Virus record (IMG/VR): IMGVR_UViG_3300036770_007547
Location: 62,001 to 126,000 of that record
DNA length: 64,000 nt
Strand: one strand, 5' to 3'
Shown here: positions 1 to 64,000 of the stretch, one piece after another
Layout of the letters: every line of letters starts with the position of its first letter
Numbering within the stretch: the first letter of the stretch is position 1
Notes under the pieces: model-generated
The model's input: the letters and a program-made list of their open reading frames with translations, nothing else
The model's database searches: none
Told to the model about the DNA's origin: nothing
Program-made: the position numbers and the translations under genes

Positions 1-110
1 CCATACATGTCGCCGTGTATCACACAGGCGCAATCGATGCCATTGTTGGGATCGCGCAGTTCGGTGGGCGTCAATCTTTCGAGAGCTTTCCTGCCAGCCT
101 TTTTAGCCAT
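1..110 (-). CDS. Probable glycosyltransferase, N-terminal part only (runs off the window start)
   Basis: Manual translation from ATG at 110: MAKKAGRKALERLTPTELRDPNNGIDCACVIHGDMY..., open to the edge. Resembles N-termini of phage GT-A proteins; sits in the glycan island. Confidence 0.45.
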   Translation of the reverse strand, partial: MAKKAGRKALERLTPTELRDPNNGIDCACVIHGDMY

Positions 111-931
111 AGTCCTTGTCTAATCTCTTCTACTGTGTATTCGGTGTGACTGATCTCGATCAACCATTGATTCCGATCAGGCACTTCGGCATCTTCGATG
201 TCTGCTATACTTATTGATACCGGATGTGCCAGGCTGGACTGATCCACAACAACGGGTGATCCGCGCAATGCAGCCTGTATGCCCACTCCACTGTTGTAAT
301 TTATCACGGCGTGATAGTCAAACTTGAGATCGTAGGTGTCATACGTGGTGGGGAGTCTGCGCGGACTTTCGATGCGAACATCTCCTGCATAATTTATGCG
401 TTTGTGATTGATGCGGCTGCGCGGGTGTGGTCGTATCACCACTGGACGGTCTGTGTATCTTCGCAGCTCTTGTATGGTGGAATTGATCCAGGATTCCTGG
501 CTGACCATGCTGTCGGTCTGCAGACTCTGTTGATGCTGTGAAGCTATCAATATCGCGGGGTTGGTCTGTGATGTTTCAAACAAGGCCAAGCCCAGTTGTT
601 CGGGTCTTTTGGCATCGAGATCTTCGGTGTGTCCATAATAACCATCGGCCGTGATGTTGTTGATGGCCACCTTCCAAGTGGTGCCACGATGCAGAGCGCC
701 CACATCGACCACGATCACAGGACGGCCTTGATCGACATAGTGTTTGTAAACCGATTGATTGGGTTTCATCCTTCCGTGCCACAGCACGCTCCATATCACG
801 GCAGCATCAGCATCATAAGAACCGTCCACGGTTCTGATACCGGCCGCCCGTGCGCTGTCCAACAGAGCTGACATGGCACTGCCGCTGTTCTGTGCGCATT
901 GGAAAGGAAAATAGGCTAAGGTTTCGATCAC
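71..931 (-). CDS. KpsS/KpsC-like (Capsule_synth) glycosyltransferase-family protein
   Basis: Motifs TDRPVVIRPHP, VINYNSGVGIQAALRGSPV, DRNQWL; paralogous to four neighbouring domains. Confidence 0.6.
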   Translation of the reverse strand: MIETLAYFPFQCAQNSGSAMSALLDSARAAGIRTVDGSYDADAAVIWSVLWHGRMKPNQSVYKHYVDQGRPVIVVDVGALHRGTTWKVAINNITADGYYGHTEDLDAKRPEQLGLALFETSQTNPAILIASQHQQSLQTDSMVSQESWINSTIQELRRYTDRPVVIRPHPRSRINHKRINYAGDVRIESPRRLPTTYDTYDLKFDYHAVINYNSGVGIQAALRGSPVVVDQSSLAHPVSISIADIEDAEVPDRNQWLIEISHTEYTVEEIRQGLWLKRLAGKLSKD

Positions 932-937
932 TAAATA
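932..937 (+). promoter_or_regulatory. T4-like late promoter core TAAATA for the plus-strand three-gene block
   Basis: ctaaata in the short divergent intergenic region upstream of 970. Confidence 0.5.
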
Positions 938-969
938 TCCTCGGTGGTATCGTTTAATTATTCATTGTC

Positions 970-1824
970 ATGGCATCTACAGCAATTAACTGGACCTATC
1001 TCAGCAAAAAAGGCGAGGACGAGTACATCAATCGACTGGCGCACAGCGCCGGTGTCGAGCCCACGGCCATCGAAAACTGGAACTATGGTGTCTGTCCCGA
1101 TCACGGATTGGTGTTGCGTGGCATAATGAAACACAAAATCATGAAACAGTGCTGGCATGATCGTAGACCTTTTCGATACATGGACACCGGATATTTTGGC
1201 AATGCCAAGAGCACTCGTAATCCCAGCGGATTCAAGCTGTGGCATCGCATCGTGGACAATGATCTGCAACATGGAAACTTGGTGGTCAAACGTCCGTTGG
1301 ATCGCTGGGAACAGCATGGTATACCTGTACATGCCCGCCGGCATGGCAGTAAAATCTTGGTTGTTGCGCCCGATGAGAAACCATGCTTGTTCTATGACAC
1401 CACCTTGGAAACCTGGTTGGACAACACAGTGTCGCGCATCAAACAACACACCGATCGTCCCATCGAAATCCGACATCGAGCACGCGATGCTGTCAAAAAC
1501 AATCGCACCAAAGACAAGAGCTTTGACGCTGCACTGGAAGATGATGTGGCCGCGGTGGTCACTTTCAATTCCACTGCCGCGGTGCACAGCGTGATCCGCG
1601 GCGTACCAGTGTATGTCACTGCGCCCACCAATGCAGCCGAGCCGGTGGCCAACGGTGATCTGAGCTCGATCGATGCTCCGGGATTTCCCGATCGTGACGA
1701 AATCATGGCCTGGCTGGCGCATCTCGCTTACGGTCAGTTCCATGTACGCGAACTTGAAAATGGCACTGCCATCAGATTGCTGGAAGAAACACAATATCTA
1801 ATCAAAAGAGGACTACAGTCTTGA
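970..1824 (+). CDS. KpsS/KpsC-like glycosyltransferase-family protein
   Basis: YMDTGYFGN, TDRPIEIR, VVTFNSTAAVHSVIRGVPV; close paralog of the C-terminal half of 4092..5741. Confidence 0.6.
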   Translation: MASTAINWTYLSKKGEDEYINRLAHSAGVEPTAIENWNYGVCPDHGLVLRGIMKHKIMKQCWHDRRPFRYMDTGYFGNAKSTRNPSGFKLWHRIVDNDLQHGNLVVKRPLDRWEQHGIPVHARRHGSKILVVAPDEKPCLFYDTTLETWLDNTVSRIKQHTDRPIEIRHRARDAVKNNRTKDKSFDAALEDDVAAVVTFNSTAAVHSVIRGVPVYVTAPTNAAEPVANGDLSSIDAPGFPDRDEIMAWLAHLAYGQFHVRELENGTAIRLLEETQYLIKRGLQS

Positions 1825-2645
1825 CCTATACCATCGTTACCACGTTTCATGAACCCGGCTTGCAAAAATACGCACAACGCATGATCGACACCTTTGATCG
1901 ATATTGGCCACAGGATGTGAAACTGCGTGCCTATGCCGAAGACTGCGATCCCATGTCACCCAGTGATCGTATTGAAATTTTTGATTTGCACGAATGCTGT
2001 CCCAGCCTGGTAGAATTCAAACAGCGACATCGCGACAATCCTGTGGCCAACGGTGAAGTCATGAAGGACACCGGTGTGCCCTACAAAGACAATCATTTCA
2101 AATGGGATGCCGTGAGATTCAGCAACAAGGTATTTGCCGTGATACACGCCTCACTCAGCACCAACACCGATTGGATGATATGGTTGGATGCTGACACGCT
2201 CACGTTCGATCACATTCCGCCGGGATTCCTGGATTCCATATGCGATCCCGCTGCCATGGCCTGTTATTTGGGTCGCCGAGAAAAGTATCACAGCGAGTGT
2301 GGTTGGGTGGCCTACAATCTACGGCATCCCGACATTACTCAATTCATGCAAGACTGGAAGGATCTCTATGTCAATGACACTATTTTTGATCTCCGCGAGT
2401 ATCATGACAGTTTTGTGTTTGATGTTTTGCGCCGGCGCTACAGTGATCGCGGCACTAGATTCCACAATCTCACTCCGGTACAACCCAATGAAAAGGGACC
2501 GGGTCATCCATTTATCGCATCGCCGCTGGGACGGTACATGGATCATCTCAAAGGTGACACACGCAAGGACATGGGCAAGAGCCAACATCGCGGTGATGAC
2601 ACCAGTTACCAAGTACATCAAGGAGTAGGATATTGGCAGAACTAG
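1821..2645 (+). CDS. GT-A fold nucleotide-diphospho-sugar transferase
   Basis: WDAVRFSNKVFA, DxD motif IWLDAD, YHDSFVFD, C-terminal DHLKG. Confidence 0.7.
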   Translation: MTYTIVTTFHEPGLQKYAQRMIDTFDRYWPQDVKLRAYAEDCDPMSPSDRIEIFDLHECCPSLVEFKQRHRDNPVANGEVMKDTGVPYKDNHFKWDAVRFSNKVFAVIHASLSTNTDWMIWLDADTLTFDHIPPGFLDSICDPAAMACYLGRREKYHSECGWVAYNLRHPDITQFMQDWKDLYVNDTIFDLREYHDSFVFDVLRRRYSDRGTRFHNLTPVQPNEKGPGHPFIASPLGRYMDHLKGDTRKDMGKSQHRGDDTSYQVHQGVGYWQN

Positions 2646-3181
2646 CCGAACACCTGGGCGGTCATCTCAACCGCACCCATACCGATCGTGGAATCCTCAG
2701 ATGGTTCCTGGAAAATCACGACATCCGTTCCATGTTGGATGTTGGATGTGGCCCGGGCGGACAAGTCGAACTGGCCCGCGAATGGGGCATAGATGCCTGG
2801 GGCATCGACGGAGATCACACCTTGGACCGCCCCGGGGACCACTACATCATACACGATTACTGTGTGGGACCCAGCACTTTTGATCGGCCGGTAGATTTGG
2901 TGTGGAGCTGTGAGTTTGTGGAACATGTCGACGAGCAGTATGTTCCAAACTTTGTGGCCGACTTTGCTCGTGGTCGATGGTTGTGCATGAGCTACGCGCC
3001 CCCGGGACATGACGGTCATCATCATGTCAATTGTCAGCCCGAAGACTATTGGATCGAGTGTTTACAACAACACGGCTTTCGTTATCGCTCGGATATCACG
3101 GCACAAGTGCGAAGAGCCAGTACTCAGGCCAAAAAATTCATGCGCAAGCGTGGCCTGGTGTTTGAGTCTACGTTAAGGTAG
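2633..3181 (+). CDS. Class I SAM-dependent methyltransferase
   Basis: MLDVGCGPG motif I; DLVWSCEFVEHV; GHHHVNCQ...YW. Confidence 0.85.
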   Translation: MAELAEHLGGHLNRTHTDRGILRWFLENHDIRSMLDVGCGPGGQVELAREWGIDAWGIDGDHTLDRPGDHYIIHDYCVGPSTFDRPVDLVWSCEFVEHVDEQYVPNFVADFARGRWLCMSYAPPGHDGHHHVNCQPEDYWIECLQQHGFRYRSDITAQVRRASTQAKKFMRKRGLVFESTLR

Positions 3182-4084
3182 TCGTGCTCGCATGAACCGC
3201 CAGGCAGTGCCGTCTCTGACTTCGTTCCAGTCAAAATGACACTGTGCCAGGCGGTGATAAAAAGTATTTCGATCTCCCATCACAGGATTTTCCAACATGG
3301 ACAAGTCGGTGTTGGCATCAGGCCAAGACTGGCTGCGTTGTGGAACCGGATCAGTGACCCAGGCCGGTATACCCCACAACATGCTGGCAACACTGGGACT
3401 GCTGTTATAAGTGATGGTGGCCCAGGCACGGTCGAAATCGGCTCGTATGTCTGGCGATTGGCTTATTTCAATGTCGGGCCAGCGTTTTTGTAGCTCGGGT
3501 ATGATTTGCTGATTTCCCGGATGTGCTCGCAACAGTATGGGTCGATCGCTGTTGGCACGGATCTGTGGCAAGATGCTGTCCAACCATTCCATGACACCAA
3601 ATCCGTCCATGCTCCAACCGCCGTCTCGCTGCAAACAGATCAGTATATTGCGTCCGTTGAGGCGCCATGGTCGTTCTTGGAATCCATAGCTTTTCTTGAT
3701 GTGTTCCCAGCGGGCAGCATCCACGTCTCGGTTGAAATAGTACCCCGTGGTGGGGAATATACCATCCAAGCTGTAGCGCAGGAAACGATCTCGATCGTTG
3801 GGCATGAGAAAGCCATAGAGATTGCTGTCCATGACCAGCACACGTTTTCCGGCTCTACTCTGTGCTTTGATCACGGCCTGCCGCACACGGAGGTGCGGGG
3901 CCGATTTCATGCCAATCCAGCCCTGCAACACTGCCACATCAGCATCGATCACGGTTTGCTCGTCCACTACCCATACCTCGTCGCCGGCTGCTTTGGCGCC
4001 GTGCGCAAACGTCATGAGATATTCGCGCTTTTGTTCCATCTTGGCTTTACTGGGCACAGCCGACAGGTAAACAGCTATTTTCAT
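3173..4084 (-). CDS. KpsS/KpsC-like glycosyltransferase-family protein
   Basis: SDRPILLRAHP, ITYNSSPSVASMLWGIP. Confidence 0.6.
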   Translation of the reverse strand: MKIAVYLSAVPSKAKMEQKREYLMTFAHGAKAAGDEVWVVDEQTVIDADVAVLQGWIGMKSAPHLRVRQAVIKAQSRAGKRVLVMDSNLYGFLMPNDRDRFLRYSLDGIFPTTGYYFNRDVDAARWEHIKKSYGFQERPWRLNGRNILICLQRDGGWSMDGFGVMEWLDSILPQIRANSDRPILLRAHPGNQQIIPELQKRWPDIEISQSPDIRADFDRAWATITYNSSPSVASMLWGIPAWVTDPVPQRSQSWPDANTDLSMLENPVMGDRNTFYHRLAQCHFDWNEVRDGTAWRFMRARLP

Positions 4085-4091
4085 TGATTTG

Positions 4092-5741
4092 TCATCCCCG
4101 GCTTACAGATTCCCAAGCGAATCCACTCTGCATCTCCTGCACTGTGAACTGATGATAGCTGAGACAAGCCATGAGCGCACGAACTTCATCGGTGTCCGGA
4201 CATCGTGGATTTTCGATGTCAGCAAGATTGGTGTTGCTGAGATGGTGTGCGGCATTGGGTCCCATGGTAAACACCGGTTTTCCATATATGAGACTTTCCA
4301 CGGCCGCGATCGAATTAAAGGTGACCATGCAGTGTATGTCATTGGCCAAGGCCATTTCCATGGTGTCCACAGTGGCACGCACCGATCTGTTTTGCTTGAG
4401 CCTGACCACGATCTCACGATCGGTGTGTTGCTTGATCTCGGCAATGGTGTTCTCCAACCAAGACTCTTCTTCCAGACCCCAGTAACTCAATGCCTTGGCG
4501 CTGGGCGGACATATCAGTATCTTGCTGCCCGGAGTCATGGGCTTGATTTTGAGACCGATTCGATCTATGCGATCAGTGGGGCGCTTTTCGATGGCACCCA
4601 ACCATTGCATGGCGTTCTTGGTGATGCGATGCCATTCTTTGCGCTTGTTGTTTCCAAAATAACCGGTGTCGATGTAATAAAAGTCTCGTCCGGTGTCCAG
4701 ACATTGCTGCATGATCTTTTTCTTGGCTATGCTGCGCAATGCTATGGGACTGTCATGCCGTTCGATGTCATTCCAGGGCGACATGCTGCCGGCAGCACCT
4801 TGCACAAAAGCATGCACGATAGGATCCCATCTCGCACCTTTGGTCTTCATTTTCTTTGTAACATCCTCTTCCTCGCTGATACCAATCACTGGCCATTTGT
4901 GACGATCATCCAACCATCTTATCAATTGTGCCCGTGTGGCAGTTTCCCCGTACTTACCATTGGGATTTTCCACATATTCTAGAACATTGGTGAAAAAATG
5001 CTTGTATACCCGTGGAAGATCGAGATCTCGAATCGCTGTCACCGAAGTGTCTATGCGAGATTCGGTGACTTGTTGTTCGTAGAATTTCCAGAGATGACTG
5101 TAATCGCAGTTGCGATAGTTGTCGAACCAAGGCCCACCTTCGGTATAGTGCAGGGCGCTGGGTTTACCGTCCCAGGGCTCGTGATACCATCCCACCAACC
5201 AGTTCCAAGCCGGTGCCAAGGATCCAATGTCGCTGTCGTCCAACCATTCGAATCGATGGAGTCGACTGCCCGGCCATTCGGCGACAGCGGTTTCATCGAG
5301 CTGACGATTCTTGGGATGTTCGCAGTTCCAGAGTATCATGCTTGACCAGTTTTTCCTGGGATAATATTCTTGGCGTTGCCCATCCATCTTGGTCTTGTTC
5401 TGCGGGCGATAGTCATGCTTGACCACCATCACAGCGTAGCGATCATCGGCTTGTTCAAACAGTTTTTCTATGTCATCGATCCAGAGAAAATCACAGTCAC
5501 AGAACACAGCCCACCCACGATACTGCATGAGCTTGGGAACCAAGAATCTAGTGAACGTGAATTCGGTGCTGGCTTTTTCATCGGGCAGTCGAGTGTATAT
5601 TTCTTGGGCTCTCAGATCCTGTTGTTTCAGCATCTGTATGTCAAGCACCGATTCGGTGTTTTCTTCGATGCTGTGTTGACACACGTCTGCTGCTATGGCC
5701 TCTCGACTGTCCCACCCAATGAATACGTTTCTTATGGTCAT
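4092..5741 (-). CDS. Two-domain glycosyltransferase: N-terminal GT8-like/CDI-like GT-A domain plus C-terminal KpsS-like domain
   Basis: FIGWDSRE, STEFTFTRFLVP, FCDCDFL, YPRKNWSS, HYTEGGPWF; second half YIDTGYFGN...VTFNSIAAVES. Confidence 0.75.
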   Translation of the reverse strand: MTIRNVFIGWDSREAIAADVCQHSIEENTESVLDIQMLKQQDLRAQEIYTRLPDEKASTEFTFTRFLVPKLMQYRGWAVFCDCDFLWIDDIEKLFEQADDRYAVMVVKHDYRPQNKTKMDGQRQEYYPRKNWSSMILWNCEHPKNRQLDETAVAEWPGSRLHRFEWLDDSDIGSLAPAWNWLVGWYHEPWDGKPSALHYTEGGPWFDNYRNCDYSHLWKFYEQQVTESRIDTSVTAIRDLDLPRVYKHFFTNVLEYVENPNGKYGETATRAQLIRWLDDRHKWPVIGISEEEDVTKKMKTKGARWDPIVHAFVQGAAGSMSPWNDIERHDSPIALRSIAKKKIMQQCLDTGRDFYYIDTGYFGNNKRKEWHRITKNAMQWLGAIEKRPTDRIDRIGLKIKPMTPGSKILICPPSAKALSYWGLEEESWLENTIAEIKQHTDREIVVRLKQNRSVRATVDTMEMALANDIHCMVTFNSIAAVESLIYGKPVFTMGPNAAHHLSNTNLADIENPRCPDTDEVRALMACLSYHQFTVQEMQSGFAWESVSRG

Positions 5742-6520
5742 TATTTCCTCTCTATGTCATCTTCTTGGCAGTCATCGCCGTACTGTATTTCGACTATGCG
5801 CAATTCTTGGGCAGTCTCGTTGCAGAGGCGGTGCCATTGATTACGAGAGATATGTAGATGCTGGAACTCACTGTAATGCCCGAGATGCTCGATGTCTGTG
5901 CTCTTGTCATCAATGGTATAAACCGATGCTTCACCTTTGCTCACAAACCAGAATTCAGATCGGTTGCTGTGTCGCTGCATGCTGAGACATGTTCCGGGCT
6001 CGACTGTGAGTTCTTTGACCTTGACTTGTGGGCCATCTTCGTGCAGCACACGATAATAGCCCCAGGGCCGGTTTGTCTTGGGTGCTTTCCACTCTTCTAG
6101 TATCCAGCTCGAAGAGTTCTTTTTGTCCTCGCCGCCAACACCGAACTTGAAATCGATGTTTGGGTCCTGTATCGACATCTCGGGGATGTTGTCAGAGGTG
6201 CGATCCCCGCCATTGGCAAAGATGATGCGATTTTGTGGGTAACTGGCCCGCACCATCTCGATGGCCCGGCGTGCCGATCCATCGCTGTCATCGAAGTCGA
6301 TGACGAAATCCACGCCTGTGATGTGTTTGAGTATGTTGCCACGCTCTCTCAAGGGCATGAAAGCACGACCTTTCTTGCGTTCCAACCAAGCATCGCTGTT
6401 GACACCCACTACCAAGATATCGCCCATGGCTTTGGCTGCTTGGAGATAACTGATGTGACCGCTGTGTATGGGGTCAAATCCCCCGGTGACCAATACTACG
6501 ACTTTGTCTTTTTCGTACAT
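5741..6520 (-). CDS. Cytidylyltransferase-like (HxGH) domain fused to a type II mannose-6-phosphate isomerase-like cupin
   Basis: TGGFDPIHSGH, GVNSDAWLERKKG, FANGGDR; RPWGYYRVL...LSMQRHSNRSEFW. Start moved to ATG at 6520 (MYEKDKVV) to avoid overlap. Confidence 0.85.
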   Translation of the reverse strand: MYEKDKVVVLVTGGFDPIHSGHISYLQAAKAMGDILVVGVNSDAWLERKKGRAFMPLRERGNILKHITGVDFVIDFDDSDGSARRAIEMVRASYPQNRIIFANGGDRTSDNIPEMSIQDPNIDFKFGVGGEDKKNSSSWILEEWKAPKTNRPWGYYRVLHEDGPQVKVKELTVEPGTCLSMQRHSNRSEFWFVSKGEASVYTIDDKSTDIEHLGHYSEFQHLHISRNQWHRLCNETAQELRIVEIQYGDDCQEDDIERK

Positions 6521-6522
6521 TG

Positions 6523-8184
6523 TTATTGTTCCTGTTCCTGAAGACGAGAATCTCGCAGCACCCGGGGCCACCAATGCATGAGGTGTTCCCAAGGCAATCC
6601 TGCTTCAATCTCGTCGCGCCGCCACTGTGAATAGCCAAGATTGGCCAACCATTGATCGCGTGGTATATTTAAATTGGGTCGTTCGATGTCTAAAATATTG
6701 TTCTGGCTCACAGGCCAGGCCATTGCGCTCTGATGCAAACAGTAGGTGGGCAATCCATAACAAGCCGATTCAGTGAGGCTGTTGCTGTTTCCTCCCACCA
6801 CTGCCCAGGCTGTATCAAAGTCGCGATACAAACTGTCACCGCCAGATACCCAATTGTCGTCGATGGCGCAACTGTGATCGCTGACCCGCACATCTTTGAT
6901 GGTTTGTATGGCCGATTCGATTATGGGCAACTGCTGCGGCAGCCGGCTGGGATGAAGTCGTATGCGTATGGGACGATTGGTTCGATGCCGTATCATCTTC
7001 AAGGCAGTGAGAACCATGTTTTCGTAACTGCCCCACTTGTTTATGAGCGGGACCATGCTGCTGTCTCGCGGTCTTTGCATCATGAACAACACATCGTCAC
7101 CGCGTGGCTGCCAGGGGTGTATCTCGATGTTCTGTTCTTTTTGTATGCGATGCCATCGATCCGCGGGACTGTCCTGACGGAAATGTATGCCATCGTGATA
7201 GAAATAACTGAACCAACTCCAACGATAGTAGACTTGATCTGATTCGGGACGTGCTTGATTGAAACGGAACGTGGGACTTTCTACCACTATCCAAGGTCGT
7301 CGGCTCTGCGTGATATAATTGTAGCAGTCTCGGTAGCGTTTGGTTCTTTTGTTGTCGGTGTTGTTGTGTATGATCCACAAGTCAGGCAAAGGTTGGTCGC
7401 GTATGTCTTCCAAGTTGGCTTCTTGGATGTTGGTGAATTCAGGCAAAGGCAGTCCTTGCCACCAAGGACCCACCAGAGCCACGGCACGCAGTTCGGGCCT
7501 CACAGTGGCCTCACGCCGGCGAGCCAACACTGTGGCCTGCTTGACCTGTGAGTCGTAGATCTGCAGCATGTTGTCTTTGTTTTTCTGTCGACCTTTCAGT
7601 GTCAGGAATACCCCGGTTCCCTTGCCGATGGCCACCCATTCACCGATGTTTGATATGGGTCGTATATCAAACTCTGGGGCCAATTGTCGCAATACCATTT
7701 GATCGTGTCCGTAGATCCACTGGTCTATGGGAGTATCCAAGAGCCGCTGTCTCAGCACTTTCTTGAAGTCACTGTTGCTGCCAAAGGTCACCGCTCCGGC
7801 CAACCAGTTTTGCTGTTTGTCATGCCACAACATGTGCGGATGGGCAGCGATGCTTTCAAATTCTTCCGGGGTAAATGACCTTGTACACACTGTGTCTATG
7901 TCCAGACTCATCACCAGCTGATCATCATCAAACAGCTCGCTGGCCACCAAGAACCTCAAGGCTTGATAGTAGGCAGCACGATTGTCGTCGTGCAATCGAG
8001 GTGCCTTTACATAGTGGTATCTTGCTCCGGGTACTGGATCCACAGCACCACCCGACACCACCACAGTGATGGACAGCCAGTTGTTGTGTGCCTGTAGGCT
8101 GGTGATGAGATTGGCTGCCCATTCATCATGATATACGGGATCGCAGGCTACCAGTATGTTGTATCGATTTTTGATGTCATTCAC
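6523..8184 (-). CDS. Two-domain glycosyltransferase: GT-A domain plus KpsS-like domain
   Basis: N-terminal SLDID (DxD), W..DQ motif, FLTLKG; C-terminal TNRPIRIRLHP, NSNSLTESACYGLP, RDQWLANLGYSQW. Confidence 0.65.
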   Translation of the reverse strand: MNDIKNRYNILVACDPVYHDEWAANLITSLQAHNNWLSITVVVSGGAVDPVPGARYHYVKAPRLHDDNRAAYYQALRFLVASELFDDDQLVMSLDIDTVCTRSFTPEEFESIAAHPHMLWHDKQQNWLAGAVTFGSNSDFKKVLRQRLLDTPIDQWIYGHDQMVLRQLAPEFDIRPISNIGEWVAIGKGTGVFLTLKGRQKNKDNMLQIYDSQVKQATVLARRREATVRPELRAVALVGPWWQGLPLPEFTNIQEANLEDIRDQPLPDLWIIHNNTDNKRTKRYRDCYNYITQSRRPWIVVESPTFRFNQARPESDQVYYRWSWFSYFYHDGIHFRQDSPADRWHRIQKEQNIEIHPWQPRGDDVLFMMQRPRDSSMVPLINKWGSYENMVLTALKMIRHRTNRPIRIRLHPSRLPQQLPIIESAIQTIKDVRVSDHSCAIDDNWVSGGDSLYRDFDTAWAVVGGNSNSLTESACYGLPTYCLHQSAMAWPVSQNNILDIERPNLNIPRDQWLANLGYSQWRRDEIEAGLPWEHLMHWWPRVLRDSRLQEQEQ

Positions 8185-8945
8185 TGTTGGTCATAGTTTC
8201 TCAATGCCCGATCAAGCCAAGGCAGCACCAAGTCTCTTTGGCGCACTTGGCCATGACGTTGGTAGCTCTGTACCGCAGATTCGGGCAAGAGATCTAATTC
8301 GGCAAGATCCAACCATGTGGTGGTGCGTGGATCTTGCGGCAAGTGTTCGCTGCGATAAACTATGGCATGCAACCAAGGGTCGTCTGACTGTTTGAGAAAG
8401 AATCCATCTCGACAGTCAAAGCCAGATACAGCCAGGGCATGCATGAGACTCACCAATGTCCAATTGTAATACACATGGTCTCTCTGATCAAACGCCTGTG
8501 TGTTGTATTCGATGTTGGTGTATTGCGGCAGTATCAGCACCAACATGCCATTGGCATTCATCATCGATCGCCAATTGCGCAAGGTATCCAGGGGTCTCAG
8601 CGCATATTGGAAAGCGTCATGGCACCATATCACATCGTAGTGATGTCGTAGATCGACTATGGGTTGCTCGAAATCATGACATATGAACCCGGTGTTTCGA
8701 TGTCTCACCACTTGTCCGGGCTCTACTGTGAGGTCCACACCGGTACAACGTATGTTCAACGGCGCCGATCTTTCGTCGCGTGTGGTACGAGTAGACCACC
8801 ATCCCAGGTCTAGGCCTGACCCCGATCCCATGTCGCACACAGTACCAATGCTCTCCATGAAATCATCGTACTCGTACAGTGCTTCAAGTGTGCGCAGGCT
8901 GTGTTCGTGGCTTTCTTGCTCGGATGTAAAATACGTTCTCATCAT
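8181..8945 (-). CDS. Class I SAM-dependent methyltransferase
   Basis: VCDMGSGSG; YDVIWCHDAFQY; NGMLVL. Confidence 0.8.
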   Translation of the reverse strand: MMRTYFTSEQESHEHSLRTLEALYEYDDFMESIGTVCDMGSGSGLDLGWWSTRTTRDERSAPLNIRCTGVDLTVEPGQVVRHRNTGFICHDFEQPIVDLRHHYDVIWCHDAFQYALRPLDTLRNWRSMMNANGMLVLILPQYTNIEYNTQAFDQRDHVYYNWTLVSLMHALAVSGFDCRDGFFLKQSDDPWLHAIVYRSEHLPQDPRTTTWLDLAELDLLPESAVQSYQRHGQVRQRDLVLPWLDRALRNYDQQ

Positions 8946-9394
8946 ACCGATGCATCCTCCATGCCAGCAGTCCTCAATCTAACGATGTGACCACTCATCC
9001 ATTGCTTGCTGTCCAGACCCTTCATGATGCCCAACCACCGATTGCGTAGATAGGCCACTTCGTTGATGATGGTTTCAAAGTCAATGACTTCGTCTTCGCC
9101 GTCCACGTATTTCTCAGCATCACGAGCCGTGAGTGCCCGGGCATAGCCTTCCAGATATTTCTGGAAGTGTCGCCTGCGTATCTTCCTGAGCTGTATGTTG
9201 AGATAGTTGAGCACGGCTTCGATCTCTTGGAGTTGATTGAATCTGAACTCGGTGATGCCCGGGAGTTCTTTGATGTTGCGCTCCACCAACCCCCCGATTC
9301 GGCATTCTGCTTTGGCTGACTCAAGCTCGTTTTCATAGTGCGTGATGAAATCAGGGATGGCACCAAGATCGCTGGTGATTCGTCTAAGCCACAT
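8942..9394 (-). CDS. uvsY: Recombination mediator UvsY-like protein
   Basis: YLEGYARALTARDAEKYVDGE...KGLDSKQW...LRTAGMED; near uvsX. Start moved to MWLRR at 9394. Confidence 0.8.
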   Translation of the reverse strand: MWLRRITSDLGAIPDFITHYENELESAKAECRIGGLVERNIKELPGITEFRFNQLQEIEAVLNYLNIQLRKIRRRHFQKYLEGYARALTARDAEKYVDGEDEVIDFETIINEVAYLRNRWLGIMKGLDSKQWMSGHIVRLRTAGMEDASV

Positions 9395-10646
9395 TTTTTG
9401 CCTCGTCGAGATAGGTAGTAAATTGTTCGAGCCATGGAAAAAGTTCTCTCCAATTGGTGCCACGACGTCGGTCTTTCTCGTCGAGGTACACCAATAGATT
9501 CCGTATCTGTTCAGGCACCGGTCCGGTGCTCCGACTCTTTAGGTATATACCATGCATGTTGGCCCAGGCCAAACGATTTTCATCAGTGTCTTGTGGCATG
9601 AGTCCTAGTATTTCTTGCCAGCGATCTTCAAACACATCACCGCCCAAGATGTTGATCTTGAGATACTCGGGATTGGGGCTGGCATCTGAAAACCAGTGCC
9701 CGATGTGCCGTTGTTTCCGCCATTCTGCCAATCGTCGCAGCAACTCGGGCATAGAGGGCAGTGTGAGTGGGGTGATGGTCTGGCTGATGTGCAATTTCAA
9801 CCACGGTTGTTGGCACAGATATTCAAAATTTTCTTGCCATTGTTTGAGATCTATGCCCCATCGCACATATTCTTGTTCAGGCCCCCAACAGTCGATGCTG
9901 GCGCTGACATCGATACGGCGAAGACGCTCGTTCAGGATCAACTGCTTCCATTGTTCCACATAGGATTCCAATCGAGATCTGGGTATCATGAGATTGGTGA
10001 CCACATTGAGATCGCAGTCAGGATTGGGCTGTTGCCAGATACGATCCAGCAGCTCCTGGAACTCGCGCATCAACAACGGTTCCCCGCCCAAGACATGCAG
10101 CCTGCGCAGTTTGGGAAAGCCGGTTTCAAACCATTTCCAGAACGACGGTGCTAAATCCCGATACTGATTTTGATGCGGTTCCAGTCGTACTCCCAGTTTC
10201 TGGAACGCACCGTGTTTGATGTTTTCTTGATTGATGCTGCTGCTGAGCCTGGGACTGCAATACAAGCATGCGAGGTTACAGGTGTTGCTGAACAACACAT
10301 CTATCACTGTGGGGTCGACTTGGGTGGCAGTGGCATCAGCATCCAGCTCGGGTGGACTGATCCTAGGCATGTCTAGATGCCGCATGCGATCACTGACTCC
10401 ACCTTCTTGCTCGATGCCACGACAATATCCACAATTGGTGTCAGGCCAGTCACCACGTAACATGGCCTCACGATCGGTTATTTTCGATTCAGTGTTGTGG
10501 AATTGGTCAAAGTTTTCGGGAGTGATCGTTGACAACGAAGTACGCCAGCAACTGGCTGTGGTGCCCGAATTGAGGTACAGGGTGCTCCAGGCCCATTTGA
10601 GCTGGCAGGCTGTGGCAGTGCGTATCGGGAAAACACGATCTGGCAC
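9384..10646 (-). CDS. Radical SAM protein with an N-terminal Twitch/SPASM-like Cys cluster
   Basis: CNLACLYC (CxxxCxxC), GGEPLL, SIDCWG..EYVRWG; N-terminal C..KW...SC...CGYC. Confidence 0.85.
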   Translation of the reverse strand: MPDRVFPIRTATACQLKWAWSTLYLNSGTTASCWRTSLSTITPENFDQFHNTESKITDREAMLRGDWPDTNCGYCRGIEQEGGVSDRMRHLDMPRISPPELDADATATQVDPTVIDVLFSNTCNLACLYCSPRLSSSINQENIKHGAFQKLGVRLEPHQNQYRDLAPSFWKWFETGFPKLRRLHVLGGEPLLMREFQELLDRIWQQPNPDCDLNVVTNLMIPRSRLESYVEQWKQLILNERLRRIDVSASIDCWGPEQEYVRWGIDLKQWQENFEYLCQQPWLKLHISQTITPLTLPSMPELLRRLAEWRKQRHIGHWFSDASPNPEYLKINILGGDVFEDRWQEILGLMPQDTDENRLAWANMHGIYLKSRSTGPVPEQIRNLLVYLDEKDRRRGTNWRELFPWLEQFTTYLDEAKNVA

Positions 10647-10892
10647 TCAATCTTCCTCGTAATCCTCTTCGTCATAGTCGTAGTCATCGCCATCATCACC
10701 GCCATCATCACCAAATTGATCGAGACTGCGTTTGATGTCGGTGTCGCCACGGAAAGCATCACGAATCTCTTGGCTTGACACATCGTTGTCGATCAGAATA
10801 TTCACCAACGAATCGGCTGCTTCAGTGCGATCAGTGACGATGATAAATCTCTTGAGCTCTTCCCAAGCATCTGCTACTAGATTCAAAGACAT
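10647..10892 (-). CDS. Small acidic hypothetical protein downstream of uvsX
   Basis: 81-aa ORF with SD (GGAG) and a D/E-rich tail; tiles between neighbours. Confidence 0.7.
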   Translation of the reverse strand: MSLNLVADAWEELKRFIIVTDRTEAADSLVNILIDNDVSSQEIRDAFRGDTDIKRSLDQFGDDGGDDGDDYDYDEEDYEED

Positions 10893-10901
10893 TTTTGCTC
10901 C

Positions 10902-11957
10902 TTATTGTTGTTCAGTTTCTTCTTCTTTGTTGGTGGTGGCCGGTTCCTGGAAATCGCGCATGACTTTGTCCAAACAGCCATCCTCGTTGGATTCCCATCC
11001 TTTGCGAAAGTATTTGATGATCTCACCATCTGAGGTCACAAACATCAGCTTGTTGCCATCCTTTTTCAACATGCCTTTCTTTTCAGCAAGATCCACCAAG
11101 CCTGAATAGGGATTCATGCCGGTCTCGTAAGGGATCTTGACCTGCACGCCTTCAAATGGTTTGGCATAGCGTGTTTTCATGACCTTACAAGCCGATCTGA
11201 TGCCCATGACATCGGAGATCTTGTTGCCATCTTCGTCCTCTTTGAGCTTGAGCTTGCGCATGGCTACCACGATGCTTGATGCATAGATAAAGCCCTGGCC
11301 GCCCGAGATCTTGTCATCGGGGTCGAACATGTCTTGGCTGGCATAGGTATGGTTGGTACAAACCATGCCTACTCCATATGCGCCAAACATATTTACACAA
11401 TTTCGCACCAAAGCTGTGAGGCTCTTGGCCTTGCGACCCAGATCACCCTTCATGTCACCGCTCTCAAATTGGTTCACGTCCGTGGGTGTCAGCAACATGC
11501 CCAAGCTGTCGATCACAAACAACACCTTGGGTCGATCTTCTGCGGCCAGGGACTTGTAGTCGCTCATGAACGTGGAGATGGTCTTGGCTACATCATCCAC
11601 CATGGCCATGCTGAGTTTGAGCAGCTTGCCTTCGTCGGTGCTCACTCCTAGAGCATGCAACCATGCTTCGTCGAGAGCATTTTCTGTGTCCACCAACACC
11701 ACGAAGATGCCCTGTTCCTGAGCATTCTTGATGATGTTTCCGCTGCAGATATAGCTCTTGCCTGCACCCGACTCGCCGGCGAACACAGTGACCTTGCCCA
11801 GTGGGATGCCACGATTGAAGTCACCCGAGATCAGGTAGTTGAGTGCGTAGTTGCCGGTGCTGATCCAGTCAGTGGGATCATTGAAGCCGATGCTGAGACC
11901 ATCAATACTTTTGGTGATCTCTTTGCGGAATTTGCTTACATCAAACGGTTTAGCCAT
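10902..11957 (-). CDS. uvsX: RecA-like recombinase UvsX
   Basis: Walker A GESGAGKS, DTENALD, VIDSLG, NHTY, SGGQGFIYASS. Confidence 0.95.
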   Translation of the reverse strand: MAKPFDVSKFRKEITKSIDGLSIGFNDPTDWISTGNYALNYLISGDFNRGIPLGKVTVFAGESGAGKSYICSGNIIKNAQEQGIFVVLVDTENALDEAWLHALGVSTDEGKLLKLSMAMVDDVAKTISTFMSDYKSLAAEDRPKVLFVIDSLGMLLTPTDVNQFESGDMKGDLGRKAKSLTALVRNCVNMFGAYGVGMVCTNHTYASQDMFDPDDKISGGQGFIYASSIVVAMRKLKLKEDEDGNKISDVMGIRSACKVMKTRYAKPFEGVQVKIPYETGMNPYSGLVDLAEKKGMLKKDGNKLMFVTSDGEIIKYFRKGWESNEDGCLDKVMRDFQEPATTNKEEETEQQ

Positions 11958-11999
11958 GATTTGCCTCTTTCTCTAAATTTTAACCACATCAATGATGTT

Positions 12000-12028
12000 A
12001 GTATACTGCATTTATTCCCAGCTGTCAA
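12000..12028 (-). promoter_or_regulatory. Sigma70-type early/middle promoter for uvsX
   Basis: TTGACA-17 nt-TATACT on the minus strand. Confidence 0.85.
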
Positions 12029-13211
12029 TGCCCAACGGATATCTAGGTCGATAGCCAAAAACTTCACAGCATTCGCGCTGTATGTGATCGGGCAAGCTCG
12101 AAAATTCTTGTTCGTTGTCGCAATCTGGCCAACTGGCATCTCGGACGCGATAGTAAAATTCCCACCATTTTTTGCGCCTGAGATACAAGGGTACCAATCT
12201 TTTGGCCGGAGTCGATGTGTCCAATTCGCTGTGTACCTGTTGTATCACTTGCCAATCTCGTTGCATCCAATACTGCAATCTCTGATAGTTGTATTCCACA
12301 TCCTCCCGGACGCGATCGGCTATCACATGCATGTTCTCCAACAACCAAGCTGTGCATTGTACCACAGCATCCAGGCGCTGTTCTAGGTCAGGAATCATGT
12401 CATAGGTCTGTCGGGGCAGATATTCCTCGAAGGTGCGGAATCCGCGTCTTCGCAGATAATCCAGGATTCCGGGACTGCTACCTATCACCAAAAATGGTTG
12501 GCGATTGGCCATGGTCTGCCAGGTTTTCTCTGTCACGATGCCGCGTGTGGATTCATTGGTCTCGCACACGATCCTAAAGGATGTGTCTCGGTACAACCGC
12601 CAATCGAACCAATCACCGTCGCGATGCAGATTCAGCTCAGAATCAAGATCAGCAAAAGCACCATCGGGATCGCGCACATGATTGGCCACGAATTTCTTGT
12701 ATTCGCGATCTGTGAGTTCGGGAATAAACTCACGGGCCTGGGCCAGCTGATCCGGATAACCGGGCAAGCTCCATGTGGCACGATCCAACAACGATGCCTG
12801 TTGCAATTTCCACAACAGTCTCATGCGACTGGCATGGTTGGCTTTGCCCAACAACACCAAGAAACGTCCGGTATGGGCGTTCCAGCTGGGATTGAACTTG
12901 ACCATTCGCCATTCTTCGAGATGCAGGCGCAAAATGTGTAGATCAAAATCCACATAACGTACCTGTTTTCCCAGCAGATGCTTGAGCTCGGCATGGTAAT
13001 CAAACCCGTCCTGCAACAGCCAGATCGCTGAACGATCCGTGTCATACACTTTTACCATGTTCACGATCTCGACCAATGCATGTGGTGTCAGGTACTCGAG
13101 GCTCCAGAGAAGACCGCGACGATTTCTTGGTTTGAGCCGGTACCACTCTTGTATCTTCAACGGATGCGTGCCCAACAAGTGCATCTGATAGGGATAGTAT
13201 GCATCACTCAT
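12012..13211 (-). CDS. Hypothetical protein with a GT10 (fucosyltransferase)-like 'E...TEK' domain
   Basis: TSFRIVCET...IVTEKTWQTMANRQPFLVIG...GFRTF...YD; C-terminal W..FY..VRD.SWPDC module. Confidence 0.5.
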   Translation of the reverse strand: MSDAYYPYQMHLLGTHPLKIQEWYRLKPRNRRGLLWSLEYLTPHALVEIVNMVKVYDTDRSAIWLLQDGFDYHAELKHLLGKQVRYVDFDLHILRLHLEEWRMVKFNPSWNAHTGRFLVLLGKANHASRMRLLWKLQQASLLDRATWSLPGYPDQLAQAREFIPELTDREYKKFVANHVRDPDGAFADLDSELNLHRDGDWFDWRLYRDTSFRIVCETNESTRGIVTEKTWQTMANRQPFLVIGSSPGILDYLRRRGFRTFEEYLPRQTYDMIPDLEQRLDAVVQCTAWLLENMHVIADRVREDVEYNYQRLQYWMQRDWQVIQQVHSELDTSTPAKRLVPLYLRRKKWWEFYYRVRDASWPDCDNEQEFSSLPDHIQRECCEVFGYRPRYPLGIDSWE

Positions 13212-14181
13212 GGTACTGATACCTCAAAGTCATGTGATGTTCGAGGTCCCCGCTGTAAAACCAGTCATAGTTGTGTTCGATGTTGTCAAGCTCGATTTGA
13301 TAGAGATCTCTCCAGTCCGCGGAATCCAAGTTGGAAAATCTAGACAGCATGTCCAACAGCAAAACCAGGCGCTTGACTGGATTGGGCTCGAGATCGAAAC
13401 TGTAGTCAAAAACTCCGCGATAGAGCCGGAATCCCCAATAGCGTTCGAGATAATGATGCCAACCGGGTTGAGCATAGGCCACAAACAATCCACGAGTGGA
13501 GATGCTGTGGAGGAATTTTTCAGTGATGAATGGCTCGTGCGTGGTAGACATGCTCTCGCTGACCACATGCACGAAACTGGTGGTCAAGGCCGATTCCAAC
13601 ACTTGTGCATTGTGCTCATGGCGTCCGCGATCATAGTTCATGGAATTCTGGACTGAAAAAAACTCGGGACTGTTTTTCCCAATGAAAAATTTGCGCCAGT
13701 ATCGATCATCGCTGCCAGTGAAATCTTGTATGTGCCCGTCCACGATGGCAGAGTCAAATGCGAAATTTTTGGTCACTCTCAAGGCATCGTACCAGCCGCG
13801 TCGATGCAAGGCTGCGGTGAGCAACCGACGTCCCACGTGCGGACTACCATTGAAACTGCAAAGAAAAGCCTGGAACTTGTGATCTGGATGCACGCGATAA
13901 CTCAACATGCGTTGCCAGAGGTATTCACGTATGATGTTTACCGGATAAGAAAGGCTGATGTGTGGATAGTTGCACTGTATGTGCGGCAAGGGAAGATATG
14001 GTGTAGACACACAGAGCGTGCGTCCCCGGCGCTGTGCTTCGCCTTCGATGCGATCTAATATGAGATTTCTTCCTCGATGATCGATGCCATCGAGATGATC
14101 GCCCAGCAAAAAGACATCCGGCAGTTGGGCTAGATCTGCCGGAGTCTTGGTTTCATTCCAGGGAGGTTGTATGCAAAGCAT
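13204..14181 (-). CDS. Hypothetical protein with a GT10-like 'E...TEK' domain (paralog of 12012..13211)
   Basis: TSFVHVVSES...FITEKFLHSI...GF..Y..VFDYSFD. Confidence 0.5.
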   Translation of the reverse strand: MLCIQPPWNETKTPADLAQLPDVFLLGDHLDGIDHRGRNLILDRIEGEAQRRGRTLCVSTPYLPLPHIQCNYPHISLSYPVNIIREYLWQRMLSYRVHPDHKFQAFLCSFNGSPHVGRRLLTAALHRRGWYDALRVTKNFAFDSAIVDGHIQDFTGSDDRYWRKFFIGKNSPEFFSVQNSMNYDRGRHEHNAQVLESALTTSFVHVVSESMSTTHEPFITEKFLHSISTRGLFVAYAQPGWHHYLERYWGFRLYRGVFDYSFDLEPNPVKRLVLLLDMLSRFSNLDSADWRDLYQIELDNIEHNYDWFYSGDLEHHMTLRYQYHE

Positions 14182-15554
14182 CAGGCAAGTTTGGGAACAC
14201 TCCGACGATCTAGAATGATGCCCAGGGCCGGCAGTGCTATCATGATGGCACTAAACATCCAACGCTCCAATGGCAGCGCATTGAAGTGTCCAAGCACTCC
14301 CACGACTATGGCGGCCAACACACCCCAAAGCATGAATCGTACTTGTGCCTGATGACGACTGAACACTCCATACAACACCGGCGCGATGGTCAGCAATCGT
14401 GCTGTACCAAACGTGATAAAAATGATCCAGATGTCGATCTTGAACAGAGCGATCACCGTGGTCACTAGAGCGATAAACACCATGGCGATGCGGCTCACCT
14501 TCACAGCATCACGGTCCGGCATGAAGTCGTTGCTGATGATGCTACCAAAACTGTTGTAGGCTGTGTCAATGGTAGATGCCGAGGCTGCCAGGAATGCCAG
14601 GGTGATCAAGACCAGCCCCCATTGCCCGAGCAAGAACTCACTGACCATGGTACCAGCCAGCTTGGGATCTTTGACTTCGAGTCCAAGCGGAACTGCCGAG
14701 CCTGCCATGATGCCAAATCCGATCAGGATCACTAGATAGATGGGGATGCTCAACAAAAAAGCCCGACGTATCTTGGAAACATCATTGGCGGCAAAGATCC
14801 TTTGGTAAAATCCGTTGTCGTTGAGCGAACTGCCTACCAAGATAAAAATGGTCATGATGCCGATGTTGGTCACTGTGGCTGGGTCCCACAGACTCACATT
14901 GGTCTTGGTCTGCACTGCGTCCCACACTGTGCCAAACCCACCGGCTGCTGCCACGGCAGCACCGCCGAGCCCCACTGCGATCAACAGCATCACACCAGTC
15001 TGCAACATGTCGGTCCTGATACTGCTTTTGAGTCCGCCCCACAGCGAGTACAACAACACGATGGCGGCCACACCAATCACCACCGCTTCGTAGGTGATCG
15101 AACTCTTGCCCACGTAAGTGGCGATACCACCAAATGCTGTGAGATTGGCTACCACGGCATTGAGAACACCAAACAACATCACGGCCTGGAATATACGGGT
15201 GAGAGTGGTGCTGCCATAACGCTCTTGTATGAATCCACTCAGCGTGAACTGTCGATTGTTTTGAGCCAGGAGACTGCTTGACACAGCACTCATCATCAAC
15301 AACACTATCACCGTGGGCAAAATGAACCAGAAGAATCCAGCGAAACCTTTGGTAAACACAAAGGCGCTGACCATGACAAACGCGAACAAGTGTATCCAAG
15401 ATGCCACGATGCTGCTGCTGAGTTCGGTGACACCCACGTCGCGGTTGCTGAGTAAGTAGCCCACTTTGCTGTCTCGAAACTGGCTGCCGATGTTCCAGGA
15501 ACTCAACAGCATGAGTCCAGCAAACAAGGCCAGTGCTATCAGGAATGCATCCAT
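14181..15554 (-). CDS. Sodium:solute symporter (SSS, PutP/DUR3-like) family transporter
   Basis: About 13 hydrophobic segments; SIVASW, YSLWGGLKSSIRTDMLQ, YQRIFAA, AASASTID. Confidence 0.9.
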   Translation of the reverse strand: MDAFLIALALFAGLMLLSSWNIGSQFRDSKVGYLLSNRDVGVTELSSSIVASWIHLFAFVMVSAFVFTKGFAGFFWFILPTVIVLLMMSAVSSSLLAQNNRQFTLSGFIQERYGSTTLTRIFQAVMLFGVLNAVVANLTAFGGIATYVGKSSITYEAVVIGVAAIVLLYSLWGGLKSSIRTDMLQTGVMLLIAVGLGGAAVAAAGGFGTVWDAVQTKTNVSLWDPATVTNIGIMTIFILVGSSLNDNGFYQRIFAANDVSKIRRAFLLSIPIYLVILIGFGIMAGSAVPLGLEVKDPKLAGTMVSEFLLGQWGLVLITLAFLAASASTIDTAYNSFGSIISNDFMPDRDAVKVSRIAMVFIALVTTVIALFKIDIWIIFITFGTARLLTIAPVLYGVFSRHQAQVRFMLWGVLAAIVVGVLGHFNALPLERWMFSAIMIALPALGIILDRRSVPKLA

Positions 15555-15578
15555 TTGTAACTCCTATGTTATATCACT

Positions 15579-16556
15579 TCATTTAGCCGCGATGCGTGGC
15601 TTGGCCCGAAATTCATCCACAGTGGCCAGATAACTACCACACTCACAGCGACCTTTGTAGCTGTAAGAGATATAGTCACCGAGATCGTTGTTGAATATGG
15701 GCAACGTCCAGATATTGGTGAAAAACGAGCGACCATCACGATAAGTCATGTGCGTGAAATCTTCGTTGAAATGCTGGTGTCCGTGGCGGCAGGTCCACAT
15801 GATCTGCCCGATTTCACTGCTGCCATATATGTCATAGATATCGTCCACGCCAAACGCATCCATGAGTCGTTGTTTGTCGGTGATATGACCACCGGTGCTG
15901 ATGATGGCACGGGGTTGTCTTGTAAAGTATTTGCGTGGTTCCATGTCGGCCAATCGATGCAGTTTGCTGGGCGTGCTCATGAACACTGTGACACCGTGAT
16001 CGCGTATGCGCTCTAGTTTGCGTTTCAAACTGGAACTGCGCTCGATGATGACTCGGGCACCGATCACCAGTTGTGCTGCTTCCTCCATGACACGGAATCC
16101 GGCTTGCATGGTTCCCAGGGCCGTGGTCAAAAACACATCATCGTGATCCATGCCCAAGGCCAGCATACCACGTGCTGTGCAGGCCAGGGTTTTCCACCAA
16201 TCGTCTTGGCGATAAGGGAACAATTTGACCGGACCAGTGCTGCCGCTAGAGGTCACTAGATATTCACCAGACTCTAACACTCCGTATGGAGGATCCGACA
16301 ATTGATTGTTGAGCCAGCGATCGGTGGTGGTTTCGGGAACCACACCCAGGTGTTCTGGACTCGTGACCGTGTGATCTCCAAACCAGAAATCACGAGTCAC
16401 CGAGTCCAACTTGTCCAGCGTGTGCATCCAGTTTTGGTCGCGTCGTTGCAACACATGTTCTCGACTCACTAGATGCGCTTGTGAGTCCAACAAAAGTCTC
16501 TGTCGTACCAGCCTGGATAGATCAGAGTATGCGATGTTCGAGGCTGGTTCGATCAT
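15579..16556 (-). CDS. Phenylacetate-CoA ligase (PaaK/CapK)-like adenylate-forming enzyme, apparently lacking the C-terminal lid domain
   Basis: TSSGSTGP P-loop, STPS, YDIYGSSEIG, GRCECGS. Start set at MIEP (16556), which has a GGAGG SD. Confidence 0.75.
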   Translation of the reverse strand: MIEPASNIAYSDLSRLVRQRLLLDSQAHLVSREHVLQRRDQNWMHTLDKLDSVTRDFWFGDHTVTSPEHLGVVPETTTDRWLNNQLSDPPYGVLESGEYLVTSSGSTGPVKLFPYRQDDWWKTLACTARGMLALGMDHDDVFLTTALGTMQAGFRVMEEAAQLVIGARVIIERSSSLKRKLERIRDHGVTVFMSTPSKLHRLADMEPRKYFTRQPRAIISTGGHITDKQRLMDAFGVDDIYDIYGSSEIGQIMWTCRHGHQHFNEDFTHMTYRDGRSFFTNIWTLPIFNNDLGDYISYSYKGRCECGSYLATVDEFRAKPRIAAK

Positions 16557-17163
16557 CGATCCTCCGTCGGCCATTGTAGGTACCAGACTCTGAGAGGCTG
16601 TCATATATGGTAGATCCTGATAAGATATTGGTGTAATTGGGTATGATGGTCGTTCCAGTGCGATTCATGATGGAACTGCGCAAACCTATCACTGTGCCTT
16701 GACCGATGCGCGTGTTATTTAAGAAACAATAGGCGCTGACATGGCAAAAGTTTTCCAAAGTCACATAGTGACCAAACTGTATGAATGATGACAGTATCAC
16801 ATGATCCCCGATGTCGATCACTCCACACAATAGATCCACCCAGGAACTCACCAACGTACCACGACCAATTTTCACATCGGGATTGATGGTGTGACTGGTG
16901 TCATGTATGAGACTGAACCAATCCACTCCCTGCGAATCTAGATATTCCACTGCGCTGATCTTGAGAGCGATGTCGCTTCCAAGCATGATGTATTGATATT
17001 GGCTCAGCCAATCTTTGTTTTGTTGCTGTAGTTGTTCCACAGTGTATGAAACGCACGGCCTTGTGGTAGACAACAGTTTCATCATGTGTCTACTCAGCAA
17101 AGCCGTGCCAACAAAGCACAATGGCTTCCCGGTATCATATAGAACCGTGATACCGGGTGTCAT
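16522..17163 (-). CDS. PglD/NeuD-like hexapeptide-repeat (left-handed beta-helix) acyltransferase
   Basis: SLIHD..., VKIGRGTLV, IGDHVIL, GHYVTL, IGQGTVIG. Confidence 0.8.
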   Translation of the reverse strand: MTPGITVLYDTGKPLCFVGTALLSRHMMKLLSTTRPCVSYTVEQLQQQNKDWLSQYQYIMLGSDIALKISAVEYLDSQGVDWFSLIHDTSHTINPDVKIGRGTLVSSWVDLLCGVIDIGDHVILSSFIQFGHYVTLENFCHVSAYCFLNNTRIGQGTVIGLRSSIMNRTGTTIIPNYTNILSGSTIYDSLSESGTYNGRRRIDDRTSLEHRIL

Positions 17164-17164
17164 G

Positions 17165-18154
17165 TCAGCCTTTGTTTTGTCTTGCTCGGATCATGGCCAG
17201 GATGTCCTCGGCTTTGGCATTGGAGGCCTTGGCCGGTTCCGACACCACAGGTGCTGTGGCCACCGGTGTGTCTTCGTCCTCGTCAAACGAGCTAGACACT
17301 GGGGCTGCCTTGGCTGGTGCTTGATGCACATCACCATGTCCATCCACCGAGGGCTTGGACGACGGAGCCGACATTCCAGCCGGACGGAAATACTGTCCCC
17401 AGCGTTCCATGTCAAAGGGCTGGCCGTCCACCGAAGCTTCGAACATCTCTTTCATGACCTTGAGCTCTACATCAGTGGGCTTCTTGGGCAAGAACTCGTT
17501 GAGATCAAACAAGCCGTATTTCTCAAGGGCTGCTTGCTCGTCTTCGGTGAGAGCGCTTTCTTTGCGGGCCCACTTGGATGTGGAATAGTCTGCGTAACCA
17601 CCTTTTGATGTCTTGGTGATACGGAAATCCAGACCACGCAAGAGATCGGTGGGCAGTTCTTCCAACTCGGGATCCATCAGTGCGGATTTGATTGTTTGGA
17701 AGATCTGGGGACCGATGATGAATCTGCGGATGGGATTTTCCGGAGTCTTGTCATCGCTGAGCGGATTTTCGCGAACAAAGCCCTGGAAAATGTAGCTACG
17801 CTTCTTCCAGTATTTGCGACCCATGTCTTCGAGGCTCTTGTCTTTGAACCAAGTGCGCACTTCGGCCAGGATCGGGCAGCTTTCGCCCCACATTTCCACA
17901 CAAGGTACTTGTACTTGTACCTGCTTGGAGTCCATTTCGCTTTTGACGCCGTTGAACGGCAGCTTGATCATGGCTCGCTCGACCCAGAAAAATGTGTTCT
18001 TTGAGTTGCCATCGGGCAGGAACCGAACCACTGCGCTTGCGCCTTCGTCGATGTTCCAATGGGGATAGATTGCATTGTCGCCGCCGGTGCTTTGACCGCC
18101 TTTGCCTGACTCTGCGGCTGCGAGTCGTGCGCGGATTTCTGCTAGAGATGCCAT
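17165..18154 (-). CDS. gp32: T4 gp32-like single-stranded DNA-binding protein
   Basis: MASLAEIRARL, VRFLPDGN, CVEMWGESCPI, YWKKRSY, GYADYSTSKW, acidic tail. Start at 18154 with AAGGA SD. Confidence 0.92.
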   Translation of the reverse strand: MASLAEIRARLAAAESGKGGQSTGGDNAIYPHWNIDEGASAVVRFLPDGNSKNTFFWVERAMIKLPFNGVKSEMDSKQVQVQVPCVEMWGESCPILAEVRTWFKDKSLEDMGRKYWKKRSYIFQGFVRENPLSDDKTPENPIRRFIIGPQIFQTIKSALMDPELEELPTDLLRGLDFRITKTSKGGYADYSTSKWARKESALTEDEQAALEKYGLFDLNEFLPKKPTDVELKVMKEMFEASVDGQPFDMERWGQYFRPAGMSAPSSKPSVDGHGDVHQAPAKAAPVSSSFDEDEDTPVATAPVVSEPAKASNAKAEDILAMIRARQNKG

Positions 18155-18170
18155 AATAGAAGTTTCCTTT

Positions 18171-18214
18171 CGTTTGCCTAAGTTTAGCCTAGTATGTGCC
18201 TTCAAACGCATACT
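18171..18214 (-). promoter_or_regulatory. Candidate pseudoknot in the gene 32 leader (translational operator)
   Basis: mRNA AGUAUG pairs with CAUACU and, interleaved, CGUUUG pairs with CAAACG just before the SD. Confidence 0.5.
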
Positions 18215-18220
18215 GCACTG

Positions 18221-18250
18221 AGTATAGCGTGCTTTTATTTAGTCCGTCAA
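18221..18250 (-). promoter_or_regulatory. Sigma70-type promoter for gene 32 with an embedded late core TAAATA (18236-18241)
   Basis: TTGACG-18 nt-TATACT; TAAATA lies inside the spacer. Confidence 0.75.
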
Positions 18251-18263
18251 GCACTTTCGTTGA

Positions 18264-18290
18264 AATTTGGGCGACCTGGCCGCCCAAATT
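18264..18290 (-). terminator. Stem-loop after the MFS gene (probable terminator)
   Basis: Perfect 10-bp inverted repeat aatttgggcg/cgcccaaatt with a 7-nt loop; weak U tract. Confidence 0.6.
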
Positions 18291-18297
18291 CCCGGTA

Positions 18298-19557
18298 TCA
18301 TGTGCTAGACACAGTGTTTGATCGCGGTATCAAAAAGAAAGTGGACACAAATGCTATGATGCTCAACACCGTGAACACCCAGCCCAACACCGTGATGTCA
18401 TTGTTGTAGCTGGACAATATTTCGGTGTTCATGAGTGGCACCAGCCCTCCGCCCACCATGCCGCCCAGATTCATGCTGACACCGCTGGCAAACTGGCGTA
18501 TGCGAGTGGGATAGATTTCTGTGAGCAGAGCCGAAGCCGGTGCCCAGGACCCACCACCGATCAGTATGGCTCCCAGCAAAAATGGGCCCAGTACCCAGCC
18601 CTCGGCTACCCAACCAAAGATTGGTACACTGAGGAAAATCCCGGCCAGGGTCACGATCTGATACACACGTAGACTGCCCAAGGGGCTGGGACCCAAGCGA
18701 TCGGCCAACCAACCAGCAAACAGCACAAACGCCAGATACACGAAAGTTAGATAAAACCATGTGTCCATGATGGCAGCACGGCTGGCGCCCAGATGTTGTA
18801 CCATCCAGGCCACAGAAAAGAAGATGATGCCGTGATAAAACGCTGCGCCCAATTGATAGACACCAATGGCCACCAGCACTCGTTTCCAATGCTGTGCCAA
18901 CAGTTCGCGCATGCCCGGACCTTCTTCTTTCTGTGCCTGCTGGAAAGCCGGAGTTTCCAGCACCTTGAGCCTAGCATACACACCTATGGCCAAGAGAACC
19001 ACGCTGAAAAGGAACGGGATACGCCATCCACCATCCAGCAAAAAGTTGTCACCGAAACTGGTGAGTGCGGCAAACACCGCGGTGCCCATGATAGTGGCCA
19101 AGGGCAGCCCCGAGGCCAACAATCCGCTGAACAGCCCGCGCCGTTGGCTGTCGAGATTGTATTCGATCATGATGGTGCTGGTGGCAGCCCATTCGCCGCC
19201 CAGTGCCATGGTCTGTATGATCCGCAACACAAACAATCCAACCGCAGCCCACACACCGATCTGTTCAAACGTGGGCATCAGTCCCACCAATGTAGTGGTG
19301 ATACCGGTCATGATCAAGGTCAGCACCAGAGTGGGTTTTCTACCCAGTCGATCACCTAGGTAGCCAAACACTGCGCTGCCCACGGGCCTCGCAAAAAATC
19401 CCACCCCATACACCAATGCAGCGATCCAAAATCCCAGGTCAGGGAAAAATAGATTTTTGAACACCAATGCAGTGGCGATACCAAATATAACAAAATCATA
19501 CCATACTATGGTTGCGCCCAAGACGCAACTCAGCATGGCGTGTTTCCTAACATCCAT
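18298..19557 (-). CDS. MFS transporter, metabolite:H+ symporter (MHS, ShiA/ProP-like) family
   Basis: WYDF..FG, FFARPVG..VFGYLGDRLGRK, LRIIQ..ALGGEW, WRIPFL, EIYPTRIR. Confidence 0.92.
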   Translation of the reverse strand: MDVRKHAMLSCVLGATIVWYDFVIFGIATALVFKNLFFPDLGFWIAALVYGVGFFARPVGSAVFGYLGDRLGRKPTLVLTLIMTGITTTLVGLMPTFEQIGVWAAVGLFVLRIIQTMALGGEWAATSTIMIEYNLDSQRRGLFSGLLASGLPLATIMGTAVFAALTSFGDNFLLDGGWRIPFLFSVVLLAIGVYARLKVLETPAFQQAQKEEGPGMRELLAQHWKRVLVAIGVYQLGAAFYHGIIFFSVAWMVQHLGASRAAIMDTWFYLTFVYLAFVLFAGWLADRLGPSPLGSLRVYQIVTLAGIFLSVPIFGWVAEGWVLGPFLLGAILIGGGSWAPASALLTEIYPTRIRQFASGVSMNLGGMVGGGLVPLMNTEILSSYNNDITVLGWVFTVLSIIAFVSTFFLIPRSNTVSST

Positions 19558-19566
19558 GAGCTTCTC

Positions 19567-20163
19567 CTAGATTTGTGTTGCTCCGGGCACTGCCCGATTT
19601 CCATAATAAGTGCCGGGACTGACCACATCTTTGTGAACCAGGCTGCCCATCATGAATTTGACATCATCGGTCACGTTCACGTAACTCGATATCGTGGACG
19701 AATAGCCCACGAATACATTATGGCCGATGCTGCTGCGGCCTCCCACGGTGACATTGGGACTGAAATACACGTTCCTACCAGTGTGTGTCTCATGCGTGAT
19801 GCTGGAATGCGTGCTGATCACATTGAACTCGCCCAAACGCACACGGAAACACACATAGACTTGACCATAGATCCAAGTACCGCGCTGTAAATTTTCCGGC
19901 TCTTCCACCCAGGCTGCTGGATGGACATAAATGGGCCAGTTCACCCGATCGATGTCATTGGATTCCAAGAACCGTTTTCGTCGATCAATGTTTCCGAACG
20001 CCAACACACAACTTCCGCCCTGGGGCACACGATGCAGTTCGTCATATTCGATGTGATGTACTGCGGTGACTGTGGATTCACGCTCTAATAGGAAACTGTA
20101 TTCTTGTGCCAGTATTCCCGAGCCTACCACCCAAAACTCGCCCAATTCATGTTGATACAACAT
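19567..20163 (-). CDS. PglD/NeuD-like hexapeptide-repeat acyltransferase
   Basis: N-terminal VVGSGILA, YVHPAAWV, ITHET, IGHNVFVG, PGTYYGN. Confidence 0.82.
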   Translation of the reverse strand: MLYQHELGEFWVVGSGILAQEYSFLLERESTVTAVHHIEYDELHRVPQGGSCVLAFGNIDRRKRFLESNDIDRVNWPIYVHPAAWVEEPENLQRGTWIYGQVYVCFRVRLGEFNVISTHSSITHETHTGRNVYFSPNVTVGGRSSIGHNVFVGYSSTISSYVNVTDDVKFMMGSLVHKDVVSPGTYYGNRAVPGATQI

Positions 20164-21568
20164 ATTTTTTCAAAACATCAAAAGATCTAGATTTTTTGTT
20201 GGTATCGGTGATTGGGATGTCGACCACCGAGTATATAGAATCAATGCCGCTGACTTGACTTATGTTGGATACATCGCCTAGAACAAAGGCTGCTAGACCT
20301 TGGTCCACTCGTATCACCACGCTGTCGGTGACTCCGGGCTGCTGATTGATGCGATTTTCCAACTCCAGGCAACTGATCCATCGTCCCTGGTGTTCCATCA
20401 ACTGCTCGCGGCGGCCAGCATAGTAATAATATCCATCGCTGTCCATCCACATGTAGTCACCGGTACGGTATCCCCCATCAACGAAACTGCGTTGTGTGCG
20501 CACAGCATCTCCGACATAGCCCACAGCGATGTTGCTGTGATACACCACTAGCTCACCAATCTCATCAACATCGCAGACACTGCCATCGTCGCGTGTCAAC
20601 AAGCACTTCGCCCCGGGTCCCATGCGTCCCAGACTGCCGCGGCGAAAATCGCCGGGACTGTTGCTGAGCACTGCCCAGGTGCGTATCTCTCCGGCGCCAT
20701 AAGTGTTCAAAACGTCCCGGCCAAATTTTTCCCGGAACGCCGATTCAGTCATGGGCAACAGGGCTTCGCCGGTGCTGTACACTGCCTGTAGCCCGGGATG
20801 GAAATCTCCGATCTTGTGTCTCACCAAGAAGTCAATGATCTTTGGGCTCACCATGGCATTGGTCACGCCCTGTTCATCGATGATGTCGTGTATGCGACGG
20901 AAATCTCTGGGAGTGTCAAGCACTATCAAAGTGTATCCCAGACTAAGGTGTCCCAGTATCGAAATGATCATACCAAACGAACTGGCCAGTTTGACTGATG
21001 TCATGACTCGGCTGGTGTGATCCAGAGCCAATGGATTGGGCTTGGAAAATGTTTGTTCAAGTCCGTGATGTCGATGCGCTATCAACTTGGGATCCGAAGT
21101 GGTGCCCGAACTGGTGATCACTGCCCAAACATCCTGTTCGGTGTAATCGTAGACCAGGTCAATGTCAAGTTCCGTTTGGTCATTGATGTCGTCCATGAGC
21201 ACTGTTGGTAGTCCCGGCGGTATCTCTAGATCATCGAGCATGTTTTTCTGGGTGATTATCCAGCGGCTGGCAGCACGCTGGCTGATGCTGACCACATAGT
21301 CGCGTCCAGCATTGGGCATGACCACCACTGGCACAGCACCGATCACTGTCAGGGCATGGAAAACCTCCAACCATTTGACACCGTCATCAGCGATGAATGT
21401 CACAGCATCGCGGCAGCGTATGCCACGATTCCAGAGATAGTGCGCTGTGCTGAGACAGGACGATTTAAATTGCGCCCAATCACGGACTTGACCATCATAC
21501 ACGATGGCATCATGCTTGGGTCCGGCAGCCCAACGAGTCAGACTGTTGTAGACGATGTTGTTTTTCAT
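20147..21568 (-). CDS. AMP-binding acyl-CoA synthetase, benzoate-CoA ligase-like
   Basis: TSSGTTSDPK, STGEAL...FG.DVLNTYGAGE...LSN.PG..R.GSLG, YRTGD, YAGR, terminal T.TNKK. Confidence 0.85.
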   Translation of the reverse strand: MKNNIVYNSLTRWAAGPKHDAIVYDGQVRDWAQFKSSCLSTAHYLWNRGIRCRDAVTFIADDGVKWLEVFHALTVIGAVPVVVMPNAGRDYVVSISQRAASRWIITQKNMLDDLEIPPGLPTVLMDDINDQTELDIDLVYDYTEQDVWAVITSSGTTSDPKLIAHRHHGLEQTFSKPNPLALDHTSRVMTSVKLASSFGMIISILGHLSLGYTLIVLDTPRDFRRIHDIIDEQGVTNAMVSPKIIDFLVRHKIGDFHPGLQAVYSTGEALLPMTESAFREKFGRDVLNTYGAGEIRTWAVLSNSPGDFRRGSLGRMGPGAKCLLTRDDGSVCDVDEIGELVVYHSNIAVGYVGDAVRTQRSFVDGGYRTGDYMWMDSDGYYYYAGRREQLMEHQGRWISCLELENRINQQPGVTDSVVIRVDQGLAAFVLGDVSNISQVSGIDSIYSVVDIPITDTNKKSRSFDVLKKYVVST

Positions 21569-21618
21569 GTGATTGTGTGGATACTTGAGATGTCTGAGCC
21601 GACATCTTGTTGGTGTCT

Positions 21619-21624
21619 TATTTA
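21619..21624 (-). promoter_or_regulatory. Late promoter core TAAATA upstream of the ligase-acyltransferase-MFS cassette
   Basis: tattta on the plus strand in the 21569-21644 intergenic gap; a 7-bp hairpin (agatgtc/gacatct) follows in the leader. Confidence 0.6.
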
Positions 21625-21644
21625 ATTGACACCGGGGGCAACAA

Positions 21645-23012
21645 CTATTTTTTTGCTAGTTCTAGGAGTCTTGCTAGATGCCGCTCGATGCTTTCGCTGC
21701 TCATGTTGGATGGTCGTGTCATCATGACACCGTCGGTGTCGAGATTTTCATCGGTGGGTTGCTGATTGTCGGGAATGTCAATGTCTATGCCTAGTTCGGA
21801 TAGCCGATCCTGGATCAACGGGCGTGCGTCTGCGTCTGCGTCTTTTTTTGCCAACTCACCGAGGCGATCAAACAACTCATCGTCGCCCAATATCCCGTCT
21901 AGGATGGAAGTGACATTGGATGCATCTGGGCCCACTGGCAAAGGTTGGGCCAGGAGTTCTTCCAATTGTTTCCGGGATTGTGGAGTGTCTGGTAACGCCC
22001 ATGTGCCTTCCAGCATGCGTTGGGTCCAAGAATCAAACTCGTTGACTTCTTCCATGTAGTCGCTGTCACTGACAGCCTGGCCAGACAGTGTGCCAGCCAC
22101 TCTCGCCAACACCGGCAATGCTTCTTCGATGCGATGATCGATGTTTCTCTCTACAAACATGTTGCGTATGTTTTCTACTTCGGGCTGGGTGGAATCGACT
22201 GCGGATGGATCAAATTTTTCTCGTTCTTCGCGATAACCTCTTTGGCCCAGCATTTTCCTGGTCTTGGTTTTCAAGGCCTGATAATGACGTATGGCTGCTT
22301 CACGCACTCGATTGGCTTTTTCATCGTAGTCGCGCTTGTCACTGGCACGCAAAAATCTAGACAGCACCGACAACTCGTTCACCATTTCATTGATGTGATT
22401 GCCGAACAGATCATAGGGGGTACCACCTTCGCTGACGTGTCGGGCCAACAGTTTACCATGGGTGAGATTGCGGCTGGGCACACGAAAACGCTCGCCTTCG
22501 GCTGTTTCAATGAACAAACTTTCGATGGCACGATATCTAGCTTCGCCCTCGCCGAGGTCACGAGAATGCTTGATCATGAGTCGTGTCTGCTTGGGCTGGT
22601 CGCTGTAGCTGATGTTTTTCTTCTTGCCATAATAACCTTCGAACAAACCTTCACGTATGGCGGCCATGCCCTTCATGGTATATTTCAAACGATTGAGATT
22701 GTTGACCCGGAAGTTCAAGAGATTGCGTGTAGAAAACTTTTTGATCTGTTCCAGGAACGCATACCATTGCTGTTTGTCATCGCCTTCCATGCTCTTGCCG
22801 AGATTGTCACCAAAATAAAGCTCGACACTGTTGTTGTTGTCAAACAAGATCACCACTGTGCCGTAGTTCTTGGCCGGAGTTTTCCAATCAAATGACAGCA
22901 ATTCAGCTTCACTGGGATCTTCCACGGGTTTGCCCGAGCTGTCTAGAGTCTCGATGTCTAGATCTCGTGTCACCAATAGATCAAAGAGTTCTTTTTGCGG
23001 CGTGTTTTCCAT
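21645..23012 (-). CDS. Hypothetical (probably head-associated) protein downstream of the terminase
   Basis: 455-aa ORF with its own TAAATA promoter; LFE/MLE sites and C-terminal RLLELAK motif shared with the internal-protein block. Confidence 0.7.
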   Translation of the reverse strand: MENTPQKELFDLLVTRDLDIETLDSSGKPVEDPSEAELLSFDWKTPAKNYGTVVILFDNNNSVELYFGDNLGKSMEGDDKQQWYAFLEQIKKFSTRNLLNFRVNNLNRLKYTMKGMAAIREGLFEGYYGKKKNISYSDQPKQTRLMIKHSRDLGEGEARYRAIESLFIETAEGERFRVPSRNLTHGKLLARHVSEGGTPYDLFGNHINEMVNELSVLSRFLRASDKRDYDEKANRVREAAIRHYQALKTKTRKMLGQRGYREEREKFDPSAVDSTQPEVENIRNMFVERNIDHRIEEALPVLARVAGTLSGQAVSDSDYMEEVNEFDSWTQRMLEGTWALPDTPQSRKQLEELLAQPLPVGPDASNVTSILDGILGDDELFDRLGELAKKDADADARPLIQDRLSELGIDIDIPDNQQPTDENLDTDGVMMTRPSNMSSESIERHLARLLELAKK

Positions 23013-23018
23013 ATGTGT

Positions 23019-23024
23019 TATTTA
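23019..23024 (-). promoter_or_regulatory. Late promoter core TAAATA, 6 nt before the ATG
   Basis: CATAAATA-ACACAT-ATG; no SD. Confidence 0.7.
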
Positions 23025-23026
23025 TG

Positions 23027-24592
23027 CTACATGACAACAACAAAGGGCAAGGGCTCGATGATGCTGTCCTGGTGATCACGCATTTGTGCGTCTAGGTCAG
23101 TGTGGTAACTCTGCAAAACCTGCAACATCCTTATCACGAGGATGGTAGACATGACCAAATCGTCGGTCTCGCCTGCTTTGGCTGCATAACCAGCGCCCGA
23201 TGCCACAAAGTTCTTGAGTTCGCTCACCAAATTCCGGCTGTGTATCTTCATGCGGCCGCTTTCCACGAGATTTTTTAGTTTGGCACATGCAGCGAGTTTG
23301 GGCTTGTTGGTGGTGTTGAATCCTTTGCGGAATCTACGGGAGCCGCCCGCACCGGGTTCGCTGAGGAAGTAGCCCGGAATATTTTCTTCTCCGTATTCAG
23401 CTATGGATATCAAGGCAGCTTCGCCGATGCTGTTGTTTTCTACCGAATAATAGATACCACTGGGATTCTGTACCACATCATTGATATGGACCATGATGTC
23501 TCGCAAGATCCTGATCTGCGTGGGTATGTCAGTGCGATTGTGGCGCCATTCGGCCACCTGCTCGGTGCTGTTGGCTTCATAGACTTGGATGGCTGCAGGA
23601 TCACCGCCAGTGCCCAGGCTGGGATCCAGTCCAATCACGTAGATACGATCTTTTTGCGGTTGCTTGTACCATCGCACTTCACCGGTTTTGTAAATCGGAT
23701 CATGCCCTTCGAGATCCACCAATTTGGCGGGTGCGATCAATGTTTCATCTGCGATGATGAATTCGCAGTCCATTTCGCGACGGAATCGATCCACGCCCAA
23801 TGCTGCCCGTTGTTGCTGTGCCCAAGTTTCATCGCGATCAGGGTGTTCGTTCCAAAAAGCCCGATAAGCACGGAATCCGTTCATGCCAACTTCGGTGGGA
23901 TTTCCGTATTCATCGATGCATCGGTTGGCACCTTTCCACAAGAGGGCGAACTGATCCTCGTCGCTGTTGGGTGTTGATGTGATGATGGCTTTACCGCCTG
24001 TGGCCAATGTGGGCGAGATCGAAGTCCAGAATTCCGTGGCTATGGTGGGTCGCACGAAGGCAAACTCGTCAGCGTAGAGCAGCGAGATACTCATGCCTCG
24101 GCCAGTGTTTTCAGTTGTGGTCTGGCTCACGATCCTGCTGCCGTTGTCAAACTCCAGGCTGCCTTTGTTGTAGCTGGTTACACCTGCACGGATATGATCT
24201 GGACAGTTTTCATAGGCATATCGCACACGTTGCATGATCTCTTGTGCGCCGAGATATTTGTGTGCTGCTACCAGGATGGTAGAGTCGGGTATGAACATAG
24301 CATACCACAAGAGATACCCGGCCGCAGATGTTGACTTACCAGTCTGCCTGGGCATCATGGATATGCTGAATCGATACTGGTGATAGGTGTCTATGAGCCG
24401 ACGTTGATATTCAAACGGATGGTACTGCATGCGTCCCCGGGTGGGATGCTGTATGTAAAAGAAGTTGTCCATGAAGTACATGGGCCCGGTATCGGGATCA
24501 GCACAGGCCGCGAACTCTCGTATCTGCTCGTCGGTGTAGATCGAGCTTTCGTGCGGATTTTTGATGAGGGCGACTTCGGTGTTCTTGGCCAT
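23027..24592 (-). CDS. terL: Terminase large subunit (T4 gp17-like)
   Basis: PRQTGKS Walker A, LLYADEFAFV Walker B, ITSTPN, GLDPSLGTGGD, DDLVMS. Confidence 0.96.
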   Translation of the reverse strand: MAKNTEVALIKNPHESSIYTDEQIREFAACADPDTGPMYFMDNFFYIQHPTRGRMQYHPFEYQRRLIDTYHQYRFSISMMPRQTGKSTSAAGYLLWYAMFIPDSTILVAAHKYLGAQEIMQRVRYAYENCPDHIRAGVTSYNKGSLEFDNGSRIVSQTTTENTGRGMSISLLYADEFAFVRPTIATEFWTSISPTLATGGKAIITSTPNSDEDQFALLWKGANRCIDEYGNPTEVGMNGFRAYRAFWNEHPDRDETWAQQQRAALGVDRFRREMDCEFIIADETLIAPAKLVDLEGHDPIYKTGEVRWYKQPQKDRIYVIGLDPSLGTGGDPAAIQVYEANSTEQVAEWRHNRTDIPTQIRILRDIMVHINDVVQNPSGIYYSVENNSIGEAALISIAEYGEENIPGYFLSEPGAGGSRRFRKGFNTTNKPKLAACAKLKNLVESGRMKIHSRNLVSELKNFVASGAGYAAKAGETDDLVMSTILVIRMLQVLQSYHTDLDAQMRDHQDSIIEPLPFVVVM

Positions 24593-25243
24593 TTACTTGA
24601 CGTCCACGGATCTCCGTCGAGTACACACAAACACAAAAAATTTTTCAGTCCAAGTTTCACTGTCATCCTGGAACTTGAGTGGCATTTGATAATCATACCA
24701 TTCCACGTCAAACCCGGTTCTTTGCAGCAGGCTCAACCACATGGTACGCCCAAACACGCTGTAATGATTCTGATTGTGTTCGTGTGGCCGTTCGTTGTCG
24801 GGCTGCGGGACCTCGATGTAGAGCTTGCCTCCGGGCCTCAGCACTCGATTGAACTCGAGCAAGGTGATGAAGGGGAACGGACTGTGCTCGATGCCGTGGC
24901 GACAAAACAAAAGATCCACGCTTTCGTCGGCTTCTTGCAGGAAGTTGAAATCGGTCATGCGCACTGGCAACTGCTGGGACTGGCAGGTTTCAAAGTCATC
25001 AGGGCTGAGAGTGATTCCCGTGAGATTGGTATACCCTCGCTGTCTCATGTCTTCGAGAAAGTAACCGGGACCACAGCCTAGATCTAGTATTTTGGCATCG
25101 GCTTTGAGTTTCATGGGCTCCACAAATTTGGAAATCACATCTTTGGTGATATGACGATGCGCTGGACTGATGCCTTCGCTGTAAACTTGGGTGAGCACAT
25201 GCTCGTAATAAAATCTCAGTTTGACTAAGTCTAATTGGTTCAT
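24593..25243 (-). CDS. Class I SAM-dependent methyltransferase
   Basis: ILDLGCGPG, DLLFCRHGIEHS, RVLRPGGKLYIEVP; resembles 8181..8945. Confidence 0.88.
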   Translation of the reverse strand: MNQLDLVKLRFYYEHVLTQVYSEGISPAHRHITKDVISKFVEPMKLKADAKILDLGCGPGYFLEDMRQRGYTNLTGITLSPDDFETCQSQQLPVRMTDFNFLQEADESVDLLFCRHGIEHSPFPFITLLEFNRVLRPGGKLYIEVPQPDNERPHEHNQNHYSVFGRTMWLSLLQRTGFDVEWYDYQMPLKFQDDSETWTEKFFVFVCTRRRSVDVK

Positions 25244-25269
25244 TTGGTTCCGCCGTAAAAGTAGTGCGA

Positions 25270-25482
25270 TTATTTAACGGGCCGCTCACCGGTGAGGTAA
25301 GGAAGACTGAACCACAATTGGAACCATTCGGGAGTTCCGGGTTGGATGTTTTGATCTCGCATGATACGAGCTTTTTCAGTGCCGGTGTAGCTGATGTTGC
25401 TACCAGCAGTGGGTCGAGACGGAGGTTGGGAGTAGACCCCTTGGCCTACTCCGCTGAGACGTCGCAGCTCATCCAGTGTCAT
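25270..25482 (-). CDS. Small hypothetical protein
   Basis: MTLDELRRLSG...IQPGTPEWFQLWFSLPYLTGE; ATGA overlap with the nuclease stop. Confidence 0.7.
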   Translation of the reverse strand: MTLDELRRLSGVGQGVYSQPPSRPTAGSNISYTGTEKARIMRDQNIQPGTPEWFQLWFSLPYLTGERPVK

Positions 25483-25904
25483 TGGCACCAGCTGGATTTT
25501 TTCTCGCCGTGGTAAGGGCGCGCCAGGCCGTTGGCTATGAGACCTTGCGTGAGATCCTGTCCGCCCACGCGAACTGCGCCCAGGATACGACCACCATATT
25601 TGTCCCAACCGACGATGTCTATCTCTACCGGCTGACCTGAAGCGATGAGGCTCTTGGTATAAGCCGACGCACGTTCAGCCAAGGCAGCCTCTTGTGGGCA
25701 TTGGGCACGATGTCCTTTTTCCGGCGTATCTACGCCCAAGACTCGTATAGAAAGTTTTTGTTTGAGTTCGGGTGGAAGGAAGCGTGCTTCGATTTCGATG
25801 GTATCACCATCGATCACTCTCAACACTTTGACCGGATAAGGATTGGCCGTCGCCGAGGACATCATTGAAACCGAGATCATTGCTGCTAGAAAAAATTTTT
25901 TCAT
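25479..25904 (-). CDS. Thermonuclease (SNase-like) with an N-terminal signal peptide
   Basis: RVIDGDTI, IRVLGVDTPE, DKYGGRIL, LIANGLA; MKKFFLAAM...ATA signal. Confidence 0.9.
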   Translation of the reverse strand: MKKFFLAAMISVSMMSSATANPYPVKVLRVIDGDTIEIEARFLPPELKQKLSIRVLGVDTPEKGHRAQCPQEAALAERASAYTKSLIASGQPVEIDIVGWDKYGGRILGAVRVGGQDLTQGLIANGLARPYHGEKKSSWCQ

Positions 25905-25919
25905 CGTGATTCCTTTCTG

Positions 25920-27599
25920 TTATTCGATGATTTGGCCATTGACCACGCTGCGCCAGTTGGTACCGTCTGAATAGGCCGGTACTGCTCCGCCGCTGGCATC
26001 GGTGACAAACACCATCTGGCCAGCTGGTGTTACGCCCGGAAGTGTGTTGATCCTGAATGCTGGCAACACAAATTTACTGGGTACTATCACACCTGATAAT
26101 ACCACTCCTCCAAGATTGAGTTGTGTGGCTACTACTTCTAATACTTCGCCTAGATTTTCTATGTTGTTGGCCAACTGTACTACCTCACCAAAATCGCTGC
26201 CGTCGGTCCAGGGATAGTTGTTGGGTTGTGCCAGAGAAAATGTCAATGTGCTGTCGGTGGCAGTGATCTGCATGCCTACGTTTTGATTGGCTGGCCCCAC
26301 TGCTGCAAAGGTCACGGTACTGAGTGGTGCATTGGCGATCACCGAATTGCCGTTGGCCACTGTGATGTTGCCAAAGGAATTTGAGCCCGATATACCAGTG
26401 AGTTGGCTTCCGTTGCCAACAAAAACATTGGCAGTGATAGTGCCCGAAGCAGTGATGTCTGCTGCTTCAACATTGCCGGCCACCACGATGGTATCGCTGT
26501 CAATGGTGGTAGTTGTACCACGCACAGTGAGATTGCCTTCGATGATCACAGTACCGGTGCTGCCGTCAGCAGCGGGATCTATGGTTATGATCGAATTGGC
26601 GCTGGTGATGCGATCACCTTCTATCACCACATTGCCCACGGTTATGACACCGGTGTTGGCAGTGAGGTTTCCGGTCACAATCACATTGGCGAATTCGCTG
26701 TCCTGGGTGGTGGCAGCATTGGCCACAGCATTGGCATTGGCCACTCCGTTTGAAGTGGCTATGGGTATGAATTTGCCGGCTGGGTTGATGAGCACTGCTG
26801 TGGGACTGGGATTGTCGTTGGTTACCGGAGGTATCAATAAAATGCCGGCCGTGGCATCGGTCTTGATCACAGCTCCACCAAGATCTATGGTGTTGCCGGC
26901 CAGGTAAATGCTGTTCCAACGCAGATCAGCAGATCCGAGATTGTAGGTGACATTGGCTGTGGGCACGATGTTGCCGCCCACGGTCATGTTGGCACCATCA
27001 AAGGTGAGATTGCTACTGCCCGATAATTCACCATCGTTGTTGATTTGTATGGCGTTGGATTCGCCACCTGCTACGATGCTAGAAACAGTGACCGTGACGT
27101 CTGTGCCCGATGCTGTGGCTGTCACAGCGTTGCCCACAAAGTTAAAACTGCTCACCGAAGAAGTGAGTTCTACGTTTGAGTTGCTGACAGAGATGTTGGC
27201 CGAGCCTGAGGTCTGAGCTACCCATGACAGATTGCCGGTGCCATCGGTTTTCAGCACATAGTTGGCCGATCCGCCTTGTATTGTGACATTGGATACATCG
27301 CCGAGATTGATGGAACTGGTTACCGTGATGTTGTTGGCAGTTAGGGTGGTGTTGTTTGTATCATACACCAAGTCCGGGCTACCACCAAAGATGCCGGCAT
27401 CGTTGTACTGTATCTGTGTGTTTGACCCACCTGGCGAACTATTGCTGCTGCCACCGGTCACCACTGCTCCACCCGGTGTACCATCGTAGACACGAATGGT
27501 ATTGGTTATGGGGTCGTACCAGAGACGGCCATCTTGACCAATATAGTCAACACTGACTACTTTGTTGTTGCGACTGGTGCGGAATTCTTGGATGGCCAT
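25920..27599 (-). CDS. Virion fibre-like protein with an Mtd_N-like N-terminus
   Basis: YIGQDGRLWYDP.TN.IRVYDG.PGG; PGGSNTQIQYND; YNLGS..LRW..IYL; GNGSQLTG. Confidence 0.65.
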   Translation of the reverse strand: MAIQEFRTSRNNKVVSVDYIGQDGRLWYDPITNTIRVYDGTPGGAVVTGGSSNSSPGGSNTQIQYNDAGIFGGSPDLVYDTNNTTLTANNITVTSSINLGDVSNVTIQGGSANYVLKTDGTGNLSWVAQTSGSANISVSNSNVELTSSVSSFNFVGNAVTATASGTDVTVTVSSIVAGGESNAIQINNDGELSGSSNLTFDGANMTVGGNIVPTANVTYNLGSADLRWNSIYLAGNTIDLGGAVIKTDATAGILLIPPVTNDNPSPTAVLINPAGKFIPIATSNGVANANAVANAATTQDSEFANVIVTGNLTANTGVITVGNVVIEGDRITSANSIITIDPAADGSTGTVIIEGNLTVRGTTTTIDSDTIVVAGNVEAADITASGTITANVFVGNGSQLTGISGSNSFGNITVANGNSVIANAPLSTVTFAAVGPANQNVGMQITATDSTLTFSLAQPNNYPWTDGSDFGEVVQLANNIENLGEVLEVVATQLNLGGVVLSGVIVPSKFVLPAFRINTLPGVTPAGQMVFVTDASGGAVPAYSDGTNWRSVVNGQIIE

Positions 27600-27605
27600 T
27601 GGGGT

Positions 27606-27923
27606 TTAACCCCCTGCTGGCTGTGTGGGCGGAGTAAAGATGGCAGCGAGTTTGCGTAATCGATCAATCTCTTGATCAGATGCTAGTTCTTGGGTTTGTT
27701 CGGGAGTGGGTTCTTCGGTGACATCATCTGTGGTGGGACCCACAGCATCGCGCATGATATCCAGCTGTTGTTGCAAGGGCGTGCTCCAGTTGGCTCGGCC
27801 ATCTTCACCATAGCTGATGCCAGGATTTACAACAGCGGGTTTTTCTTCGGTGGGAGACATCACGATCACATTCATGTTCTGTATGTTTACTGAACCAGAT
27901 CCTAGTATATCTTTGATGTTCAT
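27606..27923 (-). CDS. Small hypothetical virion protein (paralog of 29717..30058)
   Basis: MNIKDIL..., PLQQQLDIMRDAVG, RLRKLA; TAAGTA 6 nt before the ATG. Confidence 0.65.
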   Translation of the reverse strand: MNIKDILGSGSVNIQNMNVIVMSPTEEKPAVVNPGISYGEDGRANWSTPLQQQLDIMRDAVGPTTDDVTEEPTPEQTQELASDQEIDRLRKLAAIFTPPTQPAGG

Positions 27924-27932
27924 TTATTATAC

Positions 27933-29708
27933 TTATGCCCAGTTTCCTATTGAGACATTGGCCCCAGTGGCACCAATAGGCCAAACTTCGATACTGGATC
28001 CGGCAGTGACTAAACTTCCGGCACCGGGCAAGCCGGTGAATCCGATCTGCGGGAACCAGGTGCCGCCTGTGGTGACATTTATCTTGCCCTGTACAGTGAG
28101 ACTGTAATAGCCAGCACCATTGAGTGATGCAGTGACAGTGACCGCAGTGCCAAAATTGGTGGTCAACACATTGCGCACCACGTTGGGCGCGGTGAGAGTA
28201 CCCAAGCCCGCAGCAGCAGTAGTCAGGGTCTCGTAGGTGTGTCTGGCCAGGGTAGCAGTACCACCTAGAGCATACTGCAAGGCGATGTTGTTGGCAGTCT
28301 TGTATACGGTAGATTGAATGCGGTAGGCATATCGGGTGTTTGAACTCAAGGTCACGCTGGCGCCCAGCAGGGTCTGCGGCGCGGTCTGATCCACGATGTT
28401 GTAGTCCGCGTTGATCACGTAGATCTGTTCGGTGACTATGAGACCGCGCTCGCTGTCTTGTGGTGTGGCATAGAACACGCGACCATCATAGTTCATGCCG
28501 CCTGCGATGGGAGAGGTGGTGACCACTCCTGTGGTAAACACCAGAGGTGCTATGTTGGCCGTGCCCGCTGGCAAGGTCACATAAGAGTTTACATTACCAG
28601 CTGAAATGTTGCCAGTGGTGGATATCAAGCCGGTGCTGGATATCAACCCACCATCGCTGAGTATGAGGTTCCCACCTGCGATGTTGCCCGTGGCAGTGAT
28701 GTTGCCAGCAGTATTGAATTGCGTGGCAGTGACACCGTTGGCCACTGTGATATTGGCCACATCTACTCTCGATGTAGCTGCTGATCCCACTGGGGTCACA
28801 GTAAACACAATTTCACTGCCTTGTGCTGTGGCAGTTTGATTTTCTAGAGCCGCCATTGAGATCTGTGCCATGGCCACATTGCCCACATTGCCGCCACCGG
28901 CATTGGTGGCCGCAGTGGCATTGATGCGTAACACATCTTGGCCGGCCAGCACCTGTGTGGGTGCGGTCACATTGCCGTTCCAGCGCCGTGCCACCCATGA
29001 TACATAGTCGCCGTTGCCGTCGTAGTAAAGGCGGCAGGGTGTGTCTAGCTGCCCGGTCACATGCAACATGGTACCCGGTGTGCCCGGAGCGATGGAATTG
29101 CCTGTGGTGGATCCCACGATTTCCACTGCACCCAGTAAGGGATCAGTGTTGGAGACCAAGATACTAATCTGTCCATCATTGGATGCCTGGAAATAACGAT
29201 TGGCCACATTGGGCGGCAAACCGTTGGTTCTATAAAATCCTATGTTGCCGATCAACTGTATTTCTGCCGAACCTTGTGTGGCCAAGATCATGTTCTCATC
29301 TAGATTCACTATGGTCAGCACATTGTTGTTGGCAAAGAAGTTACCAAAGCTCACTGGTAAGTTGGCCGAGTCGATGGTGAGCAGCCCGATGTTGCTGATT
29401 TCAACACCGGGACCGGGTATGATACCACCGATCTTGTTGGTGGATGCAGGTGATATATTGCCGGAAATGACGAGATTGCCTGTGACTGTGATATTGCCTG
29501 ATGTGGATGTTACGGCATTGAGTGTGACTGTGTTAGCCGTGATGTTGGCACCAGTGGCCAGGTCCACAGGAATACCTCCCACAGTGGCGCCGTCTGATGC
29601 ATAAAGGCTGTTGGTGTCGGGATTGTACCACAGGCGGCCCAGCTGGCCTACATAGGTGTTGCCATCAAGGTTGTTGTCACGGCTGGTAAAAAAATTCTGG
29701 ATGGCCAC
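27933..29708 (-). CDS. Virion fibre-like protein with an Mtd_N-like N-terminus
   Basis: MAIQNFFTSR...YVGQLGRLWYNPDTN..Y.SDG.T.GG; G/T/N-rich beta repeats. Confidence 0.65.
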   Translation of the reverse strand: MAIQNFFTSRDNNLDGNTYVGQLGRLWYNPDTNSLYASDGATVGGIPVDLATGANITANTVTLNAVTSTSGNITVTGNLVISGNISPASTNKIGGIIPGPGVEISNIGLLTIDSANLPVSFGNFFANNNVLTIVNLDENMILATQGSAEIQLIGNIGFYRTNGLPPNVANRYFQASNDGQISILVSNTDPLLGAVEIVGSTTGNSIAPGTPGTMLHVTGQLDTPCRLYYDGNGDYVSWVARRWNGNVTAPTQVLAGQDVLRINATAATNAGGGNVGNVAMAQISMAALENQTATAQGSEIVFTVTPVGSAATSRVDVANITVANGVTATQFNTAGNITATGNIAGGNLILSDGGLISSTGLISTTGNISAGNVNSYVTLPAGTANIAPLVFTTGVVTTSPIAGGMNYDGRVFYATPQDSERGLIVTEQIYVINADYNIVDQTAPQTLLGASVTLSSNTRYAYRIQSTVYKTANNIALQYALGGTATLARHTYETLTTAAAGLGTLTAPNVVRNVLTTNFGTAVTVTASLNGAGYYSLTVQGKINVTTGGTWFPQIGFTGLPGAGSLVTAGSSIEVWPIGATGANVSIGNWA

Positions 29709-29716
29709 CGTTTTTC

Positions 29717-30058
29717 CTAGTCGTCGAAAGGTTCGTCATCTACGGCCATCATCATAGGCACTATGCCGGCACGTCGCTGCATGATCGCGATCTCGTCTTC
29801 GCTGTCACCATCTGTGACTTCGTCAGCACGCTCGCCGTCGTACACATTGTCCACGCCCACAGCACGCTTGAGCAGTTCCAGCTTGAGCTGCAAGGGAGGT
29901 ACAAAATTGTCATCACCTTCGGCGGCATCGTTGTTCTTGGGAGCTTCTACCTGATCTCCGGCTGCTGTGCTGGAAAGTTCGGGCACAGGATTGTGATCAC
30001 GCACATCTTCTTGGTCCACTTCGTCGGCCAAGCGTCGCAATATGTCTGCTATCTTCAT
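29717..30058 (-). CDS. Small acidic hypothetical virion protein
   Basis: MKIADIL..., FVPPLQLKLELLKRAVG. Confidence 0.7.
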   Translation of the reverse strand: MKIADILRRLADEVDQEDVRDHNPVPELSSTAAGDQVEAPKNNDAAEGDDNFVPPLQLKLELLKRAVGVDNVYDGERADEVTDGDSEDEIAIMQRRAGIVPMMMAVDDEPFDD

Positions 30059-30420
30059 CTCGGATATCCTTGGAATGATTTTATCGGGCTCTCGGTGTTG
30101 ACGCCGGGCGGTTCGTGACTGTCTTCGCTGCCCACCAGTTCTTCGTATTCACTGTCCACTGTGGCAAACGCTGCCTTCATCATGTTGTGTTCTTCGCGTG
30201 TGTAGGGATGCGCTGAGTTGTAGCGATCCAACCACGAAGCCTGGGGCATGTCTACTGCCGCAGTGCTGCGTCCATCTGCACAGGCAGCAGCCATCATCAC
30301 ACGATTGAGATTGTAGGCTCGATCATTTAGACTGCGGAATCGTATGTTTCCGGTCATGGCTGCTTGAGCGGTGTGTCTCAGCCGACCGTTTCGTTCTGTG
30401 ATGAACTCGCGAGCTCTCAT
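30055..30420 (-). CDS. Probable internal head protein
   Basis: N-terminus MRAREFITE resembles the T4 capsid-targeting sequence; paralog of 30417..30758. Confidence 0.6.
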   Translation of the reverse strand: MRAREFITERNGRLRHTAQAAMTGNIRFRSLNDRAYNLNRVMMAAACADGRSTAAVDMPQASWLDRYNSAHPYTREEHNMMKAAFATVDSEYEELVGSEDSHEPPGVNTESPIKSFQGYPR

Positions 30421-30758
30421 CGTGGATATCCTGCGAAGGGTTTTACGATGCTCTGGATGTTGCCACCTGGTGGTTCCCGGCTGCCCACATCAGTGTGGAC
30501 TGTGGGCGTGACGCCAAACTGTTTGAAAGCAGCCAGCATCTTTTCCTGATCGGCCTTGGTGTAGGTTCCGATAAACATGTTGTCCCCGATCCAACTCACG
30601 TCGCTGTCTCCGACATCGAAACCAGGCGCAGATGCCATGAGCACACCCATCCTATACAATTCATAGTATTTGTCTACACCACCAAAGCCACCAGGTATAG
30701 GGTACTCTTGGTATGGGTGCATTTTTTTGCTTTCAACTATAAACTCACGAGCACGCAT
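30417..30758 (-). CDS. Probable internal head protein
   Basis: MRAREFIVES; shares S.EPPG.N..S..K.F.GYPR with its neighbour. Confidence 0.6.
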   Translation of the reverse strand: MRAREFIVESKKMHPYQEYPIPGGFGGVDKYYELYRMGVLMASAPGFDVGDSDVSWIGDNMFIGTYTKADQEKMLAAFKQFGVTPTVHTDVGSREPPGGNIQSIVKPFAGYPR

Positions 30759-30759
30759 G

Positions 30760-31041
30760 TTAGCCCGCCTTGACTGCGTTTTTGCCCGAGCTCGTGGTTC
30801 CTAGTTCTTCGGCTGTGAAATTGGCGCCGGTGATGGTGAGCTGATTGCCTACGCCCACCCAAACATCGCTGCTCCAATTGGCCGGGATCGACGCAGCATT
30901 GCTGTAGATGTTGCCGGTGGTGGGAGTTCCATAAATCATGTTGACATTGTAGGTCACAGCGGTGTTTCCCGTGGTGATCCTGCATTTGTCAGTGTACCAA
31001 CTCTGGGCGCTCACTGATGTATAGACGTTTGCCTGTGCCAT
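30760..31041 (-). CDS. Small hypothetical virion protein
   Basis: 93-aa T/N/G-rich ORF with AAGGA SD. Confidence 0.7.
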   Translation of the reverse strand: MAQANVYTSVSAQSWYTDKCRITTGNTAVTYNVNMIYGTPTTGNIYSNAASIPANWSSDVWVGVGNQLTITGANFTAEELGTTSSGKNAVKAG

Positions 31042-31058
31042 TTATTATAGTTCCTTTC

Positions 31059-32033
31059 TTACCACTTGCGGCAGCTCCAGTAACGTGCCTTGGTGCGCGG
31101 ACCGGGATTGTCACAATTATGCCGTGCCCGGAAGCTGCGCCGACGTGCTGGATTTGATTTTTTGATGCGCATGGTCTTGTCACCAAAATTGACTTTTTTC
31201 ACATTGCCAGTCTTGGGATCCTTGACATAGACCTTGAACTTTTTGACATCGCCTTGCATGGGTTTGCCCAACTGTACCTTGCGGCCTTGATATTCGGCTT
31301 CGGACATTTCTTCAAAATCAGGATCGCCGCCGTATTCTTCGACTAGCTTGTCCCATAGTATTTCGATCATCCGATCATAGTCGTTGATGACATCGTTCAT
31401 GCCTTTAGATGCTAGTTCGTCTTTGAGTTCTTCCATCATGTGTTGCAAGACATCTGCCGTACCAGGTCCCAGGTCACCTTCGAGAGCAGCGATTAGATCT
31501 TCCTCGTCTCCGCGATTGGCCAGGCTACGCAGATCGATGTCTATGTCACTCATTCGACCTTCGTCCACGGTGGTGGCTTGATTGGGATTGTCCATGGCAT
31601 TCACTGCTGCATCATCTGCGGCCTTGGCGGCAAGAGGGTCATTGTCGTTGGCGTTCTCGGACATGCGGCTTTCTAGGCCAGCACGACTGCGTATGAGATC
31701 TAACACAGCATCAAACGCCGATCCCGCATCGTGTTGTGGGGCAGGTTCGCTGCCGCATTCATCGATCGATTCTTCTTCTAGAGTGTAGCCTTGACCGCGA
31801 CTGGATCCCACCGCGCCATAGCGCCGTACAGTTTCGAGAGTTATACCATACTGCTCCATGAGTTGGATCATACGATCATCGGCCTGTAGCACCACGCCAT
31901 CGGCAGTGGTTTCAACGATGTGGCTTTCGATCAGGCATTCCTCGCGGATGTTGATGGCAAAGCTGTCGCCCACTGCTGGTGTGTCGATCCAAGTCTCGCA
32001 TTCAGAAATATACTCTTTGAGAGTACGCATCAT
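31059..32033 (-). CDS. Probable internal head protein with a basic C-terminal domain
   Basis: MRTLKEYISE start; acidic middle; AEYQGRKV...KVNFGD...SFRARHNC...ARYWSC. Confidence 0.65.
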   Translation of the reverse strand: MMRTLKEYISECETWIDTPAVGDSFAINIREECLIESHIVETTADGVVLQADDRMIQLMEQYGITLETVRRYGAVGSSRGQGYTLEEESIDECGSEPAPQHDAGSAFDAVLDLIRSRAGLESRMSENANDNDPLAAKAADDAAVNAMDNPNQATTVDEGRMSDIDIDLRSLANRGDEEDLIAALEGDLGPGTADVLQHMMEELKDELASKGMNDVINDYDRMIEILWDKLVEEYGGDPDFEEMSEAEYQGRKVQLGKPMQGDVKKFKVYVKDPKTGNVKKVNFGDKTMRIKKSNPARRRSFRARHNCDNPGPRTKARYWSCRKW

Positions 32034-34663
32034 GAAATCCTCTTGTAGAGATCAAGCATGCGCTGATACTGATCTTGTTCCACCTGCTCGGCAATGGCGC
32101 CTAGATTGACCTGACCCGACGGAGCTCGGCCAAGATCACGCATGGCCATGGGGTTGTCACCCATGTTGTTGGGGTTCACTTGCAGCTTGGGACCATTGAC
32201 GCCGCCAGCCAACCCGTAGTCTCGGGTGGCACCCAGTTCAGCATAAGCGGGATCGGGCTTGTTGGCCATCTCTTCTTCCACCATTTCGCCTTGGCTGCAA
32301 CCGGCTTCGTGCATGCCAGCACCACCGCACTCACTGCAGGTGTCTTCGGCATCGATGCGCTGATAACCCGAGCTACCAAACAAACCTGCCAGTTTCAAAA
32401 GCTCGCCCAGCTTGGCAGCATCCTCGCCAGTGGCTGTGACAGTGACCGAGGGATCGCCTTGTGTGCTGGCGTTCATGGTAGCATTGACTTCTTCGCCCAA
32501 GATCTCCGACATCTTGTTCTGGAAACTTTCTTCCAATCGACCCTCGTACACGCCTTTGCCAAACTGCATGCCGCCTTTCTTGCTCTTGGGAGCTTCGTCA
32601 CTGGTGGCCACTGAACCTGCTGTGGTTGTTTCTTCCACGCTTTCGTCCTTCTTGGCCGGTAGATCTTTTTCTTTGGTCTTGGCAAACTTCTTGAGTTCTT
32701 TGGTGGGCATGTCGCTCATCTCTTTTGATGCGCCACGCAGTTCGCTCTTGGGGATGTCACCCTTCTTGGCAGCGTAGGCTATGCCAGCTGCCTTGCGCTG
32801 TGCTTTGCTTACAGCTTTTTCGCTGACAGCTTCTTCATCGAAGAGATCAGGCTGTGTGATCTTTACTTTGTTGGGAGCAAACTTTTGGATGAACTCTGCT
32901 CTCTGCCATTCGCCCTGCTCAAACTTGCTTAATACAGCATCTTTGAGTTCGCGGAAGCTCATGTCTCCCGAGTCCCATTTGTTTTGTATCCTTATGAGAG
33001 CATCACCCAAGTATGGATTGTCGTCGAATACACCGTCGGCATGATATGATAACCAATCAGAAATCTTGCGACCGGTTTTGTCATCAACATCACGGAACGC
33101 ACCTTCCATCTGTATTTCACTGTCGTCCTCGGGGCGATTGGCTTTGAGGTAGTCACGTGCCGAATCGATGTACTCTTGTGCTAGAGTGATCTTCTTCTGC
33201 ACCCACTCTGGCAGGTTCTCGTTGGCATCCAGGATGCTTTGCAGTTCTTCGGCAGCATCTTCGATGCTGCGGGCCTGGCTCTGGGCCATCTCACCTTCTT
33301 CGTCGTACTCGTCTTTGTCGTAGTCTTCGCCCATGGTCTTCTTGGCAGGCAGCTTGGTCTGCTTGGCTTTTTCTAGAGCACGCCGCTCAAGATCGTCGAG
33401 CTTTTTGTGATCTCGGGCCAACTGCTTGCGATCAGCAGCACGCTGTCCTGTGTTTTCAGGATCGCCAATGGCTTCTTCAACTTCTTCTTCACGTATAGCA
33501 GCACCACGGGCTAGTTTGCTGAGTCCAGTGGATTTGGCACCGAGGCGCTTGCCACCACCTGAACCTTTGGGACGTCCACGACCGCGTTTTTCGCCCGGCA
33601 CTACATGCGCAGCCTTCTTCTTGCCGGGTTTGAGGTTGCCCCACTCGTCGTAGTCATCGTCCTCGCCGCCTTCGTCGTCGCGATCGCTGCGATATCCGTA
33701 TTTCTTGTGTATGTTGCGCTCGCTTTCAGGATCCTTGATACCAGGCTTGGCACCTTTCTGCATGGCTTTGACAAGATTGATGTCCAGGGCTTCGTTGACA
33801 AATGCGCTGGCCATCGACACAGCATTGGATTTGTTCTCAGTGAAGTGGCGAGACATCATGCCATCGGCATGCAAACGCACTTGATACTCGTTGTATTCAC
33901 GATCAACAAACACTTCAGCTCGCCGGTCGTTGCCTTCCAGCACTTTTACCAGGGCCATGCTTTCTTTCATCTTCTTCTTTTTGTCTTGGGCAGCTTTCTT
34001 CATGCTTTCTTTCTTGTTGCCGTCCTTGTCAAGGTCGATGTAATCGGGCTTGGCTGCTTCTTTCACCTGATACTTTTTGCCATCCACTTCAAATTCTTGT
34101 TTGCCTGCGGCCTTGGCCTTGGCCAGCTCGCCGGAAAACTCGTTGCCTTCTTCCATGTCGGCTTCATTGACATCTTCTTTTCTCAGCTTGGCTAACACAG
34201 CACCAGCCACTTTCTCGCCGCGCTCTTTTGATCCATATCGCTCACCCGCTGACTTGGCTATCTTGGCAAACTGCTTGCCGGGCTTGCCGATGTCTTTGCC
34301 GGCGCGGGCTTTCTTGGCCGAATAATCACCGGTGCTGCCCTCTTTGACTTGGTCATGATCGGCATTGACCCATGCCAATACCTCATCATAATCGTAGCCC
34401 AATTTTTGTGCAGCCATTTCTTCGGCATCTTCTGGTTCAAGATTGCGATTCAATATCATCAGGTGCCGTTTTTTGCGTGCGATTTTGTCGTAGTCTGCTT
34501 GTGTAAATCCCTCGTCGCCTTCTTTCACCTGTTTGGCCTGTTTCGCGGCCTGTTTCATGGGCTCTGATTTGTCACCATCCTTGTCAAGGTCAATGAAGTC
34601 GGGTTTGCTGCCGCGGCCTTCCAGCAGATTCATTTTTGCGAGTATGTCGTACATGTTATCCAT
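32030..34663 (-). CDS. Large multi-module probable internal head polyprotein
   Basis: Two KPD.IDLDKDG repeats, AT-hook KRGRGRPKG, LPEWVQKKI module, KAVSKAQRKAAG module, many hydrophobic-X-E sites. Confidence 0.65.
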   Translation of the reverse strand: MDNMYDILAKMNLLEGRGSKPDFIDLDKDGDKSEPMKQAAKQAKQVKEGDEGFTQADYDKIARKKRHLMILNRNLEPEDAEEMAAQKLGYDYDEVLAWVNADHDQVKEGSTGDYSAKKARAGKDIGKPGKQFAKIAKSAGERYGSKERGEKVAGAVLAKLRKEDVNEADMEEGNEFSGELAKAKAAGKQEFEVDGKKYQVKEAAKPDYIDLDKDGNKKESMKKAAQDKKKKMKESMALVKVLEGNDRRAEVFVDREYNEYQVRLHADGMMSRHFTENKSNAVSMASAFVNEALDINLVKAMQKGAKPGIKDPESERNIHKKYGYRSDRDDEGGEDDDYDEWGNLKPGKKKAAHVVPGEKRGRGRPKGSGGGKRLGAKSTGLSKLARGAAIREEEVEEAIGDPENTGQRAADRKQLARDHKKLDDLERRALEKAKQTKLPAKKTMGEDYDKDEYDEEGEMAQSQARSIEDAAEELQSILDANENLPEWVQKKITLAQEYIDSARDYLKANRPEDDSEIQMEGAFRDVDDKTGRKISDWLSYHADGVFDDNPYLGDALIRIQNKWDSGDMSFRELKDAVLSKFEQGEWQRAEFIQKFAPNKVKITQPDLFDEEAVSEKAVSKAQRKAAGIAYAAKKGDIPKSELRGASKEMSDMPTKELKKFAKTKEKDLPAKKDESVEETTTAGSVATSDEAPKSKKGGMQFGKGVYEGRLEESFQNKMSEILGEEVNATMNASTQGDPSVTVTATGEDAAKLGELLKLAGLFGSSGYQRIDAEDTCSECGGAGMHEAGCSQGEMVEEEMANKPDPAYAELGATRDYGLAGGVNGPKLQVNPNNMGDNPMAMRDLGRAPSGQVNLGAIAEQVEQDQYQRMLDLYKRIS

Positions 34664-34674
34664 TTTGTGTATCC

Positions 34675-35274
34675 TTATTTCTGAAAGCCAGTGGCTGGAC
34701 GCGGGGGGCGTTTGATAGTGGTCATGGGACTGTTCACACCCATGGGAATATCATTTGTGGTTTCTGCAGGCTTGGTTTTGCCACCAGCAACGACAAACGT
34801 GGCATCAGCTGCTGAATTCTTGATCACTTTTTTGTCTTTGCCCACGGCTGCATAATCGCTGCTGGCTTCTTTTTGTTCTTTGGTGTCAGCAGGATATTCG
34901 GTGGTCAATAGATCTTTCTGACTTTCAATGCCCAACAGTTCACGATCCATGCCATTGGCCCAGTCGCGCTGTTGTATTACCAATCGATCGGGATCCAACC
35001 CCAACAGCTTGGCGATCTCTTGTATCTGTGGCGGTGTGGCTGGATAGCGCAGAGTAACGTCCACGATATTCACTGCTTGGTTGTTGAAGGCAGGAAAATC
35101 TTGTGGCTTGGACATGACCGGTGTTTTCTTGAATTCGCCTACAGTCACTGGATCAAACTTTTTGAGTTGATCTCGGAACTGTGAGGTGAATCCAGCCGGC
35201 ACATCACCCACGATTTTGATGCGATAATCGTGTGTTTTTTGGCTCTCGGTTAGGTATTGTGCGAATGTCTTCAT
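34675..35274 (-). CDS. Probable head-associated protein
   Basis: MKTFAQYLTES, close to T4 MKTYQEFIAE; late promoter at 35293-35298. Confidence 0.65.
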   Translation of the reverse strand: MKTFAQYLTESQKTHDYRIKIVGDVPAGFTSQFRDQLKKFDPVTVGEFKKTPVMSKPQDFPAFNNQAVNIVDVTLRYPATPPQIQEIAKLLGLDPDRLVIQQRDWANGMDRELLGIESQKDLLTTEYPADTKEQKEASSDYAAVGKDKKVIKNSAADATFVVAGGKTKPAETTNDIPMGVNSPMTTIKRPPRPATGFQK

Positions 35275-35291
35275 GATTTATGATCCTATCT

Positions 35292-35813
35292 TTATTTATC
35301 AGAACCGTTGTTTTCGCGATCACCCAATATAGATCTCAACAGTTCGTTGCGATTGAGCACACGCCCTTCGGCGCTTGGCAATGATGCCTTGTCTGATGGT
35401 TCTACCTGATCCAGTCTTGCTTTTTTGAGCTGTAGATCAATCATCTTGAGTTTCTTGTTCATCTTGGCTGTCTTGGCTGTGATGGCATGTCCCAACATGG
35501 TACCGGCCACGGCAAAGATTTCTGATGCGTATCTCGAATCCACCTGCATGCCCAATGTCATGAGCTCGTCAAAACTCTCCTGAGCCTTTTTAGCGAGGTC
35601 GTCCATCTCGTTGTCTGACGATTCCAGACCACGCACCGTGGGCAAGGCTTCTTCGATTTTGTCAAGTGCTTTGAGTGTTTCGGGAAGTATGGGCAGATTG
35701 TTGGCGAGGTCGTCGGCCGGCTCGGCCTGGTCTGAATCTTCGGGTTCGGGATTGTCTGATGATCTTGGAAGATCAAACAGTTCTTCGAGGTTGTGATTAT
35801 TTGCAAGGGCCAT
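35292..35813 (-). CDS. Helical protein, putative terminase small subunit (gp16-like)
   Basis: LEELFDL..., ELMTLGMQVDSRYASEIFAVA..ML, coiled-coil, C-terminal NRNELL. Start set 4 nt after TAAATA. Function is inference. Confidence 0.45.
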   Translation of the reverse strand: MALANNHNLEELFDLPRSSDNPEPEDSDQAEPADDLANNLPILPETLKALDKIEEALPTVRGLESSDNEMDDLAKKAQESFDELMTLGMQVDSRYASEIFAVAGTMLGHAITAKTAKMNKKLKMIDLQLKKARLDQVEPSDKASLPSAEGRVLNRNELLRSILGDRENNGSDK

Positions 35814-35820
35814 GCGGTAT

Positions 35821-36258
35821 TTACCGCTTTTTGGCACCGTTGCGGAACAATGAATCTTCGTTGAGCACTCGGAACACTATGCCAGCACGCCGGCACCAGG
35901 CCTGGGCTGCCTGCCATTTGGCGTGATTTATGGCCACCACCATGCGGTCTCGTTCGCTCATCTTGCCTTCGATGAGACTCTGCTTTCTCGGTTTGATCTC
36001 AATGATCTCGGTGCATATCTTGTTGTTGCGAGTGCGATATCGCATGAACACATCGGGCACATAACTTGACATCTTACCGGTCAAGGGGTTGCGGTACTTG
36101 ATGGCTATGGCTTCGCTGGCCCATTCCAGCACAGCATCGTTGTTGTCGCAGAACTGGAAGAAACTCCACTCCCATCCTGATCGATAACGAGGATTTCCTT
36201 TACCTACATATTTCTGTGGATTCTTTGGCACGAATGTGCCCTGGGCAAAGTTGCTCAT
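35821..36258 (-). CDS. gp4: Head completion nuclease (T4 gp4 / TnsA-N-like)
   Basis: PKNPQKYVG..., YRSGWE..F..FCD.N..VLEWASE, YVPD, EIKP, N.AKWQAA. Confidence 0.9.
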   Translation of the reverse strand: MSNFAQGTFVPKNPQKYVGKGNPRYRSGWEWSFFQFCDNNDAVLEWASEAIAIKYRNPLTGKMSSYVPDVFMRYRTRNNKICTEIIEIKPRKQSLIEGKMSERDRMVVAINHAKWQAAQAWCRRAGIVFRVLNEDSLFRNGAKKR

Positions 36259-36614
36259 ACACGGATGTTACGACTCACGAATGGGTTGCCGTATGTGACT
36301 CCGCCCACGCCCAAGAGGGTGGTCTTGCTGCGCAAAGAGTTCATGTAATAGGCCAGGGTAGCTGACAGTTGTATTCCGGGCTGCGATTCAAGTTGTGCCA
36401 GGATGTCCAATGCGCTGGTTCCAGTGGCAGTGCTGATACGGAACACTGATGTGGTGAAATTCTTGGCTGCTGTTTTGTCTTTGAGACGAGACATAAAAAA
36501 CGACAACACCGCATCGTACTCAGTGGCCGGCACGCTGGCGTCATACTGATAAAATTGATCGTATACCCTGACCGTGGGATCCAACCCCGGATTGGCATTG
36601 TTGACTGAGCCCAT
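36255..36614 (-). CDS. Hypothetical virion-associated protein
   Basis: 119-aa ORF coupled to gp4 by an ATGA overlap. Confidence 0.7.
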   Translation of the reverse strand: MGSVNNANPGLDPTVRVYDQFYQYDASVPATEYDAVLSFFMSRLKDKTAAKNFTTSVFRISTATGTSALDILAQLESQPGIQLSATLAYYMNSLRSKTTLLGVGGVTYGNPFVSRNIRV

Positions 36615-36616
36615 GA

Positions 36617-37822
36617 CTACCCTCCAGAACGTTGACGACCGGCCACAGCAGGATCAGGAATGCAAGGTACAGCGCCCGGTTTAGATGGTGGGAACGGAAA
36701 CTGTGGTGCTTGCAACAATCCACTGCGATTGGTGACCACCGGTGAAGATACCGATCCCACTACTCCGCTGCCAAGCACACCGGTCTGCTGTCCGCGCAAC
36801 ACTGTCTTGGCACAACCTAGAACTTCTTCTTTGATGCTGGGTTTGCTGGTCTTGGTGGTTTCATAAATGCGACCGGCTTTTTGCACAGCACCTACTACCC
36901 CGGCCACAGATCCAGCCTGTACGTCTTGTATGATACCAACACCGGTGTCTAGGATACCGCCACGGCCGATCACACTACGGGTACCGCCAGGACGGCTCAA
37001 TGGACTTGTTTCTTGATCATAGTAGTTGGGATCGCCAAATCCCTGCACATTGGTGTCGGGTCTCACACCACCAATGGCACCGGTGTAGTATTTCACTGTT
37101 TCAAAATTGATGGTCATGGTGTTTTCCATGACACCGTCACCTGAATCGTAGTCGTAGTTGTCGTGCGACCAATCCGTGATCATGGGGTTTATCAACACAT
37201 ATTCAACAAACTTGTGCTGATTGAATCCGTATATAGATATGTCTTTGAAAAAAGGCGGTTTGCCGTTGGTGGTACCGTCGCTGTAGGATTCACCGATGTA
37301 GCCCCAGTCATTGGCCAGCCTATCTGGGGCATATATGTCTCTGCTGTTGTAGTCAAACCCATTGGTTTGGTTTCCACTGACACCCAGGGTACCATTGGTA
37401 GTGGCCTGACCACGATAGGGTTGGCTGGGGTCTTTGTAATAATAGGCAAAATAGTTGTACCACATGGTACGGATCAAATCTCCGCCGTCATCGTGCAATT
37501 TCACAGTGACTGGTTGATATTCGATCTTGCTCTGGACCAAGCGTTTGCGATTGTATTGATTCATGGTGTCCACAGACACCTTGTATTTGGGTAGGTCTAC
37601 TGTTTTTACCAGTAGACCTATCGTGCTTTGATCAGGAGAGGAGAAAATATTTCTCAGACGTGGTATCTGTGAAGTGTTGAGATTGAAGTAGACATGAAAT
37701 AGAAACTTGAAGCGCGGAGCGTTTTCATATCCACCACTGCGAAAAATCTTTGACGCATGGCGATAGTCCTTGACATAGTCATTGCCAAAAAAGGCTTTGA
37801 GAAAGTCCTGACCAAACGCCAT
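36617..37822 (-). CDS. Tail tube-fold protein (gp19/gp48/gp54-like tube initiator)
   Basis: VKTVDLPKY...NQYNRKR..QSKIEYQPVTVKLHDD; directly after the tube gene. Confidence 0.7.
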   Translation of the reverse strand: MAFGQDFLKAFFGNDYVKDYRHASKIFRSGGYENAPRFKFLFHVYFNLNTSQIPRLRNIFSSPDQSTIGLLVKTVDLPKYKVSVDTMNQYNRKRLVQSKIEYQPVTVKLHDDGGDLIRTMWYNYFAYYYKDPSQPYRGQATTNGTLGVSGNQTNGFDYNSRDIYAPDRLANDWGYIGESYSDGTTNGKPPFFKDISIYGFNQHKFVEYVLINPMITDWSHDNYDYDSGDGVMENTMTINFETVKYYTGAIGGVRPDTNVQGFGDPNYYDQETSPLSRPGGTRSVIGRGGILDTGVGIIQDVQAGSVAGVVGAVQKAGRIYETTKTSKPSIKEEVLGCAKTVLRGQQTGVLGSGVVGSVSSPVVTNRSGLLQAPQFPFPPSKPGAVPCIPDPAVAGRQRSGG

Positions 37823-37835
37823 ACGTCAGATCGAC

Positions 37836-38462
37836 TTAAGAGCCTGAGCCAGTTACCGTGGTTCCAGCTGCTCGTCCAACCGATGTACCCACACCAATAC
37901 CAAGCGGTGTTTGCACAGCGTTGTCGAAACGTATGTTCATGGTAATTGTCACTGCTTCACTATTGGCATAGTTGAGTTCGTTGTAGTTGACACTACGCAG
38001 GAAGCAACCATACATCTCCCAGGTCTCTAGGACTGTGGGTGCCGAAGTTCCGTTACCACCATCAAGTATCTCACAGCGTGTGAGGAACTTGTAGTCGATA
38101 CCGGCAGCAGCAGATGCCTGCTCAACGAAATCCAATTGTTTCTGGAGTTGTTCGCCCACCAGTTTGGCCACTTCACCGGAAGCATCGTCACGGAGGTTGA
38201 CCGTGAGTTCTTGCCAGGTGTGTTTGCCAGCCAAATAGAGTCGGCTGTTGTAGATGGGAATCTCGATCTCTTCAAACTCGACTTGTGGGCGAGTAAAATC
38301 GATCACTTGTTTGGTGAGCTCAGTCCTTGGGGTGCTTACTCCAAAGTTTTCGAATACCACTCGGAAGCGGTATTGAAGCTTGGGCATAAGCAGACCTTGA
38401 GTAGTGCTACTCTGGTCACTGGCCAAGGGCACTGTCATTCTTGTCAAAGATGAAACGGCCAT
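37836..38462 (-). CDS. gp19: Tail tube protein (T4 gp19-like)
   Basis: PKLQYRFRV, YLAGKHTW..LTVNLRDD, ETWEMYGCF, IRFDNA; follows the sheath gene. Confidence 0.88.
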   Translation of the reverse strand: MAVSSLTRMTVPLASDQSSTTQGLLMPKLQYRFRVVFENFGVSTPRTELTKQVIDFTRPQVEFEEIEIPIYNSRLYLAGKHTWQELTVNLRDDASGEVAKLVGEQLQKQLDFVEQASAAAGIDYKFLTRCEILDGGNGTSAPTVLETWEMYGCFLRSVNYNELNYANSEAVTITMNIRFDNAVQTPLGIGVGTSVGRAAGTTVTGSGS

Positions 38463-38484
38463 TTGTGTTTTCTCCTGTTCCTTT

Positions 38485-38490
38485 TATTTA
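38485..38490 (-). promoter_or_regulatory. Late promoter core TAAATA for the tail tube gene
   Basis: GATAAATA upstream of the AGGAG SD. Confidence 0.7.
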
Positions 38491-38509
38491 TCACTCAGTC
38501 GGTGTGTCA

Positions 38510-38531
38510 AATCGGGGCCTAGGCCCCGATT
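38510..38531 (-). terminator. Stem-loop between sheath and tube genes
   Basis: Perfect 22-bp palindrome aatcggggcctaggccccgatt. Confidence 0.65.
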
Positions 38532-38542
38532 GTCCTCAGTCA

Positions 38543-41500
38543 TCATACCGCCGAACTTGTAGCAGTTTGACCTGCTGCCAGTTCACCGGTGTTCTTGAGT
38601 CTCACCGGAATGTAGATGAACTCAACAGCCTTGACTGGTTCGATAGCAATGTCTACATAGAGTTCATTGCGGTCGATACGAGCCGGCGTGTTGTTAGACA
38701 GATCACAGACCACCAAGTAGTCATAGATACCACGCTTGGCGATCAAGTCGATCATGAGACCGTCGATCGCATTTGTGATCTCGTTACGAGTGATCTGATC
38801 ATTGGGTTCAAACACAAACTGCTTGGCAATCTCAGTCAATCGTCCACGTATGTAAGCTACCAGACGTGCTACGTTGATCCGATCCAATGCACTGGTCACT
38901 GCACTTTCAGTCTTGTTACCATAGTTGGTGATACCAACACCGGGGATGAACGTGATGGGGTTGATCTTGTTGGTGTAAAGAACATCCCGCAGTCCTTGTC
39001 CAGTCGCGATGCTGACAAACTCACCAGTCTGTGCATTGACATAACCAATGGATGCAGCATTGTCGATCACACCACGACGTACACCTGCCGGGGCCAACCA
39101 AGGGAATCCAACTTCATCGCTGCGAACGATAGTGCGCAACATCATGTGGCTGGCTGGTTGTACCACCACCGATCCCGAAAGATCGTTGGTCAAACAAGCA
39201 GGGTAGAACGTTCCCAGGTAAGGATCGCTGATAGTAAGGCCATCGCCCGAAGGGAAACCAGTACCGTTGTTGTTGGTACTCCAACTCACGATATCAGCAC
39301 CAACTGGTTCCAGTCGCATGGGTGTGTCGCCAATCACGAAACCGGTGTTGTTGCGCTCGTTGTTGAGTGCCACCATGTTGGGGATCAGTTCAGGATAGTT
39401 GGGAGTTGCGATGAGATCAAACACCAACTGTTCTTCACGCAATGTGTCGGAACTGTCGATGGCTGCTTTCATGGCCGCAACCACTACCTGACGCTGGCTC
39501 AATCGACCCATGTAGGGAGATCCGTCAGCGCGATTGCCCACTGTGGTAACCCAAGCATTGCTTTCAAGCACGCTCCAGTAGTTTGAGTCGCTGGGGAGAT
39601 TGCCCTGTGTGGTAGCTGTACAGATGTAAATGATTCCATCGTACTGCACAAGGTCGCCACCAACGTATGTGGTAGGATTGCTGTAACCGTCAACTTCGAA
39701 GTCGCGAGGATTGAAATAGTCAGAACGGAATGTCTTGACATTGAAACCACTACGACGTGTGTTGAACAACAATGTGCCCGAAGGATACAAAGTAGAATCG
39801 GGAGCATCGATGTCAAGATAGTTGCTGGTCAACAGTGTTGTGATGCTGGGGATCGAGTCAGTGACTGGATCTGTGACACCGTTTGGTGCCCAACGAGCAT
39901 CAGCGAACACAATGCCGTCTGATGTGGTTTGATCCGTGTTGTCGATCAACACCCACTGATTGACACCATTGAGCGGCTGCCAACGACGTATCACTGGATA
40001 GTTTTCGAGATCGCTGGTGTCGATCCAGAGATCACCGTTGACCAGATCAGTGTTGTCGCTTTGCTTGGTGGGCGAAGTAGCACTGAAGATCGGACCGGCT
40101 GGGTCGGTGAGAGTGAGGTTGAATCCACGAACGTCGAGATTGACGTTGCGATAACCTTGCCATCCCGAGTCGCCTTTGATCATGATGTCAGCTTGGTTGG
40201 TGGCCGAATAGTACCAACGGCGTCCATCAGCAGGATCCAGGCTTGGAGCATCGGCTGCAGCGGTATAATCAAGCTCTTCCCAAGATGACAGCAACAGAGA
40301 ACCAGTGATGTCTTTGGGTCCTGAACGCACACCGTCGGTGCTGGTAGTGAATCCAGCTGCTGTGAGTGGTGTACCCAGTGTGTTGGCGAGAACGATGTCA
40401 CCACCACGAGCATGTGTAAATGCGATAGCTCCGGTGTCTGTGACCGAAGCCGACACGTTGGCTACACCAGCTGCCGAAACCGCAGCAACGAAATCGGCTG
40501 CTGTGGTACCACTCAAGGTCACTGTCACGGCAGCAGTCAACGAGTCACTGTTGGCTTGGCTGGCACGGATAGTAAAGGTGTTGCCGGAAGTAAAGGTCGG
40601 TGTGAGTTCGTCACCAACAATCACTGTGGGACCAGTGGTGGCACGCACCAACGGCAGGAATGTCACAGTGTTATTGAGCACCGAAGCGCTGGTCAATTCA
40701 GGATCGGCATTGTACTGGATGTACAGTGTGTCGGCCGGAATGTTTTGACCACCACCAACTGGATCGAGAGCCTTGTCGGCGCTCCAGTTGTTTTCGTAGA
40801 TCGGTGTGCTCTGTGTCACAAACGCACCCAGAGCAGAACTGTAACGACGCACCACGATGTCGGCACCGTTGTTCACGGCTGTCAGCATGTTCCATACCGA
40901 GCCAGTGGGGCGCGGGGAAACGTCGGTGCTGCGCCAGCGTGGTACTGTGTAGTTGGGACTCTGCTGGAGAGCAGGGGCGAAATAAGTGCCCGAAGTCATG
41001 CCCAACGCGGTCAACAGTGCTGCGGTACTTTCGCTGGAGATGTTGATGACGCCACCATCAGAACTGGATCCATCGCTGAGAGCCGAGCTGTCAGCGGTCA
41101 ATACCAAGCGATCGCTGCTGTCGACTTCGGCATAGATGCCGGGCAAGTTCACCGAACGCTGATTGTTGATCGCGTTGGCAAGACCTTCCACGGTGTTGTT
41201 GGGGCTGGCAGGTACCGAAACGTACACACCGTTGATCACGATCTGTTGTCCGGCTGTGAGAGCCGCGGTCACTGCTTCTTCGCCTTGAACTGTGGGCCAG
41301 CTGAGTTTCCAGGCATCGCTGCCTACCAGGACCCAGGCGTTGTCGCTGTTTTTGTAATAGATGGGGTTGTATGCGCTGAGAGCATTCACACAATAGTCAC
41401 CAATGTTGCCTATGCTGGCAAGAGGTACGCCGCCAGACACTTGATTGGATGCTGTGATCACCAAAGGAATCTTGGTAGAAAATGCGCCAGTGGTTTGATT

Positions 41501-41947
41501 CCACTCAAAAACACCCCAAGAAGTGCTTTCTGTGTCAAGCCAATAAGTATCATTGGTGGGAGCACCAAGAGGGCGCACCAGTGATGCTGTGAGCTCGGCG
41601 AGGTCGATGTCAGCACGCTGTACATAGGCACGATTAGTGATGCCTAGCACAGAGAACGCTGCCAACAAACCGTATTCGTTGAGTTCATAACCGTTGATCG
41701 GTGTTCCAGCCGAAGTCTTGTAGAAGAAAGGATTTCCAAACGTGGCGGCTAAATCACGTTGGCTTGTGATGAGATAAACACGATCTGCGTTGGCAGCCAA
41801 TGTGCCAGGTGCTACGCCTACTCCAGTTCCCGAAATCTTGTTTTGCGCAGTGGCAATCAAGATGTAAGGCACTGAGTTGGTAGCAGCAGGTACATAGTTC
41901 GACTCATCGATAACTGTAACTTCTACACCGGGGGATACGAGGGCCAT
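38543..41947 (-). CDS. gp18: Contractile tail sheath protein (T4 gp18-like), enlarged
   Basis: MALVSPGVEVTVIDES, WLAPAGVRRG, LYTNKINPI, SALDRINVARL, FEPND..TR, IEPVKAVEFIYI. Confidence 0.96.
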   Translation of the reverse strand: MALVSPGVEVTVIDESNYVPAATNSVPYILIATAQNKISGTGVGVAPGTLAANADRVYLITSQRDLAATFGNPFFYKTSAGTPINGYELNEYGLLAAFSVLGITNRAYVQRADIDLAELTASLVRPLGAPTNDTYWLDTESTSWGVFEWNQTTGAFSTKIPLVITASNQVSGGVPLASIGNIGDYCVNALSAYNPIYYKNSDNAWVLVGSDAWKLSWPTVQGEEAVTAALTAGQQIVINGVYVSVPASPNNTVEGLANAINNQRSVNLPGIYAEVDSSDRLVLTADSSALSDGSSSDGGVINISSESTAALLTALGMTSGTYFAPALQQSPNYTVPRWRSTDVSPRPTGSVWNMLTAVNNGADIVVRRYSSALGAFVTQSTPIYENNWSADKALDPVGGGQNIPADTLYIQYNADPELTSASVLNNTVTFLPLVRATTGPTVIVGDELTPTFTSGNTFTIRASQANSDSLTAAVTVTLSGTTAADFVAAVSAAGVANVSASVTDTGAIAFTHARGGDIVLANTLGTPLTAAGFTTSTDGVRSGPKDITGSLLLSSWEELDYTAAADAPSLDPADGRRWYYSATNQADIMIKGDSGWQGYRNVNLDVRGFNLTLTDPAGPIFSATSPTKQSDNTDLVNGDLWIDTSDLENYPVIRRWQPLNGVNQWVLIDNTDQTTSDGIVFADARWAPNGVTDPVTDSIPSITTLLTSNYLDIDAPDSTLYPSGTLLFNTRRSGFNVKTFRSDYFNPRDFEVDGYSNPTTYVGGDLVQYDGIIYICTATTQGNLPSDSNYWSVLESNAWVTTVGNRADGSPYMGRLSQRQVVVAAMKAAIDSSDTLREEQLVFDLIATPNYPELIPNMVALNNERNNTGFVIGDTPMRLEPVGADIVSWSTNNNGTGFPSGDGLTISDPYLGTFYPACLTNDLSGSVVVQPASHMMLRTIVRSDEVGFPWLAPAGVRRGVIDNAASIGYVNAQTGEFVSIATGQGLRDVLYTNKINPITFIPGVGITNYGNKTESAVTSALDRINVARLVAYIRGRLTEIAKQFVFEPNDQITRNEITNAIDGLMIDLIAKRGIYDYLVVCDLSNNTPARIDRNELYVDIAIEPVKAVEFIYIPVRLKNTGELAAGQTATSSAV

Positions 41948-41979
41948 AGTTGCTTCCTTGTAAAAAAGTTTGTCCTTGA

Positions 41980-41985
41980 TATTTA
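41980..41985 (-). promoter_or_regulatory. Late promoter core TAAATA for the sheath gene
   Basis: CATAAATA in the divergent intergenic region. Confidence 0.75.
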
Positions 41986-42042
41986 TGAAAAGCCGATAAA
42001 ATCAGGCCGTTACGATAGCCTACATATAGGTTTAAATACAAG

Positions 42043-42387
42043 ATGAGACCGTTATGTAGCGTTTGCAACAGCAATTTCCGGGCAGTGGCGTACCACAAGT
42101 ATGACCGCGTCTACTATCGCAGTCGTTGTGATTCATGCATACGCAAAGGAAAGAAACTCAAGAAGGTGCAACCCAGATGGGTTCGTGCTGGATATCAAAA
42201 AAAGAAACAGTGCGACCGCTGCCGTTTCATAGCCCGGCACACATCACAACTGTTGGTGTATCACGTAGATGGTAATCTCAACAACAACGAACTGAGAAAT
42301 CTCAAAACTATTTGCTTGAATTGCTCGGTGGAAATCACTAAGATGGATCTGCCTTGGAAGCGCGGAGATCTTGAACCAGATCATTGA
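42043..42387 (+). CDS. Small Zn-finger/HNH-like protein
   Basis: CSVC, CDSC, CDRC...YHVDGNLNNN..RNLKTICLNC; TAAATA at 42033-42038. Confidence 0.75.
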   Translation: MRPLCSVCNSNFRAVAYHKYDRVYYRSRCDSCIRKGKKLKKVQPRWVRAGYQKKKQCDRCRFIARHTSQLLVYHVDGNLNNNELRNLKTICLNCSVEITKMDLPWKRGDLEPDH

Positions 42388-42979
42388 CTTGGGCATACAA
42401 GTCGTCAAGGCTGCCGTTGTTGTCGATCACACGATCAAAGTCGGTACCAATCCACGAAGTTTCGCTGGCATGTACTCCTAGATTTTGCAAGGCCACGGCG
42501 GCAAATTCTACGCCACTATTGGCCGATTCGGCGATGCTGTACCAGTCAGGATCTGGGCCACGTTTCACACGGATCACAGCACCGCCTTGGGCACGGATGG
42601 CACGGATCTCGTTGGGGAAACGACAGTCCGAGATCACAACATCGTCCTGTGCTGTGCGTAGTTTGTTTTCCAAACTGGCTATCCAGATGTCATCGTGGAA
42701 TCCACGTCGACATACTTCTGTGCCCCAATGTTGTAGGATATAGCGTGGGGTGATCTCGCGACCCAAGCGACGACTCCACCATTCATCGGGCTGTTCTCTC
42801 CATTCCCGACTGCTCTTGGTGCGACCCTCTAGCATGGTACGATCCCAGCCAAACACCGCGGCGCACGCATCTTTCAAAGTGGCTGCAAAACTGTCCCTGC
42901 GGAACTCATGGATATTCACGAGATAATCGGCGATGGTATCTTTTCCAGCCCCGATGAGACCACACACTCCAATGATCAT
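42338..42979 (-). CDS. gp1: Deoxynucleoside monophosphate kinase (T4 gp1-like)
   Basis: MIIGVCGLIGAGKDT, SFAATLKD, TPRYILQHWGTE, ISDCRFPNE, HASE. Confidence 0.92.
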   Translation of the reverse strand: MIIGVCGLIGAGKDTIADYLVNIHEFRRDSFAATLKDACAAVFGWDRTMLEGRTKSSREWREQPDEWWSRRLGREITPRYILQHWGTEVCRRGFHDDIWIASLENKLRTAQDDVVISDCRFPNEIRAIRAQGGAVIRVKRGPDPDWYSIAESANSGVEFAAVALQNLGVHASETSWIGTDFDRVIDNNGSLDDLYAQVNDLVQDLRASKADPS

Positions 42980-43620
42980 TGCAACTTCTCCTGTATGAAT
43001 TTTGCAAAAGCCCAATGGGCTTCGAGTTCGTAATGTTGTTCTATGCGTTTGAATCCGTGAGTGTCACAGAAATCCACCCAGCTGGGCAAAACCAGATTGT
43101 TTTGTTTCAGGCATCGATGCAAAGAGGTATCCCCGGGCACCTGATAGCTGAAACCAAATCTCCAGTCAATGTTTTTGCTGTCAAGATACTGTTGCAAAGC
43201 CAGCATTTGCACCACGCTGTGTTCGCGAAACCATTCGTCATCAAACTGATCACGGAATATGCTTTGTGCCAACACATGCATCAAAGCACCGTTGTTGTTG
43301 AGACGAGGATGCAGCTCTATGGCATTACCGCTGTTCAACGAAAAATAACGAGATTTTAGATCGCGTTCCTGCCAGAATGGTATGGCCAATTCCAAACGAT
43401 CGAAGTGGCTCCATTGAATGTACACAAAATCGTAGTGATGTTCCTCGAGATGTTGCACAGTGCGGCGGCGTATGCTGTCGTTGCTGCTGCCGGCCTGGGC
43501 TATGTTCACGACCTGCCAATCCGCAACATAGTTGGGCCAAGTCAATGTCGGACTCACTTCGGCATCTTCGTGTAATTCGCAACCTTGCACATGGCTGCAT
43601 CCGTTGACCAACACTTTCAT
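42976..43620 (-). CDS. SGNH/GDSL hydrolase-like hypothetical protein
   Basis: NGCSH block I, NIAQAGSSND block II, IQWS, C-terminal HY...AH. Confidence 0.55.
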   Translation of the reverse strand: MKVLVNGCSHVQGCELHEDAEVSPTLTWPNYVADWQVVNIAQAGSSNDSIRRRTVQHLEEHHYDFVYIQWSHFDRLELAIPFWQERDLKSRYFSLNSGNAIELHPRLNNNGALMHVLAQSIFRDQFDDEWFREHSVVQMLALQQYLDSKNIDWRFGFSYQVPGDTSLHRCLKQNNLVLPSWVDFCDTHGFKRIEQHYELEAHWAFAKFIQEKLQ

Positions 43621-44150
43621 GTGAGTTCACGTATGTTGAGATGTTCGAGGGTATCATGCAACATCACAATCTGTCGCCGACAGTCTTCGAGGGCATTGTG
43701 AGTGGCCGGTGGTTTTGGCACTCCCGGCCATAGGCTGTAAACTGTTCGAGCATCGCGCACACGGTAATATTTCCAAGGCAGGGCCATGCCAGCTTCTTTG
43801 TAAGCATGCTCGAGTATGTTGGCATCAAAAGTGGGACCATTGGCCCAGAACCTATTGCTGTGCCAGATCATCCGGCCCAGTTCTTCCAGACTTTGTTTCA
43901 ACGAAATACGATCGTGGTCTCCAAACGCTTCGTCTTGTATGTGTTTGGGTTGTTGGCTCCACCAGGCCAAGGTGTCGTCCTGTACTCGCCGAGAAGGCTG
44001 GCTTTCGGGATCAATCCTGGCATAGTAGCTGATCCAGTTTTCCCAATCGCAATGCCGATTGAGGGGATCAAATGTCTGCGCTGCGATTGTGATTATGCAG
44101 GCCTCGGGTCCTGTGCCCAAGGTTTCGATGTCGATCATGATATCAGCCAT
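43617..44150 (-). CDS. DEDDh 3'-5' exonuclease (RNase AS-like)
   Basis: IMIDIETLG, WANGPTFD, PWKYY.VRDART, HNALED. Confidence 0.88.
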   Translation of the reverse strand: MADIMIDIETLGTGPEACIITIAAQTFDPLNRHCDWENWISYYARIDPESQPSRRVQDDTLAWWSQQPKHIQDEAFGDHDRISLKQSLEELGRMIWHSNRFWANGPTFDANILEHAYKEAGMALPWKYYRVRDARTVYSLWPGVPKPPATHNALEDCRRQIVMLHDTLEHLNIRELT

Positions 44151-44156
44151 GCTGGG

Positions 44157-44185
44157 ATTATAGCATGACTTGGGAAGCCAGTCTA
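44157..44185 (-). promoter_or_regulatory. Sigma70-type early promoter, leaderless transcript
   Basis: TAGACT-17 nt-TATAAT with TG extension; ATG 6 nt after the -10 box. Confidence 0.75.
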
Positions 44186-44464
44186 GCGATAAAGGTTGAG
44201 TAGTTTGAGCAGTTTGGCCTTGGGATTTATCCGCTTGGTACGCTTGGCCTTGCGTGCCTGTCGAACCTTGGTGCGCTGGCGTGTTTTTTTCATGCGTTGT
44301 GCTTGGGCAACATCTGGCGCCGACGAACAGTCGGACACCTTGGGCACTGTACGGTTGCGCCTAGGACCAGATTCACAGCGCCAACGCAGGGTCACTTTGC
44401 CGGTCTTGGGATTCCGCCGCCACACCATGCGATGCTCGTCCAAGATGAATTCGCTGGCTCTCAC
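44183..44464 (-). CDS. Small very basic probable internal head protein
   Basis: MRASEFILDE N-terminus (GTG start), R/K-rich, RC.SGPR..R.V. Confidence 0.65.
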   Translation of the reverse strand: MRASEFILDEHRMVWRRNPKTGKVTLRWRCESGPRRNRTVPKVSDCSSAPDVAQAQRMKKTRQRTKVRQARKAKRTKRINPKAKLLKLLNLYR

Positions 44465-44467
44465 AAA

Positions 44468-45229
44468 CTATCCTATCACAAAAGTCAGTGGTTGGCTGCC
44501 ATCCACATAGAGTTTGAGATCTTCTATGCACCGGTCCATCATGGCCTGGCCTTCGCTCTTCATGGCAGCACCATTGAGCGCTGTACCACCCTGTGGGCCT
44601 GCGATGCTGGCAAATTTTTCGCGAGCTTCGCCGATGATGTATTTGGCTGCACCCACCATGTAATCACGAAACCACTGCGAGATCTGATAGTCGCTCAACA
44701 GCGTGATTTCGGGCTTGAGATTGTAGGTCCACAACAACACCACTTCGTCGTTGCCGCGCGGATCGCGTATGAGTTGCAGCTTCTTGGTCACCGGATTCCA
44801 GGTATAGTTGATGTAACCTCCAAACATCCTGGCAGCCAGTTCCACATATTGCTGATAAAAGTCATATGTGGCCATTCCGCCCGATGCTTGGTTGAAATTG
44901 AGTAGATACACGTTGAGTGTGGCTGCGCCAAATGGGTCGAAACTGTAGCCACCTACACCAGTGATACCAATGGTTCTACGGAAAATCTGGCGCACTTGAG
45001 TGACTTCTTGTGGCAATGTGTACACGTTCACGTCATCCTGCAACTGCAAGAAACTGTAGCTCTCTTCGTAGGCGTTTTGAGCTCGTTGGCGATATGTGCC
45101 TAGGGTTTTCTGATAGGCTGCTTCGAGGTGTGCTGGGTCTAGCTCGATGTCGATGATGCCATCACCCAGTTCGAGTCTCACATACTCGAGCAGTTGGCTT
45201 TTGAGGGGTTCTAGTGTTTGATCTGCCAT
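44468..45229 (-). CDS. gp13: Neck protein (T4 gp13-like)
   Basis: LGDGIIDIELD, YTLPQEV..V, GEAREKF.SIAGPQGGTALNG, P..FVIG. Confidence 0.88.
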   Translation of the reverse strand: MADQTLEPLKSQLLEYVRLELGDGIIDIELDPAHLEAAYQKTLGTYRQRAQNAYEESYSFLQLQDDVNVYTLPQEVTQVRQIFRRTIGITGVGGYSFDPFGAATLNVYLLNFNQASGGMATYDFYQQYVELAARMFGGYINYTWNPVTKKLQLIRDPRGNDEVVLLWTYNLKPEITLLSDYQISQWFRDYMVGAAKYIIGEAREKFASIAGPQGGTALNGAAMKSEGQAMMDRCIEDLKLYVDGSQPLTFVIG

Positions 45230-45230
45230 A

Positions 45231-45264
45231 GTGGGCTCCGTGTGGTATTTAGCACGGAGCCCAC
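45231..45264 (-). promoter_or_regulatory. RBS-sequestering hairpin with a late promoter in the loop
   Basis: Perfect 12-bp stem gtgggctccgtg/cacggagcccac; loop reads CTAAATACCA on the minus strand; the mRNA 3' arm contains the GGAG SD and ends 1 nt before the gp13 ATG. Confidence 0.8.
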
Positions 45265-45269
45265 ACGGA

Positions 45270-45491
45270 TTAACCCTGGCTTACAAACTTGTTGAGTTTT
45301 TCAGCTTCGGCCAGCACACTGTCAGTGCTGGGAAAATCCGGCAAGGCAGGAAATGGTGCCTGTTTGTCGGTTTCAAACCGGCAGTGATATTCCTGTATCA
45401 AGGCCTCTCGGCGTTGGAATACTGGCGTTGTGAGTACTTCGTTGGCCAGCTTGAGGAGTTCGAGACGGATCTCGTAGGGTGTTTTGCTCAT
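45270..45491 (-). CDS. Small phage protein of the 'PYEIRLELL' type
   Basis: MSKTPYEIRLELLKLA...AEKLNKFVS; AAGGAG SD preceded by a CA-rich leader. Confidence 0.75.
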   Translation of the reverse strand: MSKTPYEIRLELLKLANEVLTTPVFQRREALIQEYHCRFETDKQAPFPALPDFPSTDSVLAEAEKLNKFVSQG

Positions 45492-45544
45492 GGTAGTCTC
45501 CTTTCTGTGAGTGTGTGTATGTGCTACACGAGCATGTTTAGTTA

Positions 45545-46693
45545 TCATTTGACTCGCAGGATCACTAAATTTTCGTTGCCACGACCATTCCATTTGATCT
45601 CGGTGGCTTTGATGTCCTTGAAGAACTTGCGAGCATTGGGCACCGATGCTGCCATGAGAGTCTTGAGCTGTTCAGCGGGTTTCCTCAGTGTTTTTTGCAG
45701 TGTTTGTGCGGTATCAAGTCCAATGAGGCCCGAACCTTTTACTGTGAAACTGCCCACATGAGAATCTGCCACAGCATGTATCAGCTTGCGTTTTTTGACA
45801 TCATACAACCAGGCTTCGCTGGCACCCACCAAGCGAGCGGCTGTCTCACTGCGCAATTTGAGCTCGGCATCTTCCACCAAGATTTTGAACCCGCGTGCTA
45901 TGACCTCGGGAGGTTTGGCCTTCTTGGCTCTGGGTTTGCGTTCCACTTTCTTGAGTTGTCGATAACTGTTGCAATCGGCGATCACTTGTTCCACGAACTT
46001 GATCATGCCGCGTATCTGCAATTTTCCAAAATTTCCGTAGCCCTCGACCAGTTGCGCATCTCGACCTTCGGCCACGGCTTCGAGTTCTTCCAGCCGTTGT
46101 TGCCAAAGTCCAGCGATGTCTCCCACCATCTGCGGTGACACATTCATGCCGCGCAATACTGTGATGGGTTTGAAGTCGGCCGACATCTTGCAGCCAGCCC
46201 GTAACATGTCATCAAACATGCCTTCTAGCTCGCCTGCGGCCTCCATCATCTTTTCACGCAAACGATCCTGGATAGTGATCTTGGGTACGATGGGTTCGTC
46301 CACGGCTTTGGTGACTTCTTTTACGGATAACGCGGCCTGGCACTGTTGAGAAACATGATCGTTGACATAGAGCAGTTCGCGATCCGAGAGGGCAAGGCCC
46401 ATGAGACTCATGCGACTCAGCCAAGCAGCCTGCAAGCTCACCGAACTGTCAGGTACACGATGATAGTTGCGGGCATCTTTCTGGCGATCGTTGCGTGTGA
46501 GCCAATCAATCAAAAAATTCTTGGCATCCTTTTTACCATAGTGGTAGTTGTACCAAGTGAACGCTCCGATGACCTGGCTCATGCGCTGTTCGGCTTCGGG
46601 TTGTGCTCGCCACTGTGGTTCCCCGCCAGTGTATTTGGTTTCGTGCGATTTGGGCTGTAAAGGTTTCACGGGTTTGAGTGCAGTCGCAGTCAT
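45545..46693 (-). CDS. Hypothetical early protein
   Basis: 382-aa ORF; WYNYHY, QLVEGY, KTLRKP, NGR.NEN motifs as seen in large T4-like phage proteins. Confidence 0.75.
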   Translation of the reverse strand: MTATALKPVKPLQPKSHETKYTGGEPQWRAQPEAEQRMSQVIGAFTWYNYHYGKKDAKNFLIDWLTRNDRQKDARNYHRVPDSSVSLQAAWLSRMSLMGLALSDRELLYVNDHVSQQCQAALSVKEVTKAVDEPIVPKITIQDRLREKMMEAAGELEGMFDDMLRAGCKMSADFKPITVLRGMNVSPQMVGDIAGLWQQRLEELEAVAEGRDAQLVEGYGNFGKLQIRGMIKFVEQVIADCNSYRQLKKVERKPRAKKAKPPEVIARGFKILVEDAELKLRSETAARLVGASEAWLYDVKKRKLIHAVADSHVGSFTVKGSGLIGLDTAQTLQKTLRKPAEQLKTLMAASVPNARKFFKDIKATEIKWNGRGNENLVILRVK

Positions 46694-46962
46694 CTTGGCT
46701 CCTTGTTCATTAGTTTAGCCATCAATATGTGTCCTTCGAAATTCTTCAGGGCTTCGTCGGCTTGGGCGAGAAGATCGTTGAAGCGCGGGCTTCCGGTGCC
46801 TCGCCGTCGGCAATTGACCCATTCGGCATTGGCCTGGTTCAGCATTTTTGAGATCGCTCGATGCCAGATCCAGAATTCTCTGACACCTATTCTCATGCCA
46901 ACACAGTTGCGATGAGCTTGGTCCAAACGATCATGCAATTTTTGCCAATCTTCCAGGTCCAT
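46690..46962 (-). CDS. Hypothetical early protein
   Basis: 90-aa ORF directly behind a sigma70 promoter; ATGA overlap with the next gene. Confidence 0.7.
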   Translation of the reverse strand: MDLEDWQKLHDRLDQAHRNCVGMRIGVREFWIWHRAISKMLNQANAEWVNCRRRGTGSPRFNDLLAQADEALKNFEGHILMAKLMNKEPR

Positions 46963-46967
46963 GTGCT

Positions 46968-46996
46968 ATTTTAGCATGATCATCGTTTCCGGTCAA
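46968..46996 (-). promoter_or_regulatory. Sigma70-type early promoter, leaderless transcript
   Basis: TTGACC-17 nt-TAAAAT with TG extension; ATG 5 nt after the -10 box. Confidence 0.8.
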
Positions 46997-47004
46997 GCCG
47001 TCCA

Positions 47005-47010
47005 TAAATA
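47005..47010 (+). promoter_or_regulatory. Late promoter core TAAATA, 7 nt before the gp14 ATG
   Basis: CATAAATA-CAGAACT-ATG; no SD. Confidence 0.75.
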
Positions 47011-47017
47011 CAGAACT

Positions 47018-48343
47018 ATGCCCAGACTCAGTCTTTATCGTCCCAATCGCACCAATGATTACCGATTTTTGGATAGAACTATTTCGGAAATGTACACAGT
47101 GGGCGGAGTGGACATCTACGTCCACAAATACATGGGACCAAAAACCGGCGGCGAAGATTCTGCCGAAAGCGGCAACTACGATGCCACGCAGCCGATTTAC
47201 AGCAACGAAAACCCCTTGTTCATACAGGATCTCTTGTTGCTGGAAAATCGAGACCGAGCCTACGATCCCGATGTCTATCGCTTGCGCGGGGTTTACAATA
47301 CCCAAGACATAGATTTCAACCTCAGCCAGTTTGGCCTGTTCTTGCAGAATGATACCTTGTTTATCACGTTCCACTACAATGACATGATCGACACCATCGG
47401 CCGCAAGCTCATGAGCGGTGATGTGTTAGAAGTGCCCAACCTGCGCGACATGCATCCGCTTGACACCACTATCGCAAAAGCCATACCCAGATACTACGTG
47501 ATACAAGAAGCCAATTATGGCAGTGAAGGATTCAGCCAGACTTGGTTGCCGCACCTGTGGCGTGTGAAAGCCACACCCATGGTCAATGCACAAGAATACC
47601 AGGATGTGCTCAACAAACCGTTCGTGCAGGATCAAATCTGGGATCCGGGCAATTTTTATCCTGCAGGTTCCATAGTCAACTACGGCGATGTTTACTATCA
47701 AGCTCGAGTGGACGTGCCCGTTGACACCGAAATCACTGACACCAACTATTGGCGAGAGATTGATCCTCCCACGCAAGAAGAAAAAGTCACTACCAGACCC
47801 AAAGATCTTGAAATCAACGATGCCATCTTGGCACAAGCCGAGATCGAAGTCCCGCTTTCGGGCTACGACACAGTAAAGTTTTACATCTATCCCACGTTGG
47901 AAGATGGTACTCCGGCACCGCCCCAGGCCCTGTCTGTGGATGATTCACAGGTCACTATTGACAGCAGTGGCACCAACGTCACCCAAGCATCTGCCACGCC
48001 ACAGAGCGATGGCTATACCATGGGCTATCTCACTGGAGATGGCATCGCTCCCAACGGCTTGCCGGTGACGCCGGGAGTGAGCTTCCCTTCCAACCCTTAC
48101 GAAGGCGACTATTGTTTGCGGCTGGACTATTTCCCCAACCGACTGTTCCGATTCAACGGCAAAGGATGGATCAAGATCGAGGACAATGTACGCACTGACC
48201 TCACCAACGGTCCGGCCAATCAGACCCTGCGCTCGAGCTTTGTCAACAACGACAACACGGTGCCGACCACGGATCGCGGCGACATACCCAGCCGTCAGAG
48301 TCTCAGCGAGATTCTCAAACCACGAGCCGACAACGGAGGCTAA
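47018..48343 (+). CDS. gp14: Neck / head-closure protein (T4 gp14-like) with insertions
   Basis: GGVDIYVHKY, IQDLLLLENRDR.Y, LSQFGLFL..D.LFITFH, GDVLEVP; upstream of the gp15-like gene. Start MPRLSLYRP. Confidence 0.75.
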   Translation: MPRLSLYRPNRTNDYRFLDRTISEMYTVGGVDIYVHKYMGPKTGGEDSAESGNYDATQPIYSNENPLFIQDLLLLENRDRAYDPDVYRLRGVYNTQDIDFNLSQFGLFLQNDTLFITFHYNDMIDTIGRKLMSGDVLEVPNLRDMHPLDTTIAKAIPRYYVIQEANYGSEGFSQTWLPHLWRVKATPMVNAQEYQDVLNKPFVQDQIWDPGNFYPAGSIVNYGDVYYQARVDVPVDTEITDTNYWREIDPPTQEEKVTTRPKDLEINDAILAQAEIEVPLSGYDTVKFYIYPTLEDGTPAPPQALSVDDSQVTIDSSGTNVTQASATPQSDGYTMGYLTGDGIAPNGLPVTPGVSFPSNPYEGDYCLRLDYFPNRLFRFNGKGWIKIEDNVRTDLTNGPANQTLRSSFVNNDNTVPTTDRGDIPSRQSLSEILKPRADNGG

Positions 48344-48346
48344 CAA

Positions 48347-49729
48347 ATGCAGTCCTTCTTTTACGATGAACAAATACGCAGATTCCTCCTGCAGTTTGCT
48401 AGGATCTTCAGCAACTTCCAGGTCGAATACGGTCGAGACGAAGAAGGCAATCCCACTCTGTTGCGTGTACCAGTTCGCTATGGTGATTCCAGCCGCCAAG
48501 TGCAAACAGTGATCCAAAACAATTCACCCAACTCCATGCCTAGCACACCAATGATCACTTTTTACATCACTGGCATGGACTATGATCGCCCTCGCATGCA
48601 AGATCCCTATTTTGTTGATCGGGTATCAGTGCGTCAACGCACCTACGATTCCGACACCGACAGCTACGAGACCACGCAAGGCAATGCATTCACCATTGAA
48701 CGCTTGATGCCGGTTCCCTACAAGATGACCATCAACTGCGACATCTGGACTTCGAACACCAATCAAAAATTCCAGATATTCGAGCAGATATCAACCTTGT
48801 TCAATCCTGCACTGGAAATACAAAGCACCGACAACTATCTGGACTGGACCAGCCTCTCGGTGGTGGAACTGGATCAAGTCACATGGAGCAGTCGTACCGT
48901 GCCCGTGGGCACCGAAGATCCCATAGACATCATGACCATGAGATTTTCCCTGCCCATATGGATATCTTCACCAGCTAAGGTCAAGAAGCTGGGAGTGGTT
49001 GAAAAAATCATTGCATCAGTGTACGATGCTCAGGGCGATGCTGTAGAGGCCGTGACCAACAATGACCTGTTGTTGGGCACTCGACAAAAAATCACTCCGT
49101 TTGGCTATCAAGTCCTGCTCATCGGCAACAAACTGCAGGCACTGAAACAAAGCGCAGTGGTAGATCAAAGCAACCGAAGTCTAGATCCTCCCACATCGCC
49201 GCCCAGCAACGAGCTGTGGAATACCATAATCAACATGTATGGAGTGATCCGTCCGGGCATAAGCCAGATACGACTTGACAGCCAATGGGGTGACGAATCA
49301 CAGGTGATTGGATACATCAGCCAAGATCCCACTGACGATCGTTTCCTGCTGTTTGATGTTGACATCGATACCATCCCCCAGAATACCCTGTCACCATTGG
49401 ATGCTGTGGTCAATCCTTTGTTGAGCGGTCCTGGAGCTGGATTACCTGCGGCGGCCGCTGGACAACGATATCTTCTCGTTGAACCGATCAATACCACTCA
49501 AAATGTTGGACCAGCCACGGCCTGGGGCTTGATCGAAGGCGATGCCAACGACATCATCGAATACGACGGTCAGGGATGGGTAGTAAGTTTTGACGCTACG
49601 CAATCGCGTGATAATATACAATTTGTTACCAACATAACCACCAACATACAATATCGTTGGACTGGTACTACATGGGTCAAGAGTTATCAAGGTCTGTATC
49701 CGGGAGGAGAATGGAGCATCGTATTTTAA
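48347..49729 (+). CDS. gp15: Tail sheath stabiliser / tail terminator (T4 gp15-like)
   Basis: FFYDEQIRRFLLQF..IFS, VPVRYG, MPVPY, QIFEQI..LFNP. Confidence 0.85.
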   Translation: MQSFFYDEQIRRFLLQFARIFSNFQVEYGRDEEGNPTLLRVPVRYGDSSRQVQTVIQNNSPNSMPSTPMITFYITGMDYDRPRMQDPYFVDRVSVRQRTYDSDTDSYETTQGNAFTIERLMPVPYKMTINCDIWTSNTNQKFQIFEQISTLFNPALEIQSTDNYLDWTSLSVVELDQVTWSSRTVPVGTEDPIDIMTMRFSLPIWISSPAKVKKLGVVEKIIASVYDAQGDAVEAVTNNDLLLGTRQKITPFGYQVLLIGNKLQALKQSAVVDQSNRSLDPPTSPPSNELWNTIINMYGVIRPGISQIRLDSQWGDESQVIGYISQDPTDDRFLLFDVDIDTIPQNTLSPLDAVVNPLLSGPGAGLPAAAAGQRYLLVEPINTTQNVGPATAWGLIEGDANDIIEYDGQGWVVSFDATQSRDNIQFVTNITTNIQYRWTGTTWVKSYQGLYPGGEWSIVF

Positions 49730-50169
49730 ACGCTGTGGGTGTTTGGTTTTACAGTATCAACACTGATAGATACCTTTATCTCATGCGAGACGACTCTCGA
49801 CATCCCATGACATGGGGTCTACCTGGCGGCAAATGTGATGCCAACGAAGCATTGCTGGATGCTATCAATCGAGAATGTCAAGAAGAACTGGGCAGCATGC
49901 CCGAATACGTGAAGTTACTGCCCATAGAAAAATTCACCAGCGATGATGGCAAGTTTGTGTATCACACTTTTTTCGCTGGTGTTGCCGACGAGTTCAGACC
50001 CCGTCTCAACGACGAGCACCTTGGGTATGCCTGGATCGACAGCGGAGTCCTGCCCAAACCATTGCACCCCGGACTTTGGAACACCGTGAATTTTGACGTG
50101 GTGCAAAACAAGATATCGCTGATACGCGATGACTTTCAGATGTCACAGTGCGTGACAAATTTTCGATGA
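49711..50169 (+). CDS. NUDIX hydrolase
   Basis: WGLPGGK...E....A..RE..EELG Nudix box; LNDEHLGYAW. Start at 49711 with a GGAGG SD. Confidence 0.88.
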   Translation: MEHRILNAVGVWFYSINTDRYLYLMRDDSRHPMTWGLPGGKCDANEALLDAINRECQEELGSMPEYVKLLPIEKFTSDDGKFVYHTFFAGVADEFRPRLNDEHLGYAWIDSGVLPKPLHPGLWNTVNFDVVQNKISLIRDDFQMSQCVTNFR

Positions 50170-50840
50170 GTCATGCAACGAACATTGGCCAGCTTTTTCC
50201 AATCTTCGGGCATGTTACTGGCTGCGCCCACTAGAGTAAACTGCACACCGCTGTAGGCACGCATGACATTTTCGATGTCCTGCATCCAAGAGCGTTCGTA
50301 GTGCGTGAGTTCTTGATTGTAGCCCAGCATGTAGATCTCTTGGTGCCCATCAAAAGCCGCGATATAAAGCGGCAGTGCTAGGTTGCTCATGGGCACTGAA
50401 TGTGGGATGAGATAAAATTTTCCGGGATTGGCCAAAACTTTGGGAGCCGTGGTATACACTGCGGTCATCTCATGATACATGACTCGACGTGTGAAGAATG
50501 GAGTGATATCGTAGTGTACTTTTTTTGATAGACTGTCCAGTTCTTCTGATATCGTAGTGGCATAAAAATCCAATCGCATGTCACGCCAGGTATCCAAAGC
50601 ACCGTAAGTCTGTAAACGCTTACGACCATGCAGTCCACCACGATGACGTTGTAAACGAGTGTGATCAAACATGCTTCGATCGCTGTTTGATCCAATCACT
50701 GCGGCACGCCCTGAGATCCAGTGATTCTGGATCTGATTTGGGATCCATTCGCGTTGTTGTATCTTGACACCATCACGCCATGTGGTGTCGGATATAACAA
50801 ATTCTCCGGTGTACTCGCTGCGATACCGCTCGGATATCAT
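50136..50840 (-). CDS. Hypothetical protein, possibly Maf/GT29-like Rossmann fold
   Basis: AAVIG...R, QTYG, LYIAAFDGHQEIYMLGY. Confidence 0.5.
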   Translation of the reverse strand: MISERYRSEYTGEFVISDTTWRDGVKIQQREWIPNQIQNHWISGRAAVIGSNSDRSMFDHTRLQRHRGGLHGRKRLQTYGALDTWRDMRLDFYATTISEELDSLSKKVHYDITPFFTRRVMYHEMTAVYTTAPKVLANPGKFYLIPHSVPMSNLALPLYIAAFDGHQEIYMLGYNQELTHYERSWMQDIENVMRAYSGVQFTLVGAASNMPEDWKKLANVRCMTHRKFVTHCDI

Positions 50841-53800
50841 AGACGTCCCACTACCACTTCGATCACACCCAAGCCTTCACTGTCGTGATCTTCCAAGGCT
50901 TTTCCTATCACTGATCCATACACAAACACGGTGTGATCTATGGCAGTGGCCACACCCGGTGAATCACTGCTGATCAAGAGATCTCCGCGACGTATACGTC
51001 CTTTCACCAAGCAAGGCACACGTCCAGTCAGTGCCACTGACACTGCTGCGGTATCATCTAGACCGGTATTCATCAAGAAAGCAGGATCGGTAGATACCAC
51101 GCCAATCACACGACTGCTGGCGGGAGTAGTGGTCTGCGTGACTTCGGCTGTACCACCAATTTCCACCACGGTGCCCGGGGGGTAGGATTGATCAGCCAGA
51201 TATTTTTCTGCCAAGTCAGCGTAAAGTGCGCTGGTTGCTCGAGCGTAAACTGTGTTGAAATAGTTGCTGCTTGATCCAATATTGCCCACACCGTTGGAAC
51301 CGGTCTTGATGATCTCGATGGTGCTGACTGCACCAGCTGTGACTAGATTACCGCCGGTGATGTTGCCTGTGGCCACCACTTGTGCGCCGGTGTTCAGATT
51401 GCCACCGGTGATGTTGCCAGTAAACTGTCCCAGGCCTCCCACATGTAGGTTACCAACCACACCCGCACCCCCGGCCACTTGAAGTGCACCAGTAGTGGTG
51501 GAAGTGGCTGCCGTGGTTGAAGTCACGTTGGCCAATGCAGAAATGATTATGTTGGCCGCGCTGAGAGTGGCCGAAGTGCTGAAATTACCGGCATTGACGT
51601 TGCCAGTCACAGTGGCATTGGCAGCGATGGCCAGGTTGCCACCTGATATGTTTCCAGTGACTGCTGCTGCACCGGCTGTGACCAAGTTACCACCTATGAC
51701 GTTGCCCGTGGATTGTACCACACCAGCTGTGGTCAGATTGCCACCTATGACGTTGCCTGTAGACTGTACCACACCACCTGTGACCAAGTTGCCACCGCCT
51801 ACGTTTCCAGTAGCAGACACTAGACCACCAGTGACGAGATTGCCGCCTGACACGTTTCCGGTAGCGATCACTTGCCCACCCACATAGGTTTCACCACCTA
51901 TGCCCACACCGCCGGCCACGATCAACGCACCAGTGGTGGTGGAAGTAGATGTTGTTGACGCTGTGAGATTGGCTGATCCGGCTTTGATGCCTGGATAGAC
52001 CAAGTTGGCATCAGAAAAATCAACTTCGGTGTTGGGTCGATTGGCTATGTTGGCAAAAAATTTGAACACACCGTCGGTGGCATCACGCACCAGACCGTTG
52101 TAGAGATTGCCACCGGCATTGTATTGACCCACGAAACCCAGATCCAGGAGGTCTGCGGCATTGTTGGCTCCCAAGAAGATCAAGGGATCATCAACCACCA
52201 GGGCCGACACGTCAATGGTGTTGCCTGAACCGCCCAGGGTGATGTTACCAACGATGTTGACGTCACCGCCCACGTTGAGGTTACCCGTGAGTCCCAAACC
52301 ACCATCAATCACCAAAGCACCGGTGGTTGTCGATGTGGAATCTGTGGGGATCACGATCTCGACCTTTTGGTCGGGGAAGATGATCATCTGTGTGTTACCA
52401 GTGCCAAAGCCGCCGGCACCAAACTTGATGGCATTGACATTGCCGTTGCTGCCCGTGGCGATGATGAGGTTACCGCCTGACGCCACATCAGTGGGAGCTT
52501 CAAACAAGAGATAACCGTCGCTGGCCTGGGTGAGCAGGAAAGCAGGGTCGTCGTATAGACTGGAGTTGATACCCATGGAAATCCAGCCCTGCTCGATGTT
52601 GCCCACGTCGTTGATGGCGATGAATTCACCATAGGCCAAGTTGCCCGAGCTTTCGTTGACTGAGGCGATCTCCGCTGCGCCAGCGATGTTGGCCACAGCG
52701 ATGATACGTCGCCCTTCCTCGCTTTCGCCCTGTGCTGTGAGCCAAGCGTTGACTTCGCCTGAATGCACCCAGTTGTTGGCTGTGATGTTGTTGGCTGTGA
52801 TATAGCTGGTTTCGCTGGCTGTGAGGTTACCGCCCATGTTAAGGTTGCCAGTGAGTCCCATGCCACCTGCCACACGCAATGCGCCAGTGGTGGTAGATGT
52901 AGATGTGGTTGGAATCTCGATGTGCACCTGCAGATCAGGTATGATCACCATCTGTGTGTTACCAGTGGCAAATCCGCCAGCACCAAACACGATGGAGTTG
53001 TTGCTGCCATTGCCGCCCGTGGCGATCACCAAGTTGCCTGAACCAGAAGTGTTGGCCGGGGCTTCAAACAGGATGTAGCCCTCGTCGGCCATCGTGAGCT
53101 GGAAGCTGGGATCATCGTAAGTGGAACTGTTGATGCCCATGCTGATCCAACCCTGGCTTACATTGCCCACGTCGTTGATGGCCAAAAATTCCGAGTAACT
53201 TAGATTGCCAGCATTTTGATTGACTGTGAGTATTTCGGCTGCGCCTGCGATGTTGGCCACAGCAGCGATGCGTCGGCCAGTGTCTGCTTCACTTTGATCT
53301 GTGAGCCACTGTTCCACTGGTCCCGAGTACACATGATTGTTGGCCAAGAAATTGTTGGCCAGCACTGTACTGGTATCGCCCACGGTGATATTACCAGCCA
53401 CATTGAGCTGGCCGCCCATGTTGAGGTTACCGGTAAGGCCCATGCCGCCGCCCACTCGCAAAGCACCAGTGGCGGTGTTGGTAGACACCGTGGGTATTTC
53501 GATGTGCACCTGCTCGTCAGGCATGATCAGCATCTGCACGTTACCAGTGGCAAATCCACCAGCGCCAAACACGATGTAGTTGTTGGCGCCATTGGTGCCG
53601 GTACCTATAACGAGGTTACCACCAGCAGTGGTTCCTGCTGGTGCTTCATACAAGAGATATCCACCATCAGCTTTGGTGATAGGGAAAGAAGGATCATCAT
53701 AGGTGCTGGAGTTGATGCCCATGCTGATCCAGCCCTGGTCGATGTTGCCAACATCGTTCATAGCAATGAATTCTGAATAGGCAAGATTGGCTGCACTTTC

Positions 53801-54715
53801 ATTGACCACAGCAATCTCAACCGGTCCTGCGATGTTGGCAACGGCCATGATGCGCCGATCTTCGGCAGAAACACCTTCGTCAGACAACCATCCATCCACA
53901 TTGCCCGAGAACAAGTGATCGGTGGCAGAAACATTGGCAGCTACGATGTTGCCATCAACTGTGAGTGTGCCGGCTGTGAGATTCCCCGACACATCAAGCG
54001 AGGCCATGTCCAGCACTGTGTTGGCCGCACTGTTGCCGGACAGCACGAATTCAGCACCTTCAGGTCCGGTGATGATCACACTGGTGGTATTGGCACTGAA
54101 AGTGGCATTGGCCAAGAATATGGAATTGCCGGCTAGATAAAGATCGTTCCAACGATTGGTGGTATTGCCCAGGCTGTAAGTGACATTGGCGCTGGGATTG
54201 AGGTTTCCTGCCACCGAAAAAGGCACAAGAGTGTCGTTCAATGTCAACACACCGTCGATGTTTACATTGGCCGATGCTTCGAGTTCTCCGGCCACCGAAA
54301 CTCCATTGGCAAAAATAGCTTCTGGGGTGATTGTGATTCCACTGCTGCCATCTTGAGTGTCAATGAGATTGGTGTAGACATTTCCGTGTAGATTATCTGC
54401 AGTGACATTGGCCACTACTGTGATTCCGTTGGGCAGCACTTCAACTATGCGTGTTCCGCCAACATTGATGTTGACGTTGCCACCCGAGCTTAAAATTTTG
54501 ACGTTGCTGGTACCATTGTAAATTTCGCTGGTGCTGAACGGAGATACCAGGTTTTCCACCCAGGGTTCGGTGGCTAGAGTGGTGCCCCCGGCTGTGGTAC
54601 CGTCGTGTACCCGCAGCGTACCGTTAGTGGTGTCAACCGTGATTTCGCCCAACGCTCCAGTGAAAGCGTCATTTTCTTGTTCAGTTCCTCGTCGATATTG
54701 TATCTGTACAGCCAT
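50837..54715 (-). CDS. Long tail fibre/spike protein: Mtd_N-like N-terminus, three internal repeats, C-terminal intramolecular-chaperone (peptidase G2-like) domain
   Basis: IQYRRGT...FTGALGEITVDT..TLRVHDG.TAGG; YADLAEKY...GVVSTDPA...VALTGRVPC...GKALE. Confidence 0.8.
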   Translation of the reverse strand: MAVQIQYRRGTEQENDAFTGALGEITVDTTNGTLRVHDGTTAGGTTLATEPWVENLVSPFSTSEIYNGTSNVKILSSGGNVNINVGGTRIVEVLPNGITVVANVTADNLHGNVYTNLIDTQDGSSGITITPEAIFANGVSVAGELEASANVNIDGVLTLNDTLVPFSVAGNLNPSANVTYSLGNTTNRWNDLYLAGNSIFLANATFSANTTSVIITGPEGAEFVLSGNSAANTVLDMASLDVSGNLTAGTLTVDGNIVAANVSATDHLFSGNVDGWLSDEGVSAEDRRIMAVANIAGPVEIAVVNESAANLAYSEFIAMNDVGNIDQGWISMGINSSTYDDPSFPITKADGGYLLYEAPAGTTAGGNLVIGTGTNGANNYIVFGAGGFATGNVQMLIMPDEQVHIEIPTVSTNTATGALRVGGGMGLTGNLNMGGQLNVAGNITVGDTSTVLANNFLANNHVYSGPVEQWLTDQSEADTGRRIAAVANIAGAAEILTVNQNAGNLSYSEFLAINDVGNVSQGWISMGINSSTYDDPSFQLTMADEGYILFEAPANTSGSGNLVIATGGNGSNNSIVFGAGGFATGNTQMVIIPDLQVHIEIPTTSTSTTTGALRVAGGMGLTGNLNMGGNLTASETSYITANNITANNWVHSGEVNAWLTAQGESEEGRRIIAVANIAGAAEIASVNESSGNLAYGEFIAINDVGNIEQGWISMGINSSLYDDPAFLLTQASDGYLLFEAPTDVASGGNLIIATGSNGNVNAIKFGAGGFGTGNTQMIIFPDQKVEIVIPTDSTSTTTGALVIDGGLGLTGNLNVGGDVNIVGNITLGGSGNTIDVSALVVDDPLIFLGANNAADLLDLGFVGQYNAGGNLYNGLVRDATDGVFKFFANIANRPNTEVDFSDANLVYPGIKAGSANLTASTTSTSTTTGALIVAGGVGIGGETYVGGQVIATGNVSGGNLVTGGLVSATGNVGGGNLVTGGVVQSTGNVIGGNLTTAGVVQSTGNVIGGNLVTAGAAAVTGNISGGNLAIAANATVTGNVNAGNFSTSATLSAANIIISALANVTSTTAATSTTTGALQVAGGAGVVGNLHVGGLGQFTGNITGGNLNTGAQVVATGNITGGNLVTAGAVSTIEIIKTGSNGVGNIGSSSNYFNTVYARATSALYADLAEKYLADQSYPPGTVVEIGGTAEVTQTTTPASSRVIGVVSTDPAFLMNTGLDDTAAVSVALTGRVPCLVKGRIRRGDLLISSDSPGVATAIDHTVFVYGSVIGKALEDHDSEGLGVIEVVVGRL
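52260..53920 (-). repeat. Three tandem ~190-aa domain repeats in the fibre gene (approximate bounds)
   Basis: GWISMGINSS.YDDP.F and FGAGGF.TGN.QM each occur three times, about 570-580 nt apart. Confidence 0.85.
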
Positions 54716-54735
54716 GTCAGTTGTCTCCGTCCCGG

Positions 54736-54791
54736 TATTTATGGTTATGAACTAACAGACTGAGTCTGCGTCCGGTGTTTGATGTTATTTA
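54736..54791 (-). promoter_or_regulatory. Two late promoter cores TAAATA (54786-54791 and 54736-54741)
   Basis: GATAAATA and CATAAATA in the intergenic region, then a GGAG SD. Confidence 0.7.
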
Positions 54792-54799
54792 TCGATGAT

Positions 54800-55606
54800 T
54801 CAGCTGGCATCAGTGGTGTACGTTATAGCTACAGATCCCCCGCTGGGTACCGAAATATTGTAAGTAGTGCTGGGCAACACCGATGAATTGGTGTAAGATG
54901 TGGGTGTTGCTGGATATCCAGTACCGGCCTCGTAGGCTCCGCCCGGGAACGAGTAAGACGCAAAAGCCGTGGCCGAAGTGCCCGCAGTCCCGGCGAAATA
55001 TTGGGTGGCAAACACCGCTGAACCGTAACGACGACTCTGTCTCGCACCAGTGTCGGGGTTGAATCCATACTCGCTGATGCTGATGGGTATGTCATCGTTG
55101 GGCAATGGGGCTATCGAGTTAAAGGTTCCGCCTTGGGCGATGTAAGCAGTTCCGCCCACGACTTGATAGGTAGGCTGCCCCCCATAAGGACCGGCCACTG
55201 TGGCTCGTTGTGTCCATCCTCGACCATCATTGTCTGTGACTGGACCGTACACTGATCCATAATAGTTGGTGGTCTCCACTGTGTTCACTCCGCTCAGTCC
55301 GTTGATTTCGTTGCGCTTTTGTTCAAGCAAGTCATAGAATTGCTGCATGGTGGCCACACCTGGGTCGTACTGGAGCACGATGTCAGCTATGCTAAATCCT
55401 ATGCTGACCCACATCACATAATCGATTCCGGTGCTGTCACTGACTCCGTTTGACCCTTGCCCGGTCATGGAATTGATGGAAAAAATGCCCCAAGGCACAG
55501 TGAAAGTACCACTGGATGTGTAGGTCACTGTGGTGGTAGTGAGTCGACGGGCTCGGAATCCCAGAGCCCGAGCACTGGCCGATCCCAGACTGTTGATCAT
55601 GGGCAT
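54800..55606 (-). CDS. Fibre tip / adhesin-like protein
   Basis: MPMINSLGSASARALG start; TYTSSGTFTVP; TAATG overlap with the upstream fibre gene. Confidence 0.6.
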   Translation of the reverse strand: MPMINSLGSASARALGFRARRLTTTTVTYTSSGTFTVPWGIFSINSMTGQGSNGVSDSTGIDYVMWVSIGFSIADIVLQYDPGVATMQQFYDLLEQKRNEINGLSGVNTVETTNYYGSVYGPVTDNDGRGWTQRATVAGPYGGQPTYQVVGGTAYIAQGGTFNSIAPLPNDDIPISISEYGFNPDTGARQSRRYGSAVFATQYFAGTAGTSATAFASYSFPGGAYEAGTGYPATPTSYTNSSVLPSTTYNISVPSGGSVAITYTTDAS

Positions 55607-57090
55607 TATGCGAATCTCGTTTGCGAAGCAAACACGGTGAAAGTGGCTGATCCAGTCTTGAATATCGAAAGCGTGTACATGTCAATACCGTTGGCATTTC
55701 CGCCCGTGGGCGCTACACCACCTTGCCACTTGGGTGTAACGCTGACACCATCGATGGTGGTAGCAGACTGATAATAAGCCGTGGAACCTTGCGTGGCCAA
55801 AAAAGCCAGTGTCAATGTTTGTCCAGTCTCCATGACCGAGTCCAGAGTGGTCGAAGAATTTCCACGCACATTCAATGTCCAGTTTGCTGATGCGTTGGTG
55901 GTATAATACACCACCGACTGTGTGAGAGCATCATAGTCAATGGTTCCTGTGGCTGCTGTGGCCGACACTGCGCAATCTTCCAACACGATACGAGTGTTCA
56001 CAGGTCCAGAAAACACCGCCGCAGCGCCGTTGAGTGTGCCCGACACGTTGGCACCACCAGTCACTGCCAGCGTGGTACCGTTCCAGGTGAGATTGGCGCT
56101 GCCTGCAAATGCGCCCGAATTGTTGTACTGTATCTGCGTGTCGCTGCCGCCGGCCGAGGTTGACACGCCGGTGAGTTGGCTTCCGTTGCCCAGAAAATAA
56201 TTGGCTGTGACGTTGCCGGTGGCTGCGATCGTGCCTGTGGCAGAGATGTTGCCAGCAGTGACGTTTGCAGTCACCGATGCGTTGCCGCTTGACACAGTTC
56301 CGGTCACAGTGAGCGATGCTGCCGACACTGCAGATGTTATACTGGCATTGCCCGCATTTAGATTTCCCGAAAACGTAGCCGATGCTCCGGTTATGCTACC
56401 GGTGTTGCCAATACTGGCCACATCATTGACATTGATGGTGGTGGCGGTGAACCAAGTGTTGGGGGCTGCGCGATATAGCAGGGCAGCATATTCTGCGCCC
56501 ACTGGTCCCACTTCGAGTCCGCCATTGTTGGCTTCGCTGGCTGTGGCAGCATTGTTGGCCACGTTGATGGTGATGTCATTGATGGTAGAAGTCTGGCTAT
56601 CTACGGTGGTAGTGGTACCGTTGACTTGCAGATTTCCAGTAATGATCACAGTACCGTTGCCGCTGGCCAAAGGTATGATATCGATGTTTCCGTTGGTGCT
56701 GACTATAGAATCCGAGCTCACTGTGATGTTGGCTGATCTGAGATTTCCGCCAGTGATGTTGCTGGTGGTCACGATCTCGCCCGAGGTAGTGATGTTTCCA
56801 CCCGTGACATTGCCGGTGGCCACGACCTGGGCTGCGGTCTCTACGTTGCCTGTGGCAATGAGTTTGCCTGATGCTGTGACGTTGCCACTCGTGAGGTTTC
56901 CCGATACCACGGATGTAGTGGCAGCTAGATTGGTAAAAGTTCCGTTGGATGCAGTAGTGTTCCCGATAACGATGTTGTTGATGGCACCGGTTCGTTGCAA
57001 CTGCCAGCCGCCACCATTCCATACCCAGGTTTTATCACCAAAGGTATAGGTCTCATCTAGTACAGGGTTGGCTGGAAATTGTAATGGCAT
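55606..57090 (-). CDS. Fibre-like protein with the shared 'MPL.FP..P' N-terminal module
   Basis: Start MPLQFPANP (57090, GGAG SD, TAAGTA at 57108-57113); GGSDTQIQYN; C-terminal KWQGG.AP..G.ANGID.YT. Confidence 0.7.
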   Translation of the reverse strand: MPLQFPANPVLDETYTFGDKTWVWNGGGWQLQRTGAINNIVIGNTTASNGTFTNLAATTSVVSGNLTSGNVTASGKLIATGNVETAAQVVATGNVTGGNITTSGEIVTTSNITGGNLRSANITVSSDSIVSTNGNIDIIPLASGNGTVIITGNLQVNGTTTTVDSQTSTINDITINVANNAATASEANNGGLEVGPVGAEYAALLYRAAPNTWFTATTINVNDVASIGNTGSITGASATFSGNLNAGNASITSAVSAASLTVTGTVSSGNASVTANVTAGNISATGTIAATGNVTANYFLGNGSQLTGVSTSAGGSDTQIQYNNSGAFAGSANLTWNGTTLAVTGGANVSGTLNGAAAVFSGPVNTRIVLEDCAVSATAATGTIDYDALTQSVVYYTTNASANWTLNVRGNSSTTLDSVMETGQTLTLAFLATQGSTAYYQSATTIDGVSVTPKWQGGVAPTGGNANGIDMYTLSIFKTGSATFTVFASQTRFA

Positions 57091-57113
57091 TTTTGGCTCC
57101 GATCCTGTACTTA

Positions 57114-57596
57114 TCAGTTGTTCCAACCATAACGATCTGGGGCTTGCTGCCCGGTATCATCGGCCATGCACCCTGAACAGCAGAATTTTGGGTACAGAAC
57201 CGGGTTATCCCGGAGATCAACAAGTTTGTCCAAGAATTCTTGCCGTTGTTCTGGAGTAAGATCGCGTGCTTCGTGTATGGTATCGATGTTGTTGATGTAA
57301 AATGTGGCTGCTCTCACACATTCGTCTAGCATGGCTTGGCGCTGGATTTCAGCTTCTTGTTGTGTCATGAATCTCGTGTCCCAAACATCGTACACACGAC
57401 CGTTGTTGAGTTCGTAATGAAATCCGGTTATCACTAACCAGTCATCGATCACGGGCTTGTCACTGCGGTCAAACGGCACATAATCATGCGGATTGTTGTT
57501 GGCATCAAAGTCGGGAAAGGCTGTCCGTAGATTGTCCTCCAGGACTGGGTGATCATAGATCACACCATCTTTGTATCGTATATACAGGTTCATCAC
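57114..57596 (-). CDS. Putative tail fibre assembly/accessory protein
   Basis: LYIR...IYDHPV..DNL..AFP; follows the glycine-rich adhesin gene. Confidence 0.55.
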   Translation of the reverse strand: MMNLYIRYKDGVIYDHPVLEDNLRTAFPDFDANNNPHDYVPFDRSDKPVIDDWLVITGFHYELNNGRVYDVWDTRFMTQQEAEIQRQAMLDECVRAATFYINNIDTIHEARDLTPEQRQEFLDKLVDLRDNPVLYPKFCCSGCMADDTGQQAPDRYGWNN

Positions 57597-58468
57597 ACGT
57601 TTCCAGTGTTGGTGCTAGGGAACGCACGCCCTTCGCCCCAAATTATACGCACTGCACCGCCAGATCCGCTGCCCCCGACGCCATCACCGCCAGATCCTCC
57701 ACCGCCACCGCCACCATAGGCTCCGCCGGGACCGCCCGGTCCTCCGGCTGGACCTGAACCATTGGTTCCATTGCCGCCACTGGATCCGCCTCCACCACCG
57801 CCACCACCTTGGAAGCTAGATCCAAATCCGCCGCCACCGTTGCTGCCTTGACCTAGTATACCTACACCACCACCGCCACCACCGCCACCTTCGGCATTTG
57901 TATCTGGTGGCCAACCACGGCCTGCACCACCACCACCACCGGCTCCGCCGCTGCCCGAAGATCCCGGATTACCATCTGACTCCACGACTCCACTGCCGCC
58001 ATTGCCGCCTGTTCCGCTGTAGCCGCCAGCACCACCAGCACCAGCACCACCGCCACCACCAGCTTGGCATGATCCACCGCTGCCGCCATTTCCCCCACCA
58101 TCACCGGTGTAAGAGCCGCCACCTCCACCGCCTCCACCGTTGTTGCCGCCGTTGCTACCACCGCCACCTCGCACAGTACCAGTGTCAATGAAATAACTGG
58201 CGCCGCCTGCTCCACCAACCACCACCGTGTAACTGGTTCCGGGCGAGACCGAAATATTGTTTTTGTAACCTAAACCACCACCGCCACCGCCTCCGGCGCA
58301 GTTTGTTCCGCCCGATCCCCCACCACCTACTGCTACCACTGACACGGAAAAAACACCGGCTGGACACAGCCAGCTGTAAGTGCCGGCCGAAGTGTAGGCT
58401 TGTTGTCCGGGTGGTGCTATGTATCGACCTTTGCCAAACCCACTGGCCATCAAGGTGTAGATAGTCAC
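57593..58468 (-). CDS. Glycine-rich adhesin-like protein (T-even gp38-like polyglycine architecture)
   Basis: YTSAGTYSWLCPAGV.SVSVVAVGGGG, long GG runs, GSGGAVRIIWG..RAFP. Confidence 0.7.
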   Translation of the reverse strand: MTIYTLMASGFGKGRYIAPPGQQAYTSAGTYSWLCPAGVFSVSVVAVGGGGSGGTNCAGGGGGGGLGYKNNISVSPGTSYTVVVGGAGGASYFIDTGTVRGGGGSNGGNNGGGGGGGGSYTGDGGGNGGSGGSCQAGGGGGAGAGGAGGYSGTGGNGGSGVVESDGNPGSSGSGGAGGGGGAGRGWPPDTNAEGGGGGGGGVGILGQGSNGGGGFGSSFQGGGGGGGGSSGGNGTNGSGPAGGPGGPGGAYGGGGGGGSGGDGVGGSGSGGAVRIIWGEGRAFPSTNTGNV

Positions 58469-58953
58469 TAACTGACTCCTCCTCCACCCACTACAAAAGT
58501 ATTGGCACCCACACAGAATATAGTGGCGATACCGCGTTGTGCTAGAGTGCGATTGCCGGTGTCGGATGTACCAATGTTGTACATGGTCACGCCGGTGTCT
58601 TGAACCAAAGTGATATTGCCCGTGCTGTTGTTGTAAACTGCCACCGATTGACCCGAAGTGAACACGCTGTTAGGCACAGTGACGCTGGAGTTGCTGCTGA
58701 TGTATTTTCCAGCGTCGCTGTCTATCAATGTGTAACTTGCGGTCTTGGCATTTTCAGGCACAGTGCGCAGTTCTCCCAAAGAATCAGACACCGTAGTAAA
58801 TGTACCTGTGCTAGGAGTCACATTGCCAATGGGGATACCATTGATGGCCCCAGTGCTTTGTAGTTCCCAGGCAGATCCATTCCATACCCATGTTTTATTG
58901 TTAAAACTGTAGGTATCGTTGAGATTAGGGCTGGCGGGAAAATCTAAAGGCAT
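58468..58953 (-). CDS. Short fibre adaptor protein
   Basis: MPLDFPASP N-module; C-terminal domain (..GNRTLAQ.G.AT.FC..ANTFV..GGG.S) shared with the 62209 gene. Confidence 0.65.
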   Translation of the reverse strand: MPLDFPASPNLNDTYSFNNKTWVWNGSAWELQSTGAINGIPIGNVTPSTGTFTTVSDSLGELRTVPENAKTASYTLIDSDAGKYISSNSSVTVPNSVFTSGQSVAVYNNSTGNITLVQDTGVTMYNIGTSDTGNRTLAQRGIATIFCVGANTFVVGGGGVS

Positions 58954-58967
58954 ATCATTTGTTCCAG

Positions 58968-59285
58968 TTATTGATAAGGATATCTATCTCGTATGGCTTG
59001 CACCGCGTCCAACCATTCTTGTTGGGTGGCTTCACCGCGTTGTACTTTGAAAAAGAGTGGGTCAGCCTCGACTTCGAATGCTCGCTGGCGATTTGATCGA
59101 GCTTGTCGGTTGGGTTCCTCGGCGGTGAGTCTCGTCAATTCGGCCTCGGCCTCGGCCTGAGTAGGTTGCACTCCTTGATGGTCGGGCTGCCAGACAATGG
59201 TGGCATAATCATTGTCTTCCATGGTGAATCGAGCAAGCGGATTCAACGAAAGTATGGCACGACCGAGATTTATTCTCCTCGTCAT
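58968..59285 (-). CDS. Tail fibre assembly chaperone-like (XkdW-like) protein
   Basis: AILSLNP.A.F..., PT..E.EAE, R..AF..EADPLFFK.QRGE, I..RYPY; ATGA overlap. Confidence 0.65.
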   Translation of the reverse strand: MTRRINLGRAILSLNPLARFTMEDNDYATIVWQPDHQGVQPTQAEAEAELTRLTAEEPNRQARSNRQRAFEVEADPLFFKVQRGEATQQEWLDAVQAIRDRYPYQ

Positions 59286-61198
59286 GGTGCTATTTCCTCC
59301 AGCATTATATATGTCCATCCCTGGTAAGGCAGTTCAAGAAGCGTGCCAGAGAGACCTACTGCCGCCTGGAAGTTAAAACTGCGAGTTCCGCTGCCAGCAG
59401 AGGAAAAACCTACCATGGTTATGGGAACCAGCAATACTTCGGTGTTGGTAGCGTCATTGGTACTGAGTATTATATAATAAACCTCACCAAGATTTGTGCT
59501 GCCTTCGCGTAGCTGGAAATAGCCCGAAGGAAAACTCTGGGCATTGCCATCAATGTATACACAGGTAGTCACTGTCATCTTGACTATGCTGGTGCTACGC
59601 TCGGCCGGGATAGTGATCTGTGGTGTGGCGTTGAAGCCTGTGACTTCGGTGAGGCTGGTAGATGTGGTGCTGAAGGAACTTGACTTGTAAAAATACTTGC
59701 TCTGAACTACGCCGCTGGTACTACCACCAGATGCAGCTTGGCTGATCCAGGCCGATCCATTTGATGTCAGCACATTGCCACTGGTTCCCGGTGCTAGTTG
59801 GCGCACAGCGCTGGTACTATTGCCTAGCAGCACATAGTTGCTGGTAAGGCTGGCGGCACCGGTACCACCTTGGCTCACTGATACAGTGCCAACCACGTTG
59901 GCCACGGCAATGTTGCCCAAGAAATTCAAACCTGACACATTGGCGCTGGCTATGAGATTGCCGCCTGACACATTGCCTGTAGCAGCTACAACTCCAGCAG
60001 TTACTAGATTGCCACCAGTGATGTTGCCAGTGGCCACCACTTGTGCACCGGTTTCAATATTGCCACCCGACACATTGCCTGTAGCAGCTACAACTCCAGC
60101 AGTTACTAGATTGCCACCAGTGATGTTGCCAGTGGCCGATACTAAGCCTGCAGTATTGAGATTAGCGCCTGACACGTTTCCAGTGAAACTGGGTGCATCT
60201 GACACAGCAAATGTAGCCGTGTCACTGGCAGCATTGCCAGTGATAGTGAGATTGTTGCCCGCGGTCAACGTCAGTGTTTCGGTACTGCTGGTAGCAATTA
60301 AACTGGTGCCATTGGCATCAATGGTGCTAAATGAATTGGCTGCGCCGCCGCCTCCAGTACTAGTAAAACTCTGCGACGCCTCCATTTCGGCCCATTGGCT
60401 GCTGTTTCCATCATTGAAATAAATGAACTGTTTGCCAGTGTCAGTGTCAATCCACACATCTCCTTGGCTGGGAGAGCTTGGGGCCGATCCAGAGACCGTG
60501 GTCTTGGCACCAGCCAACTGGCTGCCGTTGCCCAAGAAATAGCTGGCAGTGATGTTTCCGGTCACGTCCAAAGGACTGTCACTGACCCACTTGTCGCCAG
60601 TGCTGGCATAAGTCAAAGCAGCATATTCGCTGCCCACAGGACCCACTTTGATACCACCGCCGTTGGCTTCTGATGCTGTGCTGGCGTTGTTGGCCACGTT
60701 GATGGCTAGATCATTGATGGTGACTGTGGTACTATCCACTGTGGTAGTAGTGCCCGTGACCTGCAGATTGCCAGCAATCACCACTGTGCCACCAGCACCG
60801 GTAGTACTGGGATCAATGGTCAATGTGGTGTTGGCACTGACGATGGTGTCAGACCCAACTGTGATATTGCCTATCGTGAGATTTCCGCCGGCAAGATTAC
60901 CAGTATAAGTCGGTAGATAGGCTCCAACATTGGCATTACCATAGCTTTCGGGCAAACCAGTGAGCTGGCTACCATTGCCGATAAAGTAGTTGCCAGTGAC
61001 GTTACCGGTCGCACTGACATTTCCAGTGGCAGTTATTGTGGTAAAAGCCCCGGTGTTGGGGGTGACGTTACCAATAGGGATGTTGTTGATAGACCCTGCT
61101 GAATTCAGGCGCCAAGCTGACCCATTGTAGATCCAGGTCTTACCACCAAACGAGTAAGTGTCATTCAACGAAGGATTGGCAGGAAAATCTAAAGGCAT
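59282..61198 (-). CDS. Tail fibre-like protein
   Basis: MPLDFPANP N-module; 17-aa ATGN.GGN repeats; GGTGA, APGTSGNVLTSNG. Confidence 0.72.
   Translation of the reverse strand: MPLDFPANPSLNDTYSFGGKTWIYNGSAWRLNSAGSINNIPIGNVTPNTGAFTTITATGNVSATGNVTGNYFIGNGSQLTGLPESYGNANVGAYLPTYTGNLAGGNLTIGNITVGSDTIVSANTTLTIDPSTTGAGGTVVIAGNLQVTGTTTTVDSTTVTINDLAINVANNASTASEANGGGIKVGPVGSEYAALTYASTGDKWVSDSPLDVTGNITASYFLGNGSQLAGAKTTVSGSAPSSPSQGDVWIDTDTGKQFIYFNDGNSSQWAEMEASQSFTSTGGGGAANSFSTIDANGTSLIATSSTETLTLTAGNNLTITGNAASDTATFAVSDAPSFTGNVSGANLNTAGLVSATGNITGGNLVTAGVVAATGNVSGGNIETGAQVVATGNITGGNLVTAGVVAATGNVSGGNLIASANVSGLNFLGNIAVANVVGTVSVSQGGTGAASLTSNYVLLGNSTSAVRQLAPGTSGNVLTSNGSAWISQAASGGSTSGVVQSKYFYKSSSFSTTSTSLTEVTGFNATPQITIPAERSTSIVKMTVTTCVYIDGNAQSFPSGYFQLREGSTNLGEVYYIILSTNDATNTEVLLVPITMVGFSSAGSGTRSFNFQAAVGLSGTLLELPYQGWTYIMLEEIAP
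59967..60137. repeat. Exact 69-bp direct repeat (59967-60035 and 60069-60137), period 102 bp
   Basis: gacacattgcctgtagcagc...gttgccagtggcc occurs twice. Confidence 0.85.
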
Positions 61199-61223
61199 GT
61201 CTGGTCTCGGTGTATTTGACTCG

Positions 61224-61231
61224 TATTTATA
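61224..61231 (-). promoter_or_regulatory. Canonical T4 late promoter TATAAATA
   Basis: tatttata on the plus strand, upstream of 61198. Confidence 0.8.
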
Positions 61232-61237
61232 GTGATT

Positions 61238-62209
61238 TTATGGGGCCCATCTATACACCTGGCCATCAGCGCCTATGAGATACACATAATTTTCACCGTC
61301 GCTGCGAGCATCGCGTATATTAGTGACACCTGAAATCAGTGTTGGTGCCGAGCCCGAAGTGTTCACGCTCCATACCCCGGTAGTCATAGGAACTATGATA
61401 GTACCGCCCGGGGATATACAAGGTTGTCCGGTGCGCAGAGTGCCCATTCCAGTGACATTGGCGTTAGAATAGCTAGTACCAGGATATGTGGCATAGAGAA
61501 CACCAAATGTAGCAGATCCTTCAGGTGCAGATACTATGGCATTGAATCCTGTGACCGGATTTGATGCCACATAGTTTTGATTTCCAGTGACAGAGATAGG
61601 ACCCACAGCACTGCCACCGACATTGGTGGCTATGTAAGCCGCTGCCGGCGATGAGCTGCTGCCAAGTCCCGCATGCAAGAACCGGTTGCTGCCGTTGTTG
61701 GTCACAGTCACAGTGGCCATACATCTTCCAAATGGCAGCCCAGCCGCGGAGGCCGAAACCCAGTTATTAGAGGTCACCATGTTTTGATCATACCCACCAC
61801 ACACTCCATAGGTTCCATCGGTGGTGGGTCTGAAGAAATTGTTTTGGCCGCCCGAAGTATTGAGGATACTGCTGAATGTCACGCCGCCGTTGGTGCTGCG
61901 GAACATGGAACCTCGATGCTGAGCAATCACGATCGAGCTAGAGATGGCCAGCAGTCCAAAACCGTATGCCGAGCCGGTTCCCACCATGCTGCCTCGCTGT
62001 GTCCAATTGGCTCCTAGATCAGCGCTGTAATATATGGTACCGGTGCCGCCGGGCTCGGCCGATTGTGCCATGGCAAACATGGCACCATCAGAGGTGATGT
62101 CTAGTTGCCAACCGCCAGCTGGTGAACTGTTCAATGATCCTACTAGAACAAAGCCGCTGACTATGCCTGTGCCTGGACTATATCCTGCCAAAAGATTATA
62201 GATGCTCAT
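61238..62209 (-). CDS. Beta-propeller-like (BNR/Asp-box) fibre tip protein
   Basis: YSADLGANW and RSTNGGVTF Asp-box motifs; start MSIYNLLAG in a TAATG overlap. Confidence 0.6.
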   Translation of the reverse strand: MSIYNLLAGYSPGTGIVSGFVLVGSLNSSPAGGWQLDITSDGAMFAMAQSAEPGGTGTIYYSADLGANWTQRGSMVGTGSAYGFGLLAISSSIVIAQHRGSMFRSTNGGVTFSSILNTSGGQNNFFRPTTDGTYGVCGGYDQNMVTSNNWVSASAAGLPFGRCMATVTVTNNGSNRFLHAGLGSSSSPAAAYIATNVGGSAVGPISVTGNQNYVASNPVTGFNAIVSAPEGSATFGVLYATYPGTSYSNANVTGMGTLRTGQPCISPGGTIIVPMTTGVWSVNTSGSAPTLISGVTNIRDARSDGENYVYLIGADGQVYRWAP

Positions 62210-64000
62210 TAACTGAGCCCGCCGCCCGTGATCACAAAAGTGTTGGCGTCGGTACAAAACACTGTGGCCAATCCGTTTTGTGCCAGTGTGCGATTTCCTG
62301 AGTTTGTGGTGCCCACTTGATACATGGTCACTCCTGCGTCTGAGATCAACAAAATGTTGCCTTCGCTGCGATTGAATATGGTCACGCTCTGTCCGGCCGA
62401 AAACACGCCATTGGGCACCGTGATGTTGGCATTGCTGTTGATGTAGAGACCTGCATCGTTCAAGGTCAAGGTATAATCTTCGTTTTTAGTGGCTGCAGGA
62501 ACTGTGCGCAAATCGCCTTTGCTGTCACTGACTGTGTTACCAGTGACTTGCGAGGCTGAAATGTTTCCTGCCGTGATGTTGCTAGTTGCAGCTATGGCAC
62601 CTGTTGTGTTGAAGTTGGCAGCGTCTATGTTTCCTGTAAACACACCAATGCCACTGCCAATGTTGCCAATGTTCGCATTACCGGTCACAGTCAGTATACC
62701 TGCAGTTGAAACATTGCCAGCAGAGATGTTTGCAGTGGCTTGTATCCCCAAGGTGGTGATCCAAGAGTTGCTGCTGTTGTCAAACAACCAGGTGGCATAT
62801 TCTGAGCCCACCGGGCCTACTTTGATTCCTCCGCCGTCGGCCTGGCTGGCGTTGGCTGCATTGTTGGCGAGATTGAAGTCTTTGTCATTGATGGTGACTG
62901 TGACTGAATCCACAGTGGTAGTGGTTCCGGTGACCTGCAGATTTCCGGCCACTATCACCAAACCGCTTGACCCTGCTGCGGCTGGATCAATTGTTATGGT
63001 GCCGTCGGCGCTGGTGATGCTGTCACTTGATATAGAGATATTTCCCACTGTGACTGTGTTGGCTTCAACCAAGTTGGCTGCCACATTGGTTGATGTGACA
63101 TTTCCGATCACCGAAGTAAAGTTTCCAAGGTTGGCGTTGACATTGACTGCGATAACAGTGTTTGAGTCAATGGTGGTGGCTTCAATCACTTCGGGCAGTG
63201 CTAGGTTGCCCGAACTGGCATCCAATGTGGTGTTTCCGATTTGTATCACATCGGGCAAAATTAGATTGCCGCCTGAAGCCGAGATGTTGGCCTCGCCCAA
63301 GAAAATTGTAGAATTTGATAGATAGAGATCTCGCCAGCGATTGGTGGCGTTTCCGAGGTCGTAAGTGATATCGCTGCTGGGTATCACATTGCCACTGATG
63401 TTGGCTAGATTGGGCGTTTCTGTGACACTGATACTGGTGGCAGCCTCCATCTCAGCCCATTGATTGGAATCTCCGTCGCTGAAATAGATGAATTGAACAC
63501 CTGTGGCAGTATCAATCCAAATGTCACCCTGACTGGGGCTGGCTGGGGCGGTGCCTGACACAGTGACATTGGCACCAAACTGTATGCCAGTGAGCTGGCT
63601 ACCATTACCAATAAAATAAGACGCGTCAACATTGGCTGTGGTAGTGATGTTGCCAGTGAGGCTGTTGAGATTTCCAGTATACGTGGGTAGATACGCGGCC
63701 ACGTTGGCATTGGAGTAGTTGCTCTCACCACCGCCACCTGCCGAGAATGCCTGGAACGCCTCCATTTCGGCCCATTGGCTCGTGACCCCATCATTGAAAT
63801 AGAGATATTGGATGGCAGTATCACTGTCAATCCATATGTCCCCGATCACAGCATTGGCTGGATATTCGCTCTGCACATAGACGTTGCCTACGTTGATTCC
63901 TGTGAGCTGGCTACCGTTGCCCAGGAAATAGTTGGCAGTGATGTTGCCGGTGGCTGATACCGCACCAAATTCACCGGTAGTGTTTCCTGCACTGTTTCCG
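62209..64000 (-). CDS. Tail fibre-like protein, 5' end outside the window
   Basis: Frame is open from the window end (...ATGNITANYFLGNGSQLTG...); two GDIWID...QWAEMEA modules; C-terminal adaptor domain. Confidence 0.75.
   Translation of the reverse strand, partial: GNSAGNTTGEFGAVSATGNITANYFLGNGSQLTGINVGNVYVQSEYPANAVIGDIWIDSDTAIQYLYFNDGVTSQWAEMEAFQAFSAGGGGESNYSNANVAAYLPTYTGNLNSLTGNITTTANVDASYFIGNGSQLTGIQFGANVTVSGTAPASPSQGDIWIDTATGVQFIYFSDGDSNQWAEMEAATSISVTETPNLANISGNVIPSSDITYDLGNATNRWRDLYLSNSTIFLGEANISASGGNLILPDVIQIGNTTLDASSGNLALPEVIEATTIDSNTVIAVNVNANLGNFTSVIGNVTSTNVAANLVEANTVTVGNISISSDSITSADGTITIDPAAAGSSGLVIVAGNLQVTGTTTTVDSVTVTINDKDFNLANNAANASQADGGGIKVGPVGSEYATWLFDNSSNSWITTLGIQATANISAGNVSTAGILTVTGNANIGNIGSGIGVFTGNIDAANFNTTGAIAATSNITAGNISASQVTGNTVSDSKGDLRTVPAATKNEDYTLTLNDAGLYINSNANITVPNGVFSAGQSVTIFNRSEGNILLISDAGVTMYQVGTTNSGNRTLAQNGLATVFCTDANTFVITGGGLS

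What the first reader, a model, noticed from the sequence alone, without database searches (positions are those of the whole stretch)
23012..47020. Recurrent leaderless mRNAs from both late and early promoters
Late cores lie only 4-7 nt before start codons with no SD: 23012 (6 nt), 27923 (TAAGTA, 6 nt), 35813 (4 nt), 42043 (4 nt), 47018 (7 nt). Two sigma70 promoters do the same: 44150 (6 nt after -10) and 46962 (5 nt). Initiation would fall on or next to the A of AUG. Inference: such genes would be translated poorly from read-through RNA, giving tight temporal control, and the host probably handles leaderless mRNA well. Other genes here (sheath, tube, uvsX, gp32) use normal SDs.
Basis: partly seen in the sequence, partly recalled or inferred. 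Interest (0 to 1): 0.6.

Follow-up and report, generated by a model that had tools for sequence, protein, structure and literature searches.

The report
Promoters fused to start codons
In this uncultured ~350-kb jumbo phage and hundreds of its environmental relatives, about one gene in ten has its promoter only 4-8 bases before the ATG with no ribosome-binding site, so these genes are most likely expressed from leaderless mRNAs; no RNA data were available to prove it.

Summary
All seven sites exist as described. The evidence is comparative and statistical only, because no RNA data exist.

- **Statistics.** Genome-wide (222.8-kb IMG/VR record), 19 of 77 TAAATA hexamers lie 4-7 nt before an ATG. 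That is 25%, against 7.5% for permuted hexamers, and the reversed pattern gives 0.
- **Real gene starts.** Most of these ATGs open real genes. TAAATA is the only non-Shine-Dalgarno (SD) hexamer strongly enriched just upstream of first ATGs.
- **Spacing.** Promoter-to-ATG distances are bimodal. There is a peak at 4-8 nt, a gap at 9-14 nt, then SD-led leaders of 15 nt or more. Sigma70-type promoters show the same split.
- **Conservation.** Orthologues of five of the seven genes keep the arrangement while the spacer sequence drifts. Their N-termini are conserved from Met-1.
- **Switching.** For the 47018 gene, relatives whose promoter sits further away carry an SD (52/0 versus 1/11).
- **Clade limits.** Phage T4, Atu_ph07, Phosso, PA5oct and 121Q show no enrichment. 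All but T4 have an orthologue of the 47018 gene, and in each it is SD-led.
- **Late sigma factor.** A gp55-type late sigma factor is encoded.

Site 27923 (TAAGTA) is unverified. The temporal-control and host inferences are untested.

Verdict: a clade-specific variant of a known phenomenon, leaderless phage mRNAs.

The parts
23019..23024 (-). Late-type core TAAATA, 6 nt before ATG 23012, inside the 14-nt gap after the terminase large-subunit gene (23027-24592)
   Evidence: Orthologues in G001-G005 all have TAAATA-N6/7-ATG, with A at the 5th spacer base.
21645..23012 (-). 455-aa virion structural protein gene (phrog_13484). No SD and no upstream in-frame start.
27930..27935 (-). Non-consensus TAAGTA, 6 nt before ATG 27923. 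Its TAA is the stop codon of the upstream gene. Status unverified.
   Evidence: TAAGTA is the commonest one-mismatch variant at d=4-8, but only 3 of 100 genome-wide. The ORF 27606-27923 has no homologue.
35818..35823 (-). Late-type core TAAATA, 4 nt before ATG 35813. Its TAA is the stop of the upstream gene. It is flanked by GCGG/CCGC.
   Evidence: 76 of 80 relatives have TAAATA-N4 (65) or N5 (10), plus one with two copies. Support for the stem is weak.
35292..35813 (-). 173-aa gene (phrog_16202, function unknown). The true start is ATG 35813, not the upstream GTG 35837.
   Evidence: N-terminus M-x-x-x-LEELFDL is conserved from the Met in relatives.
42033..42038 (+). Late-type core TAAATA, 4 nt before ATG 42043, in a divergent intergenic region
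   Evidence: 61 of 79 relatives have TAAATA-N4/5-ATG, and most of the rest differ by 1-2 extra codons.
42043..42387 (+). 114-aa Cys-rich protein gene (MRPLC...). No same-strand gene lies upstream.
47005..47010 (+). Late-type core (cA)TAAATA, 7 nt before ATG 47018, in a 55-nt divergent intergenic region
   Evidence: 64 of 78 relatives have d=4-8 (43 at d=7), with spacer consensus NNNNACT.
47018..48343 (+). 441-aa virion structural protein gene (phrog_11591), next to the tail-sheath gene in relatives. The start is 47018, not the in-frame ATGs at 46961 or 46976.
   Evidence: The profile aligns from residue 3. tblastn matches start at residue 1.
44157..44185 (-). Sigma70-type promoter TAGACT-N17-TGcTATAAT, 6 nt before ATG 44150
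   Evidence: 37 of 39 close relatives have a TAnnnT hexamer ending 4-6 nt before the ATG.
43617..44150 (-). 177-aa DEDDh 3'-5' exonuclease gene (PF16473, E 5e-32). MADIMIDIE is invariant from Met-1.
46968..46996 (-). Sigma70-type promoter TTGACC-N17-TGcTAAAAT, 5 nt before ATG 46962
   Evidence: The same arrangement (d=5-6) is seen in relatives L009, L019, L023, L024, L045, L051, L053, L066 and L073.
46690..46962 (-). 90-aa ORF of unknown function (MDLEDW...) with a weak coding score
18221..18250 (-). Further sigma70-type promoter TTGACG-N18-TATACT, 9 nt before ATG 18211 (gene 17165-18211), leaving a leader of about 2-3 nt.

Best explanation
The window comes from an uncultured jumbo myovirus with a genome of about 350 kb, distantly related to Atu_ph07, PA5oct and Rak2.

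**Two promoter classes.** A phage gp55-type late sigma factor probably directs host RNA polymerase to the minimal late promoter (A)TAAATA. Host sigma70 probably reads TTGACx-N17-TAnnnT promoters.

**Promoter position.** In roughly one gene in ten, either kind of promoter sits so that the expected transcription start coincides with the A of the ATG or lies 1-3 nt before it. The expected start is the 5th-6th nt after TAAATA, or the 6th-8th nt after a -10 hexamer.

**Consequence.** These mRNAs are leaderless or nearly so. They carry no SD, and ribosomes must initiate on the 5'-terminal AUG. All other genes have leaders of 15 nt or more with a canonical AAGGAG-type SD.

**Shown:** the motif positions, their statistics, their conservation, the mutual exclusion with SD, and the presence of gp55.

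**Inferred:** that TAAATA is the gp55 promoter here, where transcription starts, and that translation is leaderless.
For: 1. **Enrichment.** TAAATA-N4-7-ATG is strongly enriched in G000 (19, against 0 for the reversed pattern) and in five relatives: 33/16, 35/13, 35/8, 13/0 and 9/0.
2. **Unbiased test.** TAAATA is the only non-SD hexamer strongly enriched in the 14 nt before first ATGs, about 35x in G000 and 33x in the complete relative G001. 53 of 77 TAAATA lie just upstream of ORF starts.
3. **Bimodal spacing.** Both genomes and both promoter classes show an empty zone: 9-14 nt for TAAATA and 10-17 nt for -10 hexamers. Leaders too long to be leaderless and too short to hold an SD would fall there.
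4. **Geometry.** The T4 consensus TATAAATA spans -13 to -6 (PMC2988020), so +1 is the 6th nt after the last A. This matches d=4-6.
5. **Conservation.** In 35-80 relatives for each of the four genes scanned in IMG/VR, and in five genomes for the 23012 gene, the arrangement is kept while spacers vary. N-termini are conserved from Met-1.
6. **Evolutionary toggling.** For the 47018 gene, 52 unique promoter-adjacent upstream regions have no SD. Of the 12 non-adjacent ones, 11 have an SD (Fisher 1.6e-11).
7. **No coupling possible.** About half of the late-type cases have no abutting same-strand upstream gene. Some follow obvious terminator hairpins, so translational coupling cannot serve them.
8. 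**Late sigma factor.** A gp55 homologue is present (phrog_12791, E 2.5e-77; T4 gp55, E 4e-6) in G000-G003.
9. **Gene classes fit.** Sigma70-type cases are a helicase and an exonuclease. TAAATA-type cases include baseplate and virion proteins.
Against: - No transcript 5' ends are available. Only DNA runs hold this sequence.
- For d=6-8 sites the conserved A at spacer position 5 implies 1-3-nt leaders, which in E. coli lowers leaderless translation (my own knowledge).
- About half of the sites lie inside operons, 25 nt or less after an upstream gene. There, re-initiation by terminating ribosomes could also translate them.
- No gp45-type clamp was found, although that search had no positive control.
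- The ortholog counts are not phylogenetically independent.
- The promoter role of TAAATA in this clade is inferred from T4 and from predictions in Rak2-like phages (PMC5259590). It has not been measured.
Confidence: 0.77

Rival explanations
1. TAAATA next to the ATG is an SD-independent translation signal on longer polycistronic RNAs. It would act as an A/U-rich unstructured or S1-binding element, or as an aid to re-initiation after the upstream stop codon, rather than as a promoter used at that position.
For: 7 of 15 (G000) and 9 of 26 (G001) late-type cases sit 25 nt or less after a same-strand gene. At 35813 and 27923 the TAA of the motif is the upstream stop codon.
Against: - The same exact hexamer occurs 15-40 nt upstream of SD-led genes, where it cannot act on the start codon.
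- One-mismatch A/T-rich variants are not enriched: 3% or less, against 14.7% for TAAATA.
- About half of the cases have no upstream gene or follow terminators.
- Sigma70-type promoters show the same spacing rule.
- The position of the upstream stop varies among orthologues, while the TAAATA-to-ATG distance does not.
Confidence: 0.1
2. The start codons are mis-assigned. The true starts are other codons with SDs, and the promoters give ordinary leaders.
For: My gene caller and the ORF listing give longer alternatives for 35813 (GTG 35837) and 47018 (ATG 46961 and 46976).
Against: - No SD precedes any alternative start, upstream or within 60 codons downstream, except one TTG in the 27923 ORF.
- Protein conservation begins exactly at the proposed Met in hundreds of orthologues, and upstream sequence is not conserved as coding.
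- 11 of the genome's cases have no in-frame upstream start at all.
- PHROG profiles align from residue 1-3.
Confidence: 0.04
3. The pattern is chance or a compositional artefact. Stop codon TAA plus A/T-rich intergenic DNA happens to precede ATGs.
For: Two of the five late sites overlap a TAA stop. The genome is gene-dense, with short A/T-richer gaps.
Against: - Permuted hexamers of the same composition: 1.7% against 16.9% at gene-opening ATGs (p=6e-10 in G000 and 2e-14 in G001).
- The reversed pattern gives 0 against 19.
- The motif is conserved at fixed distance across relatives with 56-80% protein identity.
- There is no enrichment in five related or T4-type genomes that also use TAAATA.
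Confidence: 0.02
4. Transcripts start further upstream and are cut by an endoribonuclease at or after the TAAATA motif. This would produce leaderless mRNAs by processing rather than by initiation.
For: None directly. The T4 late-transcription review cautions that some mapped T4 late 5' ends could be processing products (PMC2988020).
Against: Sigma70-type promoters with -35 and TGn elements show the same spacing. A gp55 homologue is present. The sites after terminators and in divergent gaps have no evident upstream promoter.
Confidence: 0.05

Closest known systems
Thermus phages phiYS40 and Lalka27a, whose middle/late or most transcripts are leaderless
   Same: Large lytic phages whose class-specific -10-like promoter elements sit directly before start codons. 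Many transcripts begin with the A or G of the initiator codon (PMC3594737; bioRxiv 10.64898/2026.04.20.719267).
   Different: - Different phage lineage and promoter: a TAGGGT-type late -10 in Lalka27a, against gp55-type TAAATA here.
- The Thermus host phylum is itself rich in leaderless genes (PMC12340547).
- There most transcripts are leaderless. Here it is about 10% of genes, alongside strong SDs.
- In phiYS40 the ends were mapped experimentally. Here they are inferred.
T4-type late transcription (gp55, TATAAATA) and the ATAAATA late motif predicted in Rak2-like jumbo phages (CBB, GAP32)
   Same: A gp55 homologue and the same core motif with no -35 element, preceding structural genes (PMC2988020; PMC5259590).
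   Different: T4, Atu_ph07, Phosso, PA5oct and 121Q show no enrichment of TAAATA-N4-7-ATG. In the four jumbo phages the orthologue of the 47018 gene has a 20-27-nt leader with an SD. No paper in the library holds both 'leaderless' and 'TATAAATA'.
Lambda cI mRNA from PRM, and other single leaderless phage genes
   Same: A sigma70 promoter whose +1 is the A of the AUG. This resembles 44150 and 46962. It rests on my own knowledge, and lambda cI is cited within PMC12340547.
   Different: Those are isolated regulatory genes. Here the arrangement recurs in 6-10 early-type genes per genome, including replication enzymes, and also in the late class.
'-10 region adjacent to ORFs' in Deinococcus-Thermus
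   Same: The same architecture, a -10 motif at a fixed short distance from the start codon, with expression lost if the gap is shortened too far (PMC12340547).
   Different: That is a cellular, phylum-wide trait read by the housekeeping sigma. Here it is viral, clade-specific, and shared by two promoter classes.
Jumbo phages phiKZ and AR9
   Same: Jumbo phages with mapped TSSs, used for comparison.
   Different: No leaderless transcript was detected in the early-infection TSS map of phiKZ (PMC8244752). AR9 UTRs are 26-491 nt (PMC5312081). Both use their own RNA polymerases.

Membership tests
Leaderless mRNA (functional class) | The primary 5' end lies at, or within a few nt of, the start codon | not testable with these tools
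   No RNA run holds the sequence. Only promoter geometry is available.
Leaderless mRNA (functional class) | No SD and no room for one between promoter and start codon | tested here: met
   The spacers are 4-7 nt, with no SD-like 4-mer at -17..-4 at any of the seven sites. 0 of 52 promoter-adjacent orthologue upstream regions have an SD.
Leaderless mRNA (functional class) | The start codon is the genuine one, and is ATG | tested here: met
   N-termini are conserved from Met-1 for five of the seven genes. For 27923 this could not be tested.
T4-type (gp55-dependent) late promoter | TATAAATA-like core about one helical turn upstream of +1, with no -35 element | tested here: met
   The core (A)TAAATA is invariant. 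A is preferred at the position before it, and nothing is conserved near -35. 53 of 77 copies lie directly upstream of ORF starts.
T4-type (gp55-dependent) late promoter | The phage encodes a gp55 late sigma factor | tested here: met
   G000:C1:155305-156183(-) matches phrog_12791 'sigma factor for late transcription' (E 2.5e-77) and T4 gp55 (E 4e-6). It is also present in G001-G003.
T4-type (gp55-dependent) late promoter | gp45 sliding clamp and gp33 co-activator | tested here: inconclusive
   Pfam DNA_PPF (PF02916) found nothing in G000-G003, but it rang in no control genome either. gp33 was not searched. Rak2-like phage CBB is also reported to lack detectable gp33 and gp45 (PMC5259590).
T4-type (gp55-dependent) late promoter | Late timing and dependence on gp55 | not testable with these tools
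   There are no expression data. The only indirect support is that the downstream genes include virion and baseplate proteins.
Sigma70-type promoter | -35 TTGACA-like, a 16-18-nt spacer, -10 TATAAT-like, and an optional TGn | tested here: met
   44150: TAGACT-N17-TGcTATAAT. 46962: TTGACC-N17-TGcTAAAAT. Both are conserved in relatives.

The most novel reading that the evidence does not exclude
In this widespread environmental jumbo-phage clade, promoter placement itself defines the translation start for about 10% of genes. The clade has repeatedly switched individual genes between 'promoter-fused, leaderless' and 'SD-led' states. A phage-encoded ribosomal protein bS21 sits behind a TAAATA promoter with an SD in G000, and is also encoded in G002 and G003. 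It might remodel host ribosomes late in infection to favour the phage's leaderless late mRNAs.
Probability: 0.1. Interest if true: 0.8.

Novelty: new variant of a known kind. Interest (0 to 1): 0.58.

Why it matters
- **New combination.** Leaderless phage mRNAs are known, but I found no report for T4-type (gp55/TATAAATA) late promoters or for Rak2/Atu_ph07-like jumbo phages.
- **Clade-specific and dated.** Here the trait is conserved across hundreds of metagenomic relatives and is absent from the cultured cousins. This dates a shift in expression strategy and gives natural paired examples (leaderless versus SD-led orthologues) for testing what each architecture buys.
- **Better annotation.** Gene callers that rely on SDs will mis-place these starts, for example 35837 instead of 35813 and 46961 instead of 47018.
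- **A clue to the host.** The trait may hint at an unknown host that translates leaderless mRNA efficiently, or at ribosome modification by the phage.

Tried and rejected
- **RNA evidence.** The look-up of sequencing runs returned only DNA (metagenome) runs, one of them probably the source sample.
- **Megablast against cultured phages.** No match.
- **Orthologue scans.** The search for related loci found nothing for the 23012 and 27923 proteins. The 23012 gene was rescued by searching five related records. The 27923 ORF was not.
- **Stem around TAAATA at 35813.** Only marginal support: 68.8% of cells paired against 62.5% shuffled, with 4 of 500 shuffles reaching the covariation score. It is not claimed.
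- **Host identification through the phage bS21.** The best hits are short contigs in Chitinophagales and Polynucleobacter MAGs, probably mis-binned phage. The rest are scattered across phyla. No host call is made.
- **IF3_C.** Not found in G000-G003.
- **gp45 Pfam family.** No hit, but no positive control either.
- **phiYS40 primary paper (PMC1885378).** Not held. It is cited through secondary sources.
- **SD-versus-promoter exclusion for the exonuclease orthologues.** Not significant with my crude SD regex (p=0.10). By eye, the distant clade carries SD-like AAGGTGG and no -10 hexamer.

Full report
**What the window is.**
The window is bases 62001-126000 of a 222,775-bp IMG/VR virus record (51% GC, CheckV 64% complete). 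It has no close match among cultured phages. The virion protein encoded at 47018-48343 has its best cultured relatives in Agrobacterium phage Atu_ph07 (35% identity), Sinorhizobium phage Phosso, PA5oct, XaC1 and the 121Q/Rak2 group. IMG/VR holds at least 598 relatives at about 70-80% identity, including complete genomes of 343-353 kb. So this is a member of a large uncultured clade of jumbo myoviruses. It is only remotely T4-like. The only run that holds the stretch (0.99 of its words) is a subsurface metagenome, probably the source sample. Lagoon and aquaculture metagenome runs hold small shares, and no RNA run holds it.

**Check of the observation.**
All seven sites are exactly as described. 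None has an SD-like 4-mer between -17 and -4. No in-frame downstream candidate within 60 codons has one, apart from a TTG at codon 50 of the 27923 ORF.

**Genome-wide statistics.**
- The record has 77 TAAATA hexamers. 53 of them lie directly upstream of an ORF start, although more than 90% of the DNA is coding.
- 19 of the 77 are followed by ATG after 4-7 nt (24.7%). The 14 permuted A4T2 hexamers give 7.5% (p=3e-6).
- Restricted to ATGs that open a called gene of at least 50 aa, the rates are 16.9% and 1.7% (p=6e-10). The reversed pattern occurs 0 times.
- Most of these ATGs open ORFs of 55-540 aa. Eleven have no in-frame upstream start at all.
- An unbiased count of hexamers in the 14 nt before the first in-ORF ATG returns SD hexamers (AAGGAG and similar) and, as the only other strongly enriched word, TAAATA. 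This is 12 of 218 genes (35-fold) in this record and 29 of 389 (33-fold) in the complete relative G001.
- Single-mismatch variants are not enriched. TAAATA stands at 14.7% of its copies, the best variant TAAGTA at 3%.

**Spacing.**
For gene-opening ATGs the TAAATA-to-ATG distance is bimodal in both genomes. There is a peak at 4-8 nt (15 in G000, 26 in G001). Almost nothing falls at 9-14 nt (3 in G000, 1 in G001). A broad mode follows from about 15 nt upward, and those leaders carry SDs.

Sigma70-type promoters behave the same way. These were defined as a -10 hexamer with at most one mismatch plus either TGn or a -35 element. They peak at 5-7 nt (6 in G000, 10 in G001), have none at 10-17 nt, and show a second mode from 18 nt. 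A forbidden zone of leaders too long to be leaderless and too short to hold an SD is what the leaderless reading predicts. It is hard to explain otherwise.

The geometry also fits. The T4 late consensus TATAAATA runs from -13 to -6 (PMC2988020), so +1 is the 6th nt after the last A. With d=4-6 the A of the ATG sits at or next to that position.

**Conservation.**
- *47018 gene.* 64 of 78 relatives have TAAATA 4-8 nt before the ATG (43 at 7 nt). Spacer sequences vary and the protein begins MPRLS in nearly all.
- *35813 gene.* 76 of 80 relatives have TAAATA-N4 (65) or N5 (10), plus one with two copies. The protein is conserved from the Met, while the upstream stop codon moves about.
- *42043 gene.* 61 of 79 relatives have N4/5. 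Most others differ only by one or two extra codons.
- *23012 gene.* All five related genomes examined have TAAATA-N6/7-ATG at the orthologue.
- *44150 exonuclease.* 37 of 39 close relatives have a TAnnnT hexamer ending 4-6 nt before the ATG, usually with TGn and a -35-like element. MADIMIDIE is invariant from Met-1, and the DEDDh motif begins at residue 6. A distant clade (36-39% identity) lacks the hexamer and has SD-like AAGGTGG instead.
- *46962 ORF.* The small ORF keeps a TAAAAT/TATAAT-N5-6-ATG arrangement in at least nine relatives. Others carry a different, SD-led gene at that place.
- *27923 ORF.* It has no detectable homologue. That site remains unverified.

**Toggling and clade specificity.**
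Among unique upstream regions of the 47018 gene, 52 have the promoter adjacent and none of these has an SD. Twelve have it further away or absent, and eleven of those have an SD (Fisher 1.6e-11, not corrected for phylogeny).

The pattern TAAATA-N4-7-ATG exceeds its reversed control in all five related records: 33/16, 35/13, 35/8, 13/0 and 9/0. It does not in T4 (16/20), Atu_ph07 (36/56), Phosso (8/6), PA5oct (39/58) or 121Q (22/46). In those four jumbo phages the orthologue of the 47018 gene has TAAATA followed by a 20-27-nt leader with GAGG, GGGAG, AGGAG or GGAG. The late motif is therefore shared across the wider group, while fusing it to start codons is a derived trait of this clade.

**Machinery and gene classes.**
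- A gp55 homologue lies at G000:C1:155305-156183(-). It matches phrog_12791 'sigma factor for late transcription' (E 2.5e-77) and T4 gp55 (E 4e-6), and it is present in G001-G003.
- A gp45-type clamp was not found, but that search had no positive control. Rak2-like phage CBB is likewise reported to have gp55 and an ATAAATA motif but no detectable gp33 or gp45 (PMC5259590).
- TAAATA-fused genes include virion structural proteins and a baseplate wedge subunit.
- Sigma70-fused genes include a DNA helicase and the exonuclease.
- These classes are as expected for late and early genes respectively.

**Mechanism and caveats.**
The best-supported reading is that transcription starts on or 1-3 nt before the AUG, and that ribosomes initiate without an SD.
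- For d=4-5 (35813, 42043) the A of the ATG is itself the expected +1.
- For d=6-8 (23012, 47018) the 5th spacer base is A in 29 of 41 unique spacers of the 47018 gene and in all six versions of the 23012 gene. The likely RNAs therefore begin AU-AUG or ACU-AUG.
- About half of the late-type cases have no abutting same-strand upstream gene. Some directly follow terminator hairpins, for example genome 135258, 211487 and 215693. Translational coupling cannot explain those.
- The other half sit 25 nt or less behind a gene and could additionally be translated by re-initiation on read-through RNA.
The host could not be identified.

**Comparison with what is known.**
- Thermus phage phiYS40 makes most middle and late transcripts leaderless, and Lalka27a does so for most transcripts (PMC3594737; bioRxiv 10.64898/2026.04.20.719267).
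- A -10 element adjacent to ORFs is a phylum-wide habit in Deinococcus-Thermus (PMC12340547).
- phiKZ (early-infection map) and AR9 have no leaderless transcripts.
- The PA5oct omics paper does not mention any.
- No paper in the library combines 'leaderless' with 'TATAAATA'.

I therefore rate this a new variant of a known kind: leaderless expression driven by gp55-type late promoters as well as sigma70 promoters, in a specific and abundant clade of environmental jumbo phages. The evidence is comparative and statistical only.

Noticed in passing
G000:C1:25322-25477 (-), outside the window (locus L376:1453-1674, -): The phage encodes a 73-aa ribosomal protein bS21 homologue (PF01165, E 1e-16, above the cut-off). 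It lies 27 nt behind a TAAATA, with an AAGGAG SD, just downstream of a ClpX-like gene. It is also present in relatives G002 and G003, but not in G001. A link to translation of the leaderless mRNAs is pure speculation.
   Followed up: partly
window 35814-35827 (-): The TAAATA before ATG 35813 is flanked by GCGG/CCGC. Relatives show partly compensating arms, such as CCCTA..GGGT and CCCGG..CGGG. Support is marginal: 68.8% paired against 62.5% shuffled. If real, the stem would exist only in read-through RNA and would abut the AUG.
   Followed up: partly
window about 42000-42030 (+), between the divergent TAAATA at 41985(-) and 42033(+): One or two short palindromes (here GGCCGTTACG... and CCTACATATAGG) are conserved in position in relatives, with changed but still palindromic sequence: CCTATATATAGG, CCTTAATTAAGG, CCTTACGGTAAGG and CCTACTTAGTAGG. 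They could be a bidirectional terminator or a protein-binding site. This was not analysed.
   Followed up: no
loci L011-L013, L016, L017, L025, L026, at the start of the orthologue of window 47018-48343: In these relatives the conserved N-terminus begins with ATT instead of ATG and is preceded by a good SD (AAGGGAGAA). In L012, L013, L016 and L017 the old TAAATA-N7-ATG is still present about 45 nt upstream and out of frame. This looks like an apparent ATT start codon created when an insertion separated promoter and gene.
   Followed up: no
G000:C1 at about 5323, 7301, 7608, 7947, 31731, 32335, 32822, 60158, 60412, 212848, 214720 (all -), outside the window: There is a repeated early-promoter-plus-leader cassette. 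It reads cggTTGACCagaaat...TATAATatag.ata.agtaaacaa.AAGGAGc, followed about 6 nt later by the ATG. Both the promoter and the 5' UTR of about 25-30 nt are conserved between copies.
   Followed up: no
window 35837 versus 35813, and 46961 versus 47018: 'Longest ORF' calling over-extends both genes (GTG 35837, ATG 46961). Orthologue alignments place the starts at 35813 and 47018. In the 46961 reading, the plus-strand ATG would overlap the minus-strand ATG 46962 within a CATG palindrome.
   Followed up: yes
genome 145874(+)/145897(-), which is window 83874/83897 and outside the window; G001:144803-144840 and G001:280555/280572: Pairs of TAAATA motifs face each other on opposite strands, 16-25 nt apart, and serve divergent genes. 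In G001 two promoter-fused genes start only 16 nt apart.
   Followed up: no

What the first reader, a model, noticed from the sequence alone, without database searches (positions are those of the whole stretch)
29717..35274. Block of proteins with T4-like capsid-targeting N-termini
N-termini: MKTFAQYLTE (35274), MRTLKEYISE (32030), MRAREFIVE (30758), MRAREFITE (30420), and elsewhere MRASEFILDE (44464). Established: T4 internal proteins use MKTYQEFIAE, removed by the gp21 protease after Glu. A second short motif, (R/E)L(R/L).L(A/S)G-like, recurs in 21645, 25270, 27606 and 32030. Inference: a set of uncharacterised packaged and probably injected proteins, candidates for anti-defence or host-takeover factors, with two targeting signals.
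Basis: partly seen in the sequence, partly recalled or inferred. Interest (0 to 1): 0.6.

Follow-up and report, generated by a model that had tools for sequence, protein, structure and literature searches.

The report
T4-type capsid-targeting leaders, uncultured jumbo phage
A distant, uncultured relative of phage T4 puts nearly the same ten-residue "address label" that T4 uses to load proteins into its head onto at least five otherwise unrelated proteins, which marks them as likely head-packaged proteins, though neither packaging nor injection has been shown.

Summary
The window lies in a 222,775-bp IMG/VR phage contig, a distant T4-like jumbo myovirus. Its nearest cultured relatives are Pseudomonas PA5oct, Atu_ph07 and 121Q.

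All five N-termini are real and sit at gene starts on the minus strand. The motif [KR][TAS]x1-4[EQ][FY][IL]x1-2E occurs five times in the 70,238-aa predicted proteome, always at residue 2-3. About 0.0025 N-terminal matches are expected from composition.

The leaders match T4 IPII/IPIII (MKTYQEFIAE) at the residues T4 genetics maps to targeting (4, 7) and processing (8, 10). One degenerate DNA pattern retrieves both T4 ipII/ipIII and this clade's genes.

The leaders sit on four body families with no detectable similarity and are conserved across 43 related contigs. In complete relatives they also head GNAT acetyltransferases. The genome encodes a gp21-type (Peptidase_S77) prohead protease with a T4-like head module. 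The PA5oct orthologue of the 199-aa protein was found in virions by MS.

The second motif meets the stated pattern in only 2 of the 4 named ORFs. It does resemble the invariant C-terminus of the scaffold protein (…IKRLAGL*).

Verdict: new members of a known kind. Packaging and cleavage are well inferred. Injection and anti-defence roles are untested.

The parts
34675..35274 (-). 199-aa protein with the leader MKTFAQYLTE|S. The mature part has pI 9.0. It is the conserved core member of the block.
   Evidence: ORF. M1 K2 F4 Q6 Y7 L8 E10 S11 are invariant in 19 orthologues down to 29% identity. The PA5oct orthologue EST35_0202 is annotated 'structural protein, ESI-MS/MS'. It matches phrog_14802, a virion structural protein family. 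The AF2 model has the leader as a helix at residues 4-10 (pLDDT about 61), then a ferredoxin-like domain at 15-118 (pLDDT 83-90) and a disordered tail.
32030..34663 (-). 877-aa Lys/Glu-rich protein without the T4-type leader. Its N-terminus is MDNMYDILAKMNLLEG. It has two KPD(F/Y)IDLDKDG repeats, a DUF3008 domain, and an internal conserved ATGEDAAKLGELLKLAGLFG (second motif).
   Evidence: Pfam DUF3008 at 2e-17. The motif …ATDEDA..LA.ILK[LM]AG[LM] is conserved about 100 aa from the C-terminus in all orthologues of the related loci. The N-terminal class M-x-[KN][IM]-x-D-I-L is found.
31059..32030 (-). 323-aa acidic protein with the leader MRTLKEYISE|C. After the leader comes a conserved domain of about 50 aa with further [LI]xE sites. 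The middle is variable and the C-terminus is Cys-rich and basic.
   Evidence: Orthologues range from 155 to 524 aa and keep the leader (MKTLKDYLTE, MKSLQEYITE, MKKLADYIAE and others) while their bodies vary. The C-terminus matches phrog_7595 at 7.5e-13.
30760..31041 (-). 93-aa protein (MAQANVYTS…), a conserved block member without a leader.
   Evidence: It is present at the same position in the related loci. It has no family assignment.
30417..30758 (-). 113-aa protein with the leader MRAREFIVE|S. It is a tandem paralogue of the next gene.
   Evidence: It uses different codons from its paralogue for the same leader residues.
30055..30420 (-). 121-aa protein with the leader MRAREFITE|R.
   Evidence: Among 120 homologues, M1 is kept in 120/120, E5 in 115, F6 in 107, [IVL]7 in 116 and E9 in 119. 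Thirteen homologues carry the alternative leader MKINEI[IV]xE on the same body. In the AF2 model, leader residues 2-11 have pLDDT below 50 and are not packed on the body.
29717..30058 (-). 113-aa acidic protein with the N-terminus MKIADILRRLADE, a third leader-like class. Near the C-terminus it has …IAIMQRRAGIVP, a form of the second motif.
   Evidence: Orthologues read MKISDLLRRAAD… and …IKRNAGI….
44183..44464 (-). 93-aa protein with a GTG start and the leader MRASEFILDE|H. The mature part has pI 12.0 (28 K+R in 83 aa). It lies between the neck-protein and exonuclease genes.
   Evidence: An AGGA sequence lies upstream of the GTG, and an in-frame stop lies two codons upstream of it.
27606..27923 (-). 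105-aa acidic protein with the N-terminus MNIKDILGSG (third class) and a loose look-alike of the second motif, EIDRLRKLAAIF.
25270..25488 (-). 72-aa ORF with the N-terminus M(P)MTLDELRRLSGV, a strict match to the second motif.
   Evidence: Gene status is uncertain, because the longer ORF 25270-25608 overlaps the nuclease gene.
21645..23012 (-). 455-aa protein beside the large terminase gene. It ends …ERHLARLLELAKK*. Relatives end …LRQLSGMMKS*, …LKRLALM* or …LVHLSGLKK*.
   Evidence: It is a homologue of PA5oct EST35_0206, a structural protein detected by MS. It matches phrog_13484, a virion structural protein family.
35821..36258 (-). T4 gp4-type head completion protein. It serves as the context marker at the upstream edge of the block.
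   Evidence: phrog_218 at 9e-40 and Pfam TnsA-like at 5e-19. Synteny with PA5oct is shown.

Best explanation
The five proteins carry N-terminal propeptides of the T4 capsid-targeting-sequence (CTS) type.

Proposed mechanism, by analogy with T4:
- The 9-10-residue leader (M-[KR]-[TA]-x-x-[EQ]-[FY]-[IL]-x-E) gives the newly made protein affinity for the scaffolding core. In this phage the core would consist of the gp22-like scaffold, the gp67-like acidic protein and the protease.
- The protein is therefore enclosed when the major capsid protein (MCP) shell assembles around the core.
- The phage's gp21-type serine protease (Peptidase_S77) then cuts after the Glu of the [LI]-x-E site.
- The leader leaves the head and the mature protein stays among the packaged DNA. 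It is probably expelled into the host with the DNA.

The leader is modular. In this clade it sits on at least six unrelated bodies, and in complete relatives it also heads enzymes (GNAT acetyltransferases).

Shown here: the motif, its exclusive N-terminal position, its protein-level conservation, its modularity, the protease and head module, and the match to T4's mapped residues.

Inferred: targeting, cleavage, retention and injection.
For: 1. Motif statistics. There are 5 of 5 occurrences at residue 2-3 in 70,238 aa, against 0.0025 expected.

2. Match to T4. IPII/IPIII read MKTYQEFIAE|A and IPI reads MKTFKEF… in NC_000866. The T4 CTS is these 10 residues, cleaved once by gp21 (PMC8442874). 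Residues 4 and 7 govern targeting, residues 8 and 10 govern processing, and the cleavage motif is L/I-x-E (PMC9026906). In the 199-aa family, F4, Y7, L8 and E10 are invariant down to 29% identity. In the 121-aa family, E5-F6-[IVL]7-x-E9 (= T4 E6-F7-I8-x-E10) is kept in 107-119 of 120 homologues.

3. One DNA pattern (ATGARRNCNYWN(N)6TWYNTNNNNGAR) finds T4 ipII, ipIII and gp61.1, and one gene in cyanophage P-TIM68. This clade's 10-mer leader genes fit it by inspection of the codons printed. A narrower form (YTN at codon 4) found 2 such genes in G001 and 1 in G002. Reversed controls gave 0-1 hits.

4. Modularity. In the 43 loci related through the 199-aa gene there are six leader-bearing body families with no BLAST link. 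hhalign of the 199-aa against the 121-aa family gives probability 1.3%. Complete relatives hold 6-8 leader genes, including GNAT acetyltransferases (PF00583, 29.1 bits) and a DUF6321 protein.

5. Selection acts on the protein. The tandem paralogues and the orthologues use different codons for the same leader. Leader column entropy is 0.2-0.9 bits against 1.0-1.8 just downstream.

6. Machinery. PF03420 Peptidase_S77 scores 87.8 bits at contig 137791-138216. The GE(L/V)(N/D)HP and GVSSRG motifs shared with T4 gp21 are present. The head module runs portal, small protein, gp67-like, protease, scaffold, MCP, and the MCP is 31% identical to T4 gp23. Head proteins themselves begin with [LI]xE-containing N-termini: MSQELLE, …ALME|GL, MNKFEQLIE and MALYLKE.

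7. Physical hint. PA5oct orthologues of the 199-aa and 455-aa proteins were detected in virions by ESI-MS/MS.

8. Structure. The leaders are modelled as a short helix or an unpacked segment outside the folded body.
Against: - There are no virion, N-terminal or infection data for this uncultured phage.
- The PA5oct orthologue of the 199-aa protein reads MKSFRDYYDA and has no [LI]-x-E site. The cultured relatives Cassandra/PA5oct, Munch and 121Q have no match to either leader pattern. The only MS evidence therefore comes from a protein that may not be processed.
- In the 199-aa family the residues after the leader (F.YRIKIVGD) are also conserved, so the leader boundary is not sharp there.
- Only two of the mature proteins are basic like the T4 IPs (pI 12.0 and 9.0). 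The rest have pI 4.7-6.5.
- T4 gp22 and gp67/68 give no direct sequence hit in this genome. The core proteins are assigned by position and by annotation in 121Q.
- The motif regex was derived from the observed sequences, so its p-value is optimistic. The independent T4-derived pattern test mitigates this.
Confidence: 0.72

Rival explanations
1. The leader-bearing proteins are prohead core or assembly components, like T4 gp67 and gp68. They would be targeted and cut by the protease but then degraded or lost. They would not be retained cargo that is injected and acts on the host.
For: The phage's own gp67-like core protein starts MNKFEQLIE, and the scaffold, MCP and protease all carry N-terminal [LI]xE sites. 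The 323-aa family has several further [LI]xE sites (LIE, IVE, LME) in its conserved N-domain. Most of the mature proteins are acidic or neutral, unlike the T4 IPs. The block lies among the structural genes.
Against: The PA5oct orthologue of the 199-aa protein is found in mature virions. Cargo number and identity vary between close relatives, which is typical of accessory proteins and not of essential core proteins. Relatives attach the leader to GNAT enzymes, and such enzymes make poor scaffolds. The 93-aa protein with pI 12 looks like a DNA-associated internal protein.
Confidence: 0.15
2. The shared N-terminus has no targeting role. It could be an inherited N-terminal module from gene duplication, a translation-initiation or mRNA feature, or a signal for another process such as degradation or membrane association.
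For: Two of the five genes are tandem paralogues. Short N-terminal motifs can reflect constraints on the start region.
Against: The bodies are unrelated by BLAST and by profile-profile comparison. Codons differ while residues are kept. The motif never occurs internally. The leader has no hydrophobic stretch that would suit secretion. The conserved positions are exactly those mapped in T4. Within one body family two different leaders (MRAREFIxE and MKINEIIxE) are interchangeable, which fits an address label better than part of a fold.
Confidence: 0.08
3. The likeness to the T4 CTS is convergent or coincidental, and this phage's protease has a different specificity. In that case the leaders would not be cut at the Glu.
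For: The phiKZ and SPN3US proteases, which are also gp21 relatives, cut at S/A/G-x-E or A-x-E rather than L/I-x-E (PMC5694885). The cultured relatives nearest to this clade lack the leader.
Against: The protease is a clear S77 member above Pfam's cut-off. The MCP is a gp23 homologue. A leader-like start (MKSFTSFFTE|ARV, compare T4 …FIAE|ARV) also occurs in a cyanophage of the T4 superfamily. That favours inheritance across the superfamily.
Confidence: 0.05

Closest known systems
[quoted passage not shown]
   Same: - The leader is an N-terminal 9-10-residue segment with the same architecture: Met, a basic residue, a small residue, an aromatic or Leu, then E/Q-F/Y-I/L-x-E.
- The leader ends in an L/I-x-E site.
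- It sits on otherwise unrelated proteins.
- The set of such proteins varies between relatives.
- A gp21-type S77 protease and a T4-like head module are encoded in the same genome.
- One member is small and very basic (pI 12), like IPII.
   Different: - The phage is very far from T4. MCP identity is 31%, and the nearest cultured kin, PA5oct, has only 38% sheath identity.
- There are two or three leader subclasses: a 10-mer MKTFxxYLxE, a 9-mer MRAxEFIxE and possibly MKIxDIL.
- Most cargo proteins are acidic or neutral and reach 323 aa here and 542 aa in relatives.
- The genes are clustered in the late structural region next to gp4 instead of being scattered.
- No body is similar to any T4 IP.
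- Packaging, cleavage and injection are untested.
Virion ('structural') proteins of Pseudomonas jumbo phage PA5oct, EST35_0202 to EST35_0207 (Arenbergviridae), and the Rak2/121Q-like jumbo phages
   Same: The gene order is shared: neck, dNMP kinase, sheath, tube, gp4, then the orthologue of the 199-aa protein, then TerL and the orthologue of the 455-aa protein. The head module and the scaffold with a C-terminal …L(A/S)G(I/L) motif are also shared.
   Different: PA5oct, Munch and 121Q have no T4-type leader by pattern search. The PA5oct orthologue starts MKSFRDYYDA. The PA5oct paper does not discuss propeptides or internal proteins.
Propeptide-bearing ejection proteins of phiKZ and SPN3US giant phages
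   Same: In both cases head-internal proteins are incorporated through N-terminal propeptides that a gp21-related protease removes after Glu. Paralogues there also have identical N-termini (PMC5694885).
   Different: Those propeptides are mostly longer than 100 residues and the sites are A/S/G-x-E. Here the leaders are 9-10 residues with L/I-x-E, as in T4.

Membership tests
T4-type CTS-bearing internal head proteins | N-terminal leader of about 10 residues resembling MKTYQEFIAE, placed at the very start of the protein | tested here: met
   The window has MKTFAQYLTE, MRTLKEYISE, MRAREFI(T/V)E and MRASEFILDE, all at residue 1. T4 sequences were read from NC_000866. A shared degenerate DNA pattern retrieves T4 ipII/ipIII; this clade's 10-mer leader genes fit it by inspection and were found with a narrower form of it.
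T4-type CTS-bearing internal head proteins | Residues 4 and 7 (targeting) and 8 and 10 (processing) are the constrained positions (Mullaney & Black 1996, as summarised in PMC9026906) | tested here: met
   F4, Y7, L8 and E10 are invariant in 19 orthologues of the 199-aa protein. The equivalent F6, [IVL]7 and E9 are kept in 107-119 of 120 homologues of the 121-aa protein.
T4-type CTS-bearing internal head proteins | The leader ends in an L/I-x-E site cut by the prohead protease | tested here: inconclusive
   The sequence sites are present: YLTE, YISE, FITE, FIVE and ILDE. Cleavage itself cannot be tested with these tools.
T4-type CTS-bearing internal head proteins | The genome encodes a gp21-type (Peptidase_S77) prohead protease and a T4-like scaffolding core | tested here: met
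   PF03420 scores 87.8 bits, above the cut-off. The His and Ser motifs are conserved against T4 gp21. The scaffold and the gp67-like protein are assigned by position and by the 121Q and Munch annotation. There is no direct phmmer hit to T4 gp22, gp67 or gp68.
T4-type CTS-bearing internal head proteins | The same leader occurs on unrelated mature proteins (modularity) | tested here: met
   Six body families have no BLAST link. hhalign gives probability 1.3%. GNAT and DUF6321 bodies occur in relatives.
T4-type CTS-bearing internal head proteins | The mature protein is present inside the DNA-filled head | not testable with these tools
   The only indirect evidence is that PA5oct orthologues of the 199-aa and 455-aa proteins are annotated as detected by ESI-MS/MS.
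T4-type CTS-bearing internal head proteins | The protein is ejected into the host with the DNA and acts there (for example IPI* against GmrSD, Alt on RNA polymerase) | not testable with these tools
   No function was found for the window's cargo proteins.
T4-type CTS-bearing internal head proteins | Small, highly basic proteins (IPI-III) | tested here: inconclusive
   The mature 93-aa protein has pI 12.0 and the 199-aa protein pI 9.0. The other three have pI 4.7-6.5. T4 Alt shows that basicity is not obligatory.

The most novel reading that the evidence does not exclude
The second motif (Φ-x-[RKQ]-x-[AS]-G-[ILMV]) is a separate head-incorporation signal that copies the scaffold protein's own C-terminal docking peptide.

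The gp22-like scaffold ends in …[IV]x[DAE][IL][KR]RLAGL* in all 120 listed close homologues, and in related forms in the cultured relatives: …ELRRLAGIK* in PA5oct-like Cassandra, …LERNAGIHKK* in Munch and …LDVLSGINKK* in 121Q.

Proteins that lack the T4-type leader carry the same peptide internally or at a terminus. These are the 877-aa protein, the 113-aa MKIADIL protein, the protein beside the terminase gene, and PA5oct EST35_0203 and EST35_0206. They could enter the prohead by occupying the scaffold's binding site on the capsid shell or on the core. The phage would then have two or three mechanistically different address labels for head cargo.
Probability: 0.25. Interest if true: 0.7.

Novelty: new member of a known kind. 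Interest (0 to 1): 0.5.

Why it matters
The T4 capsid-targeting sequence has been characterised experimentally only in T4; related T-even phages carry CTS-like proteins.

This finding shows a nearly unchanged leader in a very distant and abundant clade of uncultured T4-like jumbo phages. The prohead protease has more than 600 related IMG/VR stretches, and the scaffold has more than 7,000 homologues. A probable copy also occurs in a cyanophage.

If the inference holds, three things follow:
- A 10-residue scan could list candidate head-packaged (and possibly injected) proteins directly from metagenomic genomes. The list would include enzymes such as GNAT acetyltransferases.
- It would give a concrete shortlist of candidates for counter-defence or host-takeover screens.
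- It suggests the T4 CTS packaging tool may be portable across the superfamily.

The link between the scaffold C-terminus and the second motif is a new lead on how scaffold and cargo dock in T4-like proheads.

Tried and rejected
There is therefore no test of scaffold-tail or leader binding.
- Foldseek on the 199-aa model gave only generic ferredoxin-like (S6/HPPK) matches and uncharacterised phage proteins.
- The 121-aa model gave no PDB match.
- The ESM Atlas gave no usable lead.
- Pfam and PHROGs gave no function for the leader proteins of the window. The ChaB hit (18 bits, cut-off 27) is rejected as sub-threshold.
- T4 IP bodies have no similarity to any protein of this genome.
- The T4 late promoter TATAAATA is not enriched: 1 match against 0.4 expected. 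Late expression is therefore inferred only from gene position.
- The PA5oct paper has no supplement held as text and no mention of propeptides.
- A full-text search for the leader strings and for RLAGL/LRRLAG found no phage paper except the T4 CTS itself.
- The scaffold homologue search listed only close relatives (71-100% identity). The wider range of the C-terminal motif rests on three cultured genomes.
- The large representative-protein search, the sequencing-run tools and any non-standard genetic code were not used. None was needed.

Full report
**Context.** The window is bases 62001-126000 of a single 222,775-bp IMG/VR virus contig that CheckV estimates to be 64% complete. Almost all genes of the region lie on the minus strand. 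PHROGs and Pfam identify a T4-like myovirus structural region. It holds a neck protein, dNMP kinase, a 1134-aa tail sheath, tail tube proteins, a gp4-type head completion protein, the block in question, fibre-like proteins, a secreted nuclease, a methyltransferase, the large terminase and a gp32-like protein. No phage record is close at the DNA level. By tblastn of the sheath, the nearest cultured relatives are Pseudomonas jumbo phage PA5oct and its kin (38% identity), then Agrobacterium Atu_ph07, Sinorhizobium Phosso and Salicola SCTP-2. Gene order is syntenic with PA5oct from the neck protein to the terminase.

**Observation, first motif.** All five N-termini exist as stated, on the minus strand, at the first start codon after a nearby in-frame stop. 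A six-frame scan of the whole contig with M[KR][TAS]x1-4[EQ][FY][IL]x1-2E finds exactly these five. In my 251-gene, 70,238-aa proteome, the motif without the Met occurs five times, each at residue 2-3, and never internally. Composition-matched sampling expects 0.0025 N-terminal matches. The 113-aa and 121-aa genes are tandem paralogues and share a …GYPR C-terminus, so there are four independent body families.

**Observation, second motif.** The pattern as written fits only two of the four ORFs named. A relaxed form occurs 4 times against 1.5 expected here (p about 0.07), and 7 times against 2.2 in a complete relative (p about 0.015).

**Likeness to T4.** I read the T4 genes from NC_000866. IPII and IPIII start MKTYQEFIAE|A, IPI starts MKTFKEFTSTTTPVSTITE|A, gp24 starts MAKINELLRE|S, and gp23 is cut after …FLTE. 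The literature held here states three things:
- The CTS is these ~10 residues, cut once by gp21 (PMC8442874).
- Residues 4 and 7 matter for targeting and residues 8 and 10 for processing.
- gp21 cuts after L/I-x-E (PMC9026906).

The window's MKTFAQYLTE and MRTLKEYISE match position for position. MRAREFITE and MRAREFIVE are the same leader one residue shorter, with the T4 core EFIxE. In 19 orthologues of the 199-aa protein, down to 29% identity, the invariant N-terminal residues are M1 K2 F4 Q6 Y7 L8 E10 S11. In 120 homologues of the 121-aa protein, E5, F6, [IVL]7 and E9 are kept in 115, 107, 116 and 119.

A test independent of my regex used one degenerate DNA pattern for the 10-mer. It finds T4 ipII, ipIII and gp61.1 (MKTFKEFIKE), and one gene in cyanophage P-TIM68. 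It finds none in PA5oct-like Cassandra, Munch or 121Q, and reversed-pattern controls give 0-1 hits. This clade's 10-mer leader genes fit that pattern by inspection, and a narrower form of it found 2 in G001 and 1 in G002.

**The leader as a modular, protein-level signal.** The 199-aa gene brought in 43 related IMG/VR loci. Each full locus has two to four leader genes downstream of it. After the first 14 residues are removed, the leader proteins fall into six families with no BLAST link: 199 aa, 113-134 aa, a highly variable 155-524-aa family, 93 aa, 227 aa and 149-158 aa. Profile-profile comparison of the two best-sampled families gives probability 1.3%. Leader columns are much less variable than the following columns, at 0.2-0.9 against 1.0-1.8 bits. 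The tandem paralogues and the orthologues encode the same residues with different codons.

Within the 121-aa family, 13 homologues carry a different leader, MKINEI[IV]xE, on the same body. That is what one expects of an exchangeable address label.

Two relatives were examined in full: G001 (345 kb, CheckV completeness 99%) and G002 (352,754 bp, direct terminal repeats, 100%). Each carries 6-8 leader genes. Several lie in a second island, which in G002 sits at 54-74 kb. The bodies there include GNAT acetyltransferases (PF00583, 29.1 bits), a DUF6321 Cys-rich protein and a PF17338 (GP88) protein. The corresponding island may lie in the missing third of the present contig.

**Machinery.** The contig encodes a Peptidase_S77 (T4 gp21) protease at 137791-138216, at 87.8 bits and above the cut-off. 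It shares the GE(L/V)(N/D)HP and GVSSRG motifs with T4 gp21. The protease sits in a T4-order head module: portal, 72-aa protein, acidic gp67-like protein, protease, 363-aa coiled-coil scaffold, and an MCP 31% identical to gp23. The head proteins themselves begin with [LI]xE-bearing N-termini conserved across about 60 related loci: MSQELLE-S…ALME-GL in the MCP, MNKFEQLIE in the gp67-like protein and MALYLKE in the protease. This fits an L/I-x-E specificity.

**Physical hint.** PA5oct EST35_0202 (orthologue of the 199-aa protein) and EST35_0206 (orthologue of the 455-aa protein) are annotated as virion proteins found by ESI-MS/MS. EST35_0202, however, starts MKSFRDYYDA and has no L-x-E site. The PA5oct paper does not treat propeptides.

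**Structure and cargo function.** In the AlphaFold2 model of the 199-aa protein, the leader is a short helix of modest confidence. It precedes a confident ferredoxin-like domain and a disordered basic tail. In the 121-aa model, the leader has pLDDT below 50 and is not packed on the body. Fold and language-model searches gave no function. Mature pI values are 12.0 (93 aa), 9.0 (199 aa) and 4.7-6.5 for the others.

**Second motif.** The most informative result was unplanned. The scaffold protein ends …NVIAIKRLAGL*. This C-terminus is invariant as [IV]x[DAE][IL][KR]RLAGL in about 60 related loci and in 120 listed homologues. It is recognisable in cultured relatives: Cassandra …DELRRLAGIK*, Munch …LERNAGIHKK* and 121Q …LDVLSGINKK*.

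The same peptide is conserved in several other proteins:
- The 877-aa protein carries …ATDEDA..LA.ILK[LM]AG[LM], about 100 residues from its end, in every orthologue.
- The 113-aa MKIADIL protein carries it near its C-terminus (QRRAGI, KRNAGI).
- Relatives of the 455-aa protein carry it at the C-terminus (…LRQLSGMMKS*).
- PA5oct EST35_0203 carries it at the N-terminus (MFNINDILRLAGV) and EST35_0206 carries it internally.

In other phages the scaffold C-terminus docks on the coat protein. This is general knowledge, for example P22, and was not tested here. On that basis I propose, as inference only, that this motif is a docking peptide reused by some head proteins.

**A possible third class.** The N-terminal pattern M-x-[KN][IM]-x-[DE][IL][IL] is found on three proteins of the block, the ORFs at 27606, 29717 and 32030-34663, against about 0.15 expected. 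It resembles T4 gp24's MAKINELLRE and the MKINEII leader variant. The pattern is post hoc.

**Verdict.** Its reading as capsid-targeting, protease-removed propeptides is the best explanation (confidence about 0.7). Retention in the head and injection are plausible (about 0.4-0.5). An anti-defence or host-takeover role is open. The second signal is a lead, not a finding. This is a new set of members of a known kind of system, found in a distant and abundant uncultured clade. No paper in the library reports the CTS outside T4's closer relatives, nor in the PA5oct/Rak2 group.

Noticed in passing
contig 136555-137646 (minus), outside the window (window-equivalent 74555-75646); L145:1359-2447:-: The gp22-like scaffold protein ends in an invariant …IKRLAGL*. 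The motif is conserved across about 60 IMG/VR relatives and 120 listed homologues. It is recognisable in PA5oct-like (…RRLAGIK*), Munch (…RNAGIHKK*) and 121Q (…VLSGINKK*) scaffolds.
   Followed up: partly
window 18298-21568 (minus): A cluster of three genes sits between the gp32-like gene and the virion protein beside the terminase gene: an MFS transporter (PF07690, 2e-28), a hexapeptide-repeat acyltransferase and an AMP-binding (acyl-adenylate-forming) enzyme. This is unusual cargo for a phage structural region.
   Followed up: no
T4 NC_000866 18966-19130 (L165/L168): T4 gp61.1 is a 54-aa hypothetical protein next to the primase gene. It starts MKTFKEFIKE, a CTS-like N-terminus that the same DNA pattern picks up along with ipII and ipIII.
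   Followed up: no
Prochlorococcus phage P-TIM68 KM359505 141186 (+), L170:1501: A 401-aa cyanophage protein starts MKSFTSFFTE|ARV (compare T4 …FIAE|ARV). It contains an HxGH-type nucleotidyltransferase motif (GRFNPPTIGHQKLL). It may be a CTS-bearing enzyme in Kyanoviridae.
   Followed up: no
G002 (IMGVR_UViG_3300023184_000024) 54-74 kb; L131, L134, L149: Complete relatives have a second island of leader-bearing genes. It includes two GNAT acetyltransferases, a DUF6321 protein, a 542-aa MKAREFITE protein and a PF17338 (GP88) protein that starts MKIKDLILKE. No equivalent was found in the 64%-complete contig that holds the window.
   Followed up: partly
window 32030-34663 (minus), residues about 19-48 and 205-235: The 877-aa protein has two copies of KPD(F/Y)IDLDKDG(D/N)K.E.MK.AA. 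The first copy is the only stretch of the region with a DNA-level match to a cultured phage: 76% over 88 nt to a hypothetical protein of cyanophage P-TIM68 that carries the same peptide.
   Followed up: partly
window 30055-30420 (minus): The ESM Atlas holds this protein only from residue 22 on, read as Met. At least one automatic gene call therefore cut off the leader, and leader scans on public protein sets may miss members.
   Followed up: no
window 25920-27599 and 27933-29708; 55606-57090, 58468-58953, 59282-61198 (minus): There are two sets of paralogous fibre-like proteins with shared N-termini. One set starts MAIQ(E/N)F.TSR.N…GRLWY(D/N)P. The other starts MPL(D/Q)FPA(S/N)P.L(N/D)(D/E)TY(S/T)F..KTW.(W/Y)NG.
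   Followed up: no
L039 16151-18212 and L043 15383-17596: In some relatives the large terminase gene is split into two ORFs with an intervening ORF (MAMIYKENTRGYKV…, MEVENTRFEVLTTDGF…). This suggests an intein or a homing-endonuclease insertion. The window's terminase gene (23027-24592) is intact.
   Followed up: no
window 25479-25904 (minus): A 141-aa nuclease (phrog_452) with an N-terminal signal-peptide-like hydrophobic stretch (MKKFFLAAMISVSMMSSATA) is conserved next to the block in relatives.
   Followed up: no

What the first reader, a model, noticed from the sequence alone, without database searches (positions are those of the whole stretch)
45227..45264. Hairpin switch: gp13 RBS is hidden in early read-through RNA and freed by a late promoter in the loop
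Seen: minus-strand GUGGGCUCCGUG-CUAAAUACCA-CACGGAGCCCAC-U-AUG, a perfect 12-bp stem whose 3' arm holds the GGAG SD. Upstream genes are driven by the sigma70 promoter at 46968-46996, so early RNA would fold and block translation. A transcript from the TAAATA in the loop lacks the 5' arm. Established for T4 genes e, soc, 49 and I-TevI; here it appears to be applied to a neck protein gene embedded between early genes.
Basis: partly seen in the sequence, partly recalled or inferred. Interest (0 to 1): 0.65.

Follow-up and report, generated by a model that had tools for sequence, protein, structure and literature searches.

The report
Hairpin switch masking neck-gene ribosome site
An uncultured jumbo phage hides the ribosome-binding site of its neck-protein gene in an RNA hairpin with a late promoter inside it, so probably only late transcripts are translated; this is a trick known from phage T4, conserved here across a different phage group.

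Summary
On the minus strand, 45264-45231 forms a perfect 12-bp stem. The 3' arm holds the GGAG Shine-Dalgarno, the AUG follows one base later, and the 10-nt loop holds TAAATA.

The sequence-level predictions of the interpretation hold:
- The record is a 223-kb IMG/VR phage contig (about 64% complete), related to RaK2/PA5oct-type jumbo phages, not to T4.
- It encodes a gp55-family late sigma factor.
- TAAATA is the most enriched hexamer upstream of its genes.
- The upstream genes follow a sigma70-type promoter, and no U-tract terminator intervenes.
- This gene has the most occluded ribosome site of 236 genes.

All 80 environmental relatives keep TAAATA. Most keep a covarying hairpin over the ribosome site, in one of two architectures. 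Cultured Klebsiella, E. coli, Salmonella and Xanthomonas jumbo phages have the same promoter-in-hairpin module.

Most likely mechanism: read-through RNA is translationally silent, and late RNA starting 5-7 nt after TAAATA is open. No RNA or translation data exist, so start sites and repression are inferred.

Verdict: a new member of a known kind (T4 genes e, soc, 49, I-TevI). Moderate interest.

The parts
45253..45264 (-). 5' arm of the hairpin (GUGGGCUCCGUG). It lies upstream of the late-promoter motif, so it is present only in RNA started further upstream.
45243..45252 (-). Loop CUAAAUACCA. It holds the TAAATA late-promoter core at 45251-45246.
   Evidence: Sequence. Motif enrichment and spacing. 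Flank preferences (C at +2). Conserved in 80 of 80 relatives.
45231..45242 (-). 3' arm CACGGAGCCCAC, with the Shine-Dalgarno GGAG at 45239-45236. The inferred late transcription start is at about 45241-45239.
   Evidence: Sequence. Start-site inference from the bimodal motif-to-ATG spacing and from T4 late-promoter geometry (PMC2988020).
44468..45229 (-). Neck protein gene (head-tail adaptor Ad2, gp13-like), 253 aa, AUG at 45229-45227.
   Evidence: PHROG 211 at E = 1.5e-27. 38-42% identity to annotated neck proteins of RaK2/PA5oct-type phages.
45270..45491 (-). Small ORF of 73 aa, function unknown. Its stop codon lies 5 nt before the 5' arm. It is present only in relatives with the long 'promoter-in-loop' hairpin.
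45545..46693 (-). 382-aa gene of unknown function (PHROG 11903). It is a syntenic homolog of PA5oct gp192, which carries no virion mass-spectrometry (MS) note in the PA5oct record.
46690..46962 (-). 90-aa ORF, the first gene behind the sigma70-like promoter. Its ATG lies 5 nt after the -10 hexamer.
46968..46996 (-). Sigma70-type promoter TTGACC-N17-TAAAAT with an extended -10 TG. This is the presumed early promoter that feeds read-through RNA.
   Evidence: Relatives carry TTGAC(A/C)-N17-TGnTATAAT in the corresponding upstream region.
44157..44185 (-). Second sigma70-like promoter (TAGACT-N17-TATAAT, with TG), in front of the exonuclease gene 43617-44150. It marks the next presumed early unit downstream of the neck gene.
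47005..47020 (+). Divergent TAAATA, followed 7 nt later by the ATG (47018) of a virion structural protein gene. This is a leaderless-type late promoter that helps calibrate the start site.

Best explanation
This is a transcript-dependent translational switch of the T4 gene e / soc / 49 / I-TevI kind.

Host-type (sigma70) transcription starts at 46996-46968 and runs through three genes of unknown function into the neck gene. In that long RNA, the 12-bp hairpin buries the GGAG and abuts the AUG, so 30S subunits cannot bind.

Later, RNA polymerase carrying the phage's gp55-family sigma recognises the TAAATA in the loop. It starts about 5-7 nt downstream, at roughly 45241-45239. That RNA lacks the whole 5' arm, begins just before the GGAG, and is freely translated.

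Shown here: the structure, the motif, its genome-wide promoter-like behaviour, the sigma factor gene, the upstream promoter motif, the exceptional occlusion of this ribosome site, and conservation with covariation.

Inferred: the start sites, the read-through, the timing, and the translational block.
For: Structure and occlusion
- Structure and chance.
- Opening the ribosome site (-14 to +6) costs 23.9 kcal/mol in the long RNA. That is rank 1 of 236 genes in the record (mean 7.2, sd 3.5). It costs 3.8 kcal/mol in RNA started at the 6th nt after TAAATA.

TAAATA as a late promoter
- TAAATA is the most enriched hexamer upstream of genes: 43 of 77 copies, 2.8 expected.
- The distance from motif end to ATG is bimodal. 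Thirteen genes lie at 4-8 nt, none at 9-15, and 28 at 16-34. This fits a start 5-7 nt after the motif, as in T4 (PMC2988020).
- The neck gene's 16 nt is the shortest Shine-Dalgarno-led spacing.
- A late sigma factor gene is present: PHROG 12791 at E = 2.5e-77 and PHROG 234 (the T4 gp55 family) at E = 4.4e-23.
- An ATAAATA late motif and a gp55-like sigma are published for the related phages CBB and GAP32 (PMC5259590).

Upstream transcription
- Upstream sigma70-like promoter. Near-consensus versions lie in the corresponding region of most relatives examined.
- No U-tract terminator lies in between.

Conservation
- All 80 IMG/VR relatives keep TAAATA 16-21 nt before the ATG in nearly all (spacings).
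- 48 of 56 distinct upstream sequences have an opening cost of at least 11 kcal/mol. The mean is 15.3 for long RNA against 4.2 for short RNA.
- There are 43 distinct hairpin variants, in two architectures. The 5' arm always lies upstream of the inferred start or ends 6-8 nt after the motif.
- Own versus swapped arms: -12.7 against -8.3 kcal/mol, with 0 of 2000 permutations reaching the observed mean.
- Covariation score 0.242 against 0.117 for shuffles (0 of 500), and 22 cells with double changes against 6.5.
- Cultured relatives at about 40% protein identity have the same module with other arm sequences: K64-1, Muenster, Ecwhy_1, EJP2, Munch, fENko-Kae01, XaC1 and XbC2. Their opening costs are 16.5-23.7 kcal/mol.

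Precedent
- The mechanism was established experimentally in T4 (PMC3014915).
Against: - There are no RNA data. No RNA run was listed for this sequence, so start sites, read-through and timing are unverified.
- 'Early' for the upstream genes rests on promoter type alone. Their functions are unknown.
- Homologs of T4 gp33 and gp45 were not found, in an incomplete record. The late machinery may therefore differ from T4, and the start-site geometry with it.
- Comparing sense and antisense folds gave no strand signal. An RNA-level role is therefore favoured by context, not proven.
- Other late genes downstream of presumed early genes, such as the tail sheath gene, have no such hairpin. The reason the neck gene is singled out is unknown.
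- In the common architecture of relatives, the upstream stop codon abuts the 5' arm. That arrangement would also suit translational coupling.
- Several cultured relatives have a U-run after the 3' arm. Termination may be part of the function there.
Confidence: 0.6

Rival explanations
1. Translational coupling device. The hairpin keeps the neck ribosome site closed unless a ribosome finishing the upstream ORF melts the 5' arm. Neck protein made from polycistronic RNA would then be tied to translation of the upstream gene, rather than blocked.
For: In most relatives, the stop codon of the 382-aa gene lies inside TAAATA and the 5' arm starts 0-3 nt later. A terminating ribosome would cover that arm; this rests on established knowledge of the ribosome footprint, not on a test here.
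Against: - In the window, the stop (45272-45270) is 5 nt before a 12-bp, roughly -24 kcal/mol stem. Most of that stem would survive a terminating ribosome.
- In cultured relatives the upstream gene ends about 30-60 nt before the neck start codon, so only a few nt to about 20 nt before the 5' arm, and the hairpin persists.
- Coupling does not explain why TAAATA is always placed so that its transcript lacks the 5' arm.
Confidence: 0.13
2. Transcription terminator or insulator only. The stem stops or pauses upstream transcription, or stabilises the 3' end of the upstream mRNA. Masking of the Shine-Dalgarno would be incidental.
For: - The hairpin sits directly after the upstream ORF.
- In several cultured relatives, a run of 4-8 U lies between the 3' arm and the AUG.
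Against: - In the window and its 80 close relatives, no U-run follows the stem.
- The record's evident terminators do have U-runs.
- The terminator scan does not call it.
- The 3' arm is always the Shine-Dalgarno or start codon, whatever its sequence.
Confidence: 0.1
3. Constitutive attenuator. The hairpin forms in all neck transcripts and simply keeps output of a low-copy virion protein low. On this view the TAAATA is not the start of the productive mRNA, or transcription starts closer to the motif than inferred.
For: - Neck proteins are needed in few copies per virion (general knowledge of T4 gp13, not tested here).
- In the common architecture, a start 1-3 nt after TAAATA would keep the hairpin in the late RNA.
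Against: - In the window, the motif is in the loop. Any transcript it drives must lack the 5' arm.
- The class of 13 genes with an ATG 4-8 nt after TAAATA argues for a start 5-7 nt downstream.
- TAAATA is conserved in 80 of 80 relatives, and also in PA5oct and Atu_ph07.
Confidence: 0.07
4. DNA-level element. The inverted repeat would be a protein-binding palindrome, or a cruciform that modulates the late promoter.
For: - The comparison of sense and antisense folds is neutral.
- Two further late promoters in the record lie inside inverted repeats.
Against: - The arms change sequence freely while keeping complementarity. That is not how a sequence-specific protein site behaves.
- One arm is always the ribosome site of the neck gene.
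Confidence: 0.04

Closest known systems
T4 gene e (lysozyme) leader hairpin with late promoters in its 5' strand (reviewed in PMC3014915)
   Same: - The Shine-Dalgarno and AUG are sequestered in a helix in long, early transcripts.
- A T4-type late promoter is placed so that late RNA lacks the 5' strand.
- A gp55-type sigma factor is present.
   Different: - The gene is different (neck protein, not lysozyme).
- The phage lineage is different (RaK2/PA5oct-type jumbo phages).
- The core motif is TAAATA rather than TATAAATA.
- No experimental data exist.
- The module is conserved in two interchangeable architectures.
T4 soc, gene 49 and I-TevI; Aeh1 mobE; I-TevII/III (RBS-sequestering hairpins; PMC3014915)
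   Same: The logic is the same: delayed translation of a late-expressed gene that lies inside an earlier transcription unit.
   Different: - Those cases are mostly accessory or mobile genes. Here it is a core virion gene.
- For I-TevI, the stated purpose is to protect intron folding, which does not apply here.
ATAAATA late-promoter motif with a gp55-like sigma in phages CBB and GAP32 (PMC5259590)
   Same: - Same motif class upstream of structural genes.
- A gp55-like sigma is present.
- gp33 and gp45 homologs were not detected.
   Different: In the passages read here (a term search of the text), that paper reports the motif and no hairpin or ribosome-site masking at the neck gene. The whole paper was not read.
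Rho-independent terminator
   Same: A GC-rich perfect stem directly after an ORF.
   Different: - There is no U-tract in the window or its clade.
- The loop is 10 nt.
- The 3' arm is the next gene's Shine-Dalgarno.
Translational-coupling hairpins in polycistronic mRNAs (for example in RNA phages; general knowledge)
   Same: The downstream ribosome site is closed by pairing with upstream sequence.
   Different: Here an internal promoter bypasses the closure. In the window, the stem is too long and too far from the stop codon to be opened by a terminating ribosome.

Membership tests
T4-type RBS-masking hairpin bypassed by an internal late promoter (genes e, soc, 49, I-TevI) | The Shine-Dalgarno and/or AUG lie in a stable helix. 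| tested here: met
   A 12-bp perfect stem holds GGAG. The opening cost is 23.9 kcal/mol, rank 1 of 236 genes.
T4-type RBS-masking hairpin bypassed by an internal late promoter (genes e, soc, 49, I-TevI) | A late-promoter motif is placed so that its transcript lacks the 5' strand of the helix. | tested here: met
   TAAATA lies in the loop. The motif behaves as a promoter genome-wide and is conserved in 80 of 80 relatives.
T4-type RBS-masking hairpin bypassed by an internal late promoter (genes e, soc, 49, I-TevI) | A mapped late 5' end lies inside or after the 5' strand. | not testable with these tools
   No RNA run was listed. The start site is inferred from spacing statistics and from T4 geometry.
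T4-type RBS-masking hairpin bypassed by an internal late promoter (genes e, soc, 49, I-TevI) | Earlier transcription from upstream reads into the gene. | tested here: inconclusive
   A sigma70-like promoter is present, with near-consensus versions in the corresponding region of most relatives examined. No U-tract terminator lies in between. Actual read-through and timing were not observed.
T4-type RBS-masking hairpin bypassed by an internal late promoter (genes e, soc, 49, I-TevI) | The long RNA is poorly translated and the short RNA is well translated. | not testable with these tools
   Only computed accessibility is available: 23.9 against 3.8 kcal/mol.
T4-type late transcription system | A gp55-family late sigma factor. 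| tested here: met
   The ORF at G000 155305-156183 matches PHROG 12791 at E = 2.5e-77 and PHROG 234 at E = 4.4e-23.
T4-type late transcription system | gp33 co-activator and gp45 sliding-clamp activator. | tested here: inconclusive
   Single-sequence searches found no match in a record estimated at 64% complete. They are also reported absent in the related phage CBB.
Rho-independent terminator | A U-tract immediately after a GC-rich stem. | tested here: not met
   UAUGGCAG follows the stem. The scan does not call it. Evident terminators in the record have U-runs.
Curated RNA families (Rfam 15) | A match at or near the gathering score. | tested here: not met
   There is only a chance-level hit: 13.6 bits against a gathering score of 297.

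The most novel reading that the evidence does not exclude
The promoter-in-hairpin at the neck gene is an ancient, lineage-wide module of RaK2/Asteriusvirus-type jumbo phages, from uncultured freshwater-type relatives to cultured E. coli, Klebsiella, Salmonella and Xanthomonas phages.

On this reading, compensatory evolution has maintained it because neck protein made before the late phase is harmful, for example by capping portals before DNA packaging. In some members the same hairpin also terminates early transcription, which would make it a combined terminator, ribosome-site mask and late promoter.
Probability: 0.35. Interest if true: 0.6.

Novelty: new member of a known kind. Interest (0 to 1): 0.45.

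Why it matters
- It extends a classic T4 post-transcriptional device to a core virion gene in a separate and very large group of jumbo phages.
- Its persistence through complete turnover of the arm sequences shows that selection maintains it.
- It gives a concrete, cheap experiment for cultured relatives: 5'-end mapping, and long-versus-short leader reporters in E. coli or Klebsiella phages.
- It supplies a calibrated late-promoter model for this clade: a TAAATA core with a start 5-7 nt downstream, and many apparently leaderless late genes.
- That model improves start-codon annotation. At least two deposited neck-gene starts look misplaced.

Tried and rejected
- RNA evidence: the look-up of sequencing runs listed no run.
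- Strand test: sense and antisense folds were compared, and G-U pairs counted, to show an RNA-level structure on the mRNA strand. The result was inconclusive: antisense was marginally more stable, with 41 against 46 G-U pairs.
- MAFFT alignment A1 was not in structural register, because loops of 4 and 5 nt shift the pairs. Covariation was therefore counted on a model-fitted alignment, which leans towards the structure. It was also tested by an arm-swapping test that needs no alignment.
- Function of the 382-aa, 73-aa and 90-aa upstream ORFs: PHROGs, Pfam, NCBIfam, PDB sequences and the ESM Atlas gave only 'unknown function'.
- A megablast search of the phage collection found nothing near.
- A possible link was examined between hairpin strength and the kind of gene inserted upstream. 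The hairpin is weak in several loci where another gene behind a TAAATA is inserted, but it is retained in others. This was not decisive.
- Chance was rejected.
- A known RNA family was rejected.
- PA5oct temporal expression tables are not held as text.
- The big protein searches, structure prediction and complex prediction were not needed and were not run.

Full report
**What is there**

On the minus strand, the sequence at 45264-45227 reads as follows:
- 5' arm GUGGGCUCCGUG, 45264-45253.
- Loop CUAAAUACCA, 45252-45243.
- 3' arm CACGGAGCCCAC, 45242-45231.
- U at 45230, then AUG at 45229-45227.

The repeat finder gives 12 nt, 100% complementary, with 10 nt between the arms. The 91-nt context folds at -33.4 kcal/mol, against -20.0 +/- 3.2 for shuffles. 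That is z = -4.15, with none of 200 shuffles as stable.

In the whole 222,775-bp record there are two perfect stems of 12 bp or more. The other is an obvious bidirectional terminator with A/U runs. Simulated genomes give 0.2 such stems.

**Which genome**

The window is bases 62001-126000 of a single-contig IMG/VR virus record of 222,775 bp. It is about 51% G+C, and CheckV estimates it at 64% complete.

The ORF behind the hairpin (44468-45229, 253 aa) matches the head-tail adaptor Ad2 / gp13-like family, PHROG 211, at E = 1.5e-27. It is 38-42% identical to the neck proteins of Atu_ph07, RaK2, K64-1, PA5oct, XaC1 and the E. coli Asteriusvirus group. This is therefore a jumbo myophage of the RaK2/PA5oct kind, not a T4-like phage in the strict sense. 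'gp13' is a distant-homology label.

**Is TAAATA a late promoter here?**

- TAAATA is the single most enriched hexamer in the 70 nt upstream of ORFs. Of 77 oriented copies, 43 lie there, against 2.8 expected.
- It precedes the tail sheath gene, the tail tube gene, several very large structural genes, and the late sigma gene itself.
- There is no -35 element. Flanks prefer A at -1 and C at +2, and the loop copy has the C at +2.
- The record encodes a gp55-family sigma factor: PHROG 12791 at E = 2.5e-77, the T4 gp55 family PHROG 234 at E = 4.4e-23, and a direct match to T4 gp55 at E = 4e-6.
- An ATAAATA motif before structural genes and a gp55-like sigma have been published for the related phages CBB and GAP32. 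The same paper notes that gp33 and gp45 homologs are missing (PMC5259590).
- I also found no gp33 or gp45 match, but the record is incomplete.

**Where would the late RNA start?**

In T4, the 8-bp box spans -13 to -6 (PMC2988020). Position +1 is therefore the 6th nt after the box.

The record gives independent support. The distance from the end of TAAATA to the first ATG that opens a long ORF is bimodal. Thirteen genes lie at 4-8 nt, none at 9-15, and 28 at 16-34. Control hexamers show no such pattern.

The short class fits leaderless mRNAs that start at or next to the AUG. The long class fits the minimum room needed for a Shine-Dalgarno plus spacer behind a start 5-7 nt after the motif.

In relatives, one structural gene switches between the two forms with the same MPRLS N-terminus. 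The neck gene's 16 nt is the shortest of the long class.

The late RNA would therefore begin at about 45241-45239, immediately before GGAG, and would contain none of the 5' arm.

**Is there upstream, non-late transcription?**

- A sigma70-type promoter, TTGACC-N17-TAAAAT with an extended -10 TG, lies at 46996-46968.
- It heads three co-directional ORFs: 90 aa, 382 aa (PHROG 11903) and 73 aa. These run to 5 nt before the hairpin.
- No TAAATA lies on that strand between the promoter and the hairpin.
- The scan finds no U-tract terminator there.
- In most of the relatives examined, the corresponding upstream region holds a near-perfect TTGAC(A/C)-N17-TGnTATAAT. It stands back to back with a divergent TAAATA for a structural gene.
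- The 382-aa gene is the syntenic homolog of PA5oct gp192 (31% identity, E = 1e-37). In the PA5oct record, gp192 carries no virion mass-spectrometry note, unlike the three genes after it.
- Downstream of the neck gene come a small basic ORF and a second sigma70-like promoter (44185-44157). Then follow a 3'-5' exonuclease, an unknown ORF and a dNMP kinase.

The neck gene is thus a lone TAAATA-driven gene in a non-structural neighbourhood. 'Early' is inferred from promoter type only.

**How exceptional is the masking?**

I computed the free-energy cost of making positions -14 to +6 around each start codon single-stranded, within an RNA spanning -80 to +25.
- The neck gene costs 23.9 kcal/mol. 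This is the highest of 236 ORFs in the record (mean 7.2, sd 3.5) and the highest of 32 TAAATA-driven genes (mean 8.0).
- In RNA starting at the 6th nt after TAAATA, the cost is 3.8 kcal/mol.

**Comparative evidence from close relatives**

A scan of IMG/VR returned 80 loci whose neck proteins are 80-87% identical.
- Every one has TAAATA before the ATG, 16-21 nt away in nearly all of them (spacings).
- Of 56 distinct upstream sequences, 48 have an opening cost of at least 11 kcal/mol. The mean is 15.3 in long RNA against 4.2 in short RNA.

Two architectures occur.
- Type A, as in the window: the 5' arm lies upstream of TAAATA, the motif is in the loop, and the 3' arm is the Shine-Dalgarno or, in two loci, the ATG itself. 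Examples are L013, L021, L036, L039, L046, L049, L050, L051 and L054. The arms differ in sequence, for instance GGGAUUCCUC/GAGGAAUCCC and GAAUCCUUGC/GCAAGGAUUC.
- Type B, the majority: the stem begins in the last bases of TAAATA and ends 6-8 nt after it, the Shine-Dalgarno is in the loop or 3' arm, and the stem often reaches the AU of the AUG.

In both types, the inferred start falls after the 5' arm or in its last bases.

There are 43 distinct hairpin variants.
- Swapping 5' and 3' halves between the 25 type-B variants weakens the fold from -12.7 to -8.3 kcal/mol. None of 2000 permutations reached the observed mean.
- On a model-fitted alignment, the covariation score is 0.242 against 0.117 for shuffles (0 of 500). 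There are 22 cells with changes on both sides against 6.5, and 4 of 9 pairs show double changes. Slid controls give 0.05-0.14.
- These alignments lean towards the structure and the sequences are related, so the numbers are supportive rather than probabilities.

**Comparative evidence from distant, cultured relatives**

At about 40% protein identity, the same promoter-in-hairpin module reappears with other arm sequences:
- ..GCACCUC / GAGGUGC.. in Klebsiella phages K64-1, Muenster and RaK2, and in E. coli phage Ecwhy_1.
- A wobble-containing version in E. coli phage EJP2.
- GCACCCCUA / UAGGGGUGC in Salmonella phage Munch and Klebsiella phage fENko-Kae01.
- AAUCCUC / GAGGAUU in Xanthomonas phage XaC1.
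- A related form in Xanthomonas phage XbC2.

Their opening costs are 16.5-23.7 kcal/mol. In these phages too the neighbours are non-structural. A peptidyl-tRNA-hydrolase-like gene lies upstream in Muenster and fENko-Kae01. A dNMP kinase (XaC1, fENko-Kae01), a kinase-like gene (Munch) or a homing endonuclease (RaK2, Muenster, K64-1) lies next or one small ORF downstream.

The hairpin is absent or weak in PA5oct (10.0), Atu_ph07 (6.2), a Vibrio phage (8.1) and Phosso (12.6). PA5oct and Atu_ph07 still keep TAAATA.

**Mechanism and rivals**

The best reading is the T4 gene e / soc / 49 / I-TevI mechanism (PMC3014915). Long RNA is translationally silent. Late RNA from the internal promoter is open. 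I put this at about 0.6.

The rivals are:
- Translational coupling, about 0.13. The upstream stop codon abuts the 5' arm in type B. In the window, however, a 12-bp stem starts 5 nt after the stop and would largely survive a terminating ribosome. In cultured relatives the upstream gene ends about 30-60 nt before the neck start codon, so up to about 20 nt before the 5' arm.
- Terminator or insulator only, about 0.1. There is no U-run in the window or its clade. A U-run of 4-8 is present in several cultured relatives, so a dual role is possible there.
- Constitutive attenuator, about 0.07.
- DNA-level palindrome, about 0.04. It is disfavoured because the arms keep complementarity, not sequence.

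The sense-versus-antisense fold test gave no strand signal. No RNA run was listed.

**Novelty**

The mechanism is textbook for T4. Searches of the held paper library found no report of it at the neck gene of RaK2-type phages, although that library is incomplete. I class it as a new member of a known kind. The added points of interest are its deep conservation, its two interchangeable architectures, and its testability in cultured phages.

**Limits**

- All functional statements are inferences from sequence.
- Gene calls used for the background statistics are simple longest-ORF calls.

Noticed in passing
window 47005-47020 (+), 23024 (-), 35823 (-), 42033 (+); whole record G000: The distance from TAAATA to the start codon is bimodal. 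Thirteen genes have their ATG only 4-8 nt after the motif, none lie at 9-15 nt, and 28 lie at 16-34 nt. This suggests that many late mRNAs of this phage are leaderless. In relatives, one structural gene (N-terminus MPRLS) alternates between the leaderless form and a Shine-Dalgarno-led form.
   Followed up: partly
window 46962-46996 (-) and 44150-44185 (-): Both sigma70-like promoters have the ATG of the next ORF only 5-6 nt after the -10 hexamer. These ORFs are the 90-aa ORF and the exonuclease. The presumed early mRNAs may therefore also be leaderless.
   Followed up: no
G000 48633 and 45422 (minus strand; outside the window, at window coordinates -13367 and -16578): Two further TAAATA motifs lie inside inverted repeats. 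A stem of about 10 bp has the motif in the loop, before an 85-aa ORF. A 9-bp stem has a 3' arm that overlaps the motif. A type-B-like small hairpin also precedes the 247-aa gene at G000 131961. The device may not be unique to the neck gene.
   Followed up: partly
window 45535-45540 (-); loci L013, L039, L046, L049: The 73-aa ORF looks like an insertion between the 382-aa gene and the neck gene. Relatives with it keep a first TAAATA at the end of the 382-aa gene. In the window that copy is TAAACA, and in L049 it is lost. The neck gene has thus acquired or kept a second promoter inside the long hairpin.
   Followed up: partly
L087 (RaK2, NC_019526) 308; L094 (Kaldavass, PQ464595) 235: The deposited start codons of the neck genes of RaK2 and Kaldavass lie inside the hairpin loop, with no Shine-Dalgarno. 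The same or similar sequence in K64-1, Muenster and XbC2 is annotated to start at the ATG after the GAGGUG or GGGG arm. The two starts look misannotated.
   Followed up: partly
L006 about 1729 and L044 about 1753 (minus strand of the loci): In some relatives, the structural gene divergent from the sigma70 promoter seems to begin with ATT. The sequence reads ..AAAATTCCACG.., encoding IPRLS where others have MPRLS. A Shine-Dalgarno precedes it, so this is a possible non-canonical start codon.
   Followed up: no
window 44183-44425 (-): Directly after the neck gene lies a small, very basic ORF of about 80 aa, rich in Arg and Lys. It has no family match, and its function is unknown.
   Followed up: no
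L088, L093, L095, L096, L098 (cultured relatives): In several cultured relatives, the hairpin is followed by a run of 4-8 U before the AUG. An inner small hairpin also stacks on the outer stem. The same element could therefore double as an intrinsic terminator for upstream transcription.
   Followed up: no
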